Assembly (NCBI GenBank): GCA_050084515.1
Contig: CM114271.1
Span: 19,406,001 to 19,470,000 of the forward strand
From: Blasia pusilla
Taxonomy: Eukaryota
Length of the DNA: 64,000 nt
Direction of reading: 5' to 3'
Shown here: positions 1 through 64,000 of the stretch, piece by piece
Position numbering within the stretch: the stretch's first letter is position 1
Layout of the letters: each line of letters opens with the position of its first letter
The notes under the pieces: model-generated
Told to the model about the DNA's origin: nothing
The model's input: the letters and a program-made list of their open reading frames with translations, nothing else
The model's database searches: none
Position numbers and translations under genes: made by a program

Positions 1-1018
1 AACTCCCATGAGCTAGGGGGTAGCGTTATGGCCTTAGATCAAAATACCATACGACACAATTTCCTCTCTCGAACCCTAAACGACAACCGCCATCAACCAT
101 CCGCTAGCACCCAAGTGAATGTGGAGAGAAGAAGTTCATCGCCACAAGAAACCATGTCCCCTTTGAATACCCATTCTTCTATTAAACACAAGAATCACAA
201 AACATCTTTCACCCCACAACGTTGAACGTACCGTCCGTCCGGTTGTCCTCCTCACGGATCCGTCACGTAGGAAGACTCCGATTCTTAAAGTTTGCAATCA
301 TTGCCTGGCAAAATCCCTACATGGGAGCTGCAGAGTGCAGACTGAATCCATCCGTAGGCCGTAGAGAGCTCGAAGAATTCTGTACAAACATGTTTCCAAC
401 CGCTCGCGCTCATGAAGCGTCATATCGTTCACTGATCACCTCCGCCCTATCTTCGTATTGCGCTCTCTCTCCCTCTCTCTCTCTCTGTGCGCGGTTCTTT
501 CTGTCGGGGCGGCAGATTGCTTGCATCAGAGCATATATGGTGGGATATTCATTTTCTTTTCTAAAAGTGGAGTGAGGAAATGCTTCATCCCTTGGAATCG
601 TTTCCGTCAGTGCCGTGATGAATCCGGTGGTTGGCCGGTCCACGAAACGTGTATTCCACAGGCGCGCCACTAACTCGTACTGATCACGGGGTTACGGATC
701 GTGGCAGAAGATCGTTTGCTGGTTCTCCTCGGGGCCGGTTCTGGCCTCTTGAGGTCTATTTCTTTGGCTCTCTATGCCCCGGGGCTCTTTTGTATCGTGA
801 TGGGTTTCCCATCCTCTTTCTGCATATAATTTATTTCCCCCTTTTGCTGGATGGATTGGATGGATGTGAAGCCCACAATCCAATGCCCGCTTGCTCGTTG
901 TTTGTACAGTCGGTATCGAAAATGTACATCGTGCGCGATCCTTTTTCTCGATCTTTAGCTCGTTACTGTTCACATGAGGACCGCCCCACTCCTCCCTCTT
1001 CGTCTCTCTCGTCCCCTC

Positions 1019-1050
<32 letters not shown>

Positions 1051-2300
1051 TTCTTTCTCTCTCACTAGGCTAGAGCTCGAGGCCTAGTCGCCTGCTCGAG
1101 TGCATTATGGAGAGTGGAGGACGATGTTCTGACGATTCCTGGTCGTGCAATCCGTAGATGGTGGGGTGGGGTGGGGTGGGGTGGGAGGAGGCTGGCAAGG
1201 AGGAAGCTACAGCTGACACTTGCACAGTTCTCACTCGATCCCTGAACTCGCAATTAAGCCATGGAAGCTGCCATCATCGAGCAATCAAACGTCGGCACTC
1301 AGTTCGAGTGACCACAGCCTAAGCAAAGGCAGGTGTCTCACAATCATCGGATGGAAACCGTATCTGCTGTCCAAGAATGGGGCCGGCCTAAGTCAATCAC
1401 GCATTGCCTAGATGAGACAATTCGGGAAGCTGTGGAGTCGTGGCGTGGCACACTTCCCAGCAATCGCCATTGAAGTAGTACATCACTTTCACGTGACTGT
1501 CAGTCTCTCTCTCTCTCTCTCTCACGGAACCTCAATTTTCGTACTGTTTAGAGATGGACAGAATTCCAAACTATAGTTTTCCTTCGCAGATTTTCAGGAC
1601 CTTGCAACTGTTTCGAAAGATGGAGCGATTTGCCACCTTTACCCAACCGACAATCATCTCAGACCACAGCTTTCGATCTTCCACAGAATTGGCACTTTTG
1701 TGGAACGGAAAGCACGCTTTTGCCAATTTCATCCACTCACGATTATTGGGCTGACAGTGTGTCCACTTTTACGGGGCGCAAATCGTGCTTTTGCGAATTC
1801 CATCTACTCACAATTGTTGAGCTCAGGCTCTTGCCCTTCACCCTGTTCCTGCCCGTCCCATCATTCCGCATCTGCTTGTAGCAGCTGTCAAGTCTTGGTC
1901 GGCCACTCATCGAGTCCTCCTCGCCATGGAATTTAACTCATCCGTTTCTTCCATTCTCTCCCGCTGGATTGTTCCCACTGACATGGAATCTTTTCAAGCA
2001 GTGTCAGTCATTTGGAACACGACATTCCCCACTAACTTTACGAAAAGTAGAACGAGACGCCGCCCACCTTACCAAACGCGTGTTTGCTTGCTTGGCTTTT
2101 GGAGACCCAGAGTCGTGGTCAATCATGGAGACGCACAATTCAGCCGCATGCAAATCCAATCTCAACCGAGATCGTCCAGCAGTCACACGTGAGCATCCGT
2201 CGACCCTACAACTCGGGACCATGTCACAAGCCGCAAGTCTGCAGCAGAACGCTTGGACAGTTCGAATTGTGATCGTGCCCAAGGTGCAATGACAATGATA

Positions 2301-2620
2301 ACTTTGCCGGCCCCCTTGTCTTTCATTGTGCTTCAAAAGCTGCATTCGATCGTGTTCACGGTGCGATCAGACGGACTACTTTGCAGGACCTTTTCTTTCG
2401 TCGCGCCTCAAAAAATGCCCCGTTCGATTATGCTCACGGTACAATCAGAAGGACCACTTTGTAGCCCTTTGTCGTCCATTGTGCTTCAAAAGCTTCATTC
2501 GGTTTTGCCCATGGTACAATCAGAAGGACCACTTTGCAGGCCCTTGTCATTCATTATGCTCCAAAAGCTCGATTCGGGTTGTGACCACAATGCAATCAGA
2601 AGGGCACCTTTGCAGGCCCT
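2301..2620. repeat. Degenerate tandem repeat, about 4 units of 75-78 bp
   Basis: The unit 'actttgcaggcccttgtc..ttcattgtgcttcaaaagc..cattcg....cacggtacaatcagaaggacc' recurs at about 2301, 2378, 2456 and 2531, with a partial copy at 2607. Confidence 0.85.
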
Positions 2621-4819
2621 AGTTTTCAGAAGAATACGACCTCGTTCCAACGGCCGCAACGGGCTCTGCTTTCAGAAGGAACAAACCACCTCGAGGGACT
2701 CCACTGCAATTCCGATTCTCCTAAGACCCTACGAACTCTTTTGAAATCCAGATCTCCTACCCGGAGCAAAACTCTTCGCGCGAGATGCAGACCAGTCACT
2801 GCTTAGTGCTTCTGTATCCGATACAAGCACATTCGATGAAGATGCGCATTTCGCGGGTGCCCGCCTTCCGAAACAATCTCCCGGAGAAACGAAATTCATT
2901 CTTCCGCTGATCCCAATCCGTAGCACTGATGTTCGCCTCCTAACAAAACACCAGCCTCTGCCACGGTTGCTGTCGGATCGACCATATTGTTCTTCGTCGC
3001 TTCATATCGCATCTTTGGCTCCTCATCCATTTGCTCTTTTTTATCGCACGGAGTTCATGGTGCGCAGCCAACCTAAGGCCCACTGCGCCGAACATAGTTT
3101 CTGCGATTCGAGAGAGAACTGGGGAAGAGGAAATCAAGCTGTGGATTCAGGGAGTAGCCGCTTCGGACCCTAGGAGACCCATGTAACCGGTCGTCATAGA
3201 ACAAAGCGTACTCAGAAATCTCCAAGAATTGCATGAAGCTGATTTTGAAACCTCGTGCTCACCTACCAGCGCATCCATCGAGGGGCAGAGTGCGAGGGAT
3301 GAAAGCGGTGCGGTGCAATGCAACCAACGAGGCTTTCCGAGAGGGAAGTCCGAAATTGACGCTGTAGTAGACAGGCAAAACGAGATGCGATCGTTGACAG
3401 TTTCTTTTCCCGTTGACGTTAAATTTGAGGGACGCTGTCTGCATATTGTGGATGAAAATTAGGTCGTATGAATTACAAGGCAATTATGAGTTCATGAAAC
3501 TTCGATATACTCTCCCGCATGACTCCTCTGTTGTATCTTTGAACGCATCCCTGAGGATTAGCTGGAATGAGACAAGAGAGTTGTAGCATGTCGATCTTAC
3601 ATCAGTCCTTTTTCTTAAATACAGCCAATCGCGAGTCATAAATTCATAAAGGGCCACATGTCATCATCGGACATAAACTCAAAGTGTAGCGCTTTGAGGA
3701 GGATACTGCACTTTCATCGGCAGATTTCTCCCGTCCCAAGATGCACCAACTCTCTTCGCTTTTCGAGGAGATGGTCACTCGGAGGTTAGAATCTCCGTAG
3801 GGACTTTCAATTATGCAGTTCCTTTCTTAAAATACACTTGAGCCAATCCCGTCAGCATAGCCGTGCAGTTTTGGAATAAGACAAAGTCCCGATCCAAAAT
3901 CTCGGATGCATGAGCGTGGGGACCAAAATCGCTCTCCCAAAGTCGTCGCAGTGTGCCCTTCCTATCTACAACCATACCATAGTAAATAAGCCGAAGCTGC
4001 TGACCGTGTCGAGCAACTCTCGTTTCAAGTCCCCATCCTGGACCGATCTTCCATGAAAGTGGACACCTATAGTCTTATGTTTAGGGGAGAGAAAATCATT
4101 CAGTCCGTCCTTCCTTCCAGGTCCAGAAAACTGTGAGAATCTTTACCCATTCTGAATCTTCCGGGAAACTGTACAATCAGAGTTCGAGTTTAAGATAGAC
4201 CCAATCATTCTCCTCCTCTCCCACCCACACCTACCCCGGAATCTCGGTGAACTGTCTGTGGAAAGACACGAAGTTGAAGGCCAGACTCGAACACCACTTT
4301 CTTTCAAGTAGCGGGACCAGGATTCTCTGCAGAGTTGACAGCCCATCCCGACTTTTTAGGTGGCGAACCTTTCTAAGGCAACACGAGGACTCTCATGGGG
4401 CAATGGCTGCTTTCGAGCACCTTCGTAATCTGTTGCGTAGGGGTTAATCGAGTCTGTGTTTCCCACTGTTATTAGCACTGCCGAGTCTGCCAGGTGCCCT
4501 CGGCAGCAGTATGCGAGCTTTCGAAAGTCGAGCGCATATGGTGTGCGCACTTGCATGAATTTCTTTAGGAAGTTCATCTACAGATTCGTGACAGCAACTT
4601 GTGGATAAGAGACACTTTGCAGCCTACTTTTAGGACTGAAAATCTTCAATAGGCTTCTTCCCATCCGCACCCGAGGGCACCAGTCCCCGAAGCTTGAACC
4701 GAGATCACATGCATGGCCATACGACGAAGGAAATTTGTCTTACAGACCCTTCTAGCTAGGTTGATAATCCCCCGCCATGGGAAATAGAGGGGATGTTGAG
4801 TGATGAGTAGGGCTCATGC

Positions 4820-4918
4820 GGTACAATTTGAAGTACTCTCTGCAGTTTGCACGAGTCAGCTGCAAACTGCAGAGAGTACGTCAAATTGCACCTGACTCGT
4901 GCAAATTGCAGAGAGTAC
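4820..4918. repeat. Three-arm inverted repeat (hairpin-forming)
   Basis: 4820-4851 is the reverse complement of 4861-4892 (2 mismatches in 32 bp). 4892-4918 is the reverse complement of 4833-4859 (1 mismatch). Confidence 0.9.
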
Positions 4919-7900
4919 CCTAGACAACAATCATGGACGCCACTGGGGACGAAGCAGAAAATAGAACAGCAATAGGAAGTCAGAACACGACCTTTGAGGT
5001 GGCAGCCCTACCTGAAAGGATCTGTTCCCAGGATCATGTGCCGTTTAGGAACCCAACCCACTGGATTCTTGTTCCTTCATCCTCAGGGTTCTGTTTCTGT
5101 TCGTTGAATTGAGGAACACGGGTGCTGCCGAGGTCTTGCGATGATCAAGACCTATTCTACTTTCAGTGTCTGACTTGACTGCGAGTACAAAAAAGGGCTG
5201 CACTAAATAAAGTTCATGCTTACCCACCAAGGAGAAACGATGTGCAAGTCTCAGACGAAGGCTGAGATTAAACGAAAGAGCTGTCGATACGAATTCTGCT
5301 CTTATCGTGGGCATCTTAACCCAACACTTTCATCTCCGAAATGGACATACAGTTTTTATTTCTTGCAGTAGCTCAAGCTCAGACTCTTCTGATTTCTTGC
5401 TAAAGATCCACATTGTCGGTAATAAAACCCTTCTGCAAAACGAAGAGACATGGGCTAAATGCCCATTGTTTCCGCTTCAGCCGGAATTACTTGAGCACAT
5501 TCTAATTTTCGGTTCATTATCTGTTTTGGCAAACGTCATTCTAGATACCCAACACAATTCAAGGCTGTTTACTCAAAAGCGTTTCTCAGTATATGCATTC
5601 AGTGAAATTCAAGGATGGCTGGTTGTATTCAAGCGTCCATCCTTTGTTCTAATCAATGATCATTCTACATATTCAATGCAATATTTCCAGGATGATGGAG
5701 TGAAATTGAGCCTTAGCCAAGGGCCATAAACCTCACCGAGGATATTCTCACGTGAAGAGCCTGGATATTGTCATCTTTGCAAAGTGCTCCAGAGATCATG
5801 CAGTGTGATAACCTTGTGCTGTCACATATGTCTTGATTTTAAAATCGTTAGGGGCAACAGCTGCAACCCAAAGTAGTTTCGCAACTTTCTTTTGTTCGCT
5901 TGTTGTCTCATGCAGCATCGAGATTGTCGAAGAACGTTTGGTAGCCCGAGATAGGATAGAGCAACATGAAACTTGAGGAAACATACAGGTGCATTTCAAA
6001 CATAAAAGTGAAGGAGACAAAGGCAATAAAGCCAACGGAAAAAAGGTGGAACTAGTTGAACTGATCAAAGATGGAAAGCATGTGCAGATCTAGAAGCGAA
6101 AATCGAAGAGATCGGCTAAAAGCTGAAGCGATTCTAAGGAAGAAACCAATGGAAAACTTTGAGGTTGGATATATGTCAAACTCTTTGCATGGTATCTACA
6201 CTCTTCCCAACCCTCCTGGAGAACGGATAAAAGCGAAGGGTTCTGTCATGATATCGGACGATGGGAGTCAACTGAGGATCAAAATGCCCTAAGTTATTGA
6301 CTTGTCAGAAAGTTTGCGCTTGATTCTGCTTCAATTTTCGCTACTTCCGTCCAACAGATGTCTGGTCCCATCAATCTTCTAGATCCCGGCTCATTCTACT
6401 TGTCATCCGACCATTCCTTTGACTTTTCTTGCCCCTTTCCTTGGATAAAACAAAATCTCATTGCCACCGGATCCACCTTAAACTCCACTGCTTTATAATC
6501 TCTCACATCCATCTTACGAAGTTACACAGAAGAATCCCAGATCTTTCATTCACTCTCCTATCAGATTCTCCTGTCTTAAAATGCTTTCTTCCTTCGACAT
6601 GGTAGACCTAAACTTGCATAAGGTCTTCGATACCCCCTTCTCACATCCAAGAGCAGTCCCAGCTCCAGGGAGTGAAATGACTCATGCTCCAGAGGGGAAC
6701 GGAGTGTGAGGGTACCAGTGGCTTTACTCCCGAGTTAATACTTGGGAAAAACCCAGCACCTTCATGGAGAATCACTATGAAGATTCCAAGTCTAGAAGCT
6801 TGAAATCTAGTCGTGATTGCACGCAAATTGCCCGACTCATGCACGGCACAGAAACATAAATTATTTTCCATGTGATCATACTGATCGGTATACCATCAGT
6901 ATGGTAAGAAGAACTCACATAAGAATTTCTCTCCGCTTACGTGGTGCTTTCTTCACTTCTTCCTCCTGCATCTATGCCAGCCACTCTCACCTTCAAATCA
7001 AAACTCGGGATGTATGGCCACAAGGCCAAGACGGACACTATTCTCGTGTTTGGATGAGAAATCTTATTCCAAGACATCGATCTGCAAGCCCACACAGGTA
7101 AAGGACCTGATGCAATTCGAATGATGGACAAACCTATACTATGAATGTCGATTCATGGAGCAAAAATTTTGCCCACCTACAAACAAATAAGTCGACAGTA
7201 CAGTAAGCTTGACTACGTGTCCCAAGAAGAGCATGACGACGGCGCCGCAATTATACACCCACCAGCATTGTCTCTGTCATTCATTTCCCCCCTGCCTAAT
7301 CTCTATCACCTATTCCGAGTAAACACAAAGTGTTGCTATTGCTGCGACACTTTCTGAGACGTAAACGCAGATATGTGGTCAAGCACTCTCCGAGTATGGA
7401 CGCTGTTTCTTTACGTCTACACAGTGAATCGATGCGGCACAGCTTTCCAACTGTAGACTTACCCAACTAAAATTCTTGACCCCACCTGGCCCACAGAACG
7501 TTATCCGAGCTTTCCAACAAGATTTTAGTACAGGGGAAGCAAACAAATTCTGATAATTCCTATGAATGTTCAGATCTTCGGAATCAAAGATCAGCTTTCT
7601 TCGAGAGCTTTCAAGAAACCGACAGAAGAACTGGAAGCTGAACTATCCGAACCATCTGCATCATCTGAAAGGTCTGCTACAATCAATTTCAGACCACTTT
7701 CTTTCCTACCCGAGGAAGAAGGGGGAGAAGAGACTTTTCTCGTCTTTATGCGTTAAGCCGAACACGCAGTACTAGTAACAATGCGTCTTCTTCAGGCATT
7801 TTAGCGCAGAAATGTGCAGCCATGTGCGGACACGGGAAAGAATCTATCTCCACATTTATTAGATTGGAGAGGACAAACGCAACAAGAGATAGGAAAGAAT

Positions 7901-9859
7901 TCCAAGAGCTTCACAGGTGTGCCAGGTCATCCTGAAATGTGGCCGAGACACATTAAATGCCAAGGTTTTCAGAGATACACCCAATCCAAACTAAAGCATG
8001 AAAAGGCAACGCTACCATGAACCAAATCACCAGCCTGCGTGTAAAAAGCTGTTCATGGTAACCTTTGAAGTTCAGTGGAACCTACCAGCGTAGCGATCAG
8101 AGAGTTCCAATCAAGAAATTTAAACAGTCTAATTGTGGATGCACCGTGGTGAAGCTCCCGTGTCTCATCCTTTACAGCAATCTAACTTCTCACATTTCCC
8201 TGTCGACTTCGCGGGCTCGGGATATCTCTCGGGGAACAGAGGAGATGAAACAGCAAATGGCATCTTCAGATCTGTTCATATACCTCAATCCAACCGCAAC
8301 AGAGGGCATAAGCGCACTCTTACATAACAAGTCAACAGGGATCATATGAAACAGCGAAATCCATTTCTGTAAATTAAACTCTAGCCACGGGGATAGATAG
8401 AGAGCAAACCACATGGCACATCCGGATACAACCACAAACAGACAGAGAAAGCGAAAATAGACCGAGAAGGTGCGCTTTTCACGGATAAAGACAAACGAAG
8501 AGAAAAAGAAACGGAGTGGAGAATACTGTCTAGATATATGTACACGTCAATCTAACCACGGAGAGATTGCACAAGAAGACCGAAATTGAGGTGGAAATCT
8601 ACAGTAAAGACTCCATTCTAATCATCGACGCGGGAAAAGTACATTGCACATGCCGACAACCAGACGACATGGAACAGAGGCCAGGCATGAAACTCACAAG
8701 AAGACAACCACACAAGAGTGACCCGAGAAATGAGCATTAATGACTTCTTTCTAATCATAGAAGCTAGACGGCGCATTTGCACAAAAAGACAAAGCAGACG
8801 ACATGGAACGAATGTCCTAGTCCAACATGCATCACAGTCAACAATCTGCACAAAAAGCAATAATCACACAAATCGTTTCACGATCGTCAGTTTTCGGAAC
8901 TGATGCTCTCTTCCATCCACTTCACCGGACATTCCTCATCGTTCAACATCTTCGTTTACTCTCTTTCATAAAACCAGAGTTGATGCTGCGAATCATGAGG
9001 TGACCCTCGTCATCGCTCTCCATCTGCTTATTTTAAACCTTAATGCGACAAGAGCTGAGGGGACGCGCTAAATTTGAAATAAAATGTACCAAAATATATA
9101 AAAAAACTATTGGAAGAGTCCAGACTTATTTTAACTAGACGATGCACAGGGTCCGAGGACATATGTCATAGTTCCTCGTCGTTTTGGTTTTTTTAAACCT
9201 CTACAGAGATCATAGCTTGGGGGAAGCACTAAATATGAAAAAGAGATACTTAAAAAATAAAGGCAGTAAACAAAAGTTATTGATAGGCGAGAATCGAATG
9301 TGAACACATAGGGCCCACGAAAAAAGGGGGTTCCACGTTTCATGGTGCCCGCAATAATGTTCTTGAGCTCAATTTGCTAAAGAGTTTCTTGTAGTTCCTT
9401 TTACTCCATAGTCATTCACATTTCTTCATGAAAGTTTAATGAGCTTCTAAAGAGGGTTTCCCACTTTCTTTTCAATTAAGCTTGTTGTGGACTTGGTTGT
9501 GAGACCCCCCCACCCAATTAGTACACTTACAAACCACCGACATATTGCCTCCACTATGCAATTGAGAACGGTTATTTTAGTACAAATGCATAGTATTCAT
9601 CTACCACTCGCAAGATACTCACAACAAACGAGTAACCATACATGTACATTGCAAGTCTTTTGTGAGTAAGTTGCAATTGTGCTTTTGCACTTAGGTTTAC
9701 CTTAAGTCCTCTAGCTCCACGTTCTACCTCAATCCATTGTTGTCGACCCACACACATGAACGTTTTTTGGTAGATGTCCATCAACTCCCTCTCCAGGATG
9801 ACCCACCTGGACTATACGTCACATCGAGAAGATGTGATCACTTGTATATCAAGTTGGAA

Positions 9860-11200
9860 TGTTGTGCGCCTACTCCTCCTTAACGTCAATCTCAGTTATT
9901 GTTGAAGTGTACGTTCAGTAGGTATCGTGCGCCTACTCCCCTTGAACATCAATCTCTAGTGTTGTTGAAGCGTAGATTCAGTAGGACACGCTATCACTGC
10001 GGATCTACACCCAAACACACTCATGTTAGTCTGGTCCGGGTTAATCAACCTTCCAACCCACCGAGTTCTCAACTCGGCACTTCATCAAGCTCAACCTTCC
10101 TAGTTCCTCACTTACCAACACGGCCAAGTCTTTCGAGACTTGGGACAAACTTTGTGGAGAGTCTAAGCACCCTAAACGGCGTTCGCACGTTTGGCGGTCC
10201 CAACTATCCAATGGTCCTCGAATGAGCCCCTAACCGAGACCGACTTAAATGAGTCGCGGGTTGGAATCCATGAGTGATCTTCAAAATCCACTCCATCAGA
10301 CTTGGTTTGGGTTCCGAATCCCAACGCCAAACTCTAGATCCATTTGGTCCCCTTGGTTTGCCCAATGGCGCCCCAAACAAGGATTCAAGTCCCAAGCCCT
10401 CTTGGAGACCTTCCTCCTTACTAGAACTTCAGAGATTATCCAACCTTCCCCTATCTTTTGGGAAGAGACTTTGAGGCCCCTCTTTTGATCCTCTCGTAAG
10501 GCCTCAACCGAACTCCCCGTATAGTTATTTTTGGGAAATTTTTCATCCTCTACTTGTGCATTTGCTAAGATCTTCAGTACGTTGGAACCGGCTTTGCATA
10601 AGCTTTCCAATAGCTTTTTACTACTCCCAAACTCATCTTGAGACTAAAATTCATGGTCCAAAATACCATAAAACCCCCAAACGCTAGTCCGTTCCAAATC
10701 CGGTTCTCACCTCTTTGGCAACCTCTCTACCTGGACTCGAATCCTCTCCAGTCTTGATTCACGTTCCCTAGTCGTGACCATAAATGCATGAAATGCTCAA
10801 CCTTCTTTACGTCTCATATCTTGTGCTCCTTCAAGAGATCTCTCCAACGTGCAAACCATCCTAGCATGAGCCCATTAGAGTTTTGATGTTATGTTTGCCG
10901 CTCATTTGGCTATGAGGGTCGCAACAATAGGTCATACTCTCCTTATTGATTTGCACCCGAAAACACTTCAGTTTGCCATTGTTTGGATCAACCAGTTTCA
11001 CATCTCCTAAGTCCCAGCCTCAAGCTATTCTTCAAGCTATCTAAGGAGGGTCATATACTGTCCTACACCCTCACTCTCTAACACAAGCAAGTCCTTCAAG
11101 ACTTGGGATAGAATCCCTGATAGTCTAAGAACCTAAAACCGTATTACGGCATCTGGCGGTCCCAACTGCCCAATGGACCTCGATTGAGTCTCTAGCTGGA
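9860..11200. repeat. Unclassified repeat region: 64-bp tandem pair plus a diverged ~105-bp direct repeat about 960 bp apart
   Basis: 'gtgcgcctactcc...atctc..gt..tgttgaag.gta..ttcagtagg' occurs twice in 9860-9985. 'agacttggga...agtctaag.....ggcggtcccaact..ccaatgg.cctcga.tgag' occurs at about 10130-10235 and 11095-11200. Confidence 0.6.
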
Positions 11201-11302
11201 CCCAATATGTGAGTCAATGTCCAAGGTTGATATCCATAATTGATCTCCTTGGACTTGGCTTAGTGTCCACAACCTGAAGCCAACCTCTCAATCCATCTTG
11301 TG

Positions 11303-11700
11303 TGTTGTGCACATACACATCGCTAGCCATATCCACACTACACAACACCAATCTTCCTAAAATATTAGTGGATCCATACACATACAAGAAATGAATCCAT
11401 CCATGTACATCAAAATAACACAACAAAATTTGAGTAAAAATGGCTCAGACGGCCAATTCCACTGTCAAATCTACATCGGCATATGGAGCCACATCCACTC
11501 TCTACTATGAGGGAATTCGGACACTAGCACCCTAGTTCCTACTACACACAAAGCAACAGAGGTGCTCTAAAGGCCCATATGAGAAAGATGGTTTGGTAAG
11601 ACCATCTCTCCCTCTCTTATAGCCTTCGAAAGAGCCAAAAGGCTCTTCCCCCAAAAATATCCTTCAAACGGTAACCTGCATGCACATATTATTGAGTTTA
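11303..11700 (-). mobile_element. Truncated 3' terminal repeat (B2 plus part of A2) of another copy of the element-A family, inverted
   Basis: The reverse complement aligns, diverged, to 27350-27705. Shared blocks include ggggaagagccttttggctctt, ctagggtgctag, gatgtagatt and gaagat.ggtgttgtgt. It starts at the family terminus tgttgtgcacatacacatcgcta. Confidence 0.8.
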
Positions 11701-12348
11701 TGCATTGTTTAGCGTTGGGGTTACGGAAGGCTGACATTGAGCCTTGTCCCTTCTAGATACAGACCTCGATTGGGGGCATGTCACCCACGCAGTATATGAT
11801 TCGACAGGAGATAGTTGTTAGAGTCCAGCCAGAGCATGCGACGGATAGTGCTATGGTGCACACACGTGCGATTACGACATCAGTTGAGTCATACGATGTG
11901 TTGTTATATCCCCTAGGATTCATCCTTGACTTCTGGGAGGAGACCGTTGCTTATCGGCCAGGGAGGCGTTTAGGTGACGGCCGGATGAGTCAGCTATCTG
12001 TGCAGTTTGCAAGACGAGGAGGTCGATCACGAGACAAGTCTGTGACCACGTTGGCAACTTTCACACGTAGTGTTAGCTGGCCAGGAGAGTTGTTGGAGGG
12101 GAACGCACAAGCGGAGGATTTCCGAGTAGTGGATAGTCCCACGGAGAGACAGGCCATGGCAGGTGTCTCTTCCCATGTTGGCGAGACCCCTTCACCTTTG
12201 TGGGGTACGACTTGAGAGATACATAGGAGTGTCGACGATATCGTGAGGCACGCGTGGAGTCATGCCTTTATCTCGGAGCAGCGAGAGTCAAATGGTGATC
12301 GGGCCCCTGAAGTGGAGACGTTGAACCTAGGATACCACACCCGTTGTA

Positions 12349-13320
12349 TGGCAGTGTCCAGAGGAGGGTGTTAGGGTGTTAGGGCTCTTCAAAGGGATAA
12401 ACATATGATTAGCAACGGTATTGCAAGCGGGCATACGAATGCATCACTACCTTTATGTGGAGAGAGATGAGATCGCGCGGCGAGTATCATTACTTCATGT
12501 AGCGAGATTGGTCCATAGGTATCCTGAGTTGTTTCCGATATCTGCACTACGGGGATATCAGTATACACTACCCACCGACATCTCTTTGGTGGGGGCGCAT
12601 GATCTAGATAGAGTTGGCACCATTCATTTGGTGATTGTTGGATGGCCATGTCAGGGTCATTCATCAGCTGGCCGAGGGTTTGGATTGCAAGATCCGAGGT
12701 CATGGATGTTTTGGGAGATGTTGTAAGTAGTACGACACTTTTAGGAGAGTCAGACATGTTTTCTGGCGTACATCTTGAAGAACGTGCCGTTGTTGGGAGA
12801 CACTCGTGCACGTATGCTGACGAGTGTGCATCAAATGAGGTCTTGGTTGGGAATTGCTGTGTTGTTAGATGCAGCAAGAGTTGGATCACGCGCCCATCGT
12901 CCATGACTGTGGTGGACAAACCTGATACCATCAAAGGTACTGAGTCAAGCATACGATGGAGTCCACAGAGCACCACATCTCATAGTGGATGTTATTTTGG
13001 CCTCAGGGCGTCGATCTCAGGTGGTGACGCGGGATGATAGACTACCGTTGGCGATGGCCAATAGGATGGGGGAGTTGAGGGTAGCCTCACCTACGTTGGT
13101 GAGCTTCCCAACATCCCATACCTTTCGTCAAGGAGGGCCACGCATGATTTCGGAATGAGATAACCCAAGCATTGGAGGAGCCTAGAGCAGATGAGCGCGA
13201 GCGCTACGGGTACTACGGCGGTGCCAGGTATGACTGAGGCATCCCGGAGACAGGTTTTGGGGCAGGCAATGGACCTCAACTATCTCACATGGATAGTCAG
13301 CCTTGGTATGGCTGAGCAGA
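12349..13320 (+). pseudogene. C5 cytosine DNA methyltransferase domain (DNMT3/DRM-like) inside pol of element A, disrupted
   Basis: Motifs in order: RVLGLFKGI (I), YLYVE (II), TDIS (III), LVIVGWPCQG (IV, catalytic Cys at 12649), DPRSWMFWE (V), YILKNV (VI), AHRP*LWWTN (VIII), RRQVLGQAMD (X). Several in-frame stops. Confidence 0.9.
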
Positions 13321-13599
13321 GACGGATGCAAGAGCCATCCATGCTGTCACGCCCACGAGTTGGACCATTGCCTACAGGGTCTGTACAGGCATTGGTTGGG
13401 AACGGGACCAGGAGAGATAGGCACCCATGGACTTCCTGGGACGTCGTTTGAGCGGAGAGTGCAAAGGCGGCCAGAGTAGCACATGTTCATGTTTTGGATG
13501 TTTTGGTGTAGGAGGTCAGAGTGGAGTGGTTGTTGCGGAGGTGGCTAGGGTTGCTACATAGCAACCAAAGCCAGAGGTTAAGTCTTCTCCGAGGGAGGT

Positions 13600-15084
13600 C
13601 ATGATGGAGACTTGGGAGCCTGTAATAGGTCTCAAGTTGATAGGAGGAGAGCGACGGCGAGTTCATAGGTTTTTGAGAGGGCATGTCAGTTGTTTTGCCT
13701 TTAGTATGAGAGACTTGGGTACGCTGAAGGGTCTCGGGATACGAATTGAGTTGGCTAGTGATTCGCCAATCTTTCGTCGACCCTTACAGGTATTCTGATA
13801 TAGAGCGAGCCTTGATTCAGAGCAAGAGTCAAGACTTGTTGGAGGCAGGACTTGTGGAGTTATCACATGGGGAATATGCATCTGCCACAATCATGCCGAA
13901 AAAGAAGGATATGTATGGCAATTGGATGGATAGGCGGATGTGTGGAGATTACCATCCAATCAACCGACCAACGAGGTCAAATCGGTAGGCCATGCCGACT
14001 CATGAAGAGATCTTTGATGGGGTTGGGCATGCAAAGATCTTCAGTACTTTAGATCTCCGTGTTGGCTATCATCAACTTCCTATCAGGTTGGAGGACAAGG
14101 AGAAGACAACATTCTGGGGGATAGATCAATTTGGGAGAGATTGCTTGTATCAGTGGCGGTTCTTACCATTTGGGTTGAAGAACACGCCTGCGGAGTTTCA
14201 GAGAGTGATGGATAGGATTTTGGCTGGCTTGGATTTTGTATGATGTTACATACATGATATTCTTATCTTCAGTTCCATGGTTGAGGAGCATGAGCGACAC
14301 CTGGAAGAGGTGTTTCAGCGATTGCAGTTACATAGACTGAAGTTACATCAAGGCAAGAGCACATTCTTTCAAGAGCAGATTGAGTACTTGGGACACACCA
14401 TATACCTGAGTGGGTTAGGTGTTCAGTAGACAAAAGTCGATGCTATTGCGCAGATTCCACGCCCTACAGATGTGATTCGAGTCCGAGCGTTTCTTGGACT
14501 AGTGAACTTCTATCGACGGTATGTAAAGGGTTTTAGTGCGATCGCAAAGTCTTTGACCTTATTGAGGAGACTTGATCAGGTTTGGTTGTGGGGAGATGAT
14601 CAGGAGCGAGCATTTTAGGAGCTCAAGGATAGGTTGACGTCCTTACCCATTTTACAGAGACCATTACCCATTCCAATTACATACGGATTGGAGCATGTTG
14701 GGTCTAGGAGCAGTGCTTACTCAGAGGGATGACGAGGAGAGGAAGTTTGTTGTGGCTTACGCAAGCCGATTGAACAACATTGTAGAGGCAAAATACAACT
14801 CTTACAAGGGAGAGTGCTTGGCTATAGTGTGGGCCATGGCACATTTGATGTGTTATTTATTCGACAACCCTTTCACACTTATCATTGATCATCAACCGTT
14901 GAGGTGGTTGATGGAGTCCGACAAGCTTACAAGAAAGCTTGCCATGTGGGATCTATTACTACAGGAGTATGAGTTTGAGGTGGTTCATAGACAAGGTAGG
15001 CTGAGCCAGGCTGCGGATGGGTTTAGTCGTAACCCATGTCCGATTCAGAGAGACAACAGAGGAGCTCGATGGTACGGAGAGAGT
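13600..15084 (+). pseudogene. Ty3/Gypsy reverse transcriptase and RNase H of element A
   Basis: RRMCGDYHPIN, FSTLDLRVGYHQ, LPFGLKNTPAEFQRVMD, CYIHD (decayed YIDD). RNase H: TDWSMLGLGAVLTQ, VAYASR, ECLAIVWA, IDHQPLRWL. Confidence 0.95.
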
Positions 15085-15212
15085 TGTCGTGCGCATACAC
15101 ATCGCTACACAACATACATCGCTGTCACCGAACACACACACAAACACGCATGATCCCATGCTAACTCATGGCATCCAAACAACGAGACAAGAAGAACCAA
15201 AATATCTCCAAT
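15085..15212 (-). repeat. Element B repeat B2 (outer 3' end)
   Basis: Near-identical to 15728-15861, differing by (CA)n length and one substitution. Confidence 0.95.
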
Positions 15213-15725
15213 AAAGTAAGATCCAATCTCTCTCTCCACCATCTCACACCATAGCTCTCAAAGGTGTGCACTCTCTCTCATGTCAAACCAAACCCACTCT
15301 CCTAATGAGAGGCTTGGGTTACACTCACAAGGCAAGGTACCATAGCTCCGCCGCCTCATGCCAAGAGGTTCAACAAAGAGAGAATGAGCTCTCAAGCTCT
15401 CTATCCTTGAGGTATACCCCTCTCCTCTCCCAAGCTCTCTTCATGGTAACCTATTCTCCCAAGTCACCTCCTTGGCTCTTGACCTAATGTAGGAGGTCAA
15501 GGGCCACTTACCAAAAATAGTAAGTCGATCATATATTCAAAATGATACTTACCTAAAATAGTAAGTTACTCAATATGGTTCCAAATGAGCCGAAACGAAG
15601 GGGAAACCTGCTATCTCAGGTTTCCAAAGGCCTCAGCACGTCACCCTTGACCTACTGGGCATGTCCTCCACTACTCATGAAGGCGCTCTATTAGATCCCA
15701 CCGATCTATCCTAAAAGACGTGACA
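15212..15725 (-). repeat. Element B repeat A2
   Basis: Direct repeat of 24818-25339. A manual count gives about 14 substitutions, mostly transitions, plus a (CT)n length change. Confidence 0.95.
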
Positions 15726-15727
15726 GT

Positions 15728-15861
15728 TGTCGTGCGCATACACATCGCTACACAACATACATCGCTGTCACCGAACACACACACACACACAAACACGCAT
15801 GATCCCATGCTAACTCATGGCATCCAATCAACGAGACAAGAAGAACCAAAATATCTCCAAT
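15728..15861 (-). repeat. Element B repeat B1 (internal copy of the 3' terminus)
   Basis: Copy of 15085-15212, separated from A2 by 2 bp (+ strand gtgaca-GT-tgtcgtg at 15720-15734). Confidence 0.95.
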
Positions 15862-16039
15862 CGCCCCCCTAGCTGGTGGTTAGGTCCCTCTAACTCCAGA
15901 TAGCCATCTATCCCTACCTGCCATGACATACATCTCTCGGACGCTAAGAGCAAGAAGGCCGGGTGATCATGTGGCCCCATTGTTAGTCACCTCCTTGTCA
16001 TCCATGTCATAGACACAAGTCGGAATGTAGAACTACCTT

Positions 16040-17300
16040 TTATGTACATCTAGGACACATCCATCATCCCTGAAGAACCCTAGTGAGAGGTGGCGTCAAA
16101 CATGCCATATGCCATCCTCTCGAACACCCATCACAGACTAGTATCGTGGCCGCACCACAGGCAAAACCACACAACATACAACGCAAGCCTGCAGGAACTA
16201 CTACTAAGCTCGGATCTACTGTACCATCAATGTTAGGAAGGTGACATGGCGCACAATTACGCACATGGTCCTTCCATACCATACCATCGCGTCCCTCCAG
16301 CAAGAGAACACCCGATGGCAAAATGTCACGCACTCTCAGGATAGTGCGCCCTGCAGTCACATCCAACGTCGTCGGTGTTGTCTGCTGCAAATAGACATAA
16401 TCTCCCTGATGAAATCTCCGGATAGTTGGTCGATAACCACCACCTCGAATAGTCGTATACCTCAACGTATCCCGATGTTGTGCAATCGCCAAGTTCTCGA
16501 ACGCCATGGGCATCACTCTCGAAATAACTCACCCTCGAGAACATGCTCGCACCCATACATCCGGGTCATCAAGGTTCAGCACCTCACCAAAGATCTCGAC
16601 GAATGGCCGCAGGTAAATCGGCTCTCGCCATAAAGTAGCAAGTACGGTGAAAAAGACGCTAAGGATGCTCTCTGAATTGACCAGATCCCATCGCCAACCA
16701 TGGCAATCGGAGGTCCCAATCTCTAGGTGACCTCTTGCAAGCCATACTTGCGTAAACCCCTCTTCACCGTCTGCACGACTCTCTCCGCTAATCCATCCGC
16801 CTCAGGATGATCTCGCGAAGTTGTGCGGTGGTTGATCAGCGCCTGATCACACAAGGCCTGGAACTCACCGCGAAACTCGGTACCCTGGTCTGTCAACACC
16901 TCAGCTGGTGCGCCATAATGACTCAACACTCTGTCAAGGAAGGCATAAGCTACTCCCTCACTTGCTTTGTCAGGCAATGCAACCAACTCGATCCACTTCG
17001 AGAAGTGCTCGACCATCACCAACACATAACAACTGTGACACTCCGTCAAGGGCAAAGGTCCTGCAAAATCCAAACTCCATCTATACCCTAAGCCCATGAT
17101 CGGTAATGGATGCAACTTTGGAGTCGGAGCATTGAACGATGCTCGGACCCGATCACACACCATGCACCTGGCAACAAACTGCTGAACGTCAGTCTGCATG
17201 CCTCGCCACCAATACTGAATCTGGAGCAAGCTATACGTCCGCTTCACCCCAAAGTGACCCAACTCCTCGTGGGCATCGCACTAGTCGTGCTCTCTGCAAA
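16040..17300 (-). pseudogene. DDE integrase with C-terminal PHD finger, element B
   Basis: HHCC (HEELGHFG...CMVC), WSLDFAGP, VLTDQGTEF, HPEADGLAERVV. Then a C4HC3 pattern CMLC...VCDGCSRGWHMACLTPPL...WMCPRC, ending at the TAA at 16040. Confidence 0.93.
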
Positions 17301-17599
17301 GGATGCGGCACTACGCGCACTCGCCATCCTCCCAAACCCTCAAAACATGTGTCCCCTCCCAACGGAACCGTCGGCCCATTTGAGAGGATCCGATCCCGCT
17401 CTCTAGCATCCATGGTGCTCGCAAGGCTGCCAGTACAAAGGTACTCTAAGACTACTCCATCATCATGAATATCTCGGCCACTTGTCGTATCCTCACTGGC
17501 TTCGGGATCTAAAGACTCTCCACTAGACCTCGCCATCAAAGTCTCCACACTCTGGCTCTCCATAGCCAACATGCCTAAATAGGGTCGACGCGTGCCATC

Positions 17600-19087
17600 C
17601 TGGCACCGACTCCTCATCACTCTCTCCATGCCATCGAGCTCCAGTCGCATCTCGCTGACTCGGGCATGGGTTACGACTCAACCCATCTGCATCCTGGTTG
17701 AGCGTTCCAGGTCTATGTACCACCTGAAAATCATACTCCTGCAACAACAGAGCCCATCTCGCAAGCTTCCCTGTAAGCTTGTCGGACTCCATCAACCACT
17801 TCGGTGGTTGATGATCGATGATGATGGTAAAGGGGTTGCCGAATAAGTAACACCTGAAATGCACGATGACCACACCGCAGCCCAAGCACTCACCCTCATA
17901 CGAGCCGCATTTGCCTCTGCAGCGTTGTTCGAGCGGCAAGCGTAAGCCACCACAAACTCTCACCTCATAATCATGTTGGGTGAGCACCGCCCAAGCCCCA
18001 ACATGCTCCAATGCGGTGCAATTGGAAAGGACGCCCGATCGGTCTCCTCAAGATGGGTGCGGACGTCAACTCGCCCTGAGCAATCTGAAATGCTCGCTCC
18101 CGCTCATCCCCAGTGCCACTCGTGATCCACCTTGGTGAGCAAGGTCACCGCTTTTAATCGAATCGAATCCCTTGACGATCGCCGATAGAAGTTCGCCAAT
18201 CCCATGAATGCGCCGAACACGACTCACATCGAGGGCGTGGAATGCGTGAGATAGCCTCTACCTTTGTCTCCTTTGAACACCAAGGCCCCGGGTATATCGT
18301 ATGATCCAAGTACTCAATCTGGTCGTAGAAGAACTTGCACTTGCCTGGATGTAGCTTCAGCCCATGTAATTGCAATCGTCAAAACACCTCCTCTAGATGT
18401 TGCTCATGCTCCTCAACCGTGGCGCTAAAGACTACGATGTCATCAATATAACACCTAGCAAAATCCAGACCAGCCAAGATCCTATCCATGACCCTCTAAA
18501 ACTCAGCCGGGGCATTCTTTAACCCAAATGGTAAGAACCGCCACTGGTACAAACAATCCTTCCCATGAGGATCGATGCCCCAAAATGCCGTCTTCTTTTG
18601 TCCTCCAACTGATAGGCAAGCGATGGTATCCACTCATAAATCAATGAATCAAGACCTTTGCGTGACCAATCGCATCAAAGATCTCCTCAGGGGTGGGCAT
18701 GGCATACCTATCGGACTTCGTCTGCCGATTGATAGGTCGGTAATCCCCACACATCCGCCTATCCGTCCAGTTGCCATGCACATCCTTCTTGGCGGGCATG
18801 ACAGTGGCAGATGCATACTCCCCATGCGACATCTCCACTAGTCCTGCTCTGACCAAGTCTTGGCTCCTACTATGAATCAGAGCCCTCTCCATATCACTGT
18901 ACCTGTAGGGTCTTCGGAAGATCGGCATATCACTCGACAACTCAATGCGGATCCCCGGTCCCTTCAGCGTACCCAAATCCTCCATGCTAAACGCAAAGCA
19001 GCTCCTATAACTCCTGAGGAACTGATGTATTCGGCGCCGCTCTCCTCCTGTCAACTTAGGGCCCATATCTGGCTCCCAAGTCTCCAT
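17600..19087 (-). pseudogene. Reverse transcriptase and RNase H, element B (frameshifted)
   Basis: RRMCGDYRPIN, YAMPTPEEIFD, LPFGLKNAPAEF, RCYIDDIVVF (about 18430-18455), IDHQPPKWL, GKLARWALLLQEYDF. Confidence 0.93.
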
Positions 19088-19409
19088 CGTGACTACAGTA
19101 GGACTCTCCGGCGCGGGTATCGGTGGTTGCTATGGTGCAACCCCATCTCGGCCGCTCTCCTGCAGCCAACTGCAAACTCTGATCTCCTCCACGTGCAGTG
19201 CCCGAAACCACGCACGATGTTGTGGCTATCATCTCCTTGCGTACCTTCAAAACATTCCAAGAAGTCCAAGGGTGTCTCTCCCGATCTCCCCTGGTGCGTA
19301 GATCTCCTCGGGTCTCGCTTGACCCACGCCTCCACCGTCTCGGTAGGCATGGGGCTCACCAACGCAACCGCTGTGATCTGTCGCGATCTCATACAACGCT
19401 GCTCAGCCA

Positions 19410-20370
19410 CTCCCAAGCTGAGGATCCATGTCAAGCTGTTCAAGTCCATCGCCTGACCCAAGACATGGCGCCGTGATGCCTCTAACATTGATGGTATTGC
19501 CGTCACTCCTGTGGGAAATCCCATCGCTCGCTCTCTCTCGTCGGCGTTGGGCTCCACCAACCGCTGAACCTGGTCATCCCAAACCAAGCCAGGACCGGCC
19601 TCCTTGTATGCATAGGAAGCGGAAAACTCACAACGTGGGCAAGGCGCCGCGGCCTCGCTACCTGTTGACCACGATCGGCGGTGGTCGATCATCGTGCCTC
19701 ACCGCCTCGATCGCGACCTGGATCGAGAATGGAATCCACTAACAAAGGGAGGGCGCTCCACTCTGATACGCCCTCCATAACACCGCATGGGGCACCAAGT
19801 TGGTCCACCATAGACGCGGGCGATGGGCTCTAGAACCTACACTCGCCGCATCCAAGAACACTGCTGGGCCGATCAGCACGCACTTTTTGATGAGCACTCG
19901 TCACGACTCGTGACTCGAGTCTCTAAGATCGGCACATTCTCTAGAATGTAGGTGGAGAACGAGGCCGGGTGCTCCTGAATCGCCGTAAGACCCTCAACAT
20001 CTCCCAAAACAACCTGGGAGTGTCAGCCAACCCGCTGCCTCGTCCATCACTCGATTGGCCCTAACATGGCCAACCGCAATGACCAAATCAATGGTCCCTA
20101 CCGCTCTAAGTCTTGCGCCCAACAACAAAATATCCTCGGTGAGGGAACTCTGGTACTCAGATCGCGGACCTTGCACAATAAGTCGGGAAAACGAGGGCGT
20201 AATTGCGCCCATGTCGTCGAGTGAGACGCGCCTTGCAACATCATCACTCTCCACATACAAATGGCCAGACTCGCACTCCTGCCTGCAAAAAAAGCCTAAC
20301 CCGGTGCTAATCCTCCAAAGAGATCTAACACTCGAATACCCTCCTCCGGGGTACACCACACAATGGGTGT
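19410..20370 (-). pseudogene. C5 cytosine DNA methyltransferase domain, element B (frameshifted)
   Basis: GIRVLDLFGG-ISTGL, LYVESD, IDLVIA-GWPC*G, LFWEML, TYILENVP (intact ENV), GSRAHRPRLWWTN (intact RxR), ERERAMGFP, RRHVLGQAMD. Confidence 0.9.
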
Positions 20371-20719
20371 AGTATCCAAGGGTGTCATCATAGCACTCCC
20401 CGCTACCTTGGGTTCCTCAGACCCGTCACGCTTTGGTGCAAACGCCTCGCTCCACGCGATGCCTGCGACGCAAGATCGCCAATCGTTGAAGCTCCTCAAT
20501 CGAGCCCCACAGCGACACCTCTCCTCCACGGAATGATGCAGCTACCATAACACTCCTCTCCTTTTAAATGTCAGGAACATGAGTATCCTCTGCATGGACA
20601 TGTCCCTCAATCAAATCACTAGGCCAAGTGATGGCACTGCTAAATCCGCTAAGGTCGCCATCTCTCTGGCCGCGTTTTCGATCATCGCACTGTGAATCGA
20701 GCGGGTAATGAGCTAAGGC

Positions 20720-21100
20720 GCCCATCACCGATCGCCATCTGGTGCAGCAGGGGCCGACTCCTCCCAAGTAATCAGGAAAACCCCATCGGGTATAACACGC
20801 TCCACCAACCAAGACGTCGTAGGACTCAAGATCGTCACTATCGCCTTGGCGCGCACCACGGACTCATATGTGGGATGTCCCGGGCAAATCCTCACCACGA
20901 CCTCTTGTCGGATGATATACTGTGTGGTACTCGCTCCATCCAAGGATGTCTGTATCCGAAATGGACAACACTCCACATCGGCTCCCGTCAAGCCCAATCC
21001 TCTGAATGACGCTTTCCCCAACATCAAGGGTTGCGCTCCTGAATCCAACAAGACGCGCTACGGACTAAAAGCTCTACCTCCAGGACTCACCAACTGGAAG
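20720..21100 (-). pseudogene. Retroviral-type aspartic protease, element B
   Basis: LLDSGAQPLMLG contains the D-S-G active site. The position is between gag and DNMT. Confidence 0.85.
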
Positions 21101-21989
21101 ACCTCTCCTCGGTTATCCAGCAACACAACACCAGGAGAAGCCATGGCACGCTCTATCGCGGGTCTAGCGGGCATCTCCGCCATCCTAGCGACCCGCACCG
21201 CCATGAATCGACGTGGGCGGCCCGAGCATCCGCCAGGCGGGTCCATCACTTCCTCTGCAATCACCTCTGAACGTGATGCAGGAACTCCAACTCTGCGCTC
21301 ACATAGTGAAGCGGCCAGCCGAAAAGCCTCGGCAGGCGTACCTCCCAACGTCACAACATCGGAAGCAGAAAATAAAGGAGTGCGGTACACAACGGTGGCC
21401 GCCCCCAACAACGTGCTCGACACATGCCCCTCCTGAGCATTGACAATAGGAGTCGTCGCACTAGCTTCTCCCATCGCCCTCCATGCTTGCACACCAACAA
21501 CATTACCAACTCTCCAGGAACTTTGATGAGGGCCCATCGATGGGGTCCTCATCGCTTCGGACAACGTGAAAGATTGAGGAAGCCTAGTCTGTCTACTGGC
21601 TTCCCCTCGCTGTGGATCCAACTCTGTGGCTGCTCCACGCATCACAACTACGGCGGCCTCCATCTGGGCAACCCCGCACATCCATCCAAGATCCTCCAGA
21701 TTTCTGGCTGCTCCATATGATGTCGATGCCACGGATCCGGCATCGGGTAACCTCAATGTCATAGCGGCAATCTGCTCCAGTAGTGTTGTATCGAGCGACC
21801 ATCCCGCCCTCACGTCCGGCATCTCCTCGGCGCGTCTAGGTGGTGGTACTCTACCTCCTCCACGGCAGCTCCACCACCCTGCCGGGCAACTCCGGCTCCT
21901 CGCCCCCAACGGGACCACGAGCACGATCTCTAGGCCCACCCGGACCGGCTTTCGCTCTAGTGCCCCTCTCCGGCCCTCGGTCCAGGACG

Positions 21990-23030
21990 TAACTCAGGAT
22001 GTAAACTAAAACACCTGGCGCGTGTATGACCATACCCCGACAATAGTCACACGATAACCTCCTGGTGCAAAGCACCATCTCCTCCTCTATCTTTGAGGCA
22101 CACGTCCATGACCGACGAGTGCAATCGGCGATGATGGGCTCCACCACATGACCAACAAGTAATAGTAGGCGGCTGCTGTTGAGACGATATGAAAGCGCAG
22201 TCTCGTGGCACGGCCTCTCGGTATCCTCCTCGAGCTCGTGGTGCCCTGATGTCGACCTATCTCGAGTCACGTTGCCGCAGGTGGTGCAAACAATCGTAAT
22301 CGCTTGCTCTCGCCAGAACCCATGGTGGCTACGCCTCCTCCGCCATGTTGCGCTCAATGTTCTCGGCGGTCCTAAAACATCTCTCAATGTAGGGGAGGTG
22401 TTCAAAAGAAGCACCCCCTCCCGCACCCGTGTCCGCAGGTCCGGTCCAACATCGCATACCATGTTGGATAGCTGAGCCTCTGTCACCCCCCCGAGTGGCG
22501 TTGATCAACCGGCGCAAGCGAGTGTAAGCCTCACGCAAACTCTCACCCGAGCGCCCTCGGAAGTCGTGGATGCTCCGCAACTTCTCCGTCCGTACCCCTC
22601 GTAGCTCGCCCTCAACTCAGCAAGAAAGAACTCAACCACGAGGGTTGAACTGGGATGAACCCGACTAGACGGTGCAATGCTCCCGTCGGCGAGTGATCCC
22701 TCCTAAAACGTCACTAGTGGAAGAGGCGTAGCCTCTCCCGACTCCTCCTCCTCATCCGGGAACGGCTCCGCCCATGACACATAATATGGGTCATAGTAGA
22801 GCCTCCACGCCTCGATCTCACATGCATATCTCTCGAGAGAACTCATGGTAATCGCCCATGGGCCCCCTCTAAATCTTTGGAACATACCGTTCCATGTCAA
22901 ACGGGTTGAACTCTCTAGAGTTCTTGGCCCCTACCGGGAGTCGCACCAACTCCTAAACTCGCTATAAAATCGTGCAACTCAATCGTGCCCCGCACTGAAA
23001 ACCTACGCGGTCCTCTACCCGGTCGTCCAT
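21990..23030 (-). pseudogene. Gag with zinc knuckle(s), element B (frameshifted)
   Basis: LRSIHDF...GESLREAYTRLRRLI resembles a gag major homology region. CDYCRGYGHTRARC (CX2CX4HX4C) is restored by adding one G at about 22040. Homologous to 42448-43520. Confidence 0.75.
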
Positions 23031-24817
23031 CTCGTACGCCCAAGTGGTAGGACCACTCACAATGTGTGGCGATGTGCTCACAAACTCCTCTACACCCTCC
23101 CCCTTGTCTGACGATGACACAGAAGGAGGTCGAGATGGTCCCTCACGTGGAGACCCTCAAAACCTCGCGCCACTCCGCGTAAAACCTCTAGAGCTACTCT
23201 CGGGTTCACCACCTCGCCTCTCAAAGTCCCAAACAGACTCCGTGATGACCCTCGTGCCCCTCTCACCCAATCACTCTGAACCTCGTGAGGAATCCCTCAA
23301 TCACTCATCCCAAACATGCGGCACTCGATCTACACTCTCTCCCGAGGCGTGTAACGCGGCAACACGCGGCGTGGTGCGGCAAATCGACCAGGCTATCATC
23401 TCATCGACAACCTACCCTCAACTCCGGACATCCCACACAGGTCTATGTCCCCTAAACCACATACATAAATGATGCTCTCAGCATCCACACACCCAATATC
23501 CCCAAATAAATCCCAGAATCCCTCACACGTGCTGGGTAAAGGACCAGAATGGGTAACCTGAACACATGTCGATGTCGCTCCTCAGCAACTGCAAATATTG
23601 ACCCCAACTCGATCGTGGAGACAACTCCTCCAATCAGCAAGTCATACTCCTCCCGTACTGATGCTGCTCAAAACTCCTCGACTCCAGCGGAACAGTGTGG
23701 CGTTGCAGGCGGCACGAAACGGCTACGAACGGCACGGCCCTCGTTGGAGGGATGCGGCACTCGGCGGCATACCCTCCTCAATCAATAATAATCCCACACT
23801 CTGCTCCACAATGACGGTGCGACTCCGCGATCGAGATAGTGCGTTGCGGCCACGAGCGGCACGGCGCGGCAATCGGCGGCGCGGGTTACGGCGTCACGCA
23901 GACGATACTCGATCGTCGTCGAGCGGCTACCAATCACAACATAGCAGCATGAAATCAAAACTCAAACACCATAACCAGAGGTCATCTGCCTTCACTGGTT
24001 GATGAAGAAACTGCGATGACGGTGGTGGCCAAAACAAAGTACGTGGTGGCGACGCAAGTCAAGGAATCAACGAACATCATGGAAGACCCTCCACTCCGTA
24101 ATGGCGGCAATGGTACCCAAAGGGTGGACAATGGACGGTGGACCCTTGACAGTGATGGTTGACCACTGATGGTGACGGCCGACCGATGACGGTGACAGTT
24201 GACCGTCGACCGTTGACGGTGATTATGATGGCGACGGCCGCCGCCGGTGTGGCGGCTGATTTAGGGTTTGCACGATTTAACCCTAAAAATCGCCTAGCAA
24301 TGGCAGCCTTACAAGATTGCCCATAACTTTTTGCTCGCAACTCCAAATTGTGCACTATTTGTTGCACAGCGTGCACGGCTTCACGATCTACGCTACCATC
24401 AAAAAATATTTAGAATCAAAAATTTCAGTAAAAACTGACGGGGACTTTTATAAAGCCCAATGTCTCTTTCTCCTACACAAAATTTGGCAGCGCTCCCGCG
24501 CTGATTTCTCCCAACGAAAATGTAACATCTGTAAAAATACAAGTCAACAAGCTACATGGTGCTCCCGAGAGCACCAGCATGGGGCAACCCGCCCCCATAC
24601 TCAATCCCTATCAGAAATTGGGCAGCGCTTCCGCGCGCCACTCTTCCACACGAAAAATCGGCAAATGCAAAGAGTAATGAAAGCTGCCCTTGCTCTGGTG
24701 AGCACTCCCATGAGCCGCTGAACGGGGAACACGGTCCCCAACCTGCAAAAACAGCGAGTGACCAGCGAGCTCCCCCATGAAGCTCTCTCACTGTCTCATT
24801 CTCTCATTCTCTCTTTG

Positions 24818-25339
24818 TAAAGTAAGATCCAATCTCTCTCTCCATCATCTCACACCATAGCTCTCAAAGGTGTGCACTCTCTCTCATGTCAAACCAAACC
24901 CACTCTCCTAATGAGAGGCTTGGGTTACACTCACAAGGCAAGGTACCATAGCTCCGCCGCCTCATGCCAAGAGGTTCAACAAAGAGAGAATGAGCTCTCA
25001 AGCTCTCTCTCTCTCTCTCTTTGAGGTATACCCCTCTCCTCTCTCAAGCTCTCTCCATGGTAACCTATTCTCCCAAGTCACCTCCTTGGCTCTTGACCTG
25101 ATGTAGGAGGTCAAGGGCCACTTACCAAAAATAGTAAGTCGATCATATACTCAAAATGGTACTTACCTAAAATAGTAAGTTCTTCAATATGGCTCCAAAT
25201 GAGCCGAAACGAAGGAGAAACCTGCTATCTCAGGTTTCCAAGGGCCTCAGCACGTCACCCTCGACCTATTGGGCATGTCCTCCACTACTCATGAAGGCGC
25301 TCTATTAGATCCCACCGATCTATCCTAAAAGACGTGACA
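24818..25339 (-). repeat. Element B repeat A1 (5' end)
   Basis: Direct repeat of 15212-15725. It is not followed by a B repeat; the next element-sense sequence is caaagagagaatgag. Confidence 0.95.
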
Positions 25340-25343
25340 GAGT

Positions 25344-26932
25344 GACGAGGAGATGGTGCCCGGTTGGCATGCATGTGCCTATCTTTGTTGGTTGACTATG
25401 GTAGGTCAGCCACGCGTGATTATTCTAGTGGTGGGGATGGATGATGAGTCTTTGGATCCAGAGGTCAATCACGAGGTGACAGGTGGTTGTGATATCCATG
25501 ATGATATGGAGGTTGTGGAGTTCCTGCGCACTGGCGTCATAGCGAGCACAGTGAGTGCTAGGGAGCGAGATCGGATCCTACAGAGAGCCAGGAGGTTCAA
25601 GTGGGAGGAGGCTCATATTTTTCGGATATGGGGAGATGGTAGGATACGAGTGGTACCTCATCCTTCCCAGCGAGCACGTGTAGTGCGACATGCCCATGAG
25701 GAGTTGGGGCATTTTGGAGTAAAGCGTACTTACAGCTTCCTCTAGGTTCAGTATTGGTGGCGTTGCATGCATACTCACGTACAACAATTTGTGGCCAGAT
25801 GTATGGTATGTGACAGAGTGCGAGCATCCTTCAATGCTCCCACTCCGCAGATACATCCTTTTCCGATTATGGGTTTAGGTAATTTATGGAGTTTAGACTT
25901 TGCGGGACCTTTGCCATTGACGGGGCGTCATCATAGATACGTGTTGGTCATGGTGGAGCATTTCTCCAAGTGGATAGAGTTGGTGGCACTACCAGACAAG
26001 GCAAGCGAGGGAACAGCTTATACATTTCTAGATCGTGTGCTTAGTCACTTTGGTGCACCGGAGGAGGTGTTGACTGACCAGGATACCGAGTTTAGGGAAG
26101 AGTTTCAGACCTTATGTGATCAGGCGTTGATAGATCACCGCATCACGTCCAGAGATCATCCTAAGGCGGATGGGTTGCCGAAGAGAGTAGTACAGATGGT
26201 GAAGAGAGGATTGCGCAAGTATGGCTTGCAGCGGGGACAATTGAGGGAGTGGGACCTACAGTTGCCATGATTGGCTATGGGTTATGGCTTTAGTCGACAG
26301 GCATCCTTGGCGTCATTTTCACCGTACTTTTTGCTCTTTGAGAAAGAGTCAGATTTACCTATAGCTATTCGATGTGACATGGCAAAGGTGCTATATCTTG
26401 ATGATCCAGATGTGTGGGTACAAGCGTGTTCACATAGGGCAGAGATTTTTCATAGAGTTATGCCTATGGCCTTTGAGAACTTAGCTTTTGCTCAACATAG
26501 AGATACATTGAGGTACGCGACCATTTGTGGAGGAGGTTATCTTCCAGGGATTAGGAGGTTTCATCCGGAGATTACATGTATTTATAGCAAGCGGCACCCA
26601 CGACGTTAGAGGTCACTGTAGGGCATACGATCCTACATGTGCGCGAGGTATTATCGACCTGAGTCCTTATGTTGGAAGGACGGAATGATATGGTTTGGAA
26701 GGATCATGTGCATAATTGTGGGCCATGTCATCTTCCGAACGTAGACGGGACAGTGGATCCGAGCTTGGCAGTGGTACCTGTAGGCTTGAAGTATATGTTG
26801 TGCAGATCTGCAAAGGGTGCAGCCACGATGTTGGTATGTGATGGTTGTTCTTGAGGGTGGCATATGTCATGTCTGACCCCCCCTCTTGATGTAGTTCCCA
26901 CGGGACGACGGATATGTCCGAGATGTGTATAG
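25344..26932 (+). pseudogene. DDE integrase with C-terminal PHD finger, element A
   Basis: HAHEELGHFG...CMVC, WSLDFAGP, VLTDQDTEF, then YMLC...VCDGCS*GWHMSCLTPPLDVVPTGRRICPRC and the stop at 26930-26932. Confidence 0.93.
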
Positions 26933-27010
26933 GGTAGTAGGTCATGTCAGAGAGATGTGATATTTTCTATCTGGAGTTAGGGGGATCCAAGTGCCAGCTA
27001 GGGGGTTGGT

Positions 27011-27705
27011 TGTGTGGATCCACCCGTGTGTGGGGAAGATCGGTGTTGTGTGGTGTAGATATGACCAACAATGTATGTTGTGTAGCGATATGTATGCACA
27101 CGACAGTTGTCACATCTGAGTAGCCGATAGGCCGAGATCTATCGTGGATAGGGCGTAGGAGCCAGCAGAGTGTCTTGAGTGTAACTTTGTCCCACGGTAT
27201 TGAATGAGGTTGAGGATAGGTCCGTTGTGTCAGGAACGTTGTTTTTTACAACTTCCTTGTTGAGGTCTTTCACAACCGGGTGACTTGTTGACCAGGTCAC
27301 CCGCCCTTGGTAACATGTGCGCGTAGGTTACCAGGAGAATAGCTATTTATAGGGGAAGAGCCTTTTGGCTCTTCCCAACCCTATATAAGAGAGGAAGATG
27401 GCTTTCCTAAGCCATCTTTCTCATGTTGGGCCGTTGGAGTACCTCTCTTGTATGTGTGTGAGATAGGACTAGGGTGCTAGCATTCGGATTCCTTGATAGC
27501 TCAAGGTGGTCGAGGCTCGATATGCCAATGTAGATTGAGGAGTGGAGTTTTAGGCCGGGTGTGCCGTTTTTACTATTTGTTATTTTAGTTGTGTGATCTC
27601 CATGTATATGTATGAGTTGATTTATGTACATGTGTGGATCCATCCGTGTGTGGGGTAGATGTAACCAGCGATGTATGTTAGGTAGCGATACGTTTGCGCA
27701 TAACA
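27011..27705 (+). repeat. Element A 3' end: B1 (27011-27105), GT spacer, A2 (27108-27630), B2 (27631-27705)
   Basis: 'tgtgtggatcca.ccgtgtgtgggg.agat...atgtatgtt..gtagcgata.gt.tgc.ca..aca' occurs twice. The junction cacgaca-GT-tgtcac lies at 27099-27113. Confidence 0.85.
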
Positions 27706-30043
27706 CAAGTCATCATAGTTTTGTGTCTCTCTTTCATTCATCCTTTCTTATCTATTAATTGCAAGAGTTTCCTTTTACAGCTTTGAGCTCTACTTTCTTT
27801 TAGAAATGTACGATTTTGATACGTGAATAGGAACTCCTCTCCTACTTTGATTTTTTCTTATATCGGTGAGAATAAGTGTGATTCTAATGTTTGGCTACTA
27901 GAGTTAGAAATAAGATCGTGCAAACCAAGAGCTTAGCAAAGATTCCATGCGGTGCCTTATAGCTACAATGTAAAGTTATGCAACAACATAAATTTGGAAA
28001 AACATGTAAAATATCATATTTTGATAAAGACGTAGGATGAAAATTTGATAAAAAGGAATGAGATTTAAGTGTTGGATGAACTGAGGAGGAGACACTTTAA
28101 GAAATTTATTGCACAATTCATTCAAATTTCACATCATGTCTTCTCATCCTCTAGTTAAGTGGAGGAGGTTAGGTTTAGAGCAAAGAAGAAAAGATTACAA
28201 ATACTCAATTTTTAATCGTTACGACATTATGATCTATAAATAGAATTAAGTCCGATAAGCTTTAGCGGTGTACATATTTACGTAGGAACAAAAAAATTCT
28301 TATTTCATTATTCAAATGAAACTCGTAGTCAAGTTAACTCTATAACTTGAAGAAGAATGGAGGACGCATGAGAGTAAATAGTTTGCACGTCACTTGAGCC
28401 AAACATAAGATTGTATGTAGTCAATTGTGCTACTTAAGTAGTTAACCTATAATTAAAGTAAACCATCATAAGGCATGATGAATTGGATACGAAGGAGGAT
28501 TAATTCCAATAAAAATAAATTCTCGAAAAGTCATATTTTAGCTTTAGAGTGTGAGGGTGTTATAGACTAAATTCATAATTAAGAATATGTAGTAAGCAAT
28601 CGATGGAAAATAAGTGATACATGTAAGGTTTTTGGATCTTTCTTATAATTTTGGCTATGCACCAACATCCATCCACACACTCATATAGTACATAAATTTT
28701 TTGACAACCTATAACTTTGATCTTATGGAAGTGGTAAAGGATCTAAGCGACCCTAGAGGAAGATCTTATGTATACAAAGGAATTGGGAGGATTGTCTATA
28801 AGCACACCAAGATCGGATAATGTGCTGAGATTTTATCCTCTCACTTGAATTTCTAATCTCGAAGATACAATGGAAGTTCTCTTTGTTTCTCTCCCCTCCG
28901 AGAAAATCGTTGAACCTATCAGAGGGATTTTGACCTCCTCTTTCGTCTATTTTAACCATGTAAGATGAGTAGAAAAAAAGGGTCATGGAGGAGGAATTTG
29001 AGATACATGCTAAAGATGTTTGAACATGTTTGTGTCAAATGTTCAAAATTGATTTGAGATCACATTAAATGTACCGATTAAAAAATTAAGACGAGAATTG
29101 GCAAGGAATCCACAAAGGGAATTGAAGAGGGGAAATTTTCGAAGCTTCTACCGTTCCCCAAGCAATAAATTGAGAATATAAAAAAAAAATTCTCCTAGGG
29201 CCTTACAAAATCAAATGTTAGTGCTCCTCCCATAACCACCTCATATGGAGTTGTTCCATATGCAGCTCATATCATGCACAACCCCTCAACCCTGCCGCCC
29301 TTTTAAATATAATCTCCCGCCTCCCGCCTCAGGTTTGGGCAGTCCTGCCCAACCCTCGGGTTAGGCAAACCCGTGGATGAATAGGGGCAAGTTACACAGT
29401 TGGCTATGATCTTGTGGGAATAGGGGGGGGGGGGAATGATAGGATTAGGGTAAAGTGAGTCGTAATTAATTAACTCCATTATGATCCATTGTTCAGAGTT
29501 GAGCGAGTCGCCGGTTCGTGGAGAAGTATTTGTTGTACATAAGAAGATCCGAAACTGTGAACATCAAATCTCCACAATAATAATGATCTGTCAAAACTGC
29601 CATATCGTTCGATCTGCCATCGGCAGATCGTCGGCACTTTAGGGTTCAGGTCGTTGTTTAGCGGGCGAGATGGATGGATGGATGGATGGATCATGGACGG
29701 AAATCTAATACCACTTACTTACCTAGTGGCCATCGTGGAACAAACTCGTGAGCGCGATTCTTTGAATGGCTGTTCGTGCCTCCCTCACCGACCACTCTAT
29801 CGACTAAAATGCGTTCGTGATATTAATGATTCCCCCCATATTAGAACGGCCTCGTTGAATGGGAACTCGAGAACTTCCATTACTGCCCCCCCATCATCAT
29901 CATCATCTCACTCTCTGATAATCATTGGCTTAAGCTCAAGCTTCGACTTAAGCTCCGGAGTCCTGACAAACCCTCCTTCGCCTCTAGAGTCTAGAGTCTA
30001 GACCGAGCTCACCCCTGCGTTAACGCGGGGCCATCAACTCCTC

Positions 30044-30400
30044 GATCCTAAGCTCAAGCGCCGCTAAGCCACCTCGTCATCTTAAGCTAAACCCCGGCGC
30101 AAAGCTGATCCTAATCCCAACCCTAAACCCATGATATGCCGCGGGCTGAAGCACATCGCAATGGCATTCCCCAAGCTCATCATTACCGTAAGCTCGTCGC
30201 GAAGCGACTCGTTAATAATAATGATCCTAAGCTCAAGCGCCCCCAAGCCACTCGTCATCTTATCCTCGACCCCGGCGCGAAGCTGATCCTAATCCCAACC
30301 CTAAACCCATGATATGCCGAGGGCTGAAGCACATCGCAATGGCATTCCTCAAGCTCATCGTTACCGTAAGCTCGTCGCGAAGCGACTCGTTAATAATAAT
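30044..30400. repeat. Tandem duplication, 2 x ~179 bp
   Basis: 'gatcctaagctcaagcgcc...gcgaagcgactcgttaataataat' at 30044-30222 and 30223-30400. Confidence 0.95.
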
Positions 30401-31433
30401 CACTAGCCGAGATTAGCTTAATCTCAGCCTAGCCACAGTGCTGCCACACCCCCTCCTTCAAGGATCCGGATTCCGGTGTACCCTACGATCCATTAAGTGG
30501 CTTTCGGCGACCCACGCTCGCCATTTATTCGAAGAATGAGCGTTATGGCATTCATGCGTTGTCCGAGCAATATGGGGGTGGTTAAGTGGAGGTGTCGGGC
30601 GATCGCGTTACAATCCCCGCACATGCATCTCATGCAAGTGAACGAACGGTCGTGGGAGTTTGGATTTTATTTGTTAGTTTTTACCCATTCTAATATTTAA
30701 TCCCGAAGTTATTTTCTCAAGAAATAACTTCCGGGCGTGTCCTGCCGGAGAATATGAATGGGAAATCTTAATGGGTCGAATTCAAATATTTTATTGTTTC
30801 AGGTTGGCAAAATTAGCATTTTCCTTCATGAAAGAAAGGTTTTTTTTTCAGTATGATTCTACTACTATTTTAATAAATTTATGTCCTTCTCGGTTCTACA
30901 GGGAATATGTAAGAAACCAGCTAGAACTCGTAGATTTTTATGCGTTTTTTTTTCCAAAAAAAACATATTCGATTAACAGAGAATATGACCTTTTTCCGAG
31001 TTTAAATGTATGTTTATTCTATTCGAAAAGAAACTTATTCCTGACGAAGAGAAATGGAATATAATCTAAAAGTTAAAAACAGATATTCGTTTTTTGGGTA
31101 TTAATATGCAGCTCACTTTCATATTACTTTACTCCGTACGTATAAGAAAATATTTCTCTCAGTTTCAATTATTTTCGCTTAGGAGTCTTTAAGAAATACG
31201 CCCAAATTCATATTTCAGGGAAATTTTATAGTAAAACAACTAGTTATACTCTATTATAACCTTTCTAGATCCCAACACCATGGAAATAGGCCCCAAAGTT
31301 CCTTGGTGATGTTTAACAGTTAAAGGCACACTTTGGACTTTTTGGGCTCTCTAAAAAATATAAAATAATTTTGAGTCCTTATTTGACACTCAATCGTTGA
31401 AGGTTTTGGTTTTCATAACCAAAATAAGATATA

Positions 31434-31670
31434 CTAACACGGCATGTTAAAATACTAAGAGGGCTCGGAAAAGCACTAACACGGTGGGAGAATAGAAGAA
31501 AATGGAGAAACTCTAACACGAGCGGCATGGAGGGCAGTAACTTGTAACACGGCATGGAGAAGGAAGAACAGAAGAAAAGAAAGTGCTTATGGAGGAGAAG
31601 GAATGAAAATACTAATAGAGGAAACACTAACACAACATGGAGAGCATTAACACGGGGGCGTAACACGTGG
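31434..31670. repeat. Cluster of about 7 TAACACG(G) motifs
   Basis: taacacgg, taacacga, taacacgt and taacacaa at about 31435, 31476, 31514, 31545, 31628, 31648 and 31661. Confidence 0.6.
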
Positions 31671-34079
31671 AAAACAGAAGAAACATCTCTATACACATCC
31701 CACATCATATCCATCCGTCACTTGAGAAGTCTGCACAATAACTTGCAACATCTTGTAAGATAACATTTTTCTATTGGTTCAAAACCCTCCTACCAAAAAT
31801 CTTGAACCCAAAATCATACCAAATGGAGTAACACAAGACCTCTTTTCAAAGGATACCCTCGATCGCCACAAGTGAAATAATGGTGATGTAACTTTATAAA
31901 CTCTTGCATACGGCCTAAAAATCATGTACATACTAGAGCACATCACATTCAAGCTTCCCAACACATTAACTTAGATACAAAAATCAAAGTTTCTTGTTGG
32001 CATTAGACATATAAACCCGTGTAGGTCAAATGGATTTAGACCAACCTTACCAAGTTTGTGCAATTTTTTTGATGTGGTGAATGATGTTTGACAAAAGAAA
32101 TGACAAATAAAAGATAACCTTTCAAAAAAAAATCTAAATGTTGAGCAAAATTATCTCAACAAAAACCTCATTTGATTTATTATCTTGTGCCTTTAGGGTT
32201 AAAGTGGCATTAAAGTTTCCGATTCTTTATTAGTCATCAAGTAGTTGCATTACAACATATAATTTAGTGTAAAATCTTGTATGATTTTTAATTCAATAGA
32301 ATTGTGCATATGGGGAAATTGAAAAGTTAATTGATGCTCTCCATTAGAGTGATAAGGGAATAATGTGACAAAAGTCTAATACTAAGAGAATGGAAGTAAT
32401 ACGAATAAGGAAAGAAAAAAATGGTCGACGAATTTTCTTTACATCATATCCTAAGACAAACCATGGAATACATGCAAGTTTTCTTATGTTGCTTACACAT
32501 GAGTTCGAGAAAACTTGATTATAAGTTGTATATTTGTGCAAATGAGAATTTCATCTAGTTATCAACTTCACAGGTCATGACTTCTTTGATATAATTTAGT
32601 TATTTGGGAATTAAGGTAAGGTATTATATCAGGTAGATGTTTCCCTATATAAATCGAGAGAGAGAGAGAGAGTTTTGTACAAATGAAGCACAAAGCATGG
32701 ACCTAAAAGCTTATGTAGCCTACAACTCTATCCATTCAAGAGGTTTGGATTGATGTCTAGAAGCATTCATTGAGAAACATAAGAATATTATTTTATCATC
32801 TAAAACTAGACTCTCTAACTAAGTTTAGACATTTGGAGCAATTCACTGTTCTATCAAGGATCTATATTTGGAATATATATAAGTGATCTTAGACTTCTTG
32901 CGATGGAATTTTGGAGCATTGATTTAGGCTTGTAATATACTTGCATTTCCATGTTTTAGGAGTCATTGGGATTTTAGGAATTTTAGATTGAATTCCATCT
33001 TTTTAGTAAAATTTAACATAAGTCCAATATTTGAACCAACCAAAAAAACCTCCTTGCAAATTTACCTTACACATGTGGACATCTTCATGGTTTTATAGAA
33101 AATTATAGCAAAGAAATTTATCCACTTGAAAACTTCAATCGAGTAATTTAGATCTCATTCCAAAATAATAAAATTATACCCTAGAGAACTTGAATATTGT
33201 ATTTACCATCAATTGTCTCATTCGATGTTTGGGCCTCCAACATTTAAAAGGAAATTCATTGAAATGAATATAAGTTCTATCTCTTTTAACTCCACAAAGA
33301 GCTTTGCACACCCAAATAGTATTACTAACAAGATTGTAGAATAATCATATGAGCCATGATTACAACCTCCAAAGGAAAATATTTATTCCTATTCATTAAG
33401 AATCCAAATTTATGTTATTTTTTCCTCCAAGTCATCTTATACTTCTTGCTCCAAGATACCAATAAGAAAAATCTTCCTTTTTCCATCTTCCATATCCATG
33501 ATTTCATTTTTGAAAAAACAATCCTTTCAAATGAATTCCACAAACATTTGGCAAAACATCCTTTTCCACACTTAAAATATGAATGGTACGGTATATTTTT
33601 TTGAGTGAGAATAACTAGTGCGCCTTGATAATAAGGCTAGATATGTGTGGAGTAAGGTATCGAGAGGCTGTGGGTGACATGTTGACCTTTCTTCATAAAT
33701 TTCGTGCACAAATCATCCTTTAGGAGGTTGCTTGGAACCTTCTTGGAGATTTCTTGATAAGTTAGTGATACAATTTTATGAGTTGGGGCTAAATTGTGCA
33801 TTCCCAACTTTGCACTATGGCCTAATGATATAGAGATTGACTTATAAAGCATCATACCATATCTTAAAAGCATATGAGAAGCATACGACTATTAACGTGG
33901 AAATAAGCACATGCTCTCATTAACCCTGATAACTCAATGCCAAAAAAGTATGTTAGTTCTTATAAATCCTTCGTATTAAATTTTGCAAGTAATTTTAGCT
34001 TGCCTTTTTATGGCATATCCTTGATTCCTCATTACCTCTAGTAATTAAGATGTTACAAAAAAAACAATTATCAATATAT

Positions 34080-35900
34080 AACCTCGTTCTCTCAAAAAAT
34101 ATAGTTAAGAATCTGAGTTAAAAACTCTTAAGCCAAGATTTTGCAAGGTGCATGTAATTTTTCCATACCAAGTCCTTGGAATTTGCGTAAAACTCTCTGT
34201 AACTTGCATATGTAGAACGAAAACTCTGAATCTTGATATCTAGATGGTTTAATTATGTACAACTCTTCGTGTATATCGTCCTTCGATAAAATATTCATGA
34301 CATCCACTTTGTACTTATTGCATCTACAACTACTATTTTTTAGTCGTCATCTTTATAACAAAGCTAAATGTCTCTTTGTAGTCGATATCATATTATTGTA
34401 CATAGCCTTAACTAATAAGTTGGTTTTGTATTTGTTCACAATTCTATCTTGATTGGGCTTGATCTTATAAATCCATATGCAACTAATAGCTTTTTTACCA
34501 AAAGGATATATCAACAAGCTGTTAAGTCCCTTGGCATGGTAATATAAGAAGCTCTTCTTTCATAGCTTCAATCCATTTGACCTTAGATACAACTTCTTCA
34601 AAAGAACTTGGTTCTTGTTCTTGAAGAGAAGTCACAATATATGCGGGATATATTCCAAGATATCTATGATTTATAATTAAATGAACAAGATATATGAATC
34701 TACTTGATCTATTAGGTTTTTGTTAAAAAATAGACATCTTTAACATTTGACTTGAGCTTTGACTAATATCATCAGATTGAATACGCAATCCTCCCAACCA
34801 TGGATTGATAAATTTATTTGAAGAGTCTAAGACATCTTCTAATCTTGCACTAGAACTTGGGAGATTTCTTGGAAAAGTCTATTGATTTGTAGTAATATGC
34901 TCCGCCTTAACAAACATATCGAGAGGCAAAAGATGTTCGGATGAAGCATGTTATGACTTCAACTCATAAAAACAAAAGATCATGACTAATAATAAGCTAT
35001 ATAGATGATGAAATAAAGTACTTTTATCTTTTGGTTTTATCAACAAAGCCAATGAAGATACGTCTCTAAGATTGGGATTCGACTTTTCAAGTCTTAATTT
35101 CAATAGAAATGTAAGCAAAACAAAAATAACCAAAGACTTTCAAACATGAGAAGTAAGGGTTTACTACCAACCAAGACTTCAAATGGAGTCTTGTCATGAA
35201 TTCTTGCTATGTAAGTTTTATTGATTAGAAAGATTACACAAATTAAAAAATTTATTCAATACATGATGGGCATGTTCTTCTTATAGATCAAAGCGTGGGT
35301 CTTCTTCCAATGTTTCCATTCTTGTGTTTAACCATCCCATTTTGTGGTGGGGTGTAATGACTTATGAATAACTTAGGATGTCATTGTGATAAGAGAGAAG
35401 AATATCTCTCATCAAAATTTGTTGAGAGATACTTTTCTTCCTGTGTATATAGTAATTTAAGAATGTGTTTCTCACTCTACTTCTATATAAAAAATTGGAA
35501 TTTTTGGAATACCAAAAATAATTCTAACTCATATTTTAAATAATATACCCAAATCTATCTCGAGAGTCATTAATAAATTAAATGAAGTATCGATAATTAC
35601 TAAGACTATATTGTGATGTTGTCCACTGATAATTTTGAATCAACTCTAATATTTTGGATGCTCTTCTTCTTTGCTTTATAAATGGGAATCTAGCATATTT
35701 TCCAAACTAACTTGTTCTGGTTTATGATAGAATAAATTTGGGTATATGGGATGGTTTATGGATCTTGATATCTAGGTTTTAGATGATGAAAAAAATTGCA
35801 ATTTTTGAAGGTTCATATACCCAAATTTCTTCTATCACACATTAAGATATGTGACTTATTTGCTAGTTTGATTTTATCTTGTTCTTTGAATCTATGATAT
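34080..35900 (-). mobile_element. Highly decayed Ty1/Copia pol remnant (integrase then RT)
   Basis: Minus-strand translation gives IWVYYLK and YTPPQNGMVKHKN (integrase), then GKKAISCIWIYKIK...KYKTNLLVK...DIDYKETF and VDVMNILSKDDIHEELYI (Copia RT). INT precedes RT. Confidence 0.75.
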
Positions 35901-36317
35901 AGAAACATGCAGTATGAACATTATGCTAGATCTAGTTCCTTTGAGTATCATAGTCTAGTGATCCATCATTTCAATGAAATAACCATTAGGGGTAAAAAAT
36001 TATGTGATATCCCATTGTATTATGTGAATAATAGAATATGAGGGTTATTCACTCAATCTTTTGATTAACAAGGATATTTTTTTAACGATCATCCGTGAAG
36101 TAAGAAGAAGGCATAAATGGGAGGGACATAGAGAGAATTTCAAAAAACATATATTTGGTTTCATCTTGTTGCATTGGAACTTTAGGCATAAGCATAATAC
36201 AATGTTGTGTATCATATAATATAATCACTATTGCAATAACTTTTACATGCTCCAGATTCAAGGTTGCACGGAAACGGACAAATCCGGACATGACCACGGA
36301 CATGGAAGACCAGACAC

Positions 36318-36860
36318 GTGGAGCATCAAATCACATGACCTCACAAGCTAAATGGTTTAGTGAAAGATCTTGCAATTGTGCTCACAGGAGATGACACTCA
36401 ACATCATATCACGCATATCGGTAAAGTTCCAATAGCATCATATGGTTTTTGTGCTCTTGGAAATGTTCTCTATGTTCCTACCATTGCAAAAAACTTAATC
36501 TCTGTATGAGAGATAGTAGAACAAGGTTATCAAGTGAAGTTTAACACAAATGGTTGTTTCATTGAAACAATAGATGATTAGACTACGTTAGCCAAAGGAA
36601 CTAGATCAGGCCGAATATTTAAATTAGATGTTTCTATGCTAGAGAATCAAACAACAATAATGGTCAAACTGACCAACAAGTCACAAATCAAAATATGTGG
36701 CATAAGAGCATAAGATGTATGAATCTTCAAAGATTACAGTCTTTAATCATCTAATCTGTTTATAGGACTTCCTAAATTAGCAAGTCGTGCTACGTTAGAG
36801 ATAGGTCATGGTTGCTAATTTGGAAAACAAGCTAGATTTGTTTTTCCAAACCAAGGTAGA
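36318..36860 (+). mobile_element. Decayed Ty1/Copia protease and pre-integrase fragment
   Basis: GASNHMTSQAKWF, NVLYVPTIAKNLISV, QGYQVKF..NGCFI, GRIFKL, WHK. Confidence 0.7.
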
Positions 36861-36909
36861 AGAGCATCCAACTACCATTCTGACCGAAGTAGTCCATCAA
36901 ACTGGCACC

Positions 36910-37730
36910 CAGAGTGACCGCGCGCGCTCTAATAGCGGGCCACCGGTGCGGGCTCTAATGAAGGGTGCGGGCCTCAGTCTCGACGTGGGCTGCAAGCGAG
37001 CACGACATGTGGGCTAATTTGCGGGCCCTAAAGTCCGTGTGCAAGCTTGTTGCGAGCCTTGGAGCTTGCACGCATACTAGGATGCGGGCCCTGAAGCCCG
37101 CGTATGGGCTGCTTGCGGGCCGCCGAGCCTGCGTACGGGCTAGATCATGGGCCCTCAAGCCCGCGTACGGGCTTGTTCCAGGCCCTAGAGCTCGGATGTG
37201 GGCCCTGAAGCCCACATCCAGGCTAATTACGAGCTAGGTCGCGAGCTGGTTGGGGGCCCTAGGGTTGGGCCATGAAGCCCACATCCAGTTTGATTACAGG
37301 CCTCCGAGCTTGCAAGCGGCCTACGGTGTGGGCCCTTGAGCCCGCATGCGGTCTGCTTGCGGACCTAGCAGCACGTATACGGGCTGGGGTGCAGGCCCTA
37401 AAGCCATGCCTCCTTGTAGGCCTGGGAGCGCGCGCATGAGCTCGTTGCGGGCCTTGGAGCGTGCTTGCAGGCTAGGTTGTGGGTTGCTTGCAGGCTAGGG
37501 TAGGGGCTGGTTGCGGGCCCAAGAGCTTGCATGCGGACTATATCATGAGCTTGATGCGGGCTAGGGTGCGGGCTGCTTGCGGGCCTGAGAGCATGCATAC
37601 GGACTACTGCGCAGGCTCGCATGCAGGCCATCAAGCCCGTGCGGACTCTAAGGCCCGTAGTGCAGGTTTTGCGCGGGCTCGCAGGCCTTGCAACCCGCAT
37701 GCGGGCTAGGGGTTGTGGGCGGGCCCTGTG
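36910..37730. repeat. GC-rich degenerate tandem repeat block (about 50-65 bp units)
   Basis: Recurrent 'gggccc(t)gaagccc(g/a)c' and 'gcttgcgggcc' units, with a sharp GC contrast to the AT-rich flanks. Confidence 0.75.
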
Positions 37731-38337
37731 ATTTGAGTGAGGTATTAAATAAATTCTGTGGTGGAGAAAGGAATGAAAATATTAAAATAGATTTGAATAG
37801 GGTGATTGTATTCCAAAATAGGTATGTTGGAAATTTAAACTAGGTCAAGAAGTTAGATAGATCAAGAAGGAATCTAATAGGAGAATAAAAATAGGTTTAT
37901 TAAAGAAAATTAATGGAGATGGTTTAGTAATCAATTGGAAGTGGAGGTAGATGAATTGGGGAGTTAGAAGGGTTCATTCTCTTTCTTCTATCATCCCCTA
38001 TATAAACTTGCTCATTTTGTGTATATCCTCACAATCTCATTCCTCTCTCTCTCTCTCTCTCTCTAGATTTTTCTTTCTCCATAGATAGTTGAACTTGATA
38101 AGTGAGAATATGTTTTGCCACTAACCCTGATACTAAAGCTATCTCGCTTATCTAGATTAGCATATTGATCTTTCTTTTTCATAGTGAGTGTTCCAAGTTT
38201 TGTTATTGGAGCATTCACGGATAATATTTGGTGTAATTTGCATACATTTTATTGATTGATATATACTAATATTGACATAGTAAATTGTTGCAAATTTTCT
38301 AAATATTGTTGGGTGGGATTAGTGAGTGCGTGTAGTC

Positions 38338-39946
38338 ATGACCAAAGCTAGAAAACTCCAACAGATTGTGAAGGAACATTGGGAAGAAGTACAAATGGAA
38401 GGTAGAACATCAAACAGATGGCAGTGCAAGTTCGTATTTATGATAACCTATCATAGCACACGGATGGTGGAGCATTTTACATGAGAGAGCCCAAAGAAAA
38501 ATGATGGGAATAAGGATACCCATCATGCCAAATTATGTGTGAAGATCCCTCCCAACGTGCAACGGGATCTCCAAAACATGGTACTAGTGGAAAATGGACA
38601 AAGAAGGGAAGCGAGACCTTTGAATGAAATGGAAGAGACGACTCCATTACAAAAAGGTTCGTAAAAAATAGGAAATAGTGTTTATGTTGTACAAAATGTT
38701 GATGGGATTGCGGACGTGCCACCGAGTGACATTCTTGAGGAGTACAAAGGAGTTGTTGGGCCCATTCGAGGGAGTAGTAGTTATGAGAAGAAGCAAGCTT
38801 ATCTGAGGGATTCTTTCAACATAAAAGGAATAGAAGTTAAAAATGACATGTGGGCAAAATGTTTCTACGAATGTGGAATACCATTCAACGTAGAACGAAA
38901 AGATGCTTTCAAAGAAGTAGTGTTGGCAACAATAAAGGTGAAGGGTTACTCAGGTCCTAGTTACAGTTTGTTGCGCACCACCCTACTTGAGAAACATATG
39001 GGGAAGGTGAAGGAAAAAATGGATGGCATATTGGATAATTTGCGTTTGGGGGCCACGATCATAACGAATTCTTGGACTAATGTGAGGAGTCTTTATTGAA
39101 CATAATGGTCTCTTGTCCATAAGGTGAGGTCATGATTGAGTCGATAGACACCAAAGGGGAATCCCAAACGGCGGAATGGTTGGCAGGTCACATAGAGAGG
39201 ACTATCATGCGCATCGGTCCAGAAAATGTGGTACAACTTGTGAGAGACAATGCTAGCAATGAGTGAGCAATAGGGAAACTTATCGTAACAAAGTTCCCTC
39301 ATATTGTTTGGGATGGATGCGTATCACATTCTCGTGATCTAGTCTGCGAAGAGTGGGGTAAATGGCCTTGGATGGATAGAATTTTTGCACAAGCTCATGA
39401 GATGGTAGTATTTGAGAAGACTAGAACTTGGGTGATGGCCAAATTCATGGAAACCAATCCAATGAAGAGACGATTATTGCTTCCTGTAAATACACGTTTT
39501 GCGACAAATTTTATCATGTTGGGATGCGTCTTAAAATTGAGGCAGGATTTATACGCCATGGTTACCACCAATGCCTTTAGGGAGTATTTCAATGGCAAGG
39601 ATGCGAGGCAAAGGGAGAAGGCATGAGAGATTGAGACTATGGTGGCCAATCACGATTTTTGGATGAAGGGTGAGAAGTTGTTTGATGCGTCTCAACCAAC
39701 TATTATTCTGTTGAGAGAGTGTGATGGTCATAAAGCAATGATTGGGCTTATTTATCGTCGTATTTTTGAGATAATGGAAGAGACTCGTTCTTTTCCTATA
39801 ACTCCATGGGCGGTGTGGATGGAAGGCATCGCGGGTTATTTTGTCACAATATCTAGAGCTATAGAGATGGTTGATGTTATTTCTAGCGGTGGGCACTTGT
39901 CCACAACAAGTTACATGCAATAGGCTACATTCTCGCCCCTTACAAT
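38338..39946 (+). pseudogene. hAT-family transposase (BED finger and catalytic core), degenerate, cut by element C
   Basis: HW...RWQCKF (BED), WAKCFYECGIPFNV, GYSGPSYSLLRTTLL, IITNSWTN, IGPENVVQLVRDNASN, WDGCVSH (CxxH), PVNTRFATNFIML, LHAIGYILAP immediately before 39947. Confidence 0.88.
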
Positions 39947-40664
39947 TATCACGTCTTTTAGGATAGATCGGTAAGATCTAGTAGAACGCCTTTGCGAGTA
40001 GTGGAGGACAGACTCAAGAGGTTGAGGATGACCTACTGAGGCCCCGGGAAACATGAGAGAGCAGGTTTTCCCTTCGTTTCGGCTCATTTGGAGCCATATT
40101 GAGGAACTTACTATTTTAGGTAAGTACCATTTTGAGTATATGGTCAACTTTATATTTTTGGAAAGTGGCCTTTGACCTCCTACATCAGGTCAAGAGCCAA
40201 GGAAGTGACTTGGGAGCATAGGTTATCATGGAGAGAGCTTGGGAGAGGGAAGGGGTATACCTCAAGGAGAGAGAGCTTGAGAGCTCATTCTCTCTTTGCT
40301 GAACCTTTTGACATGGGGCGGCAGAGTTATGGTCCCTTGCCTTGTGAGTGTAACCCAAGCCTCTCATTAGGAGAGTAGGTTTGATTTGACATTGAGAGAG
40401 ATATGTGAGAGTGCACACATGTGAGAACTATGGTGTTATGAGAGAGATCCGATCTTATTTTACAAAGAGAGAATGAGTGAGTGAGAGAGCTTCATGGGGG
40501 AGCTCGCTAGTTGCTTGATGTTTGGCGCAAGTTTGGGGACCGTGTTCCCCGCCTCATGGCTCATGGGAGTGCTAACCAGAGCAAGCGCCGTGCAAGTTTG
40601 TTGTTTTGCTTTGCTGATGTTTTGTACGGGAGAATGGCACACGGAAGCGCTACCCAATTTTTGA

Positions 40665-41108
40665 TAGAAATTGAGTGTGAGGGCGGATTTCTCCATGCTG
40701 GTGCTCTTGGAAGCACCATGTAGCTTGTTGATTTGTGTTCTCATAGATTTTATATTTTCTTTGGGAGAAATCAACGTTGAAGCGCTCCCAAATTTTATGT
40801 AGGAGAAAGAGACATTGGGCTTTACGACAATCCTTGTCAGTTTTTACAATAATGTCCGATTCAAAATATTTTTTGACGTTGTTGTAGAAATTGAGTGTGA
40901 GGGCGGATTGCTCCATGCTGGTGCTCTTGGAAGCACCATGTAGCTTGATGATTTGTGTTCTCATAGGTTTTACATTTTCTTTGGGAGAAATCAACGTTGA
41001 AGCGCTGCCAAATTTTATGTAGGAGAAAGAGATATTGGGCTTTACGACAATCCTTGTCAATTTTTATAGTAATGTCCGATTCAAAATATTTTTTGACGTT
41101 GTTGTAGA
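40665..41108. repeat. Tandem duplication, 2 x 220 bp, in the leader of element C
   Basis: 'tagaaattgagtgtgagggcggatt...ttttgacgttgttg' at 40665 and 40885. The segment is single-copy in element B (about 24395-24615). Confidence 0.95.
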
Positions 41109-42447
41109 TGGTAAAGTTGTGCATGTTTTGCAATAGACAATGTGCAATTTGGAGTTGCGAGCAAAACGTTATGATCAATCTTGCAAAATTTCCATTGGTA
41201 GGAAATTTGTAGGGTTAAATTGATCAAACCCTAAACTAGCCGCCGCGTCGGCGGCGGCCGTCGCCGTCATAGTCACTGTCAATGGTCAATCATCACTGTT
41301 AATGGTCCACCATCCACCATCCACCGTCGGCCTCCGCCGCTGCCGCCTAGGGTTGCTCAGAGCCGCGTTTGACGGTTGTCCACCCTTGGTTGCCATTTTC
41401 GCCATTACGGAGTGGAGGGTCCTCCACAACGACTGTTGATTCTATGACTTGTGCCACCACCACATACTTTTTTTTGTCCGCCATTGTAATCATAGTTTCG
41501 TCATCAACTTGTGATGGTAGGTGATCTCGGGGGTTATGGTGTTTGAGTTTTCATTCCATGCTGCTATGTTGTGATTGGTAGCCGCTCAACGACGATCGAG
41601 TACCGTACCGTGACGCCCGTAGCTGCAACGCGCCACCGATTGCCATACCATGCTGCTCATGGCCGCACCCCACCATCTCAATCATGGAGCTGCTTCTTCA
41701 CTAAGAAGAAGAGCGTGTGAGTTTTTGATTGAGGAGGGTATGCCGCCGAGTGCCGCATTGGACTGCTGGACTTGCACCGCATATCAAGGAGGTTTGAGCA
41801 ACGTCAGTACGAGAGGAATACGACTTGCTGATTGGAGGAGTTTTCTTCATGACTAAGTTGGGGTCGAGATTTGTAGTTGCCGAGGAGCGACATCGACATT
41901 ATTGGTAGGTTACCCATTTTGGTCTCTTACCCTACACGTGTGAGGAATTTTTGAGTATTGGGAAGTTATTTGGGATATTGGGTTCCGTGCTGATGTTGAG
42001 AGCATCAATGATGTATGGGTTTAGGGGACATTGACCTATGTGGGATGTCTAGAGTTGAGGATGGTTTGTCGATGAGATGATAGATCAGTTGATTTGCCGG
42101 ACCATGCCGCTTGTTGCCGCACAACACACATCTTAGAGAGAGAATGTAGATTGAGTGCCGTATGTTTAGTTTTAGTGATTGAGGGATTACTTGCAAGATT
42201 GAGAGTGATCGTGTGAGAGGGGCACGAGGGCCATCACGGCGTCCTTTTGGGATTTTGAGAGGCAAGGTAGTGGACCTGAGAGTAGCTCTCGAGGGTTTAC
42301 CTGAAGTGGTGCGAGGTTTGGAGGGTCTCCATGTGAGAGACCACCTCGATCTCCTTCTGTGTCAACTTCAGACAAGAAGAGCATGTAGAGGAGTGTGTTA
42401 GTGATCCACCGTACATATTGAGTGGTCCTACAAGTTGGGCATACGAG

Positions 42448-43520
42448 ATGGACGACCGGGGTAGAGGACCGCGTAGGTTTTCGGGTTCTGTAGGTACTAT
42501 ACAGCTTCACGACTTCATTGCAGAGTTTAGGAGTTGGTATGACTCACAACGGGCTAGAAACTCTAGAGAGTCCAACCCGTTTACAACATGGAATGGTATA
42601 TTCCAGCATTTAGAGGGGGCTTCCATGGACGATTACCATGAGTTCTCTCAGAGATATGCCCAAGAGATTGAGGCATGGCGACTCTACTATGATCCACTCT
42701 ATGTGTCATGGATAGAGCCGTTCCCAGATGAGGAGGAGGAGTCAGGAGAGGCTTCTTCTTCTTCCACCATTGATGTTTTAGGAGGGATAACTCGCACTGG
42801 AGCAATTGCACCGTCCATTCGGGTTCTTCCGAGGTTCAACCTCGTGGCTGAGTTCTTTGCTAAGTTGAGGGCCAGCTACCAGGAGGTACGGCCGGAGAAG
42901 TTGCGGAGCATCCACGAATTCCAGAGGCGCCTTGGTGAGAGTTTATGTGAGGCTTACACTTTCTTGTGCCGGTTGATCAACGTCACTCACGGGATGACAA
43001 AGGCTCAGGCTATCCAATCCTGGTACCCGATATTGGAGCGGACCCTACGGACACGGATGCGAGAGGGGGACTTCTTATGAACATCTCCCCTACGTTGAGA
43101 GATGTTTTTAGGACCGCCAAGAACATTGAGCGCAACATGGTCGAGGAGAGCGTAGCCACCATGGGTTTTGGGCGAGAGCACTCACGATTGTGTGCACCAT
43201 CAATGCTGCAACCGCCTACAATTACTTGTTGGTCCTCCGAGATAGGTTGACTGTGGCACCACGAGCTCAGGGAGGATCCCGGGAGGTCGTGCCACAGAGA
43301 CCTGCGCCTTCATTTACGGCTCAACAGCAACCGCTTAAGATTACTTGTCGATCATGTAGTGGAGCCCATCATTAGCATGATTGCACTCGTTAGGGTCATG
43401 GACGTGTGCCTCAGGATGGCGGAGGAGATGGTGTTGCACTAGGAGGTTATCAGTGTGATTACTGTCAGAGATATGGTTATACACGCGCGAGGTGTTTTGT
43501 GTACACCTTGAGTTATGTCC
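42448..43520 (+). pseudogene. Gag with two zinc knuckles, element C
   Basis: MDDRGRGPRRFSG...LHDFIAEFRSW...FQRRLGESLCEAY. Knuckles CRSCSGAHH*HDC (about 43345) and CDYCQRYGYTRARC (about 43454). Confidence 0.75.
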
Positions 43521-44399
43521 GGACCGAGGGCCAGAGAGGGCACCAAAGCAAGTAGCCGGTCGGGTGGGCCTAAAGATCGTGCACCAGGTGGTCCTGTTGG
43601 GGGACGAGGAGCTGGAGTTTCCGGACACGTTGATGGAGCTGCCCATGGAGGAGGTAGAGTCCCACCACCTAGACGCGTCGAGGGAGATGCAAGGCGTGAG
43701 GTTGGGATGGCTCCTCAGATACAACAGCTACAAGAGCAGATTTCTGCTATGGCATTGAGGTTACTCGATGCCATATCCGTGGCATCGACATCATATGGAG
43801 CACCTACAGATATGGTTGGATGTGGGGAGTTGCCCAGATGGAGGCCGCCGTAGTATGACACGTGGAGCAGCCATAGAGTTGGATCCACAGCGAGGGGAAA
43901 GCCAGGAAACAGACCAGGCTTCCTTAGTCTTTCACATTGACCGAGGCGATGAGGACCCCATTGATGGGTCTTGATAAGAATTTCCGAAGAGTTGGTGATG
44001 TTATTGGTGTGCAGGAAAGGAGGACAATGGGAGAAACAAGTTGGACGACTCCCATTGGAGATGCTCAGGAGGAGCATGTGTTGAGTACGATGTTGGGGGC
44101 GGCCACGATGGTGTACCTTGCTCCGCTATTTTCTACTTCCAATGTTATGACATTGGGAGCTACGTCCGCCGAGTTGTTCCGGCTGGCCGCTATGGAATGT
44201 GAGCATGAAGTGGAGTTGGAGTTCCTACATCACGTTCAGAGATGATTGCAGAGGAGGTGATGGACCTGCCCTTGGAGCGGATGCTCAGGCCGTCCACGTC
44301 ACATTCATGGCTGGCTGCGGCTACTAGGATGGCGGAGATGCCGGCTAGACCCGCGATAGAGCATGCCATTGCTTCTCCTCGTGTTGTGTTGCTGGATAA

Positions 44400-44790
44400 T
44401 TGGGAAGAGGTCTTCCAGTTGGTGAGTCGTGGAGGTAGAGCTTTTAGTTCGTATTGCGGCTTGTTGGATTCAATTGTGCAACCCTTGATATTGGGAAAAG
44501 CATCATTGAGAGGATTGGGCTTGACGAGAGCCGATGAGGAGCGTTGTCCATTTCAGATACAGACATCCTTGGATGGAGCAAGTACCACATAGTACATCAT
44601 CCGACAGGAGGTTGTGGTGAGGATTCGCCCAGGACATCCTACAGATGAGTCCGTGGTGCGAGCCAAGGCGATAATGACTGATGTAGAGTCCTACGACGTT
44701 TTGGTTGGTGGAGCAGTGTTATATGCGATGGGGTTTTCCCTGGATTATTGGGAGGAGTCAACGTCCTACAGACGAGGATGGCAGTCAAGT
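44400..44790 (+). pseudogene. Aspartic protease, element C
   Basis: LLDSIVQPLILGK (decayed DSG) followed by SYDVLVGGAVL. Confidence 0.8.
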
Positions 44791-45159
44791 GATGGTTGCC
44801 TTAGCTCATTATCCGTTCAATTCACAGGTGTAGTGATCAAGCGATGGCTAGGAGAGATGGCGACATTAGTAGCATTTAGCAATGCCATCATTTGGCCTAG
44901 TGATTTGATTGAGGGACATGTCCATGCAAAGGATACTCCCGTTCCTGACATTTCTATGGAGAGGAGTGTCATGGTAGTCGCATCAGTCCGTGGAGGAGAG
45001 GTGTCGCTTTAGGACTCGACTGAGGAGCTTTGACGCTTAGCCACTGAGCATGTGCAAATTGCATGGAGCAAGACATTTGCACTAGAGTGTGATGGGTCAG
45101 AGGAACCCCAGGTAGCCAGGAGTATTGCTATGATCACTGTGGACACCCCCTTGATTGTG

Positions 45160-46115
45160 TGGTGCATCCCAAAGAAGGGTATTCGGGTGTTGGGTCTCTT
45201 TGGAGGGATCAGCACTGGGTTAGATGTTGTTTTCCATAGTGGAGTGCGCGTGCAGGAGTACATGTATGTGGAGATTGATGATGTTGTGAGGCACGCTTCA
45301 CTTCACCATGTGGCGCAGTTATGCCTCCGTTTTCTCGACTTGTTGTCTGCGTCTGCCATTCAAGGTTACTAGAGTTTCCTACCGAGAGATATTTCATTGT
45401 TGGGGGCGTAGGACTTGGAGCGGGTAGGGACCATAGACTTGGTCATTGCTGGTTGGCCATGTCAGGGCCAGTCGAGTGCTAGACGAGGTAGCGGATTTGG
45501 TGACTCTTGGTCCATGTTGTTTTGGGAGATGAAGCGGATCTTGCGACACTTGCAGGAGCATCAATCTTGTCCTCCAACATACATTCTGGCGAATGTACCA
45601 ATTTTGGGCGATTTGAGGTCCGTGTGGTGACAAGTGCACATTAGGTGCGCACATGGATCGGCCGACAGTTTTGTTGGATGTGGCCAGTATGGATTCATGA
45701 GCACATCGCCCGTGTCTTTGGTGGACCAACTTTATACCACACGAGGTATTGCAGAGGGCATATGCGAGAGTCAAGCGCCCCTCCAATTTTTTTGGTGGAT
45801 TCTATATTGGATCCGAGCCGTCGATCACAGGCAATGAGGCATGATGATGGACCGCCGTTGACTGTGGTCAACAAGATTGGCATGCCACGGGCAGCCTTTC
45901 CCACTTCTTATGCATTCAAGAAGGTCGGACCTAGCTTGGTTTGGGATGACCACGTACAGAGGTTGGTGGAGCCCAACGCAGATGAGCAAGAGCAAGCAAT
46001 GGGATTCCCCACTGGAGTGACGGGAGTACCATCACTATCAGAGGCATCACGACGTCATATCTTGGATCAAGCAATAGACCTGAACTACTTGACATGGATT
46101 TTCAGCTTAGGAGTA
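45160..46115 (+). pseudogene. C5 cytosine DNA methyltransferase domain, element C
   Basis: GIRVLGLFGGISTGL, YMYVEID, IDLVIAGWPCQGQS, LFWEM, YILANVP, AHRPCLWWTN, EQEQAMGFPTGVT, RRHILDQAIDL. Confidence 0.92.
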
Positions 46116-46448
46116 GGTGAGTAGCGTCGTTTGAGGATGCGATAGATCACAGTAGTTACGTTGGTGAGCCCCAGGCCTACCAAGACGGTTGAGGCAGTGG
46201 CTGGGGGCAAGACCCGAGGAGATCGACACTCTGAGGATGATCAAGAGAGACACCCTTGGACTTCTTGGGATACGCCAAGAGATGGTAGCCACAACATCGA
46301 GCGTGGTTCTGGGTATTGCACATGGAGATCCGATTTTGCAGTTGATTGTAGGGGAGCCGTCGAGTTTTGTTGTCCCATACAAGGTTGGACCATAACGAGG
46401 TTCTAAGTGTTACCCTCCAATAAGGTAGATAAAAAAAAAAGCTTGTGG

Positions 46449-47940
46449 TTACACTCCGATCTGCTTGTATGGTTCAATAAGGGCTTGTGCACCTCTCCGT
46501 AACCTTGCCTTTGGCTTGCTATCATATGCTCTTTTCAAGTAAGCCCACTCTAGTATATCAACACTAGATACTTGTCTTGGAGGGGAACGGGTCTCCACTT
46601 GATAATTGAAATGATGGGCAACTTGTCTATTTCTATATGGATGGTTTCTTTCTTTGTAACATTGATGGCCTTGAAATGTGGGTTTGTGCAATGGTTTAGA
46701 ATAGTAAGAATCAACATTTGGCCCACACACAACACATCCTAATTTAGCTTTATTGGCTTGGCCAGAGACAATGCACAACCCTAGGTAGTCACTTATTGTC
46801 CATATAATCATGGCTTGAAGATGGAACTTTATGCTTCCTTCTATACCACTAATGTCAAAAGTAGTGACCCCCTTCAACAATATTTGTAACTCATCAATAA
46901 GTGGAGCAAGGTAAACATCTAGGTTTTATGAACTCACATATTCTTTCCCAAATATTATAAGAGCCAATTGGAGGAAGAACTTCTTGGTACATAACCAAGG
47001 GGGAAAATTGTAATTGACCAAGACAACAAGCCAGGTAGACCATATGCTATTCTTTTCACTGAAAGGATTCACTCCATCCAATGCCAAACCAAATCTACAA
47101 TTTCGAGGCTCACTCATGAAATCATGCCATTGGCGGTCAATTTCCCTCCATTGCTTACAATCCCCTGTGTACCTCACCAAGCCATATGTACTCTTATTTT
47201 TTGAAGTCCAAGTCATAAGTTCAGAAATATTTTTGCATCTATACATGCGATTCAACCTTGGAATTATAGGGAAATGTCGAAGCACCTTCAATGCCACTTT
47301 ACTCTTCCCCACCTCCTTGAACCTTGGTGCTTTTCACTTTGTACATGTAACCACATCTTTGTATGCACCATGGAATAACATACAACCATTGGGACAAGCG
47401 TGGATTTGGACATAACTACTTCCAAGATTTGTGATGAGTTTCTTTGCTGCATAGTGGTTCTTAGGGACATGGTTGTCACTTGGAAGGATTTGTAAACTCG
47501 AAAATTTCAAAATCTCGTCAACAGCAATATTTGGGATGTTGTGGGTGCCATAAATATTTAAGAACACCATCGTCAATGCTAATTTACTATTCTTGCTTCC
47601 CGTGAATAAAGGGCGACATGCCTCTCGTAACGCCTCAGCATCAACTACCCAATCTTTCTCAATATATCCTAATTCTTATTCATCATCTCCTATCTCACAA
47701 GGACTTCCATCTTCATTTACGTCAGCAATAGGTTGTTATTCATCAAGGGATTCCTCTAGGTGCCGAGAGTCATATTGATGAAGGGATGCATTGATCATAT
47801 TATGAACCTCTACATTTTCATCATGATCTATGACAAATGGGATGGAAATCCTGACACTGCAATCAACACCAGGCTCTCGGGTAGTCTCATCTATGTTGAT
47901 GTTCTCTTGTCTTGAAAACATAGAACCGATGAATCATATT
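46449..47940 (-). pseudogene. CACTA/En-Spm (Tnp2-type) transposase, degenerate and truncated
   Basis: QIHACPNGCMLF, VLRHFPIIPRL, RFGLALDGVNPF, STWLVVLVNYNFPPWLC, PLIDEL, WTISDYLG, GCVVCG. Confidence 0.92.
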
Positions 47941-48562
47941 CATCAATGTTCTTCCATATTGTATTTGGAGGGTACCTATTATACATTATAAGGTGCTTCT
48001 CTATAACATGTAGCATTCTCTTTCTCATCCCTTTGCATTCATTACACGGACATCTGTGTTTTTTCAACCCAAGGATCTTTGTTGCCTCCTTCTCTCTTTG
48101 CTACAACTTATTATCATGCGATGTGATTTGTTATGGTCAGTAAGACTCAACTTTGGCACATTGGTCTATGCTCTAGCATGATAATTTTTGAGGTTTGCAA
48201 TTTCAGACCATAAAATTGACTTGGCAGATTTTTACTTTGGCTTAAGCTTGTGGTACTTACCAAGAGCAAAGGTGACTCTCGTAATCAATGTGTACTATTA
48301 AGTGGTCCTTGCTGAAGTCCAACCACTTGCTAAATAAACATTTTAAAATATATTATGAACATTAGTTAGAAAGATAATCGAGTAAGAACATTTGGTGATG
48401 TAGCTAGTTGGTAACACCATAAGTGTTTGACACATTCACCAACCTACATTCATTCCTCAAAGTTGTTGCGTTTTCTAGTAGATTCAACATTGATATGATA
48501 CTTATTGATCATAGACAAAAAAAAATCCTTTGAAAATTAAACAAACCTTATAGAAGGTATTG

Positions 48563-48637
48563 TGAGAATAACAAATGATCCACCTTATCGTATTGAAGGG
48601 TGAGAATAACAAATGATCCACCTTGTCGTATTGAAGG
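48563..48637. repeat. Tandem duplication, 2 x 38 bp
   Basis: tgagaataacaaatgatccacctt(a/g)tcgtattgaagg occurs twice. Confidence 0.9.
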
Positions 48638-51600
48638 TTTAGTTATTGCAAGCCCTATGGTCTCAACTCTGAAGCAGATTTCTTATGGCGAAGAGTCGCA
48701 CTTTTTATCGCGCGAGATACATAACCTCTGCCAGCTTTGGGCTACAAGCACTCTATGAAAGAAGAGAACCTTTAAACAACAAAGACAAAGATTATAAAAA
48801 ATGTACATATCTCATACAAAAAATAAAGAAACACAGTTTGTACTCTGTTGTAAGCTTTAAGCCATTTAATGGTTGCTCAGGAAGATCACTATATGAAAGT
48901 CTCTACATCACCTACAACGTTTTAGGGTTTAGACCCCCTAACTTATAAGTGAACTTTTTTTTTCTCACCCTTATATACTTTAAAGGAGTCATTTTTCATT
49001 TTTGGTACCCCTAAATTTGTTAAGGAAAGCAATCACTTGAAATAAATAAGGCTTTGAAAGAAAAGAAAAGTACCAAGTTAAGTTAATATCCAACATGTTG
49101 TCGTTAGATATGATAGAGGGGATTCAACCCCTAATTGAGCAAGAAGCTCAATCAGCCAATCTATCATCCCCTTAACCTACTCCCTCCTACTAACCTACTC
49201 ATAATTCAACAGTGTCGAGTACACTCTAAGGGCAATTCACAAAAATATTGAATCCTACATGTCTCAAACATAAAAAAAACTCACGAAGATCGACTCATTC
49301 TGAATGTATGTAGTCAAAGCATGTAACTCAGCTGAATCAAGTATATATATCGTATATTGTATCCCTGATTTCATTGTCAAGTTCACGTTAGAAATCACTA
49401 TTTCAATATCAATCCATTGCACATCTATTGCATCATAAGTGAACAAGGTTTTGTTGTTACCATGGCCGGAAGACTTGTACCAATTACACATGACACGAAA
49501 AATGCTTCCCTTTTGTAGAGGAGGAGGTACAGACATGCCCATCAAGTCCGAGGCCCTACGACATCTTGACCAATATGTACCATTATTTTGAATCATAAAC
49601 ACGATACGCCCCAACCAATACTTCTTTTTTGCAACTCTTGCCTCCACTGCAAGTTGTGTCTCTTCTCCCTTCATTTTCTTTGACTTTCTTGATCTTGTGG
49701 AAGGGCCAACGTCTACTATAGATTTTAACAGAAATTCTATATCACTACCAACATCAACCAAACAAGTTGGGCAATTAGGATCATGCTCCTTTCCCTTGCT
49801 AGAAGTGTAATATGTCTTTTAGGTTATTCGAGTTAGCATGTCCCTTGACATGAAAGGATTGCAAGACAAATGATTTACAAGGGTGGATTTATAGATAATC
49901 TTCCCCTCATAAGTTACAGTAGGAAATCTTTCATGTGGAATTGCCACAGTAGTCAACTTTTCTTAACGACCATGAAAGAGAAAGTTGCAAATTCTCAAGT
50001 GTTTCTAGAGAGCTCAAAGATTAAAATATGATTGGAAACAAACATAAAAATTTGATTGGCTAATCACTCTATACACAACTTTCCATTAGAGACAACATTT
50101 ATTTTAGCTTTCAACCACACATTTCGTGTTGGAAAAATATGGGCGCAATCGAATATTGTAGTTGAGTGCTCGTCCAAGGTTGGCGCATGGTGGCATTACA
50201 AGAAGCAAATGCATGGTGGCTCTAAGTAGAAGCATTGGACTGCAGCGGAGAGATGGCAAGGAGATGAAAAAAATTTGTTGGGCGCATTAGGTTACAAATA
50301 TCCCTCTTTTACGACCAAATTTGATTCCCCCCATGACCAAATGTGAATCAAAAGAGAGAGAGGTCACATGCTTACCTAAGTCATCCCGAAAGCAAGAGGA
50401 TGGATAATAATAAGCAAACCAAGGTTGAACAATGGTGAACCAACTTCAACAATAATCCGAAACGATAGACATACACGAACGATTCCAAAGAAGCACAGTC
50501 CATCCGTTCGAGGCTCAAATATTGCAAGATGTAGATCCAATTGAAAAAAAAAGATGCCTTGAGCTGCTTCACAAGTAAGTGTTAGTCACCAAAGATTGAA
50601 GAAATATTTTTAACATGTCCGCTATTCAAGAAGAACTCGACAAAGGATTGATGAAAGCTTGCTCAATCATCAAACCTCCCTACAACCCGCCTGCAATTTG
50701 CTTGCAATCTCCTCTTTCGAGTGGCGGCTGTTCGTCTTTCCTTGGAAGGTTTTTCCCCTAAACCCAAACCCGGTTCAAGTCTTCTCGGGAGAAATAGTGG
50801 AAAAATGGTTAAGGAGCGAAACCATTTAGTAAAAAAAACTATCTTTTTCCCTCTAAATTTCCCTACAAAGAATCAAAGAATTTCCTACCAAGGGAGGAAA
50901 TTATTATATAAAATTAAATTTGAGAAAAAATATAACTAGTTTTTATGAAAAAAATAGGTATTATATATATTTGTGAATATTGACCCTATCTTATGTGAAC
51001 ATCTTCCATGGAAGGGCAACTAATATAAAGACCCTATTGTTCTTCCACAAAACTTAATAAGTCTTCCAAGGGACGCAATTAAAAAACAACTTACTTTGTC
51101 GCACGTGATGGGGCATATTTGTGGAAGTGAGACCCTCGAGAATGGTTGAAAAGCTTATTGATGATGTTAAAAGCTATGCCTTCAATCACCTCAGTCAGAT
51201 GAGTCCTTGAAATTTTTCATTTCGCAAAAGTAGGCTATGGAAAAAAAAAGAATGGAAAAAGATGCGGTTCTCTGTCTCTCTCTGTGTTGAGAGAGAGAGA
51301 GAGAGAGAGAAAAAAAAAGAAAAATTTGAACTATAAGAGTGCACTTTGAGACCGGAACTCTCTACGCCGCATACTCGCATCGCAACCTTTACTTTTTCAC
51401 TACGCAAAATGCTCAACCTCGGACTTTCCTAAGCCTTACAACCGTACATGAGCATCGGCAACAAGTGCACGTTCCAAAAATATTTTGCGCGTATGGTTTG
51501 ATCGGGTGGTCTTGACCTACTCCCATAAGCCTCCCCCGCCCCCCACTCACGCCCCCTTGCTCGTTCTCTATACCCATACTAAAACAAGAGAAAAAAAGAG

Positions 51601-54600
51601 AGAAGGTGAGACTACAAATGGCAAGGGGTTCATTGCATCTAAGACGAGGAATATTAAATGTGCTACTCGTATAATCTTGGGCGGGGTAAAAAGTAAAAAT
51701 AGATATATGAATGGAGAGGTAAGAAGTGGGAAAGGGGAGGAGGAGAGGATAAGTGGTGGTATTTTGACATTTTGAGTTTTTTATGAACCTATGATGATTA
51801 TTAATTGCGAGTACGTTGTGAGCCTTGTACGAGTCTATAAACTTGCACGAGACTCGTAAAAGTGTAATCCTCGTAGATGCTTTTTGAAATATATTTGTGT
51901 GTGTAACTCACAAACTTGTTTGCAAGTCTTTGCAAGTTCTGTGTGAATTGATGGACTAGAAAAATAAACATGACTACGCGGACGTGTGAAACTATGTCAA
52001 TTCATAAAGTTACATCTAGCCAAAATTAATTTTCATGAATTGGTCTTCAAAAATGTAGTTTTATTGGAGTTGCAAAATAATTGCTCTTGGGAAAAATAGA
52101 CTTGTAATGGATCGAGGTTGATCTCTCTATCCCTAGTGCAAGTTCTCGTGCGTAGAACAAGTCTAAGTAACATTCCACTACTTTCTATGTGATGTGTTAT
52201 TGGTACCTTAACACGTGTAATGTTGCCATGTTTGAAGGAAAAAAAATCTTTCTTATTTAGGAACTCATTTACTATAAAGTAATGCATCATGAGTGACAAT
52301 TTTCACCACTGAAAAAACATATTTGCATTTTTTTGCCTAAATTATGAAGTTCCAAATAGAAAACCAACCATCAAGACAAGAGATTACTAGACCATACAAC
52401 TTCTTTTTGAAACTTCACCTTATTTTTTCATTCTTCCATTACTTGAATCGGTCCATAACAAAGATAAAATAGATATACTTTGATAAGGATATCAAGAACA
52501 ATTTCTGAAAAATCTAGACAAAGTGAAAGAAAATGATGTGATATATTCCTTTGTAGGAGAGAGCGTTGTAAGGTAAAACCAAATATAATATTTTTTATCA
52601 CTACCTTAATAATATTTATCATCATCGCCACATTGATTTCCATTTTCATGTAAAATTGGATTTCACTTACTAATCCCCTTCCATACTTTTTTTTAAAGGA
52701 AATCAATGCCATGGTTTTTTTAAATGACTCAAAACCACTCACGTCTCGTGATTTTCCATTAAAATCCCTTCAAATCTTCATTCTAATCAATTTAATTAAG
52801 CATTCTCCTAAGTCTACGAGGCTAGGGGATGAGATTAACTACGTAGACCATATGCACCTTAGGGGGCTTGGAATCATTTAGCACTTAGTGATTACCCAAT
52901 TGGCTCATGGAAAACGAAATTGATTGGATATTTGAGACTTAATCCAATAACATTTTTTCAAGACTTAGGGTTGGGATCTCTTTTCCGATTAGTGAGGAGG
53001 AGTAGATGCTGAAGTGTATGATGCACATCCTCATAAAGAAATGTAATATTTTATTTCATAAAAACTCCATCCTTCCCATTTTCTTAAACAAAAAACATCT
53101 CTCCCTTGAAATCCCTTTCCCTCATCCAAACATCTTTATCCTTTCATTTTGAAGAAACATGGTCCTTTCTTGCCCCTTCCCCCAACCTCATATTTCAAGG
53201 AAAATCCCTCTTTCTTCCTGTAGAAATATTCTATAGATACTTCCTCTTGAATATGAGGGAGGTAAGAGTCCCTATTGTTGACCTCATCCCTTTTATAATA
53301 GTTTTCTACATTGTCTCTTCGCCTATGTGTTTCTACCATTGTCAATCTATAGAGGAAATCATAATTTTGTAGTTATCCATTGACATACATGAAGGACAAT
53401 CTTTTTGAGGATTGGATTATTATAATGCAACTTTTGTTAAATAAAGGCATTCTTTGGTCACAGTTCCCTCTTGTTGATGGCATATAGATTATAGTAGGGG
53501 AAAAATATTACTCCAATTACACTTTACAACAATGATTACTTATTGAGTATTCCATAGAAGATGGTGCATTGCCACTTAAAGGAGTGCAAAGAGCTTCTAA
53601 GAAGTATCATTGAGCCAAATCTCAAGCCAAACCTATCTTCAATGTGAGGAATCCAAGTCTAACCCTAGCCTTTACTTGGAAGGCTCAAATGTGGAAATAT
53701 GAGCCTTCCCTTGTAATCAATTGAGTGAGAGGGGGTAAAAATTTATTATGTAGAAAATGGATGAGAGATTAGAAATATCTCTATTGTTTTTGAATTCGTA
53801 CTTGGAACTTTTGAAGATAGAGATCGCAATGCCCAAGCCGCACAGACATTGGATGTATCGCAAACACCTTTTGATCCTAAGAGGAGCAAACTACTAACCA
53901 CATGATATATAATGAACCTAAGATATAGATGTAGAGAAGAAGGGTTCCAAAGGAAGGAGGTACATTGGAGATGAATGAGATGATGATGGACCATGATATG
54001 GCGGTAAGTAAGTTGGGGAAGAGTAAGAGACAGATGAGGGATACGGGTATAAAAGACAAGAGTTTAAAGCAAGGGTTCAAATGAGATATATAAGGATAAA
54101 AAAGTAGTAGGATTCTTAACTAATGGATATAGATTATGATAAGTGGGAAGAGAAGGATAGGGGAAAATTGACAAGAATATAAGAGGTGTATGAGTATCAG
54201 GAAGAAATTTGTGAGAGTTACGAAGAGGAGGAAAACCAAGAAGAGAGATTACAATTGAAGGAGGAAAATTAAAACTAGACAAGCAAGGGGATAGATTCTC
54301 CAACTCATGGCCATGGCCATGGATCGTATCTGAACATGTCATTCAAGACAAGATGGAACATAACAAATGTCAATAAAGTAAAAATATGAGAATAATAGCC
54401 TTACTAGGAAGAATGGGGTCCATCCATGAATAATTTGGATGGAGAGAAATATGGTTAGACAAAGGTAGAGGTTTTTGATTAAAAATCATTTCAAGAAGAA
54501 CAAAAAGCATGTGAACTTAAGAAAGAAGGAGGAACAATCTATATGTCATAAAATGGGTCTAGAATATTCTAAAGGATACAAAAATGTAGGCAAGAGAAAA

Positions 54601-54865
54601 TTAATGCAGTAAAGTGTTGGAAAAGTAAGAAAGGTGTGTGGTAGGAATTGGAAAAAAAACCCTCTACAAAAAATAAACATCAATGGAGAAGGAAGAAAAA
54701 GTAGAAAAAAGTTGATACAAAAAGAACGATCTTGCTTAGATGATCTTAACAAGAGTAAGCACATCCGAAACTCAAAGAGAAGATAACAAAGGAAATTGGA
54801 AACACAAAAAGGATGTGAGAAGAAAGTGAATGCCATCCATCGATGACTGATATGAAGGGATCATG

Positions 54866-55030
54866 TGTCATGTGCATACACATCGCTACAAAATCCACAT
54901 CACTGATCATATCTATATAAAATAAACTCACTATTCGGCCCAATAGACGGGTAGATACGCACACATAAAAAATACACTAATGAATGTATATCAAGACCAT
55001 ACAACTAGACACGTTGTCTGACCTAAACTA
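54866..55030 (-). mobile_element. Short remnant of a B-type terminus of the DNMT-retroelement group
   Basis: tgtcatgtgcatacacatcgctacaaaatccacatcactg resembles tgtcgtgcgcatacacatcgctacacaacatacatcgctg (15085). The right boundary is uncertain. Confidence 0.6.
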
Positions 55031-57814
55031 GCAAAAGAGAGGGAATTTCCTAAACAAAAATCCCTTCGGAATGGAGTTATTGCCAACCTCATCCGAGATT
55101 GGGAATAACTTCATTAGGATGAAGTTATTCCCAAACAATCCGTTGGCTCTATACGTCATACACATGGTAGAAGTGTATATTGGCTTACAAAGGTGCGAAA
55201 AACGTAATGTTTGGCCTAACATGTACGAAAAGACTGAAGAAAGTGAGAAGAACCATTTGATCCGATTATAACCGATAGTGTGGCATCATAAATTGAACAC
55301 AATATATGAAACTAGTGCAGGCCCATGCAATGCACAAATTTAAATTACGTCTCAAAATGATGATGAGCTCTCAAAATTATCGAGTGCCATTTTAACTCAA
55401 CTTGGAGTTGTCCTATTGGTTCATAGGATGAACGATCCTATTGACTAAAAGTGCAAAATGTCTAGATGAGAGGAATTCACAAAATGAAAGTGCACTCTCT
55501 AATAAAAATATAAAAAATATTTTATATTAAAAAATATAAAAGATTAATTACTAAAACATTTATCTCCTCTTCCTAAACACCCGTATACATATATGAATTA
55601 GTTTGAAAGAATCCCAAAACAACCGTGTGATTCGTCGAGCGTAGGGTTCGAGCCAGGAAAGAAGCGGTCACGCGAGTTGGGCCTGTTTGGAATCGGGCTG
55701 ACGTGGCCGCTGGAGATAGATTCTCGCCTCGTTAGAGTGGATGTGGCCGGTAGTCATACGCCGCGACGAGAAGGTGGCAATCATTGGCCACTCCAGTGCG
55801 GTGCTGGACGGAGCTGGTTCGGACAATCATCAATCTTAGAGACTGGGGCGGTAAGGGAATACCACTCATGAATACTAGCACCGGGAGGAGAAGCGGGCTG
55901 TTGGGGCCGGTGTCTTGAAGGAAAACCAGGCGCCACGCATCATGACAGGTAGCTGGGAGGTGGAATGGCGGTATTCTCCACTCGGCAACCGGTGCTCGAG
56001 AAAACCACAGGCGCCGCACACTCATCCATCATACCCGCATACACCTTCCCTCAAGTTTCGTACCGAGTCACACGAATTTACTTGGTTGGGTCGCGCTTCA
56101 ACGACCGCTCTGGGTGAAAAATATTCACTCTTTCACTGTGAGACAGTTTGGGGTTGGTGGGTCCCCGTGACGCTTCTGCTGCCCTACAGGCAGCAGCAGG
56201 AGGGGGAAGGCCTAACAATTCTGGATCTGCACGCCACCGGTTGCTGCTGCTGCTGTGCTGGGGACGTAGCATATCAGATTCAGGAGGGACGGAAAAGCTG
56301 GCTCCCACACAGTGGCATCGCAGGGAAAGATGCCAACTGTGGTGAGTCTAGGTGAGCCGATATACAGTTGTTGAGATGGATGCCCGGCAGCCCGGGCTGG
56401 CCACCCGGATGAAATCGCTTGCGGGAAGGGAAGGGATGAGTTATGGCACTTTCCAATATGGGGAGAGAGTGGGGAATTTTGCCATGACGAGAGTAGGTAG
56501 TTGTTTCCATGCGAGTCTGTCGGTACACATAGCCATCAATTCAAGGTGGACTCCACTGCCGTGCCTGCAAATACCAGATAGGTGAAGATGGGTATCAAGC
56601 ACAGACAGCGGATTTATCACGAGAGAGATAATATTGGTTTCTCAAAATTCTCGCCGGAAATGGCTATGGACGAATGGTTCTCGAGATGCCACGTGTTAGG
56701 GTTCATACTCCGACCTGGATCCGAAGTTCCAGAGTTCCAAACCCGATGACCCAGTACGTGAACTCTGATCACGATCCTAACCCGCGACGATGATTGTCCC
56801 TCGATGGTGAGCCTTACAAGTGTACGGTAGTGTTCCAGATCCCGGGGGGTCTCGAGTCGGCTTGCTTGACTCGGGTTAGTCCGATTCCTCTCCCGTCGCC
56901 GGGCCTGAGTAATCTCGTCTGGAGGTCATGATCATGGCTGGTCGGGCGTGTACAACCGAGTCGCTACACTCCTTTCTTTGTTCGTTCCCATCCCGTCGCG
57001 GTTCTTATCCCCAGCCCAGGCCCTGATGCATGGGTACGGGAAACGGGACGGCGTAGGCATCCCGACCGCAGCGGGCGGTGGCCATGGGCAGTAGTGTAGG
57101 CAGTTATTTAGAACTGGGGGAAGCAAGGCGGTCAGCAGTCACATGGATCACAATTGTCTTTTCGACGCTAAAAAACCCAGCGCGGCTCGGCGCCACTCCG
57201 TTCCCGGCGGAGTCCCACGCTCGCCGGTGACGCGGCGACTTGCCAGTTCTAAATATAGAAGAGTGAATGTAACGCCCCGCCGTCTTCAGGGTCTCCAGCC
57301 TCTCCCCTATCACCCACGGCAGGATCCACCGGAAGATCGTCTCTAGCGAACAGTCTCAACTTAGCTCCCCACTTACGAATGGCAGCGCTGCCGCCCCGGA
57401 GACTTCTTTCTTTCACCTTTACCCGTAACTTAAGGACCGCCGTCAGTCTACGGACATGTCTATCATGTGTTCCCCGATGCGAGGCCAATTTAACGCCACT
57501 ATTCTAGCGTCGCTCTAATTTAAACGGACGTCAGAGTCGACGGAACTCTGAGGCTCTTTACGGGGGACGTCTCGTTAGGAAGGCGAAGACGGACGGGAGG
57601 TGTACCATGGAAGTATCGTGAGGGTAATTCAAGAGGACGGACGGACGGACGGACGGTCGGGTCCCGCGAACTAACGTTCAGAAGAGAGGAGCGAGGGTTC
57701 GGCTGTTACCGAACCCGAAGGAAACAGCCAGTCGGGCGGGCACGCCAGGGAGGGAAAGCGATCAATCCATCCGTCCGTCCATCCATCCAGCGCTGATTGT
57801 GGCCAGCAGCTTGC

Positions 57815-57822
57815 TTTATATA
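57815..57822 (+). promoter_or_regulatory. Putative TATA box of the expansin gene
   Basis: TTTATATA in a GC-rich context, about 285 bp upstream of the proposed ATG at 58105. Confidence 0.5.
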
Positions 57823-58104
57823 CCCCCGCCCTTTTTCAAACTCCATCGCTCCCCTGTTGGTAATCCTCGTTCGCATCTTCCTGCGTCGCAGCCTCGTCTG
57901 CCTGCATACCTGGGCGAGTGTACATCTGGCTTCGTTCGTTCGTTGAGTCGTCGTTGTTACATTCACACCCACTGCGCACTGCACTCCGGAGAGCGCCGCG
58001 GCGAATGCTCCAGGAACTCTTGCATGAAGCTTGTGCGCGGATCGCAGTAGGGACGTCGACTTGATCTCCCGGCATTGTGTTTCTTCTCCTCGGCAAGATT
58101 CCAC

Positions 58105-59877
58105 ATGGCAAGGTATTTGATCGTGGCGCGCCAGTATTTCTTGGGATTCTTGGCGCTGTCCTGTCTCGTCAGTGATGTGAGGATTGGCGGACGGAGGCTG
58201 GAAACCCGTTCAGGAGTCGCCTTCTGGAATGGTCATCGTCCCACATTGTGGCAGAGAGATTGAGGGGCGGGATGGTTGAGCATCAGGGGATCGAGGAGGA
58301 GGGTATAGGTGGGGCACACGGTGGAAAGTCCCTTAACACAGGCATTCGATTAGGGGCAGATAGTTGCACAGGGCATGGTGTGTTCCCCATATGGTCCGGC
58401 AGTGGGTTGAGGTTCTCGTAAACATATAGCTGCGAGCATTTCGAAATTTGATTTCCCACGCGAAGTATTCGTGGAGACAGTTTCTTGGCTTGCGCTGCCA
58501 ATTTGGAGCATTTGCCGCCCGCTCTCGCTCTGGGGTCCTAAAACCGTAGCAGAGCTTTTAGCCCGGCTATACCTTCTCTACTCATGACATTGCAACCTAT
58601 GAAGTCCTCTCTTCTCCCAAAGATTTGTTCCACTAATCCAAGATGCTATTATCCGTAACCGTCTAGCACTTCTGCAGTTGATGGAACTGGATTTCCTGAA
58701 GATTCATCGAAGGAGATGTACATGTGGCGGCCTCTTCAATGACCTCGTCTGTATTGTCCTATGTCTGATTGTTATGTAATGCGAATGTTTAGTACTCACT
58801 TTTTAATCCGTCTACCTCCGTTCCAGAAACATGGTGACGATAACAGGAGCGGTTCTTTGTTGTGTATTTTTCTTCCTGGGCAAGGAAGTGAATGCGGGGC
58901 CTCTCCAAAATGGCTGGGTCTCTGCCCATGCGACATTCTATGGGGGGAGCGACGCGTCGGGAACAATGGGTAAGTCACTTCGATTCGTCCGGAATCCTCC
59001 AGCCCCTATACCCACAATGCCAACTATATGCTGCCACTATTGCGCAGAGCTACTGCCTTCTTGTAGAGTTCTGCTGATGGTTTAACCATACTACTGGACT
59101 TGGTTCATGTTCATGAAATCTTTGGGTGTCTCCTCCGCAGCTGGGGCTTGTGGTTATGGAAATTTGTATAGCCAGGGATACGGTACAAATACCGCAGCGT
59201 TGAGTACTGCTCTCTTCAACGGTGGGCTAAGTTGCGGCGCTTGTTTTGAGGTGAAGTGCGACACTCAAAACGAGCAGCGATGGTGCAGGCCTAACGCCCC
59301 GTCTATTACCATTACAGCGACTAATTTGTGTCCCCCTAACTATGCTCTGCCGAGCAACAACGGAGGATGGTGTAATCCCCCTAGGCAGCACTTCGATATG
59401 TCCCAGCCTGCTTGGGAACAAATTGGTATCTACCGGGGCGGCATAGTACCCGTCTTGTACAGAAGGTCAGTATACGCAGCAGTTGACATGTCTTTATCCT
59501 GTTTCACTTATAAGCCTGTTGCATGCTCTTTGGCGGTTGGCCCCTGACTCATCCGAATCACGGTATGTTGCAGAGTTGCGTGCCAGAAGAGGGGCGGTAT
59601 CCACTTCACTGTTAACGGCAACCCTTACTTCAACTTGGTTTTAGTGACTAATGTCGGCGGAGCCGGAAATGTTGTTGCGGTGAAAATTAAGGGTTCGCGA
59701 ACCGGTTGGATGCAGATGACTCACAACTGGGGTGAGAATTGGGAACTGAGACAGAAGTTGACTGGACAGGCCCTGTCTTTCATTGTGACCACGGAGGATG
59801 GTACGTCTGTGACATCCATTAATGCGGCTGGAGCGGACTGGCGCTTCGGGCAAACCTTTGAAGGAAGTCAGTACTGA
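58105..59877 (+). CDS. EXPA: Alpha-expansin. Proposed exons 58105-58112, 58827-58969, 59141-59465, 59574-59877; an alternative start is the ATG at 58831
   Basis: Signal-peptide-like N-terminus, [65 protein letters not shown] (HFD motif), [24 protein letters not shown]. All introns are GT-AG and the joins stay in frame. Confidence 0.95.
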
Positions 59878-62800
59878 ATCAAGCTTGTTCCACATGCTGC
59901 TATGTATCCTTCGACGCATACCCATTTATGTTTATGGAACAAGCCATACTTAATGTACACTAAGTGATGACAGTCTTTAACGCCTGACTATCTTAAGAAT
60001 TTCATGACCATTATTTGATGGCTGAGGCGAGCACGGAACAGCCCGCTATCTAAATAATATGAACCATCGTCGTACTTTTGCTTGCAAAGATAGTGAGTCT
60101 ATTCACGTACTGATGGTCGCTGGGGTTCATAACCGGACCAAGCCTCCGAATTTGCTCAGGCTACCTCGACTCGATCAAGGCAGCTGCGGTGCGTATTTTG
60201 ATCACCCGCTCCAGATCAACTTAGTCGGAGGATTTCAAGATTTGAAGGTGCATTATCTCCTGCATGAGTTAACCTTTGGCTAGCATGAATGTTCAGGTAG
60301 AGGACTGCTCTCAAGTCGGCCTGCCAAATTCTTCTTAGTCTAACGCACGAAACTGGGGCGTGCATAGAGAAGCCGCCCGTTTCACTTAACGAAAGTAGAG
60401 TAAAGGTAGATATCAGCCCCTCGAGCTCGCCATTGGCTTGAACATGCTTCCTATGTGTAAATGGTACTATTTTGATAATGAGTTGCTCAAGTGTCTTTTG
60501 AAAAGTGGCCAGACTGCTCCTTCTCCCATCATGCCGCGTTGGGAACGACTTATCTACCCTGGCAAGTTATCTTGTCCTGCAAATGAATCTGAATGGTTTA
60601 TGATTTGTTATTGTGCATGTAATCATTGCGTTATGCTCTTATATTCATACATAAATGAATGAAATGCTCTTATGTTTTCGGGATATTGCTCGAAATGTTA
60701 ATACTATTCCCTCGATGTTTTTTTGGGAAAATTTGCAAAATATTCATGCTATTCCCTCGAAAAATCATGGTAAACAATGTCTGCTAGAAATACCTGTCAC
60801 CCGTCAAGTAGACCAGCAAGTATATTCGAAAATATTGGACCATTGTCAAAATGTAACGATCAATCTTCATTGACAGTCTTTTAACGTTGACTGTCATAAT
60901 CATCGTCAGCCAGAATTGATCGTCATGTTTTCACCATGGTACGAAGATGGAGACACATTAATGTACAACAGGCCATGAATGCGACGCAAGTTCTAGCTCA
61001 CACCAGATAAATGTAATTTTTTTTTAAATGGCTATACTCTTTCTTACTCTACTATCAGTCACTGTAAACAATCAAGTCTGTCACAAAACAAACATGTGTG
61101 AACCTTAATCCGTCCTCCTAACCCTTTGTGACTACAAACGCCGGTGAGTCACTCTGCTAATCAGCTCTCGAAAAATTCGAATCGACGAGTGAAGGTATGG
61201 AAAAAATTTCCGGGATAACTTCACTACATGAGCGAGAATGATGTAGAGATGTTATCCGGGAAATTCGGAAGTTCTGGCCGCTAGCCACAACTTCCGAATT
61301 TGTCATCCAATCATCCTCTTTTCGTTCGAGAAACATGCCTCAATTTGACTGGCGCACGTAATCGTTCTTGCACTGTGACTTGGCCACGATCAGTGATCTA
61401 GACACATCGCAAATCGCCGGAGGGTACACATCCAAGTTAGCCTATGCGCCCACTGTAGTCATAGTTGTCTATCGGGTCTTCCCCTTAATATATTTCATCA
61501 CTACATTAAATATTTATGGGAGTGTGCTCCTTTATCTTGCAATCTTCTCTAATTTTGACGCGCGGCATTTTCAATCGCTTTTTAAGACAATAGGATCGTT
61601 CACTTTCTTGACCAATAAAATCACTCAAAATTAATTTAAAAGAGCTAATTAATTTTGAGAACTCCTAAATGTTCTAATGTTTGTCAGTTGCCCTTGCCAA
61701 TCATACATGTTACAAATGTATGACACATACCTGTAGGACCGGTAGCGACGAAAATACTCAAGATGAGAAAGTTCGGATCAAATAAAGAGGGAATCCCTAA
61801 TGCAAACACCGGACAGGTGTCTAACGAGAAAAACGGAAAAAAAAAGCTACACTGGACAGAACGTCCATGAACCGTATTCTAAGCATAGCACTGTCGAATA
61901 ACTCCGGAAAAGCTTAACGAGAGAGTCACTGAAGCTCACTCTAATCTAAACGGTTACGACACGACGTCTTGCGTTTTCTCGGGATTTTCTAAAGGCACCG
62001 CCGCGAGACCGCGACAGTGCGAGGGGATGTGCGCCTCGTGCAACACACCCTAGTTTAGTTATGAAGTGAGTGGAGGGTGAGTTGGAAATTACAAGACATG
62101 CCCCAAATCCAGCCCACCAGCGCAATACGGTTTTATTGCGCCCAGCTGTATCATAAATATGAGGTGGGCCGGCCAATCGAGGAGATATAATAGTCAACTC
62201 CAAAAAGAGTGCAAATATTTCCCCGAGCGTTAGAGGACTGCCCAATACGGAAGTTCTTTTTCGAGAGCGAAAAAAAAAATGAGAAAGGGGGCGCGAGATT
62301 TTAAAAGATTTCCTTTCTGGGATGCTCATAAAGAATTTGTCGACTTTTCTCTTCAAGCCATGTTATTTATTTACTAAAACCATCGACGAATGAAAGTTTG
62401 CCCAGAATATTTCGAGATGGTATAAAGTCAAGGTGGAGGGAGGTTTGAGTTTTGAACCAATCAAGCGTATTAGAATAAGAGAAACTATCGTCTGACGAGC
62501 GTCGGCAATTCACGATCTCCAAAATGTTGGCATCCATGGGAAAAAAAAACACTTGTCTTCGATGGAGAGGGAAAAAAAAGAAGAAGCATTTCCTTGGATT
62601 TCATATTCACTTCTCATTCCACACAAATTCCGTCGGGTGGGGATATCAAATTTTTTTGGAAGAAGAATTTCATGCAAACTACCCGGAAATTTCGAAAACG
62701 TAGGAGAATTATATTCCCAAAAAGAAGAAAACCACGCTTAAATTTTGTACTTAGCCGTCCGAAAGTCTTCCGCAATCGTGTAAAAATCATTACGTATTCT

Positions 62801-64000
62801 ATTTGGGACACATGCGACATTACAATACACTCGTCTGGGCGATTTACGAGGACAAAGGAATAGGGCTTATAATTCGGCATCATTCATATGAAGGTAATAA
62901 GTGCGCTACATAAAGTAAAAGAAATGACATTCCCGAGACCACCATGTACAGCACAGTCGCCTGTACGTCCAACTACGTCCAGCAATGAGCTGCCTGCGGT
63001 GGGGTGTGTAGTAGCAGTGGGAGAAGCAGACCAACTGAAGGTTTGAGCTCTTTTCTTCCTCTCTTCCTCTCCATGTATGGTGCCGTGCGGCTCGAGCTGA
63101 GCATGCACGGCGTATGGCAATGAATGAAGGCCAATGGTGACCGAAAGAGAAGATCGCTTGCACTGAAAGTCTGGAATGCAATCCTACTTTCACTCATGAG
63201 CAGTGTTTCTGGTCTGTCTCTTTATCGCTCCTTTTGCAGGCGCCTTTGTGGTGTCTGAACACAAGTCTATGACTCTATGCTGCTGCTGCGGTCACTGTGC
63301 GGTCACTGAACTGTCAGTACCATCCTCATGCACAGTGCCACAGACTGCAGCGTCCGCCTTATCTGAGGAGAGTCAAGTAGTTGGAGTTTCATTGATGTGG
63401 TCTCGCTGCTTCTGCTGCAACATCTACCTCGGCGTGGTGTACAGTCCAACGATCAAGGCAATTTACGCATTGGTCTCAACTCTGCGCGCTTAGTCAGTGC
63501 ATTAAAGATGTTGTACGAAACCTTTAAAATTTACGAGTTCGGCGTAACTGCTTCATCCGATGTTTGTTCATGTCGGAAAATTTGTGCATACTTTTTCTCC
63601 ATGGTTTCTTTAATGATATTCTGGCACTGCGAAATATGTATCCTGATTGGAGGACGCAGTTCTTTAGCTGGTCCTCCGTTCGACGCGTGTCACTGCTCCC
63701 TCAAAACTACTTTTGGTCACGTTAATTGTGGTCGTATAGAGATTGGTATTGAAACCTGAATAATTAAACTGAGATCCGTGCATGGCACGGTCGCTTACGG
63801 GTTCTTACTAGTTGATTGATATCCATGATCTAGCTTTGCGGGACGCCCGCCCGCCGGATGAGCTGAGCTCAAGTCCTGTCGGCTAGCACGCGTCTCACTC
63901 CTACACTGCGTGCGTCCGCCAGTGGACTCTATTTTCAGCGGGCAGGACTGGACCGATCTCCCATCTACAGATAGTGCCTCTTTCCCCTTTGTCGAATAGA

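Follow-up and report, generated by a model that had tools for sequence, protein, structure and literature searches.

Remnants of a Gypsy-type retrotransposon family with a DNMT3-like methyltransferase domain, probably from a liverwort

The stretch of DNA analysed here (the window, 64 kb) holds what we take, with a probability of about 75%, to be three decayed copies, in two subfamilies, of a land-plant and probably liverwort Gypsy-DNMT3 family, forming a land-plant branch of the kind known from the alga Klebsormidium. All three copies are dead, and the enzyme can no longer be produced from them.

Results

The methyltransferase domain in the window

Frameshift-aware alignment to P0006, an intact Marchantia protein, placed the methyltransferase (MT) domain at 12334-13354 (+) in element A (339 codons, 64% identity, three frameshifts, four stops), at 19357-20400 (-) in element B (341 codons, 60% identity, 12 frameshifts, two stops) and at 45139-46166 (+) in element C (339 codons, 58% identity, two frameshifts, five stops). 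A tblastn search of the 64-kb window with the domain returned these three places only. An earlier, sequence-only reading had described a domain of ~320 codons that follows the protease (PR) and, in A and B, precedes RT; the position stands, but the length is closer to 340 codons. Its assignment to the C5-methyltransferases was borne out when the profile check was run, since PF00145 (curated cut-off 22 bits) gave 24.2 bits (E 2.7e-5) for A, with X at stops, and 34.7 bits (E 1.7e-8) for the first half of C. Because of its many frameshifts, the domain of B escaped Pfam detection when single frames were read through.

In three-frame translation the motifs are scattered across frames and interrupted by stops (asterisks). 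Listed for A, B and C in turn, motif I reads LGLFKGINI*, LDLFGGLAPG and LGLFGGISTG; motif IV GWPCQG, GWPC*G and GWPCQG; motif VI ILKNV, ILENV and ILANV; motif VIII AHRP*LWWTN, AHRPRLWWTN and *AHRPCLWWTN; motif IX ERER followed by a break, ERERAMGF and EQEQAMGF; and motif X RRQVLGQAMD, RRHVLGQAMD and RRHILDQAID. None of the three copies combines an intact FxGxG (I), PC (IV), ENV (VI) and RxR (VIII), at least one motif being broken in each; as had been claimed, the full set exists only across copies.

Layout of the three elements

Element B is whole (15085-25339, minus strand, TG...CA ends) and nested in A, with the duplicated target (A)GAGT on both sides and the frame of A resuming exactly past it. 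On the minus strand it comprises a 5' repeat A1 (24818-25339, 95.6% identical to A2), a Gag remnant (22370-22969), a protease with an LLDSGA motif (20740-21036), the MT domain, a stop motif TAG CAA CCA between MT and RT (19124-19132), RT and RNase H (17715-19093; Pfam RVT_1 7.3e-20, RT_RNaseH 1.2e-11), an integrase with zinc-binding H2C2 and DDE core (16780-17271; Integrase_H2C2 1.4e-14, rve 4.2e-13), a PHD finger past the integrase (16046-16180; PHD 3.3e-7) and a 3' end (15085-15861) made of B1 (15861-15727), A2 (15726-15212) and B2 (15212-15085), with B1 and B2 94% alike. The PR-RT-RH-INT order together with a DDE integrase is of the Ty3/gypsy type, in agreement with the earlier assignment. 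RNA reads map on B at 95-99% likeness and thus derive from sister copies; they are about 10 times commoner in the orientation expected of sense RNA, assuming the usual stranded library.

In element A, tblastn with the Marchantia proteins P0006 and P0009 located the protease region (11700-12326, +) and found no Gag match upstream of it; the Gag and 5' repeat of A are missing. Past its MT domain lie a stop motif TAG CAA CCA in stop-CARYYA context before RT (13559-13567, +) and RT with RNase H (13613-15075, +), which the insertion of B interrupts. Element A resumes at 25341-26929 (+) with the end of the RNase H region, integrase and a PHD finger (26813-26929), and its 3' end (27011-27705, +) consists of B1 (27011-27100), A2 (about 27101-27630) and B2 (27631-27705) with the terminus ...AACA. 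An inverted copy of this A2-B2 end (11317-11691, -, 73-77% alike) adjoins the truncated 5' side of A; its probable origin is a rearrangement or a second element copy in opposed orientation.

Element C retains a 5' repeat A1 (39947-40462, +, 85% identical to that of B), Gag (42499-43077, +) and protease (44479-44823, +), and breaks off ~200 bases past the MT domain, beside a CACTA-type transposase fragment. Resemblance to B ends at 46364; RT and all that follows have therefore been lost. Elsewhere in the window, an alpha-expansin exon (59086-59544) has its best named match in the liverwort Calypogeia fissa (79%), in keeping with a probable liverwort host.

The long repeats of the two subfamilies are unlike each other, as the sequence-only reading had it. 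They are not plain LTRs, however, but split direct repeats, as follows from the extra B1/B2 pair at the 3' end. The arrangement A1-coding-B1-A2-B2 with TG...CA termini was seen both in window element B and in locus L009, with 4-bp target duplications of GAGT and AAGG, respectively; split repeats were present in three of 11 elements examined. No tRNA-Met-type site was obvious by eye after A1. Membership of the DIRS/Ngaro order was considered and rejected: Pfam gave no match to the tyrosine-recombinase (phage-integrase) family, and the DDE integrase (rve and Integrase_H2C2) was found instead.

Relatives, conservation and selection

The domain of A matches proteins of Marchantia, Calypogeia and Sphagnum (E 1e-101 to 1e-23), the same genera that supply the nearest named element proteins. 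A search of representatives returned 1365 proteins at E up to 0.001, 441 of them at E up to 1e-10, and 60 metagenome loci encode a relative. Relatives are numerous both in liverworts and mosses, where the order is Gag-PR-MT-RT-RH-INT-PHD, and in green algae, where it is RT-RH-MT-INT-PHD. Among matches of at least 700 aa, the latter order was counted 40 times, GAG-PR-MT 24 times, PR-MT 11 times and PR-MT-RT-RH-INT three times, besides others.

These numbers bear on the reading that the domain is a host DNMT3 gene fragment that a few copies happened to pick up, or else an artefact produced by reading decayed DNA. Every window copy is broken and the motifs could be assembled only by combining frames, as such a reading would have it. 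Nevertheless, we consider it refuted and give it almost no weight, given the same position of the domain in two window subfamilies, the many relatives with recurring domain orders, the metagenome loci, the uninterrupted frame of locus L018 (below) and the signs of purifying selection.

With regard to the latter, dN/dS was 0.21 (A-B), 0.21 (A-C) and 0.33 (B-C) between the window copies and 0.14, 0.12 and 0.10 between intact relatives. The catalytic motifs are intact in P0006 and in 15 of 15 sequences of alignment A3. Across 127 relatives in two sets, the motif IV Cys (83/83 and 43/44), the motif VI Glu (83/83 and 44/44), the motif VI Asn and both motif VIII Arg are nearly invariant. The catalytic residues of intact relatives are thus kept under purifying selection, and the earlier proposal that the domain is a selected part of the element is supported.

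The domain is DNMT3-like and unpermuted

Two lines of evidence place the domain next to DNMT3. First, a family profile built from 16 members and compared with solved structures matched DNMT3A at 3.2e-19, with DNMT3A/B/C spanning 3e-19 to 2e-14, ahead of DRM (3.3e-11), M.HhaI (1.5e-8) and the tRNA enzyme DNMT2 (E 7e-4). Secondly, in a Foldseek search with an AlphaFold2 model of P0006 residues 869-1204 (pLDDT 94.9, pTM 0.93), all matches listed through rank 50 were DNMT3A/B/C, with target-normalised TM-scores of 0.78-0.85 when the matched chain was a catalytic domain and 0.40-0.56 when it was longer. The motifs run linearly (I, II, IV, VI, VIII, IX, X), and only profile positions 10-145 aligned to DRM, at its residues 226-351 in the C-terminal part; the permuted order of DRM, with VI-X before I-V, is thereby ruled out. 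The parallel with DNMT3 and the unpermuted order suggested earlier are thus supported by Pfam and by profile and fold rankings, although the tree is unrooted, without an outgroup.

An N-terminal PWWP or ADD is absent, only Gag and protease lying upstream of the domain. The best structure matches listed for the PHD finger are PHD fingers (CHD4, PHF12, PHF21A, KDM5 and others), with no ADD domains.

A rival view takes the domain for a structural pseudo-enzyme or for an enzyme that acts on RNA or RNA:DNA hybrids instead of double-stranded DNA. The related domain of KnitGypsy-Dnmt3 from Klebsormidium nitens produced no methylation in yeast, a result that its authors regard as inconclusive (PMC5890265), and 50 of 83 algal-type members have Glu in place of Pro in the 'PC' motif. 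However, the near invariance of the catalytic residues, together with a fold and profile that match DNMT3 far better than DNMT2, makes this improbable in our judgement.

A stop between methyltransferase and reverse transcriptase

In intact relatives Gag, PR and MT share one frame; it closes with a conserved UAG whose next codon is CAA or CAG, and RT-RH-INT-PHD continues in the same frame. Locus L018 is intact in this way: ORF1 (1006-5085) encodes Gag-PR-MT, a single in-frame TAG CAG TTA follows, and RT-RH-INT-PHD runs onward to 8229. The claim that the domain lies inside a polyprotein therefore holds insofar as it shares the frame of PR and RT, but the domain ends ORF1, and the polyprotein is not continuous because of the single in-frame UAG.

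In 32 loci or copies with both the end of MT and the start of RT, the stop first reached in the MT frame was TAG with CAA or CAG as the next codon in 11 and TAA-CAA-CCC at the same place in four, and the junction had no stop at all in another four. Stop-CARYYA is described as the consensus signal for readthrough (PMC5397192); the strict CARYYA pattern occurred in only eight of the 32, the rest ending in CCC or CCT. The whole window contains three stop-CARYYA motifs against 3.4 expected by chance, and consequently only the position of the motif carries information. Context and conservation lead us to infer that the stop is leaky.

Discussion

We propose that the domain functions as a methylase on the element's own cDNA. 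A leaky stop would yield methylase in Gag-like amounts and Pol by readthrough only, and the protease could then free the methylase in the particle. On this hypothesis, which we advance tentatively and at rather less than even odds, the methylase would act on the element's own double-stranded cDNA or on the fresh insertion, while the PHD-bearing integrase would steer insertion to chromatin with unmodified H3 tails. The unmodified histone H3 tail as PHD target is a guess by analogy with the best solved-structure matches. Methylation of cDNA after release in the particle has already been published as a hypothesis (PMC5890265).

Alternatively, the methylase might be active in trans, on host chromatin around insertions, on rival transposons or in mimicry of the host's gene-body CG methylation, or it might serve mainly as a tether to DNA or chromatin in the pre-integration complex. 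Because the methylase is encoded in ORF1, before the stop, its yield would greatly exceed that of RT and integrase; the element also has a histone-reader PHD finger, and effects on the host epigenome have been discussed (PMC5890265). Conserved catalytic residues disfavor a purely structural tether, and we regard this group of explanations as unlikely, though less so than a pseudo-enzyme or an RNA-directed enzyme.

The precedents named in the sequence-only reading, dinoflagellates and a charophyte alga, correspond to elements of Symbiodinium and Klebsormidium (PMC5890265). KnitGypsy-Dnmt3 of Klebsormidium nitens is a Gypsy-type element with a DNMT3-related domain (de Mendoza et al. 2018, PMC5890265), to which is attributed an 'A-coding region-B-A-...' structure called a DIRS arrangement. 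Like the window family, it has the Gypsy domain set and A-coding-B-A-B repeats, its coding region includes a DNMT3-related domain without permutation, and it is under purifying selection (Ka/Ks below 0.2, against 0.10-0.14 in the intact relatives of the window family). The window family differs in its land-plant host, its named relatives being liverworts and mosses, and in features without mention in the main text of that paper, namely a PHD finger past the integrase (the string 'PHD' is found 0 times), a UAG separating MT from RT, and a 4-bp target duplication. The link rests on architecture as given in the paper's text, no Klebsormidium protein appearing by name among the matches. Descriptions of the Gypsy-DNMT3 kind have so far come from one green alga, and apparently none from a land plant.

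SymbioDIRS-Dnmt3 of Symbiodinium is likewise a retrotransposon that encodes a DNMT3-type domain and has A-coding-B-A-B repeats, and two coexisting domain orders are reported for it, as found among the relatives of the window family (PMC5890265). It uses a tyrosine recombinase, however, whereas those of the window encode a DDE integrase, terminate in TG...CA and show target duplications. In Ngaro/PAT retrotransposons the direct repeats are split as well, in the form A1-B1-A2-B2, and the internal pair follows the coding region (PMC4157794); these retrotransposons also have the tyrosine recombinase that the window elements lack.

Among cellular enzymes, the catalytic domain of DNMT3A/3B/3C matches best by profile as well as by fold, and motifs I-X are linear in both. 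Yet the element's domain is ~21% identical to it, lacks PWWP and ADD, is encoded inside a transposon and is longer by ~50 residues in the stretch from motif VIII to motif IX (a 336-residue model against ~285-residue chains). Plant DRM shows distant homology (E 3e-11) but is circularly permuted. Finally, chromoviruses are Ty3/gypsy elements with a chromodomain past the integrase; they too place a histone-reader module at the integrase C-terminus, where the window family has a PHD finger instead.

Identity of the methyltransferase domain

Between the protease and the reverse transcriptase, a gypsy-type element with integrase-made target duplications carries an unpermuted DNMT3-type C5 cytosine methyltransferase domain (MT) that is under purifying selection. 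The description of this domain as DNMT3-like and not permuted had been proposed from the sequence alone, and it is supported by two rankings. First, when a 16-member family profile was compared with all solved structures, DNMT3A, 3B and 3C came out on top (E 3.2e-19 to 1.9e-14). DRM was second (3.3e-11), with just profile positions 10-145 aligning onto the DRM C-terminal part, a half-alignment of the kind expected of a permuted enzyme. M.HhaI (1.5e-8) and DNMT2 (7e-4) ranked below DRM, and DNMT1 was absent from the profile matches among solved structures. Secondly, an AlphaFold2 model was obtained with a 36-row alignment for residues 869-1204 of P0006, a relative from Marchantia polymorpha (pLDDT 94.9, pTM 0.93). 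In a Foldseek comparison with the PDB every match listed to rank 50 was DNMT3A, 3B or 3C, at about 21% identity, with target-normalised TM-scores of 0.78-0.85 where the chain was a catalytic domain and of 0.40-0.56 where it was longer. The lone degraded copy of element A gave weak matches to solved structures, with a spurious ankyrin first (E 0.0075) and DNMT3A at 0.012, and the family profile was used instead. The protein atlas returned nothing for MT besides PF00145.

Anatomy of the three elements

The anatomy of the elements was derived from self-comparison of the window and from protein mapping. Element B (15085-25339, minus strand) is nested within element A. Its long repeats, 5' (25339-24818) and 3' (15726-15212), share 95.6% identity, and between them lie Gag, protease (PR; LLDSGA), MT, reverse transcriptase (RT), RNase H (RH), integrase (INT) and a PHD finger, with Pfam scores of 7.3e-20 for RVT_1, 1.2e-11 for RT_RNaseH, 1.4e-14 for Integrase_H2C2, 4.2e-13 for rve and 3.3e-7 for PHD. 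Element A (plus strand) runs from the protease at 11700 through MT and RT-RH up to 15075, and resumes past the target duplication flanking B (which starts at 25340) with integrase and PHD finger to 26929. The first residue of A after the insertion is a Ser codon at 25341. Taking out B together with one copy of the duplication repairs the frame of A, which reads ...ARWYGE before the insertion and SDEEMVPGWHA... after it, the equivalent site in B being ...ARWHGESDEESVPGWHA... Protein mapping found neither Gag nor a 5' repeat in A. Element C consists of a 5' repeat (39947-40462, plus strand; 85% identity to that of B), Gag, protease and MT. It is 78.6% identical to B across 5.6 kb and breaks off at 46364, adjoining a CACTA/En-Spm-type fragment (46449-47330, minus strand) in which two neighbouring frames match Transposase_21 (E 4e-24 and 2e-26).

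A long leader of about 1.9-2.0 kb, in which no domains were found, separates the 5' repeat from Gag in both B (24817-22970, minus strand) and C (40463-42498, plus strand). The leader of C contains a tandem repeat at 40665-41108 (220 bases, twice, 96% alike), and AT-rich DNA at 30044-30400 contains another (about 178 bases, twice, 94% alike). The sole clear piece of a host gene noticed in the window is an alpha-expansin exon (59086-59544, plus strand; DPBB_1 E 1.2e-24); its best named match is from the liverwort Calypogeia fissa (79%), and no near-identical named protein was among the matches listed. The exon points to a land-plant host, probably a liverwort and probably a species other than M. 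polymorpha.

State of the MT copies

By tblastn, MT is confined to three sites in the window, namely A, B and C. The copies were mapped by frameshift-tolerant alignment of P0006 residues 860-1215 to each stretch. MT of A (12334-13354, plus strand) covers 339 codons at 64% identity to P0006, with 3 frameshifts and 4 stops; MT of B (19357-20400, minus strand) covers 341 codons at 60% identity, with 12 frameshifts and 2 stops; and MT of C (45139-46166, plus strand) covers 339 codons at 58% identity, with 2 frameshifts and 5 stops. The motifs listed in the sequence-only reading are indeed present in three-frame translation of the three stretches, but they are spread among frames and interrupted by stops, and none of the three copies has the complete catalytic set. 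In A, ENV is replaced by ILKNV and motifs I and VIII carry stops; in B, motif IV reads GWPC*G; C has ILANV instead of ENV and a stop at motif VIII. A C5-methyltransferase profile does match, since scores above the Pfam DNA_methylase cut-off of 22 bits were obtained with A (24.2 bits, stops read as X) and with the first half of C (34.7 bits); single-frame translations of the MT of B gave no match to this profile. Among frames of at least 100 codons at 9-24 kb and 40-52 kb of the window, the longest has 311 codons. The region consists of transposon debris. Copies A, B and C are fossils, so that the window by itself carries small biological weight.

Relatives and architectures

Copy A matches 23 longer proteins. 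The best of these (56-64% identity) are hypothetical proteins of M. polymorpha, followed by proteins of Calypogeia fissa and two Sphagnum species, and several combine MT, RT and RNase H in a single frame. An HMMER scan of 1.84 billion representatives yielded 1365 proteins with E no higher than 0.001, of which 441 had E no higher than 1e-10; many of the proteins are 1000-3200 residues long. P0006, annotated as a hypothetical protein, is an intact Gag-PR-MT frame of 1278 residues. When relatives of at least 700 residues were sorted by architecture, RT-RH-MT-INT-PHD was the commonest among those found (40 proteins), followed by GAG-PR-MT (24), MT-INT-PHD (17), PR-MT (11), RT-RH-MT (10), RT-RH-MT-INT (7), MT (7) and smaller classes. 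The named hosts of the RT-RH-MT-INT-PHD form are chlorophytes (Chlamydomonas eustigma, Scenedesmus sp. and Monoraphidium neglectum), and those of the GAG-PR-MT(-RT-RH-INT-PHD) form are bryophytes.

A quickly built maximum-likelihood tree comprised 130 MT domains, these being the three window copies (X at breaks) and the 127 of 237 relatives that had at least 280 profile positions and a neighbouring domain for typing. The window copies group with Marchantia and Calypogeia sequences (14 rows, full support, with an arbitrary root). In this unrooted tree the two architectures form almost cleanly separate clades, one with 43 rows and support 86 and the other with 82 rows and support 92; five rows are strays.

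Selection and conservation

Pairwise Nei-Gojobori estimates of dN/dS, with codons aligned via P0006 and stop codons removed, were 0.21 for A-B (dS 1.84, near saturation; 318 codons), 0.21 for A-C (dS 1.79, near saturation; 321 codons) and 0.33 for B-C (dS 0.89; 319 codons), all of them raised by decay after insertion. Among intact relatives from metagenomes the values were 0.14 (loci L018-L032, dS 0.25), 0.12 and 0.10, so dN/dS is not near 1 in either set. Nor does the family lack PC/ENV/RxR, and its catalytic residues are nearly invariant in the 127 relatives: the motif IV Cys is found in 83 of 83 proteins of the algal form and 43 of 44 of the bryophyte form, the motif VI Glu in 83 of 83 and 44 of 44, and the Arg pair of motif VIII in 82 and 81 of 83 and in 43 and 44 of 44, respectively. 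The 'PC' motif reads 'EC' in 50 of the 83 algal-form proteins.

The stop codon between MT and RT

In intact copies MT is in frame with its neighbours, as the sequence-only reading implied. The apparently intact element of metagenome contig L018 is one 7.2-kb frame (1006-8229) in which Gag-PR-MT (1006-5085) ends in the sole TAG (5083), followed by CAG TTA, and RT-RH-INT-PHD continues up to 8229. We surveyed the stop context in 32 loci or copies having both the MT end and the RT start. In 11 of them the MT frame first stops at a TAG that precedes CAA or CAG and lies at a constant distance; TAA-CAA-CCC occupies the place of the TAG in 4; TAG is the second stop in 2; 4 have no stop, and the remaining ones are frameshifted. 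The sequence stop-CARYYA, given as a consensus readthrough signal in the available text of PMC5397192, is fitted by 8 of the 32. In the window, TAG CAA CCA lies between MT and RT in A (13559-13567, plus strand) and in B (19124-19132, minus strand). TAGCARYYA occurs 3 times in the whole window against 3.4 expected; at this chance-level count it is the homologous position of the motif, and that alone, which serves as evidence. The third occurrence (36809) bears no resemblance to the family. The annotated P0006 ends at about this stop, which explains the 24 GAG-PR-MT proteins. We infer that the stop may be read through; MT would then be produced with Gag, and Pol would be a minor product.

Split direct repeats at the ends

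In its own orientation, B is laid out as repeat segment A1, the coding region, B1 (15861-15727), A2 and B2 (15212-15085), with B1 and B2 94% alike. Its termini are TG...CA and it is flanked by a target duplication, GAGT or AGAGT. The 3' layout of element A matches that of B (B1 27011-27100, A2, B2 27631-27705); the long repeats of the two are dissimilar, and only stretches of 35-47 bases match, at the B segments. The full pattern recurs in the unrelated metagenome locus L009 (A1 1679-2017; B1 10238-10342; A2 10350-10691; B2 10693 to about 10805), again with TG...CA ends and with a target duplication, AAGG. The B pair was seen in 3 of 11 elements examined; in the other 8 split repeats were not found, 3 of these having at most 1.2 kb past the PHD finger. 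The short contigs L018, L028, L047 and L057 showed no long repeats. The internal B1-A2 junction consists of the 3' end of the element (...ACA), 2 bases (AC in window B, GC in L009) and the 5' end (TGT...), and by its make-up resembles an end-to-end (circle) junction of which the element keeps a copy. Reading the inverted fragment of A at 11317-11691 as an inverted terminal repeat of DIRS1 type was rejected, A being without Gag and A1.

Transcription

RNA reads of the source organism over B (window 15000-21200) show 95-99% likeness to it, just 17-22 of about 760-820 per run being at least 99% alike, and they depart from copy B at fixed points, e.g. 18651 and 19874. Such likeness and fixed divergence points indicate sister copies in the B subfamily as the source of the reads. 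Depth on B was 1-31 in one orientation and mostly <2.6 in the opposite one, with 1-12 over the MT region; provided that library preparation was stranded in the usual way, the reads are from the sense strand. Element A had almost no RNA reads. An RNA joint from 15179 to 15829, considered as splicing, is better read as sister-copy reads aligned part to B2 and part to B1.

Discussion

According to the mechanism favored here, the protease would free MT, which could then act on DNA, and the substrate may be the element's own cDNA or its fresh insertion. This methylation hypothesis has its source in PMC5890265. In the sole activity test, described in the available text of the same paper, a Gypsy-DNMT3 domain in yeast produced no methylation; its authors call the result inconclusive, and it counts against the mechanism. 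The PHD finger after the integrase (16046-16180, minus strand, in B; 26813-26929, plus strand, in A) has its best solved matches in the PHD fingers of CHD4, PHF12, PHF21A, KAT6A, KDM5 and UHRF1. A number of these fingers recognise the H3 tail when it is unmodified, with K4 unmethylated, and the finger of the elements could steer integration.

Joined together, these features give a reading to which we assign odds of roughly one in three. Liverworts and mosses, including M. polymorpha, would harbor a still-transcribed gypsy lineage in which an active DNMT3-type de novo methylase forms the tail of Gag-protease before a leaky UAG of plant-virus style, the ends are rebuilt from the internal junction copy (B1, 2 bp, A2) and insertion is guided by the PHD finger. 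In the algal form the methylase lies between RNase H and integrase, and on this reading it would derive from the same capture, shifted to another place in the polyprotein. If this is true, the element writes 5mC on its own DNA, and the question of why a transposon carries a silencing enzyme can be put to the test in a land plant that is tractable. The intact Marchantia frame and the transcribed sister copies move that question to land plants with genetics and methylome tools.

Cytosine methylases borne by transposons had already been described in dinoflagellates and in a single charophyte alga, and the Gypsy-DNMT3 kind was reported in Klebsormidium (PMC5890265). The family in the window is a new land-plant member of that kind, and Gypsy-DNMT3 elements are widespread in bryophytes. 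Where 10.64898/2026.05.21.726589 and PMC12344493 cite PMC5890265, their available text speaks of 'streptophytes'. In the available text of the literature, including PMC11982613, PMC6453930 and 10.1101/2021.02.12.428880, no liverwort, moss or other land-plant Gypsy-DNMT3 was found; further hosts may be named in supplements, e.g. those to PMC5890265 and PMC12344493. What deserves attention is the stop between MT and RT, the PHD finger after the integrase, the internal repeat that resembles a junction, and the existence of two architectures. The position of MT ahead of a readthrough-type stop, the PHD finger on the integrase and the junction-like split repeats each bear on replication and landing site.

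An arrangement of this sort bears the name split direct repeats (PMC4157794, available text). It is the arrangement of DIRS elements, from which the elements of the window differ in having a DDE integrase and no tyrosine recombinase. The legends to Figs 1 and 4 of PMC5890265 ascribe the order 'A-coding region-B-A-...', typical of DIRS elements, to KnitGypsy-Dnmt3 of the alga Klebsormidium nitens, and by that description this element has its A-coding-B-A repeats in common with B and L009.

Follow-up and report, generated by a model that had tools for sequence, protein, structure and literature searches.

Elements of the DIRS order typically insert without a target-site duplication, and those of the PAT/Ngaro/VIPER type encode a tyrosine recombinase and lack a DDE integrase. 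In Tf1/sushi elements and Tcn1 chromoviruses, both LTRs are complete and ordinary, and a chromodomain is present. Self-priming has been predicted for the Tcn1 clade of mosses and club-mosses (Neumann et al. 2019), in the main text of which the terms Marchantia, PHD and methyltransferase are absent. Split direct repeats in the order A1...B1-A2-B2 are described for PAT, Ngaro and VIPER (also for TOC1 and SymbioDIRS-Dnmt3), and the internal B1-A2 is given as the end-to-end junction of the element termini in the relevant sections of PMC4157794 and PMC5890265; TOC1 of Chlamydomonas is a non-autonomous DIRS element (PMC9940879). In two-LTR circles of foamy virus and HIV-1, an internal CA..TG palindrome, made by ligation of LTR tips on a side path, is reportedly cut by integrase to give integration-competent ends (PMC1180852, PMC1905944). 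For KnitGypsy-Dnmt3 of the charophyte alga Klebsormidium nitens, the legend to Fig. 4c of de Mendoza et al. 2018 (PMC5890265) states a DIRS repeat structure with Gypsy domains. Gypsy elements with DIRS-type repeats are thus an already known kind, with a precedent printed in 2018, and have barely been studied.

The window analysed here is a stretch of 64,000 nucleotides from the liverwort Blasia pusilla. Element B lies in it on the minus strand and reads, in element sense, A1, internal region, B1, 2 nt, A2, B2. Its repeats, signals and flanks were placed as follows (coordinates of the window).

15085-25339, minus strand: element B, whole insertion A1-internal-B1-ac-A2-B2 (10,255 bp; coding region degraded)
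25340-25343, unstranded: target-site duplication GAGT, copy at the 5' end of element B (junction reading)
24818-25339, minus strand: A1, first letters TGTCACG
25025-25034, minus strand: TATA-like GGGGTATACC within A1
24980-24994, minus strand: A1 segment complementary to the PBS, predicted RNA 5' end
24803-24817, minus strand: predicted self-priming PBS CAAAGAGAGAATGAG, directly 3' of A1, complementary to 24980-24994 and 15374-15388
15862-15875, minus strand: polypurine-type G-run CAGCTAGGGGGGCG, immediately before B1
15728-15861, minus strand: B1, last letters CGACA
15726-15727, minus strand: 2-nt spacer 'ac' between CA (end of B) and TG (start of A), centre of the inverted-repeat junction GACA-NN-TGTC
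15213-15725, minus strand: A2 (repeat comparison with A1)
15085-15212, minus strand: B2, with CA at the insertion boundary (repeat comparison with B1)
15081-15084, unstranded: target-site duplication GAGT, copy at the 3' end of element B (junction reading)

A1 (25339-24818) and A2 (15725-15212) were 95.6% identical across 522 nt, and B1 (15861-15728) and B2 (15212-15085) 94.8% identical across 134 nt. The junctions read ...cactc/TGTCACG at the 5' flank, ...CGACA/ac/TGTCACG between B1 and A2, ...CTTACTTT/ATTGGAG between A2 and B2, and ...CGACA/actc at the 3' end, so that the outer ends are TG..CA and the flanking duplication is the 4-bp GAGT. Element B is nested in another copy of the family (element A, plus strand), the reading frame of which closes once B is removed: across the insertion it runs ...ARWYGES/SDEEMVPGWHA, in agreement with element B's own ...ARWHGESDEESVPGWHA. 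Repeat alignment, junction reading and frame closure together bear out the layout, ends and duplication that an earlier sequence-only reading had given for this element. That reading had also ascribed the same kind of 3' end, with a different A sequence, to element A, and a 5' end of A alone with the same A/leader boundary to element C; both hold at the coordinates below.

11715-15084, plus strand: element A, upstream part (from protease/DNMT through RNase H), into which element B inserted, 5' truncated
25344-27705, plus strand: element A, downstream part (integrase and PHD, then 3' repeats)
26995-27705, plus strand: 3' end of element A, with G-run 26995-27005, B1 27011-27105, gt, A2 27108-27630 and B2 27631-27705
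39947-46364, plus strand: element C, 5' part (A, PBS, leader, gag, DNMT), 3' part missing
40463-40477, plus strand: predicted PBS of element C, complementary to 40284-40298

The A of element A is unlike that of element B, and its two B copies align in two blocks with 81-93% identity. The A of element C (39947-40462) is 85% identical to the A of element B, and the A/leader boundary is the same. The window copies are all dead, and activity of the family is judged from relatives only.

Coding regions of element B were located by Pfam and tblastn, with the near-intact relative L023 as reference.

20725-22504, minus strand: gag and aspartic-protease region, degraded frame fragments (DSG motif at 20725-21057; protease match in the relative L023 only)
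19396-19882, minus strand: C5 DNA-methyltransferase remnant (tblastn with residues 1095-1260 of L023 ORF1; PF00145 in L023)
17523-19129, minus strand: reverse transcriptase and RNase H, with frame breaks (RT_RNaseH, E=2e-13)
16723-17280, minus strand: integrase, H2C2 zinc domain and rve DDE core (E=1e-15 and 8e-15)
16064-16528, minus strand: integrase C-terminal region with PHD finger (PF00628, E=2e-6)

The gag/protease region of element B and the methyltransferase fragments of the window gave no Pfam match themselves. In L023, matches were obtained to DNA_methylase (PF00145, E=1.8e-13, between protease and RT), RVT_1, RT_RNaseH, Integrase_H2C2, rve and PHD; the upstream aspartyl-protease match (E=2e-4, 22.4 bits) was under the Pfam curated cut-off of 24.3. 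The succession RVT_1, RT_RNaseH, Integrase_H2C2, rve is the Ty3/gypsy order, and the best PDB match was the Ty3 Gag-Pol polyprotein (7q5b, E=4e-98). H2C2 and rve DDE integrase domains are kept in every copy of the family, the copies having been recovered with integrase as the query, and no tyrosine recombinase (PF00589) was found in nine L023 frames of at least 110 aa or in ten window frames, in line with what had been read from the sequence before. On these predicted proteins the family is assigned to liverwort Ty3/gypsy, with protease, C5 DNA methyltransferase, RT, RNase H, DDE integrase and PHD finger. Its Pol order, its TG..CA ends with 4-bp duplications and its PBS and polypurine tract are Ty3/gypsy traits; two complete LTRs were not found. 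Against the premise of two complete LTRs in all Ty3/Gypsy elements, an exception is already in print, KnitGypsy-Dnmt3 (Fig. 4c legend, PMC5890265). Compared by description only, that element shares the Gypsy-type Pol with cytosine DNA methyltransferase and the DIRS-type repeats; its host is an alga. In the liverwort family a PHD finger follows the integrase. Fused polyproteins with PF00145, RT, rve and PHD were present among the 51 matches listed, none of which was named as a Klebsormidium sequence.

The survey covered 80 related metagenome loci and the window elements, with the integrase as the query that recovered family loci. A B-NN-A-B 3' end was present at 24 loci, 20 of them independent after removal of four flank duplicates, and window elements B and A bring the independent insertion sites to 22; the layout is therefore a feature of the lineage, as previously proposed, and not a one-off. 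It occurs in at least four sequence subfamilies on separately assembled metagenome contigs, with a spacer of exactly 2 nt in 24/24 loci. At 18 further sites (metagenome loci and window) the form was A..B only, and the mirror form, A-B-NN-A at the 5' end, was seen at none of the 17 5' ends examined. No copy in the survey carried a complete B-NN-A or A-B unit at each end; the sequence-only reading had named complete repeats at both ends of most full-length copies as contrary to its layout. Both ends were present in ten copies: the 4-bp duplication was perfect in five (L013, window B, L003, L029, L078), matched at 3/4 bases in L039, L030 and L011, and was absent or ambiguous in L064 and L032. The inserted form is A-internal-B-NN-A-B, starting with TG, ending with CA and flanked by 4-bp target duplications. 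LTR finders would probably mis-call it, as already suggested, by pairing A1 with A2 and leaving B2 and the duplication outside.

Identity between A1 and A2 was similar to that between B1 and B2 of the same element (window B 95.6/94.8%, L013 92.3/93.8%, L039 89.7/92.2%). No alignment column separated B1 from B2 copies (116 columns in subfamily s1, 205 columns in s3), which points to one common source for both in each cycle. The A/B joint was exact in most copies and its length variants were partly inherited (L077, L080); it thus bears no clear mark of end joining.

The reverse-transcription priming signals of the family look canonical. A run of at least five G ending 0-3 nt before B1 was found in 23 of 24 loci and in both window elements, L024 having four G only. 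In three subfamilies of differing sequence, the 14 nt that follow A1 are complementary to a mid-A segment (covariation), about 26-37 nt upstream of which is a TATA-like motif. Pairing of at least 13/14 was found in 10 of 16 5' ends (0 or 1 of 200 shuffles as good); in the other six the predicted pairing was weak (9-11/14), and these are decayed copies yet still count as misses. In three stranded RNA runs, 10-20 times more reads fell on the element-sense strand, an assignment that presumes the usual library type. Reads ran across the boundary between internal region and B, with 46-98 loose ends at 15861 in each run, and spanned B-NN-A (joints 25337-25339 to 15082-15084). The A1 stretch around the predicted transcript start is a (GA)n run.

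As the G-run adjoins B1, not A2, and the PBS adjoins A1, both signals bound B-NN-A rather than the inserted ends, and reverse transcription should yield an LTR of B-NN-A. On these conserved signals, transcription would start mid-A, 3' of the TATA-like box; the predicted RNA 5' end would fold onto the site directly after A1 and prime the minus strand in a Tf1-like manner, and the G-run directly before B1 would prime the plus strand. The product would be a conventional linear DNA with LTR B-NN-A, in which U3 would run from B through NN to mid-A and R-U5 would take up the second half of A. A minus-strand primer that is the element's own transcript 5' end, folded onto an LTR-adjoining site, is likewise predicted for Tf1/sushi and Tcn1 chromoviruses; of that system, complementarity, covariation and an upstream TATA-like motif were observed here, the transcript 5' end being predicted, whereas permuted repeats, PHD finger and methyltransferase set the liverwort family apart.

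The reading that we favour, with a probability of about 60%, is that canonical priming makes B-NN-A LTR DNA and that integrase uses a site inside U3, giving a permuted insertion. With the integrase ends (the CA-NN-TG palindrome) inside the LTR, the insertion must be permuted and an end-to-end A/B joint is needed. In its most speculative part, integrase would act on the inverted repeat ...GACA-NN-TGTC... within U3 and not on the DNA tips; the integrated form would correspond to the linear DNA after its A end has been joined to its B start and the upstream-LTR site has been opened; B2 would be the remainder of the upstream LTR, and A2 would give the 3' R that the following cycle requires. A-internal-B copies might then derive from B1/B2 recombination or from cleavage at the two sites together, and would be dead ends. 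The upstream site might be the only one opened if the upstream LTR is the earlier of the two to become double-stranded and to be captured by integrase. Retroviral-type integrases normally require CA close to a DNA end, which counts against the proposed use of an internal site. Cutting of a palindromic LTR-LTR junction by integrase has a precedent in PMC1905944 and PMC1180852; in the viruses, however, the palindrome arises by tip ligation, whereas in the liverwort family it would lie in U3 and the ligated tips would be an inert A/B joint. Of the earlier proposal that both reverse transcription and integration are non-canonical, the first half is not borne out by the priming signals, and the departure lies in the position of the integrase ends and in the A/B joint.

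Host ligation of B-NN-A LTR DNA into one- and two-LTR circles, followed by opening of any palindrome that integrase meets and by later loss of the mirror form through recombination between close A copies, is an unlikely account, although it draws on the same published cleavage of palindromic circle junctions (PMC1180852, PMC1905944, as there described) and explains both observed forms, since two-LTR circles would give A..B-NN-A-B and one-LTR circles A..B. Random opening of two-LTR circles should produce equal numbers of the two forms, and 0/17 mirror 5' ends stand against 22 sites of the observed form, so that the simple circle version needs an added asymmetry, which is pure conjecture. Moreover, observed-form copies with repeats diverged by 5-10% still hold both B copies, so that the mirror form would have to be lost entirely and far more quickly.

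The true LTR might instead be A-B, with A as U3, R-U5 in B, A2-B2 as the right LTR and the coding region between U3 and R of the left one; minus-strand priming would then take place on the start of A2, immediately past B1, and plus-strand priming immediately ahead of A2. A-B does begin with TG and finish with CA like an ordinary LTR, and the 2-nt spacer after B1 resembles the usual U5-PBS gap, but across subfamilies only TGTCA is conserved at the start of A, which resembles no tRNA 3' end, and the end of B is not purine-rich. The G-run at B1 and the covarying self-complementary site at A1 would also be left as coincidences, and we consider this quite improbable.

Still further from the evidence is replication as in DIRS, PAT or Ngaro, with a circle completed on the internal B1-A2 junction and insertion by a tyrosine recombinase, perhaps in trans. 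The A1..B1-A2-B2 order is indeed that described for PAT, Ngaro and VIPER (PMC4157794) and SymbioDIRS-Dnmt3 (PMC5890265) in the sections on these elements, but the frames scanned hold no such recombinase, every copy retains the DDE integrase, the RT-RNase H-integrase region is nearest Ty3, and TG..CA ends with 4-bp duplications are a mark of DDE integration and depart from DIRS-order insertion, which makes this reading very improbable. An ordinary Ty3/gypsy element with LTR A, in which B2 is a secondary duplication, rearrangement or assembly artefact, is what LTR-finding logic would choose from the longest repeat pair (A1/A2), but it is hardly credible, being refuted by the target duplications that flank B2, by a host frame that closes only with B2 counted in the insertion, by the same layout at 22 independent sites in at least four subfamilies on separately assembled contigs, and by an A that does not end in CA.

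It may be, somewhat against the odds, that this family is the first retroelement lineage in which integration normally goes through a palindromic integrase site located within U3, the tips of the cDNA being joined in every productive insertion. If so, the joined-tip intermediate would be either a circle or a break that integrase keeps together until the host seals it. The old circle-junction model of integration, which has long been discarded for retroviruses, would then apply as a natural main pathway, and split direct repeats would be suggested to arise wherever the integration site moves off the cDNA tips, in tyrosine-recombinase and DDE-integrase elements alike.

The three degraded copies of the DNMT-bearing Ty3/gypsy family in the window are designated elements A (+), B (−) and C (+), with A1/A2 and B1/B2 for copies of the repeat units A and B, and NN for the 2-nt spacer between B and A. 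Both repeat pairs proposed for element B were recovered in place by comparison of the window with itself, A1 (25339-24818) and A2 (15725-15212) at 95.6% identity over 522 nt, and B1 (15861-15728) and B2 (15212-15085) at 94.8% over 134 nt; the split direct repeats A1...B1-NN-A2-B2 are thus real. The junctions of element B were read from the sequence as follows (minus strand, element sense).

Host/A1 junction: ...cactc/TGTCACG...
Start of B1: ...GGGGGGCG/ATTGGAG...
B1/A2 junction: ...CGACA/ac/TGTCACG...
A2/B2 junction: ...CTTACTTT/ATTGGAG...
B2/host junction: ...CGACA/actc...
15081-15084 and 25340-25343: 4-bp duplication GAGT around element B

Element B is inserted in the RNase H-integrase linker of element A, a plus-strand copy, whose frame runs as ...ARWYGES up to the insertion and resumes with SDEEMVPGWHA; at the equivalent linker position element B itself has ...ARWHGESDEESVPGWHA. 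Since the frame of element A is found on both sides, the outer limits of element B are set independently of the repeats, and B2 is within the limits of the inserted DNA. Contigs from DNA run X1 were ~90-107 nt among the rows listed, too short for the long-range B1-A2-B2 order. The corresponding ends of the other two elements are given below; the A unit of element A differs in sequence from that of element B, and the A/leader boundary of element C is the same as in element B.

Element A, 3' end (plus): G-run, B1 27011-27105, gt, A2 27108-27630, B2 27631-27705
Element C, 5' end (plus): A alone, 39947-40462

Metagenome contigs were scanned with an integrase alignment, giving 80 loci (L-numbers) 57-82% identical to the window integrase. 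The A and B units of seven representatives were mapped on all 80 loci and the junctions were then read, so that copy counts refer to metagenome contigs plus the window. The G-run is a polypurine-type tract right before B1.

Terminal arrangements.
G-run, B, 2 nt, A, B, unrelated flank: 24 loci, 20 independent sites (22 with window elements B and A)
G-run, B, unrelated flank, without A2-B2: 21 loci, 18 independent sites
Mirror form, A-B-NN-A at the 5' end: 0 of 17 5' ends

Same-site duplicates were recognized by their flanks, four loci among the 24 (L026=L006, L066=L057, L025 and L041=L019) and three among the 21 (L017=L015, L037=L020, L052=L050). Four loci fell outside these classes (L063 and L010, with contig ends inside A2; L065, disrupted after A2; L056, ending inside B), L042 had lost B1 and part of A2, and six loci had no recognizable G-run or repeats despite enough 3' sequence. 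All 17 known 5' ends (15 loci, 2 in the window) carried a single A with no B next to it. With B-NN-A-B at 22 independent sites, including window elements B and A, the arrangement is no one-off rearrangement, as the sequence-only reading had held. Both ends were known for L013, L039 and window element B in the A..B-NN-A-B form, and for L003, L029, L030, L032, L064, L078 and the internally deleted L011 in the A..B form. Target duplications of 4 bp were perfect in five of these ten copies (L013, window B, L003, L029 and L078), matched at 3/4 bases in L039, L030 and L011, and were absent or unclear in L064 and L032.

Four features of the junctions are shared by at least four subfamilies (s1, s2, s3 and the window type), among which the A and B units are mutually unalignable. 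In 23/24 loci and both window elements, B1 is preceded at 0-3 nt by a G-run of five or more, usually AGGGGGG, the run of L024 having four G only. B ends in ...ACGACA and A starts with TGTCA, with a spacer of exactly 2 nt in 24/24 loci (GC 12, AC 7, AT 4, GT 1). With the GC spacer the junction, GACAGCTGTC, is a perfect palindrome; the AC, AT and GT spacers differ from GC by transitions and may reflect decay at methylated CHG sites. Reads compared with the window copy in run X22 showed 348 C>T and 284 G>A differences versus 37-90 for each transversion type. The bases right after A1 are complementary to a mid-A segment and constitute a predicted self-priming primer-binding site (PBS).

24803-24817, element B (window type), minus: PBS CAAAGAGAGAATGAG, pairs with 24980-24994
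40463-40477, element C, plus: PBS, pairs with 40284-40298
Subfamily s1: PBS ACTCAAAGAACTATGTT, 17-nt exact match in L012 and L013
Subfamily s3: PBS ATTCTAGAAAAACT

The pairing was tested in 16 5' ends using a 14-nt ungapped window and 200 leader shuffles. Pairing of at least 13/14, at the same relative place in A, was obtained for 10/16 ends and equalled by 0 or 1 of 200 shuffles; for the other six it was 9-11/14, indistinguishable from shuffles. As the PBS sequences vary among subfamilies while the pairing is retained, the two segments covary. A TATA-like motif (GGGGTATA.. or GTATAAAA) is found ~26-37 nt upstream of the PBS-paired segment, and by eye no TGG-initiated match of the tRNA type adjoined the boundary after A1 or after B1. 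The A/B joint reads ...CATTTTC/AGTTGTGG in s1 and ...CTTACTTT/ATTGGAG in the window type. One long variant of the joint is inherited in both A copies (L077, L080). Extra bases at the joint in s3 (ATTC..., like the first PBS bases) were considered as an end-joining mark and rejected, AATTC slippage being equally possible.

The cDNA tips of an LTR element are set by its two primers: the left tip is the base that follows the polypurine tract, and the right tip is the one that precedes the PBS. Read in this manner, the transcript would start in mid-A, U3 would consist of B, NN and the first half of A, and R-U5 would be the second half of A, giving a predicted cDNA of [B-NN-A]-internal-[B-NN-A]. 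In Tf1 minus-strand synthesis is primed by the 5' end of the transcript itself, and the mid-A/PBS pairing of the liverwort family is the arrangement described for that element. Self-priming is also predicted for the moss and club-moss Tcn1 clade in the passages covered of Neumann et al. 2019. No alignment column separated B1 from B2 copies (116 columns in 10 s1 loci, 205 columns in 13 s3 loci), and B1/B2 and A1/A2 identities are similar within an element; both observations fit a B2 that is remade each cycle from the template of B1 and not separately inherited.

Textbook LTR retrotransposons are inserted by the tips of their reverse-transcribed DNA. The DNA found here within the 4-bp duplication is A-internal-B-NN-A-B and not [B-NN-A]-internal-[B-NN-A]; versus the expected cDNA, the left B-NN is missing and an extra B follows the right A. 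At the A/B joint the right cDNA tip adjoins the left one, usually with base precision, and such an end-to-end joint is part of every A-internal-B-NN-A-B insertion. From this joint and the inserted form, it follows that the integration ends are the CA and TG of the internal inverted repeat. The proposal of a non-canonical reverse-transcription and integration route was half right: integration is non-canonical, with internal insertion ends, and the priming signals look canonical.

By reasoning rather than computation, no strand-transfer scheme with these two primers gives the extra B directly. Two routes might produce it. In one, the cDNA would be ligated to a two-LTR circle, one palindrome of which is then cleaved by integrase; in the other, the upstream-LTR palindrome of linear DNA would be cut, both resulting ends integrated, and the outer tips joined by the host. 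Integrase cleavage of palindromic LTR-LTR junctions is described for foamy virus and HIV-1 in the passages covered of PMC1180852 and PMC1905944. A two-LTR circle opened at a random palindrome is possible, but would yield the mirror form as often as the observed form, and none of 17 5' ends had the mirror form versus 22 sites with the observed one, so that some asymmetry is needed. Conjecturally, the upstream LTR would be made double-stranded early, shortly after the second strand transfer and well ahead of the downstream LTR, and would be the first to be captured. For the A..B copies two origins are possible: they may form directly, by cutting at both sites or by opening of a one-LTR circle, or they may be deletion derivatives left by B1/B2 recombination; since either route keeps the duplication, the two origins are inseparable by the data. 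Having no 3' R, A..B copies should not replicate further.

RNA reads were taken from three stranded runs with the same species label. In all three, reads favoured one strand by 10-20 to 1, which is the element sense if the usual library type is assumed, and extended out of the internal region into B as well as over B-NN-A. A transcript with B-NN-A(5' half) as U3 in its 3' part would give such reads; they do not discriminate between the competing models. Read starts accumulated at 25031 and 25038, beside a (GA)n stretch skipped in mapping, and were rejected as a transcript end. Joints of 25337-25339 to 15082-15084 were likewise rejected as circle junctions: they were interpreted as ordinary B-NN-A sequence of other copies, for which B2 and A1 of this copy are the better fit, and so are no evidence of circles.

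Reads at 90-99% identity covered the whole element sense-wise (14800-25600), with depth increasing toward the 3' end and differences mostly C>T and G>A. Most of the expressed relatives carry an s1-type B unit and not element B's own B (loose ends at 15861). In each run, 4-10 reads joined internal position 15925 to mid-A2 position 15418 with ends that are not splice-like, leaving out B1 with its preceding G-run and 307 nt from the start of A2; the joint probably represents a deleted family member.

The window copy contains many stops, and Pfam matches are still found to RT_RNaseH, Integrase_H2C2, rve and PHD; proteins matching its integrase fragment are 80-90% identical, with Marchantia polymorpha or Calypogeia fissa as named sources, which makes the host a liverwort. 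In L023, a near-intact relative, a single stop separates two frames (1369 and 1047 aa), and the Pfam domain order is aspartyl protease (a match below Pfam's cut-off), DNA_methylase PF00145 (E=1.8e-13), RVT_1, RT_RNaseH, Integrase_H2C2, rve and PHD. No tyrosine recombinase was matched in L023 (nine frames of at least 110 aa); its absence and the presence of a DDE integrase, suspected from the window, thus hold in these frames and by domain matches. Among solved structures, L023 is closest to the Ty3 Gag-Pol polyprotein (7q5b, E=4e-98). Relatives of the DNMT region include polyproteins in which the same domains are fused, together with numerous 'hypothetical proteins' of Marchantia, many of which are themselves polyproteins of the DNMT-bearing kind. 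The C5 DNMT domain PF00145 lies between protease and RT at L023:3700-4300 (ORF1 residues 940-1086), with remnants only in the window copies (19396-19882, minus). A PHD finger is found at the integrase C-terminus (window 16064-16528, minus; L023 ORF2 residues 990-1034), where chromoviruses have a chromodomain, and suggests targeting via histone-mark reading. L023:1-9317 reads G-run, B, gt, A and then directly GC-rich leader-like repeats resembling its own first bases, with no A unit at the contig start; the contig may represent a circular form, a tandem, or an assembly in which identical A copies, or a young copy, were collapsed.

Further repeats, and stretches of lower G+C, were noted in the window.

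11317-11691, minus: 3' half of an A unit then a B unit, on the opposite strand, adjoining the truncated 5' end of element A, 73% identical to its A2; perhaps rearranged, or else part of a second truncated copy
54866-54915, minus: 40-50 nt match (80-82%) to the conserved B end, distant from other element parts; may be the tip of another copy
40665-41104, plus: 220-bp tandem duplication in the leader of element C, 96% identical
30073-30400 and 2312-2566: short tandem/direct repeats with 150-nt and ~75-102-nt units, unrelated to these elements
32000-36000 and 48000-54000: G+C 30-39% versus 45-56% in retroelement parts

The same split-direct-repeat order is described for PAT, Ngaro and VIPER (passages of PMC4157794) and SymbioDIRS-Dnmt3 (passages of PMC5890265); these elements have a tyrosine recombinase, whereas the liverwort family has none in the frames scanned and bears DDE marks. 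For KnitGypsy-Dnmt3 of Klebsormidium, a DIRS repeat structure with Gypsy domains is given in the Fig. 4c legend of de Mendoza et al. 2018 (PMC5890265), so that this combination has been in print since 2018. That paper mentions 'integrase' twice, in each case for Symbiodinium, and its passages covered contain no termini, duplications, priming sites or mechanism for KnitGypsy-Dnmt3; the figure and supplements may add more. As the liverwort family has every feature described there for KnitGypsy-Dnmt3, it is placed, by description alone, in the same barely characterized kind. Judged by title and abstract start, no DDE-integrase split-repeat element was among the matches listed for split-direct-repeat retrotransposons, nor was a description of the family found in the portions covered of the literature on TOC1, REM1 and, for Marchantia, Ty3/gypsy elements, chromoviruses, PHD and DNMT3. 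As far as the literature searched extends, supplements and figures aside, the following appear to be new: B-NN-A as the LTR at the level of reverse transcription with a palindromic integrase site inside U3; the 4-bp duplications, the occurrence of two forms in genomes and the lack of a mirror form; and a split-repeat DDE architecture in land plants. The one-line Klebsormidium precedent suggests that the split-repeat Gypsy architecture may be old in streptophytes.

The split-repeat layout is real and general. Its interest is tempered by the 2018 precedent and by intermediates that are so far only predicted. What the family offers is a disagreement between priming signals and integrase ends on the limits of the LTR, shown at dozens of insertions, which opens the events that lead from cDNA synthesis to integration to direct tests; Marchantia, where relatives of the element are transcribed, is a tractable host. 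Software that pairs A1 with A2 will give wrong ends, missed duplications and wrong dates for these elements, and will miss A..B copies, which have no terminal repeat at all. Studies of bryophyte methylation should reckon with the cytosine methyltransferase in these copies.

Follow-up and report, generated by a model that had tools for sequence, protein, structure and literature searches.

Why would a retroelement carry its own right and left termini abutted in its interior, two base pairs apart? The question is raised by the window analysed here, a 64,000-nucleotide stretch of DNA from Blasia pusilla. Retroviruses and LTR retrotransposons are held to integrate linear cDNA via its trimmed ends. 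In element B of the window, an internal junction at 15719–15734 (minus strand) reads CACGACA-AC-TGTCACG, joining a right-end motif that closes in CA and a left-end motif that opens in TG across a 2-bp spacer (15726–15727, minus strand, AC in sense). Its left half matches the right terminus of the element (15085) at every base, as its right half does the left terminus (25339). Element A, representing a second family, has its junction at 27099–27114 (plus strand), which reads CACGACA-GT-TGTCACA with the spacer GT at 27106–27107.

Self-comparison of the window gave the layout of element B, which occupies 15085–25339 on the minus strand in the order A1-coding-B1-NN-A2-B2, with TG...CA ends and the 4-bp target-site duplication GAGT on either side (15081–15084 and 25340–25343, plus strand). 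It is inserted into element A, being nested in the linker between RNase H and integrase of this family-A element (15081–25343). Repeats A1 (24819–25339) and B2 (15085–15212) form the left and right ends of the integrated element, B1 (15728–15861) and A2 (15213–15725) flank the internal spacer, and A2 and B2 meet at a seam of the blunt type (15208–15220; all minus strand), the proposed join of two cDNA ends. In element A, A2 and B2 together cover 27108–27705 (plus strand), the seam lying at 27587/27588 with one extra A. Element C (39947–46364, plus strand) is the 5' part of another family-B copy, comprising A1, partial coding sequence and a primer-binding site at 40462–40477. The window further holds remnant right ends of related elements (11303–11691 and 54866–54886, both minus strand), as well as tandem repeats of about 63, 77, 178 and 220 bp and one 218-bp inverted pair (37014–37708, 2271–2623, 30044–30400, 40665–41108 and 35779–36754).

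The sequence-only reading of this DNA had placed a CA-NN-TG junction at both positions, which we confirmed by reading the two sequences and by searching the genome (a 390-Mb assembly of 26 contigs, of which the nine largest listed measure 14–69 Mb). A pattern with a free gap of 5–30 nt over the junction gave 611 matches and its reversed control none, and the junction had equal length, with a 2-bp spacer, in 97 of the 100 matches listed among these 611; in view of both results, it is not a product of chance. The spacer of these 97 was AC in 53, GT in 12, GC in 11, AT in 10 and another dinucleotide in 11 (a hand count, like that of the seams below, over the first 100 matches listed, all on one contig, C1). 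When 30 free-gap loci were aligned, the 29 of standard length showed 72–100% conservation in the flanking columns vs 59% and 62% in the two spacer columns, and decay in the flanks fell at methylation-prone sites. Metagenomes yielded 80 related loci with 45–82% identity to the query, several of which are the same copy in different assemblies and thus not all independent; 61 of the 66 listed had at least 500 bases downstream. The junction was found in 30 of these 61, with a 2-bp gap in all 30 (GC 14, AC 6, AT 5, GT 3, other 2). In 26 loci, B was followed by other sequence, a pattern that short-read collapse of B1 and B2 could cause, and five were unreadable. These relatives represent two further families, and a search of viral contigs returned 59 pattern matches and no relatives. 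The junction is therefore real, abundant and conserved across families. The earlier claim that its spacer length is conserved stood up to this check, a variable length having been named there as evidence against it. The spacer bases, which were said to differ, do not do so freely: a purine-pyrimidine dinucleotide occupied 86 of the 97 listed genome junctions and 28 of the 30 metagenome junctions.

Pfam searches recovered RVT_1, RT_RNaseH, Integrase_H2C2 and rve in that order, together with a PHD finger and a C5-methyltransferase. In element B, the coding sequence is decayed and comprises a protease-like and C5 DNA-methyltransferase-like region (19096–21057, minus strand) and a region for reverse transcriptase, RNase H, integrase (H2C2, rve) and PHD finger (16067–19129, minus strand). 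The catalytic integrase residues D442, D502 and E537 are invariant in an alignment of 17 proteins, and the protease is evident as a motif in the window element and as a Pfam match in homolog P0003. A C5 DNA-methyltransferase-like domain lies between protease and reverse transcriptase in both families (19096–20541, minus strand; 12409–13448, plus strand). This domain within pol scored above the PF00145 cut-off in two copies, one per family, and is 45% identical to the Klebsormidium nitens protein P0044. No tyrosine recombinase was matched in the six long frames of one copy or among the Pfam domains of the 120 homologs listed, and no chromodomain (Chromo) in the same six frames, the last domain of the frame being the PHD finger. 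Homologs include proteins of Klebsormidium, Closterium, Chlamydomonas and Tetraselmis. In a quick RNase H plus integrase tree of 38 rows, the query and the Klebsormidium proteins fell, not as sisters, into one 32-row group (SH-aLRT 94) that also holds chlorophyte proteins. The pol order PR-RT-RH-INT with a DDE integrase and the TG...CA termini with a 4-bp duplication are those of Ty3/gypsy elements. What we did not find is a pair of complete, identical terminal LTRs with a primer site after the first CA and a polypurine tract (PPT) before the second TG, because the repeats are split, the tract precedes B1, the primer site follows A1 and the CA/TG pair is internal. Judged by its sequence, the element is a Ty3/gypsy retrotransposon of the Gypsy-DNMT3/PHD group with a DDE integrase.

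Target-site duplications were found well beyond the window copy. For family B, 35 upstream stretches were fetched, of which 23 had both ends, eight had no A1 in range and four no B2 end; the 4-bp duplication was exact in 18 of the 23 copies and carried one mismatch in five, at varied targets. Seven family-A copies, from 16 stretches, had six exact duplications and one near one, and among six full-length metagenome copies the duplication was exact in four, near in one and absent in one. Within 24 copies, A1 and A2 differed by 0–5% and B1 and B2 by 0–8%. Lineage variants were mostly common to both repeats of a copy (for example, A303 in both repeats seven times and in one repeat once; B18 in both five times and in one once). 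Together with the duplications, these shared variants indicate that the split layout is itself the transposing unit and is renewed in each cycle by DDE-type insertion. One family alone exceeds 1,000 copies in the 390-Mb genome. Shorter A-coding-B units gave 98 matches, vs 478 for units that continue into NN-TG under an equally strict pattern; of 20 that were inspected, 12 proved real, corresponding to roughly 15% of copies. Twelve of their left ends were looked for and eight found, with seven exact duplications and one near one. Such units could be one-LTR-circle insertions or recombinants between B1 and B2. We also noted odd products (L035/L096, L019/L020, L165, L101, L102), among them an A that leads into about six leader repeats and on to B starting at its position 8, a tandem spaced at 9.6 kb, B-GC-B without A and, in L101 and L102, an extra B-NN-A-B unit each.

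Where reverse transcription starts can be read from the priming signals. A G-rich purine tract stands directly before B1 in every family read (in element B at 15862–15871, minus strand, a putative PPT). On the other side, the bases adjoining the 3' side of A1, a putative primer-binding site (24803–24818, minus strand), form the reverse complement of an internal segment of A, which in element B is a 16-mer in A1 (24979–24994, minus strand) that would represent the RNA 5' end and self-primer. The complement extends over 16 nt in family B and 14 nt in family A; in the two metagenome families, the best copies have 17 and 15 nt. Its sequence differs among the four families, that is, the two partners covary, and control 30-mers from the same elements reached a complement of at most 11 nt (n = 297, 286, 267 and 251; 1,101 in total). 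In other copies, the self-primer matches have decayed to 6–11 nt. The self-primer stretch starts 26–32 nt behind a TATA-like motif in each family and 36 nt behind it in A1 of the window copy; A2 of element B holds a self-primer copy at 15373–15388 with the motif 28 nt upstream, and element A a TATA at 27382 and the self-primer 14-mer at 27413–27426. The predicted fold of the RNA 5' end closed the 16-bp stem (z = −2.75). No tRNA gene was found in the 64-kb window, and the site after A1 is without the TGG of a tRNA primer site. The same arrangement has been described for self-priming of the Tf1 type in the portions of the sources available to us (10.1101/2022.12.06.519325; PMC6317226).

Transcription was compared with RNA-seq data over 15213–16800, using three runs of one study (6–12% of each run, with most reads only 90–95% alike) and one contig set. 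Among the collections listed as containing this sequence, none was registered as RNA. Sense transcription passed through the purine tract, B1, the junction and A. No start or end peak was called on 15213–16800, which neither supports nor refutes an RNA 5' end at the self-primer. Reads crossing the A2/B2 seam numbered 11, 9 and 8 in the three runs. In addition, 51–104 reads per run switched to other sequence exactly at the start of B1 (15861), which suggests that another family combines this tract with a B of its own.

From the positions of the priming signals and standard retroelement logic, the cDNA is expected to start at the first base of B and to end at the last base of A. The LTR of reverse transcription would therefore be B-NN-A and the product B0-NN-A1-coding-B1-NN-A2. 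In both LTRs of this product, the CA/TG pair would be buried at a depth of about 130 bp. We consider it probable that the integrase opens the 5' copy of the encoded junction while the cDNA ends are sealed, the attachment sites having moved from the cDNA ends into the LTR. In such a cycle, the RNA would start inside A1, and its 5' end would very likely fold onto the site just after A1 and prime the minus strand as in Tf1. The purine tract before B1 would, with similar likelihood, prime the plus strand, and ordinary reverse transcription should then yield the product given above. At the 5' junction, the integrase would nick each strand after its CA. Across a 2-bp spacer, both resulting ends would carry a 3' CA-OH and a 5' overhang of 2 nt, as does the product of 3' processing, and this equivalence may be the reason that the spacer measures exactly two bases. 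Foamy-virus integrase, as far as the accessible part of the report goes, cuts the palindromic LTR-LTR junction after CA on both strands in vitro and leaves a 2-nt 5' overhang (PMC1180852). The opened ends would be inserted, and the true cDNA ends, the end of A2 and the start of B0, would be sealed to form the A2|B2 seam, in a 2-LTR circle ahead of integration or by repair afterwards. B0 would become B2, and the 3' junction would survive as the internal junction observed today. What argues against this cycle is that the cDNA would hold a pair of junctions of the same local sequence, of which just the 5' one is used; the simplest guess is that the 5' junction is the first to become double-stranded. 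Of the junction sequence itself, we note that it contains CG and CHG sites, and marking of one junction would be a speculative source of asymmetry.

Because the inserted form corresponds to the cDNA product with B0 moved to the right end, the A2|B2 seam is expected to be a join of two cDNA ends. Of 1,499 seams, the first 100 listed comprised 71 blunt ones, 19 that retained one base of the primer site, six that retained 2–16 bases, one with two extra bases and three of other kinds; one retained primer-site stretch ended exactly at the limit of the 16-nt complement. Length variants were present in 28 of 100 seams vs, among junctions that are inherited, 3 of 100 NN junctions and 3 of 87 junctions between A1 and the primer site (Fisher P 8e-7 and 3e-6). 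Bases of the purine tract were retained at the seam in 3 of 20 loci, two of the three being duplicates of one locus. On a tree of 57 loci (three of 60 left out), seam state required nine changes vs 9.8 when shuffled, and a control site five vs 18.4. This tree is poorly resolved, with 8 of 54 branches starred, and the control site is itself a column of its alignment. The spacer likewise does not follow the tree (18 changes vs 17.0 shuffled), though the model says that it is inherited; since methylation decay makes homoplasy, this comparison is uninformative. Given the weak tree, the control column and the behaviour of the spacer, the tree test is only supporting. According to these data, the seam looks like a join of true cDNA ends.

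We then weighed the internal cut against other routes to the same layout. With the same priming, reverse transcriptase might halt at the junction and a template jump might move B to the right end. The resulting linear A...B cDNA would have two surplus bases on either side, which the integrase would trim in the usual way. This is close to one option of the sequence-only reading, namely that the junction templates both ends, of which it holds true only that both integrated ends derive from a copy of the junction. Such a scheme accounts for the absence of permuted insertions and still makes the seam anew in each cycle, but it needs two precise stops at the same 2 bp, where there is no purine tract and we found no primer-site-like sequence. 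The priming signals lie at the other ends of B and A, and spacer length varies in just 3 of the 100 matches listed, making this explanation unlikely in our view. Less probable still is a cycle of the DIRS/Ngaro type. In it, the transcript would extend from A1 into B2, the seam would be handed down from parent to daughter, and the junction would serve as template for a B2-A1 circle junction. Split-repeat DIRS elements have the same repeat order, as described in the part of the source consulted (PMC5890265), and some RNA reads do cross the seam. However, minus-strand synthesis that begins after A1 could not include B2 of the RNA, the seams hold graded pieces of primer-binding site and purine tract, and seam states are dispersed over the tree.

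If the intermediate were a closed, symmetric 2-LTR circle that can open at either junction, the extra B-NN-A-B units of L101 and L102 and the A-coding-B units with duplications would fit, but about half of all insertions should then be permuted. Permuted insertions had also been predicted from the sequence, and we looked for them in vain. The pattern seam-B-NN-A (A|B-NN-A) had eight matches vs 1,113 for the canonical tract-B-NN-A, the two patterns having different anchors. None of the eight ran on into the leader; six were chance flanks and two were extra repeat units. Likewise, none of eight copies without a junction had a permuted left end. Four of 60 junction loci continued from A into leader, three of them after the coding region (a tandem or long seam retention) and the fourth with partial B only and nothing recognisable upstream. 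The lack of permuted insertions makes the symmetric circle unlikely; it is already largely refuted, and we give it very little weight. A tyrosine recombinase as the integrating enzyme could be suspected, as could an artefact of nesting or of post-insertion recombination, since the repeat order is that of recombinase elements and the window copy is nested. Against both stand the 4-bp duplications at unrelated targets, the DDE integrase, the lack of a recombinase match in six long frames of one copy, and the same layout in more than 1,000 copies of at least four families; on the duplications and copy counts we reject them, regarding either as next to impossible.

Opening at an encoded junction is thus the reading that we prefer. 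The other option raised from the sequence, that the junction is the site opened by the integrase in an over-long or circular cDNA, gains indirect support from priming signals that place the cDNA termini at the first base of B and the last base of A, away from the CA/TG ends, and from a seam that behaves like their join, the cleavage itself being what we infer. The case for cutting at an internal junction is built on the sequences of the copies, the priming signals and the seam, with a putative RNA 5' end at the self-primer. On balance, and somewhat more cautiously, we favour the broader view that this green-plant and algal Ty3/gypsy lineage integrates mainly through an encoded internal CA-NN-TG, its insert being a circular permutation of the reverse transcript.

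If this is true, junction cutting is the standard route of an abundant element whose cDNA ends no longer serve as integrase substrate. Each inserted copy would preserve a cDNA end-joint recording primer removal, and the circle-junction question becomes testable in a natural system. An early avian model of retroviral integration proceeded from such a circle junction. The element would be a natural case of this old model, which would explain a DIRS-like layout in a DDE element. LTR finders that seek two matching terminal LTRs should miss or misread such elements despite their more than 1,000 copies. In the literature, we found no account of the junction, the self-primer, the permutation or the mechanism; Repbase entries, theses, subscription papers, figures and supplements may bear on novelty. 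The layout appears to have been noted once before, in the KnitGypsy-Dnmt3 legend, and integration through an encoded internal junction appears to be undescribed.

Closest to the window element is KnitGypsy-Dnmt3 of Klebsormidium nitens, for which a Fig. 4 legend gives a DIRS repeat structure with Gypsy domains (de Mendoza et al. 2018, PMC5890265). Both combine Gypsy domains and a C5-methyltransferase in pol with a DIRS-like repeat order, the order being taken from that legend. A K. nitens protein is 51% identical to the window element over RNase H and integrase and 45% over the methyltransferase, and this partial protein has no PHD match, unlike the window element. Compared here by description and protein, KnitGypsy-Dnmt3 differs in that the consulted text of PMC5890265 mentions no junction, target duplication, primer or mechanism. 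A 2026 preprint, in its accessible part, mentions streptophyte Gypsy-DNMT3 in passing, and the available text of the Chlamydomonas v6 paper reports an active Gypsy-7a_cRei of C. reinhardtii with a PHD finger (PMC9940879). The legend of its Fig. 6A refers to drawn 'LTR subparts', yet to a left and right LTR differing by 8 bp. Tf1/sushi and Tcn1 chromoviruses share the DDE integrase and a self-primer at the RNA 5' end that pairs with a site adjoining the LTR (PMC6317226; 10.1101/2022.12.06.519325, as far as consulted), and the 14–17 nt complements of our four families agree with such self-priming by sequence, the RNA 5' end being putative. In those elements, according to the same portions, the primer site follows the terminal CA of the LTR, the cDNA ends are the attachment sites and a chromodomain is present, whereas in the window element a T-run precedes the primer site, the CA/TG pair lies inside the LTR and the frame closes with a PHD finger. 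The proposed activity has a counterpart in foamy-virus and HIV-1 integrases, which as a side activity cleave both strands of the palindromic 2-LTR junction behind CA (PMC1180852; PMC4372172, in the parts available). There the junction arises by ligation of cDNA ends on a side route, whereas in the window element it is encoded inside the LTR and would serve the main route.

The order A-coding-B-A-B is shared with split-direct-repeat DIRS elements (PAT, TOC1, Ngaro, VIPER; SymbioDIRS-Dnmt3), which use a tyrosine recombinase, whereas the window element has a DDE integrase, TG/CA ends and 4-bp duplications. To our knowledge, these DIRS elements make no target-site duplication. In IS3, IS30 and related insertion sequences, a DDE enzyme acts on abutted ends with a short fixed spacer. 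These are DNA-only elements whose junction is made anew by the transposase. The window element, by comparison, is a retroelement with an inherited junction.
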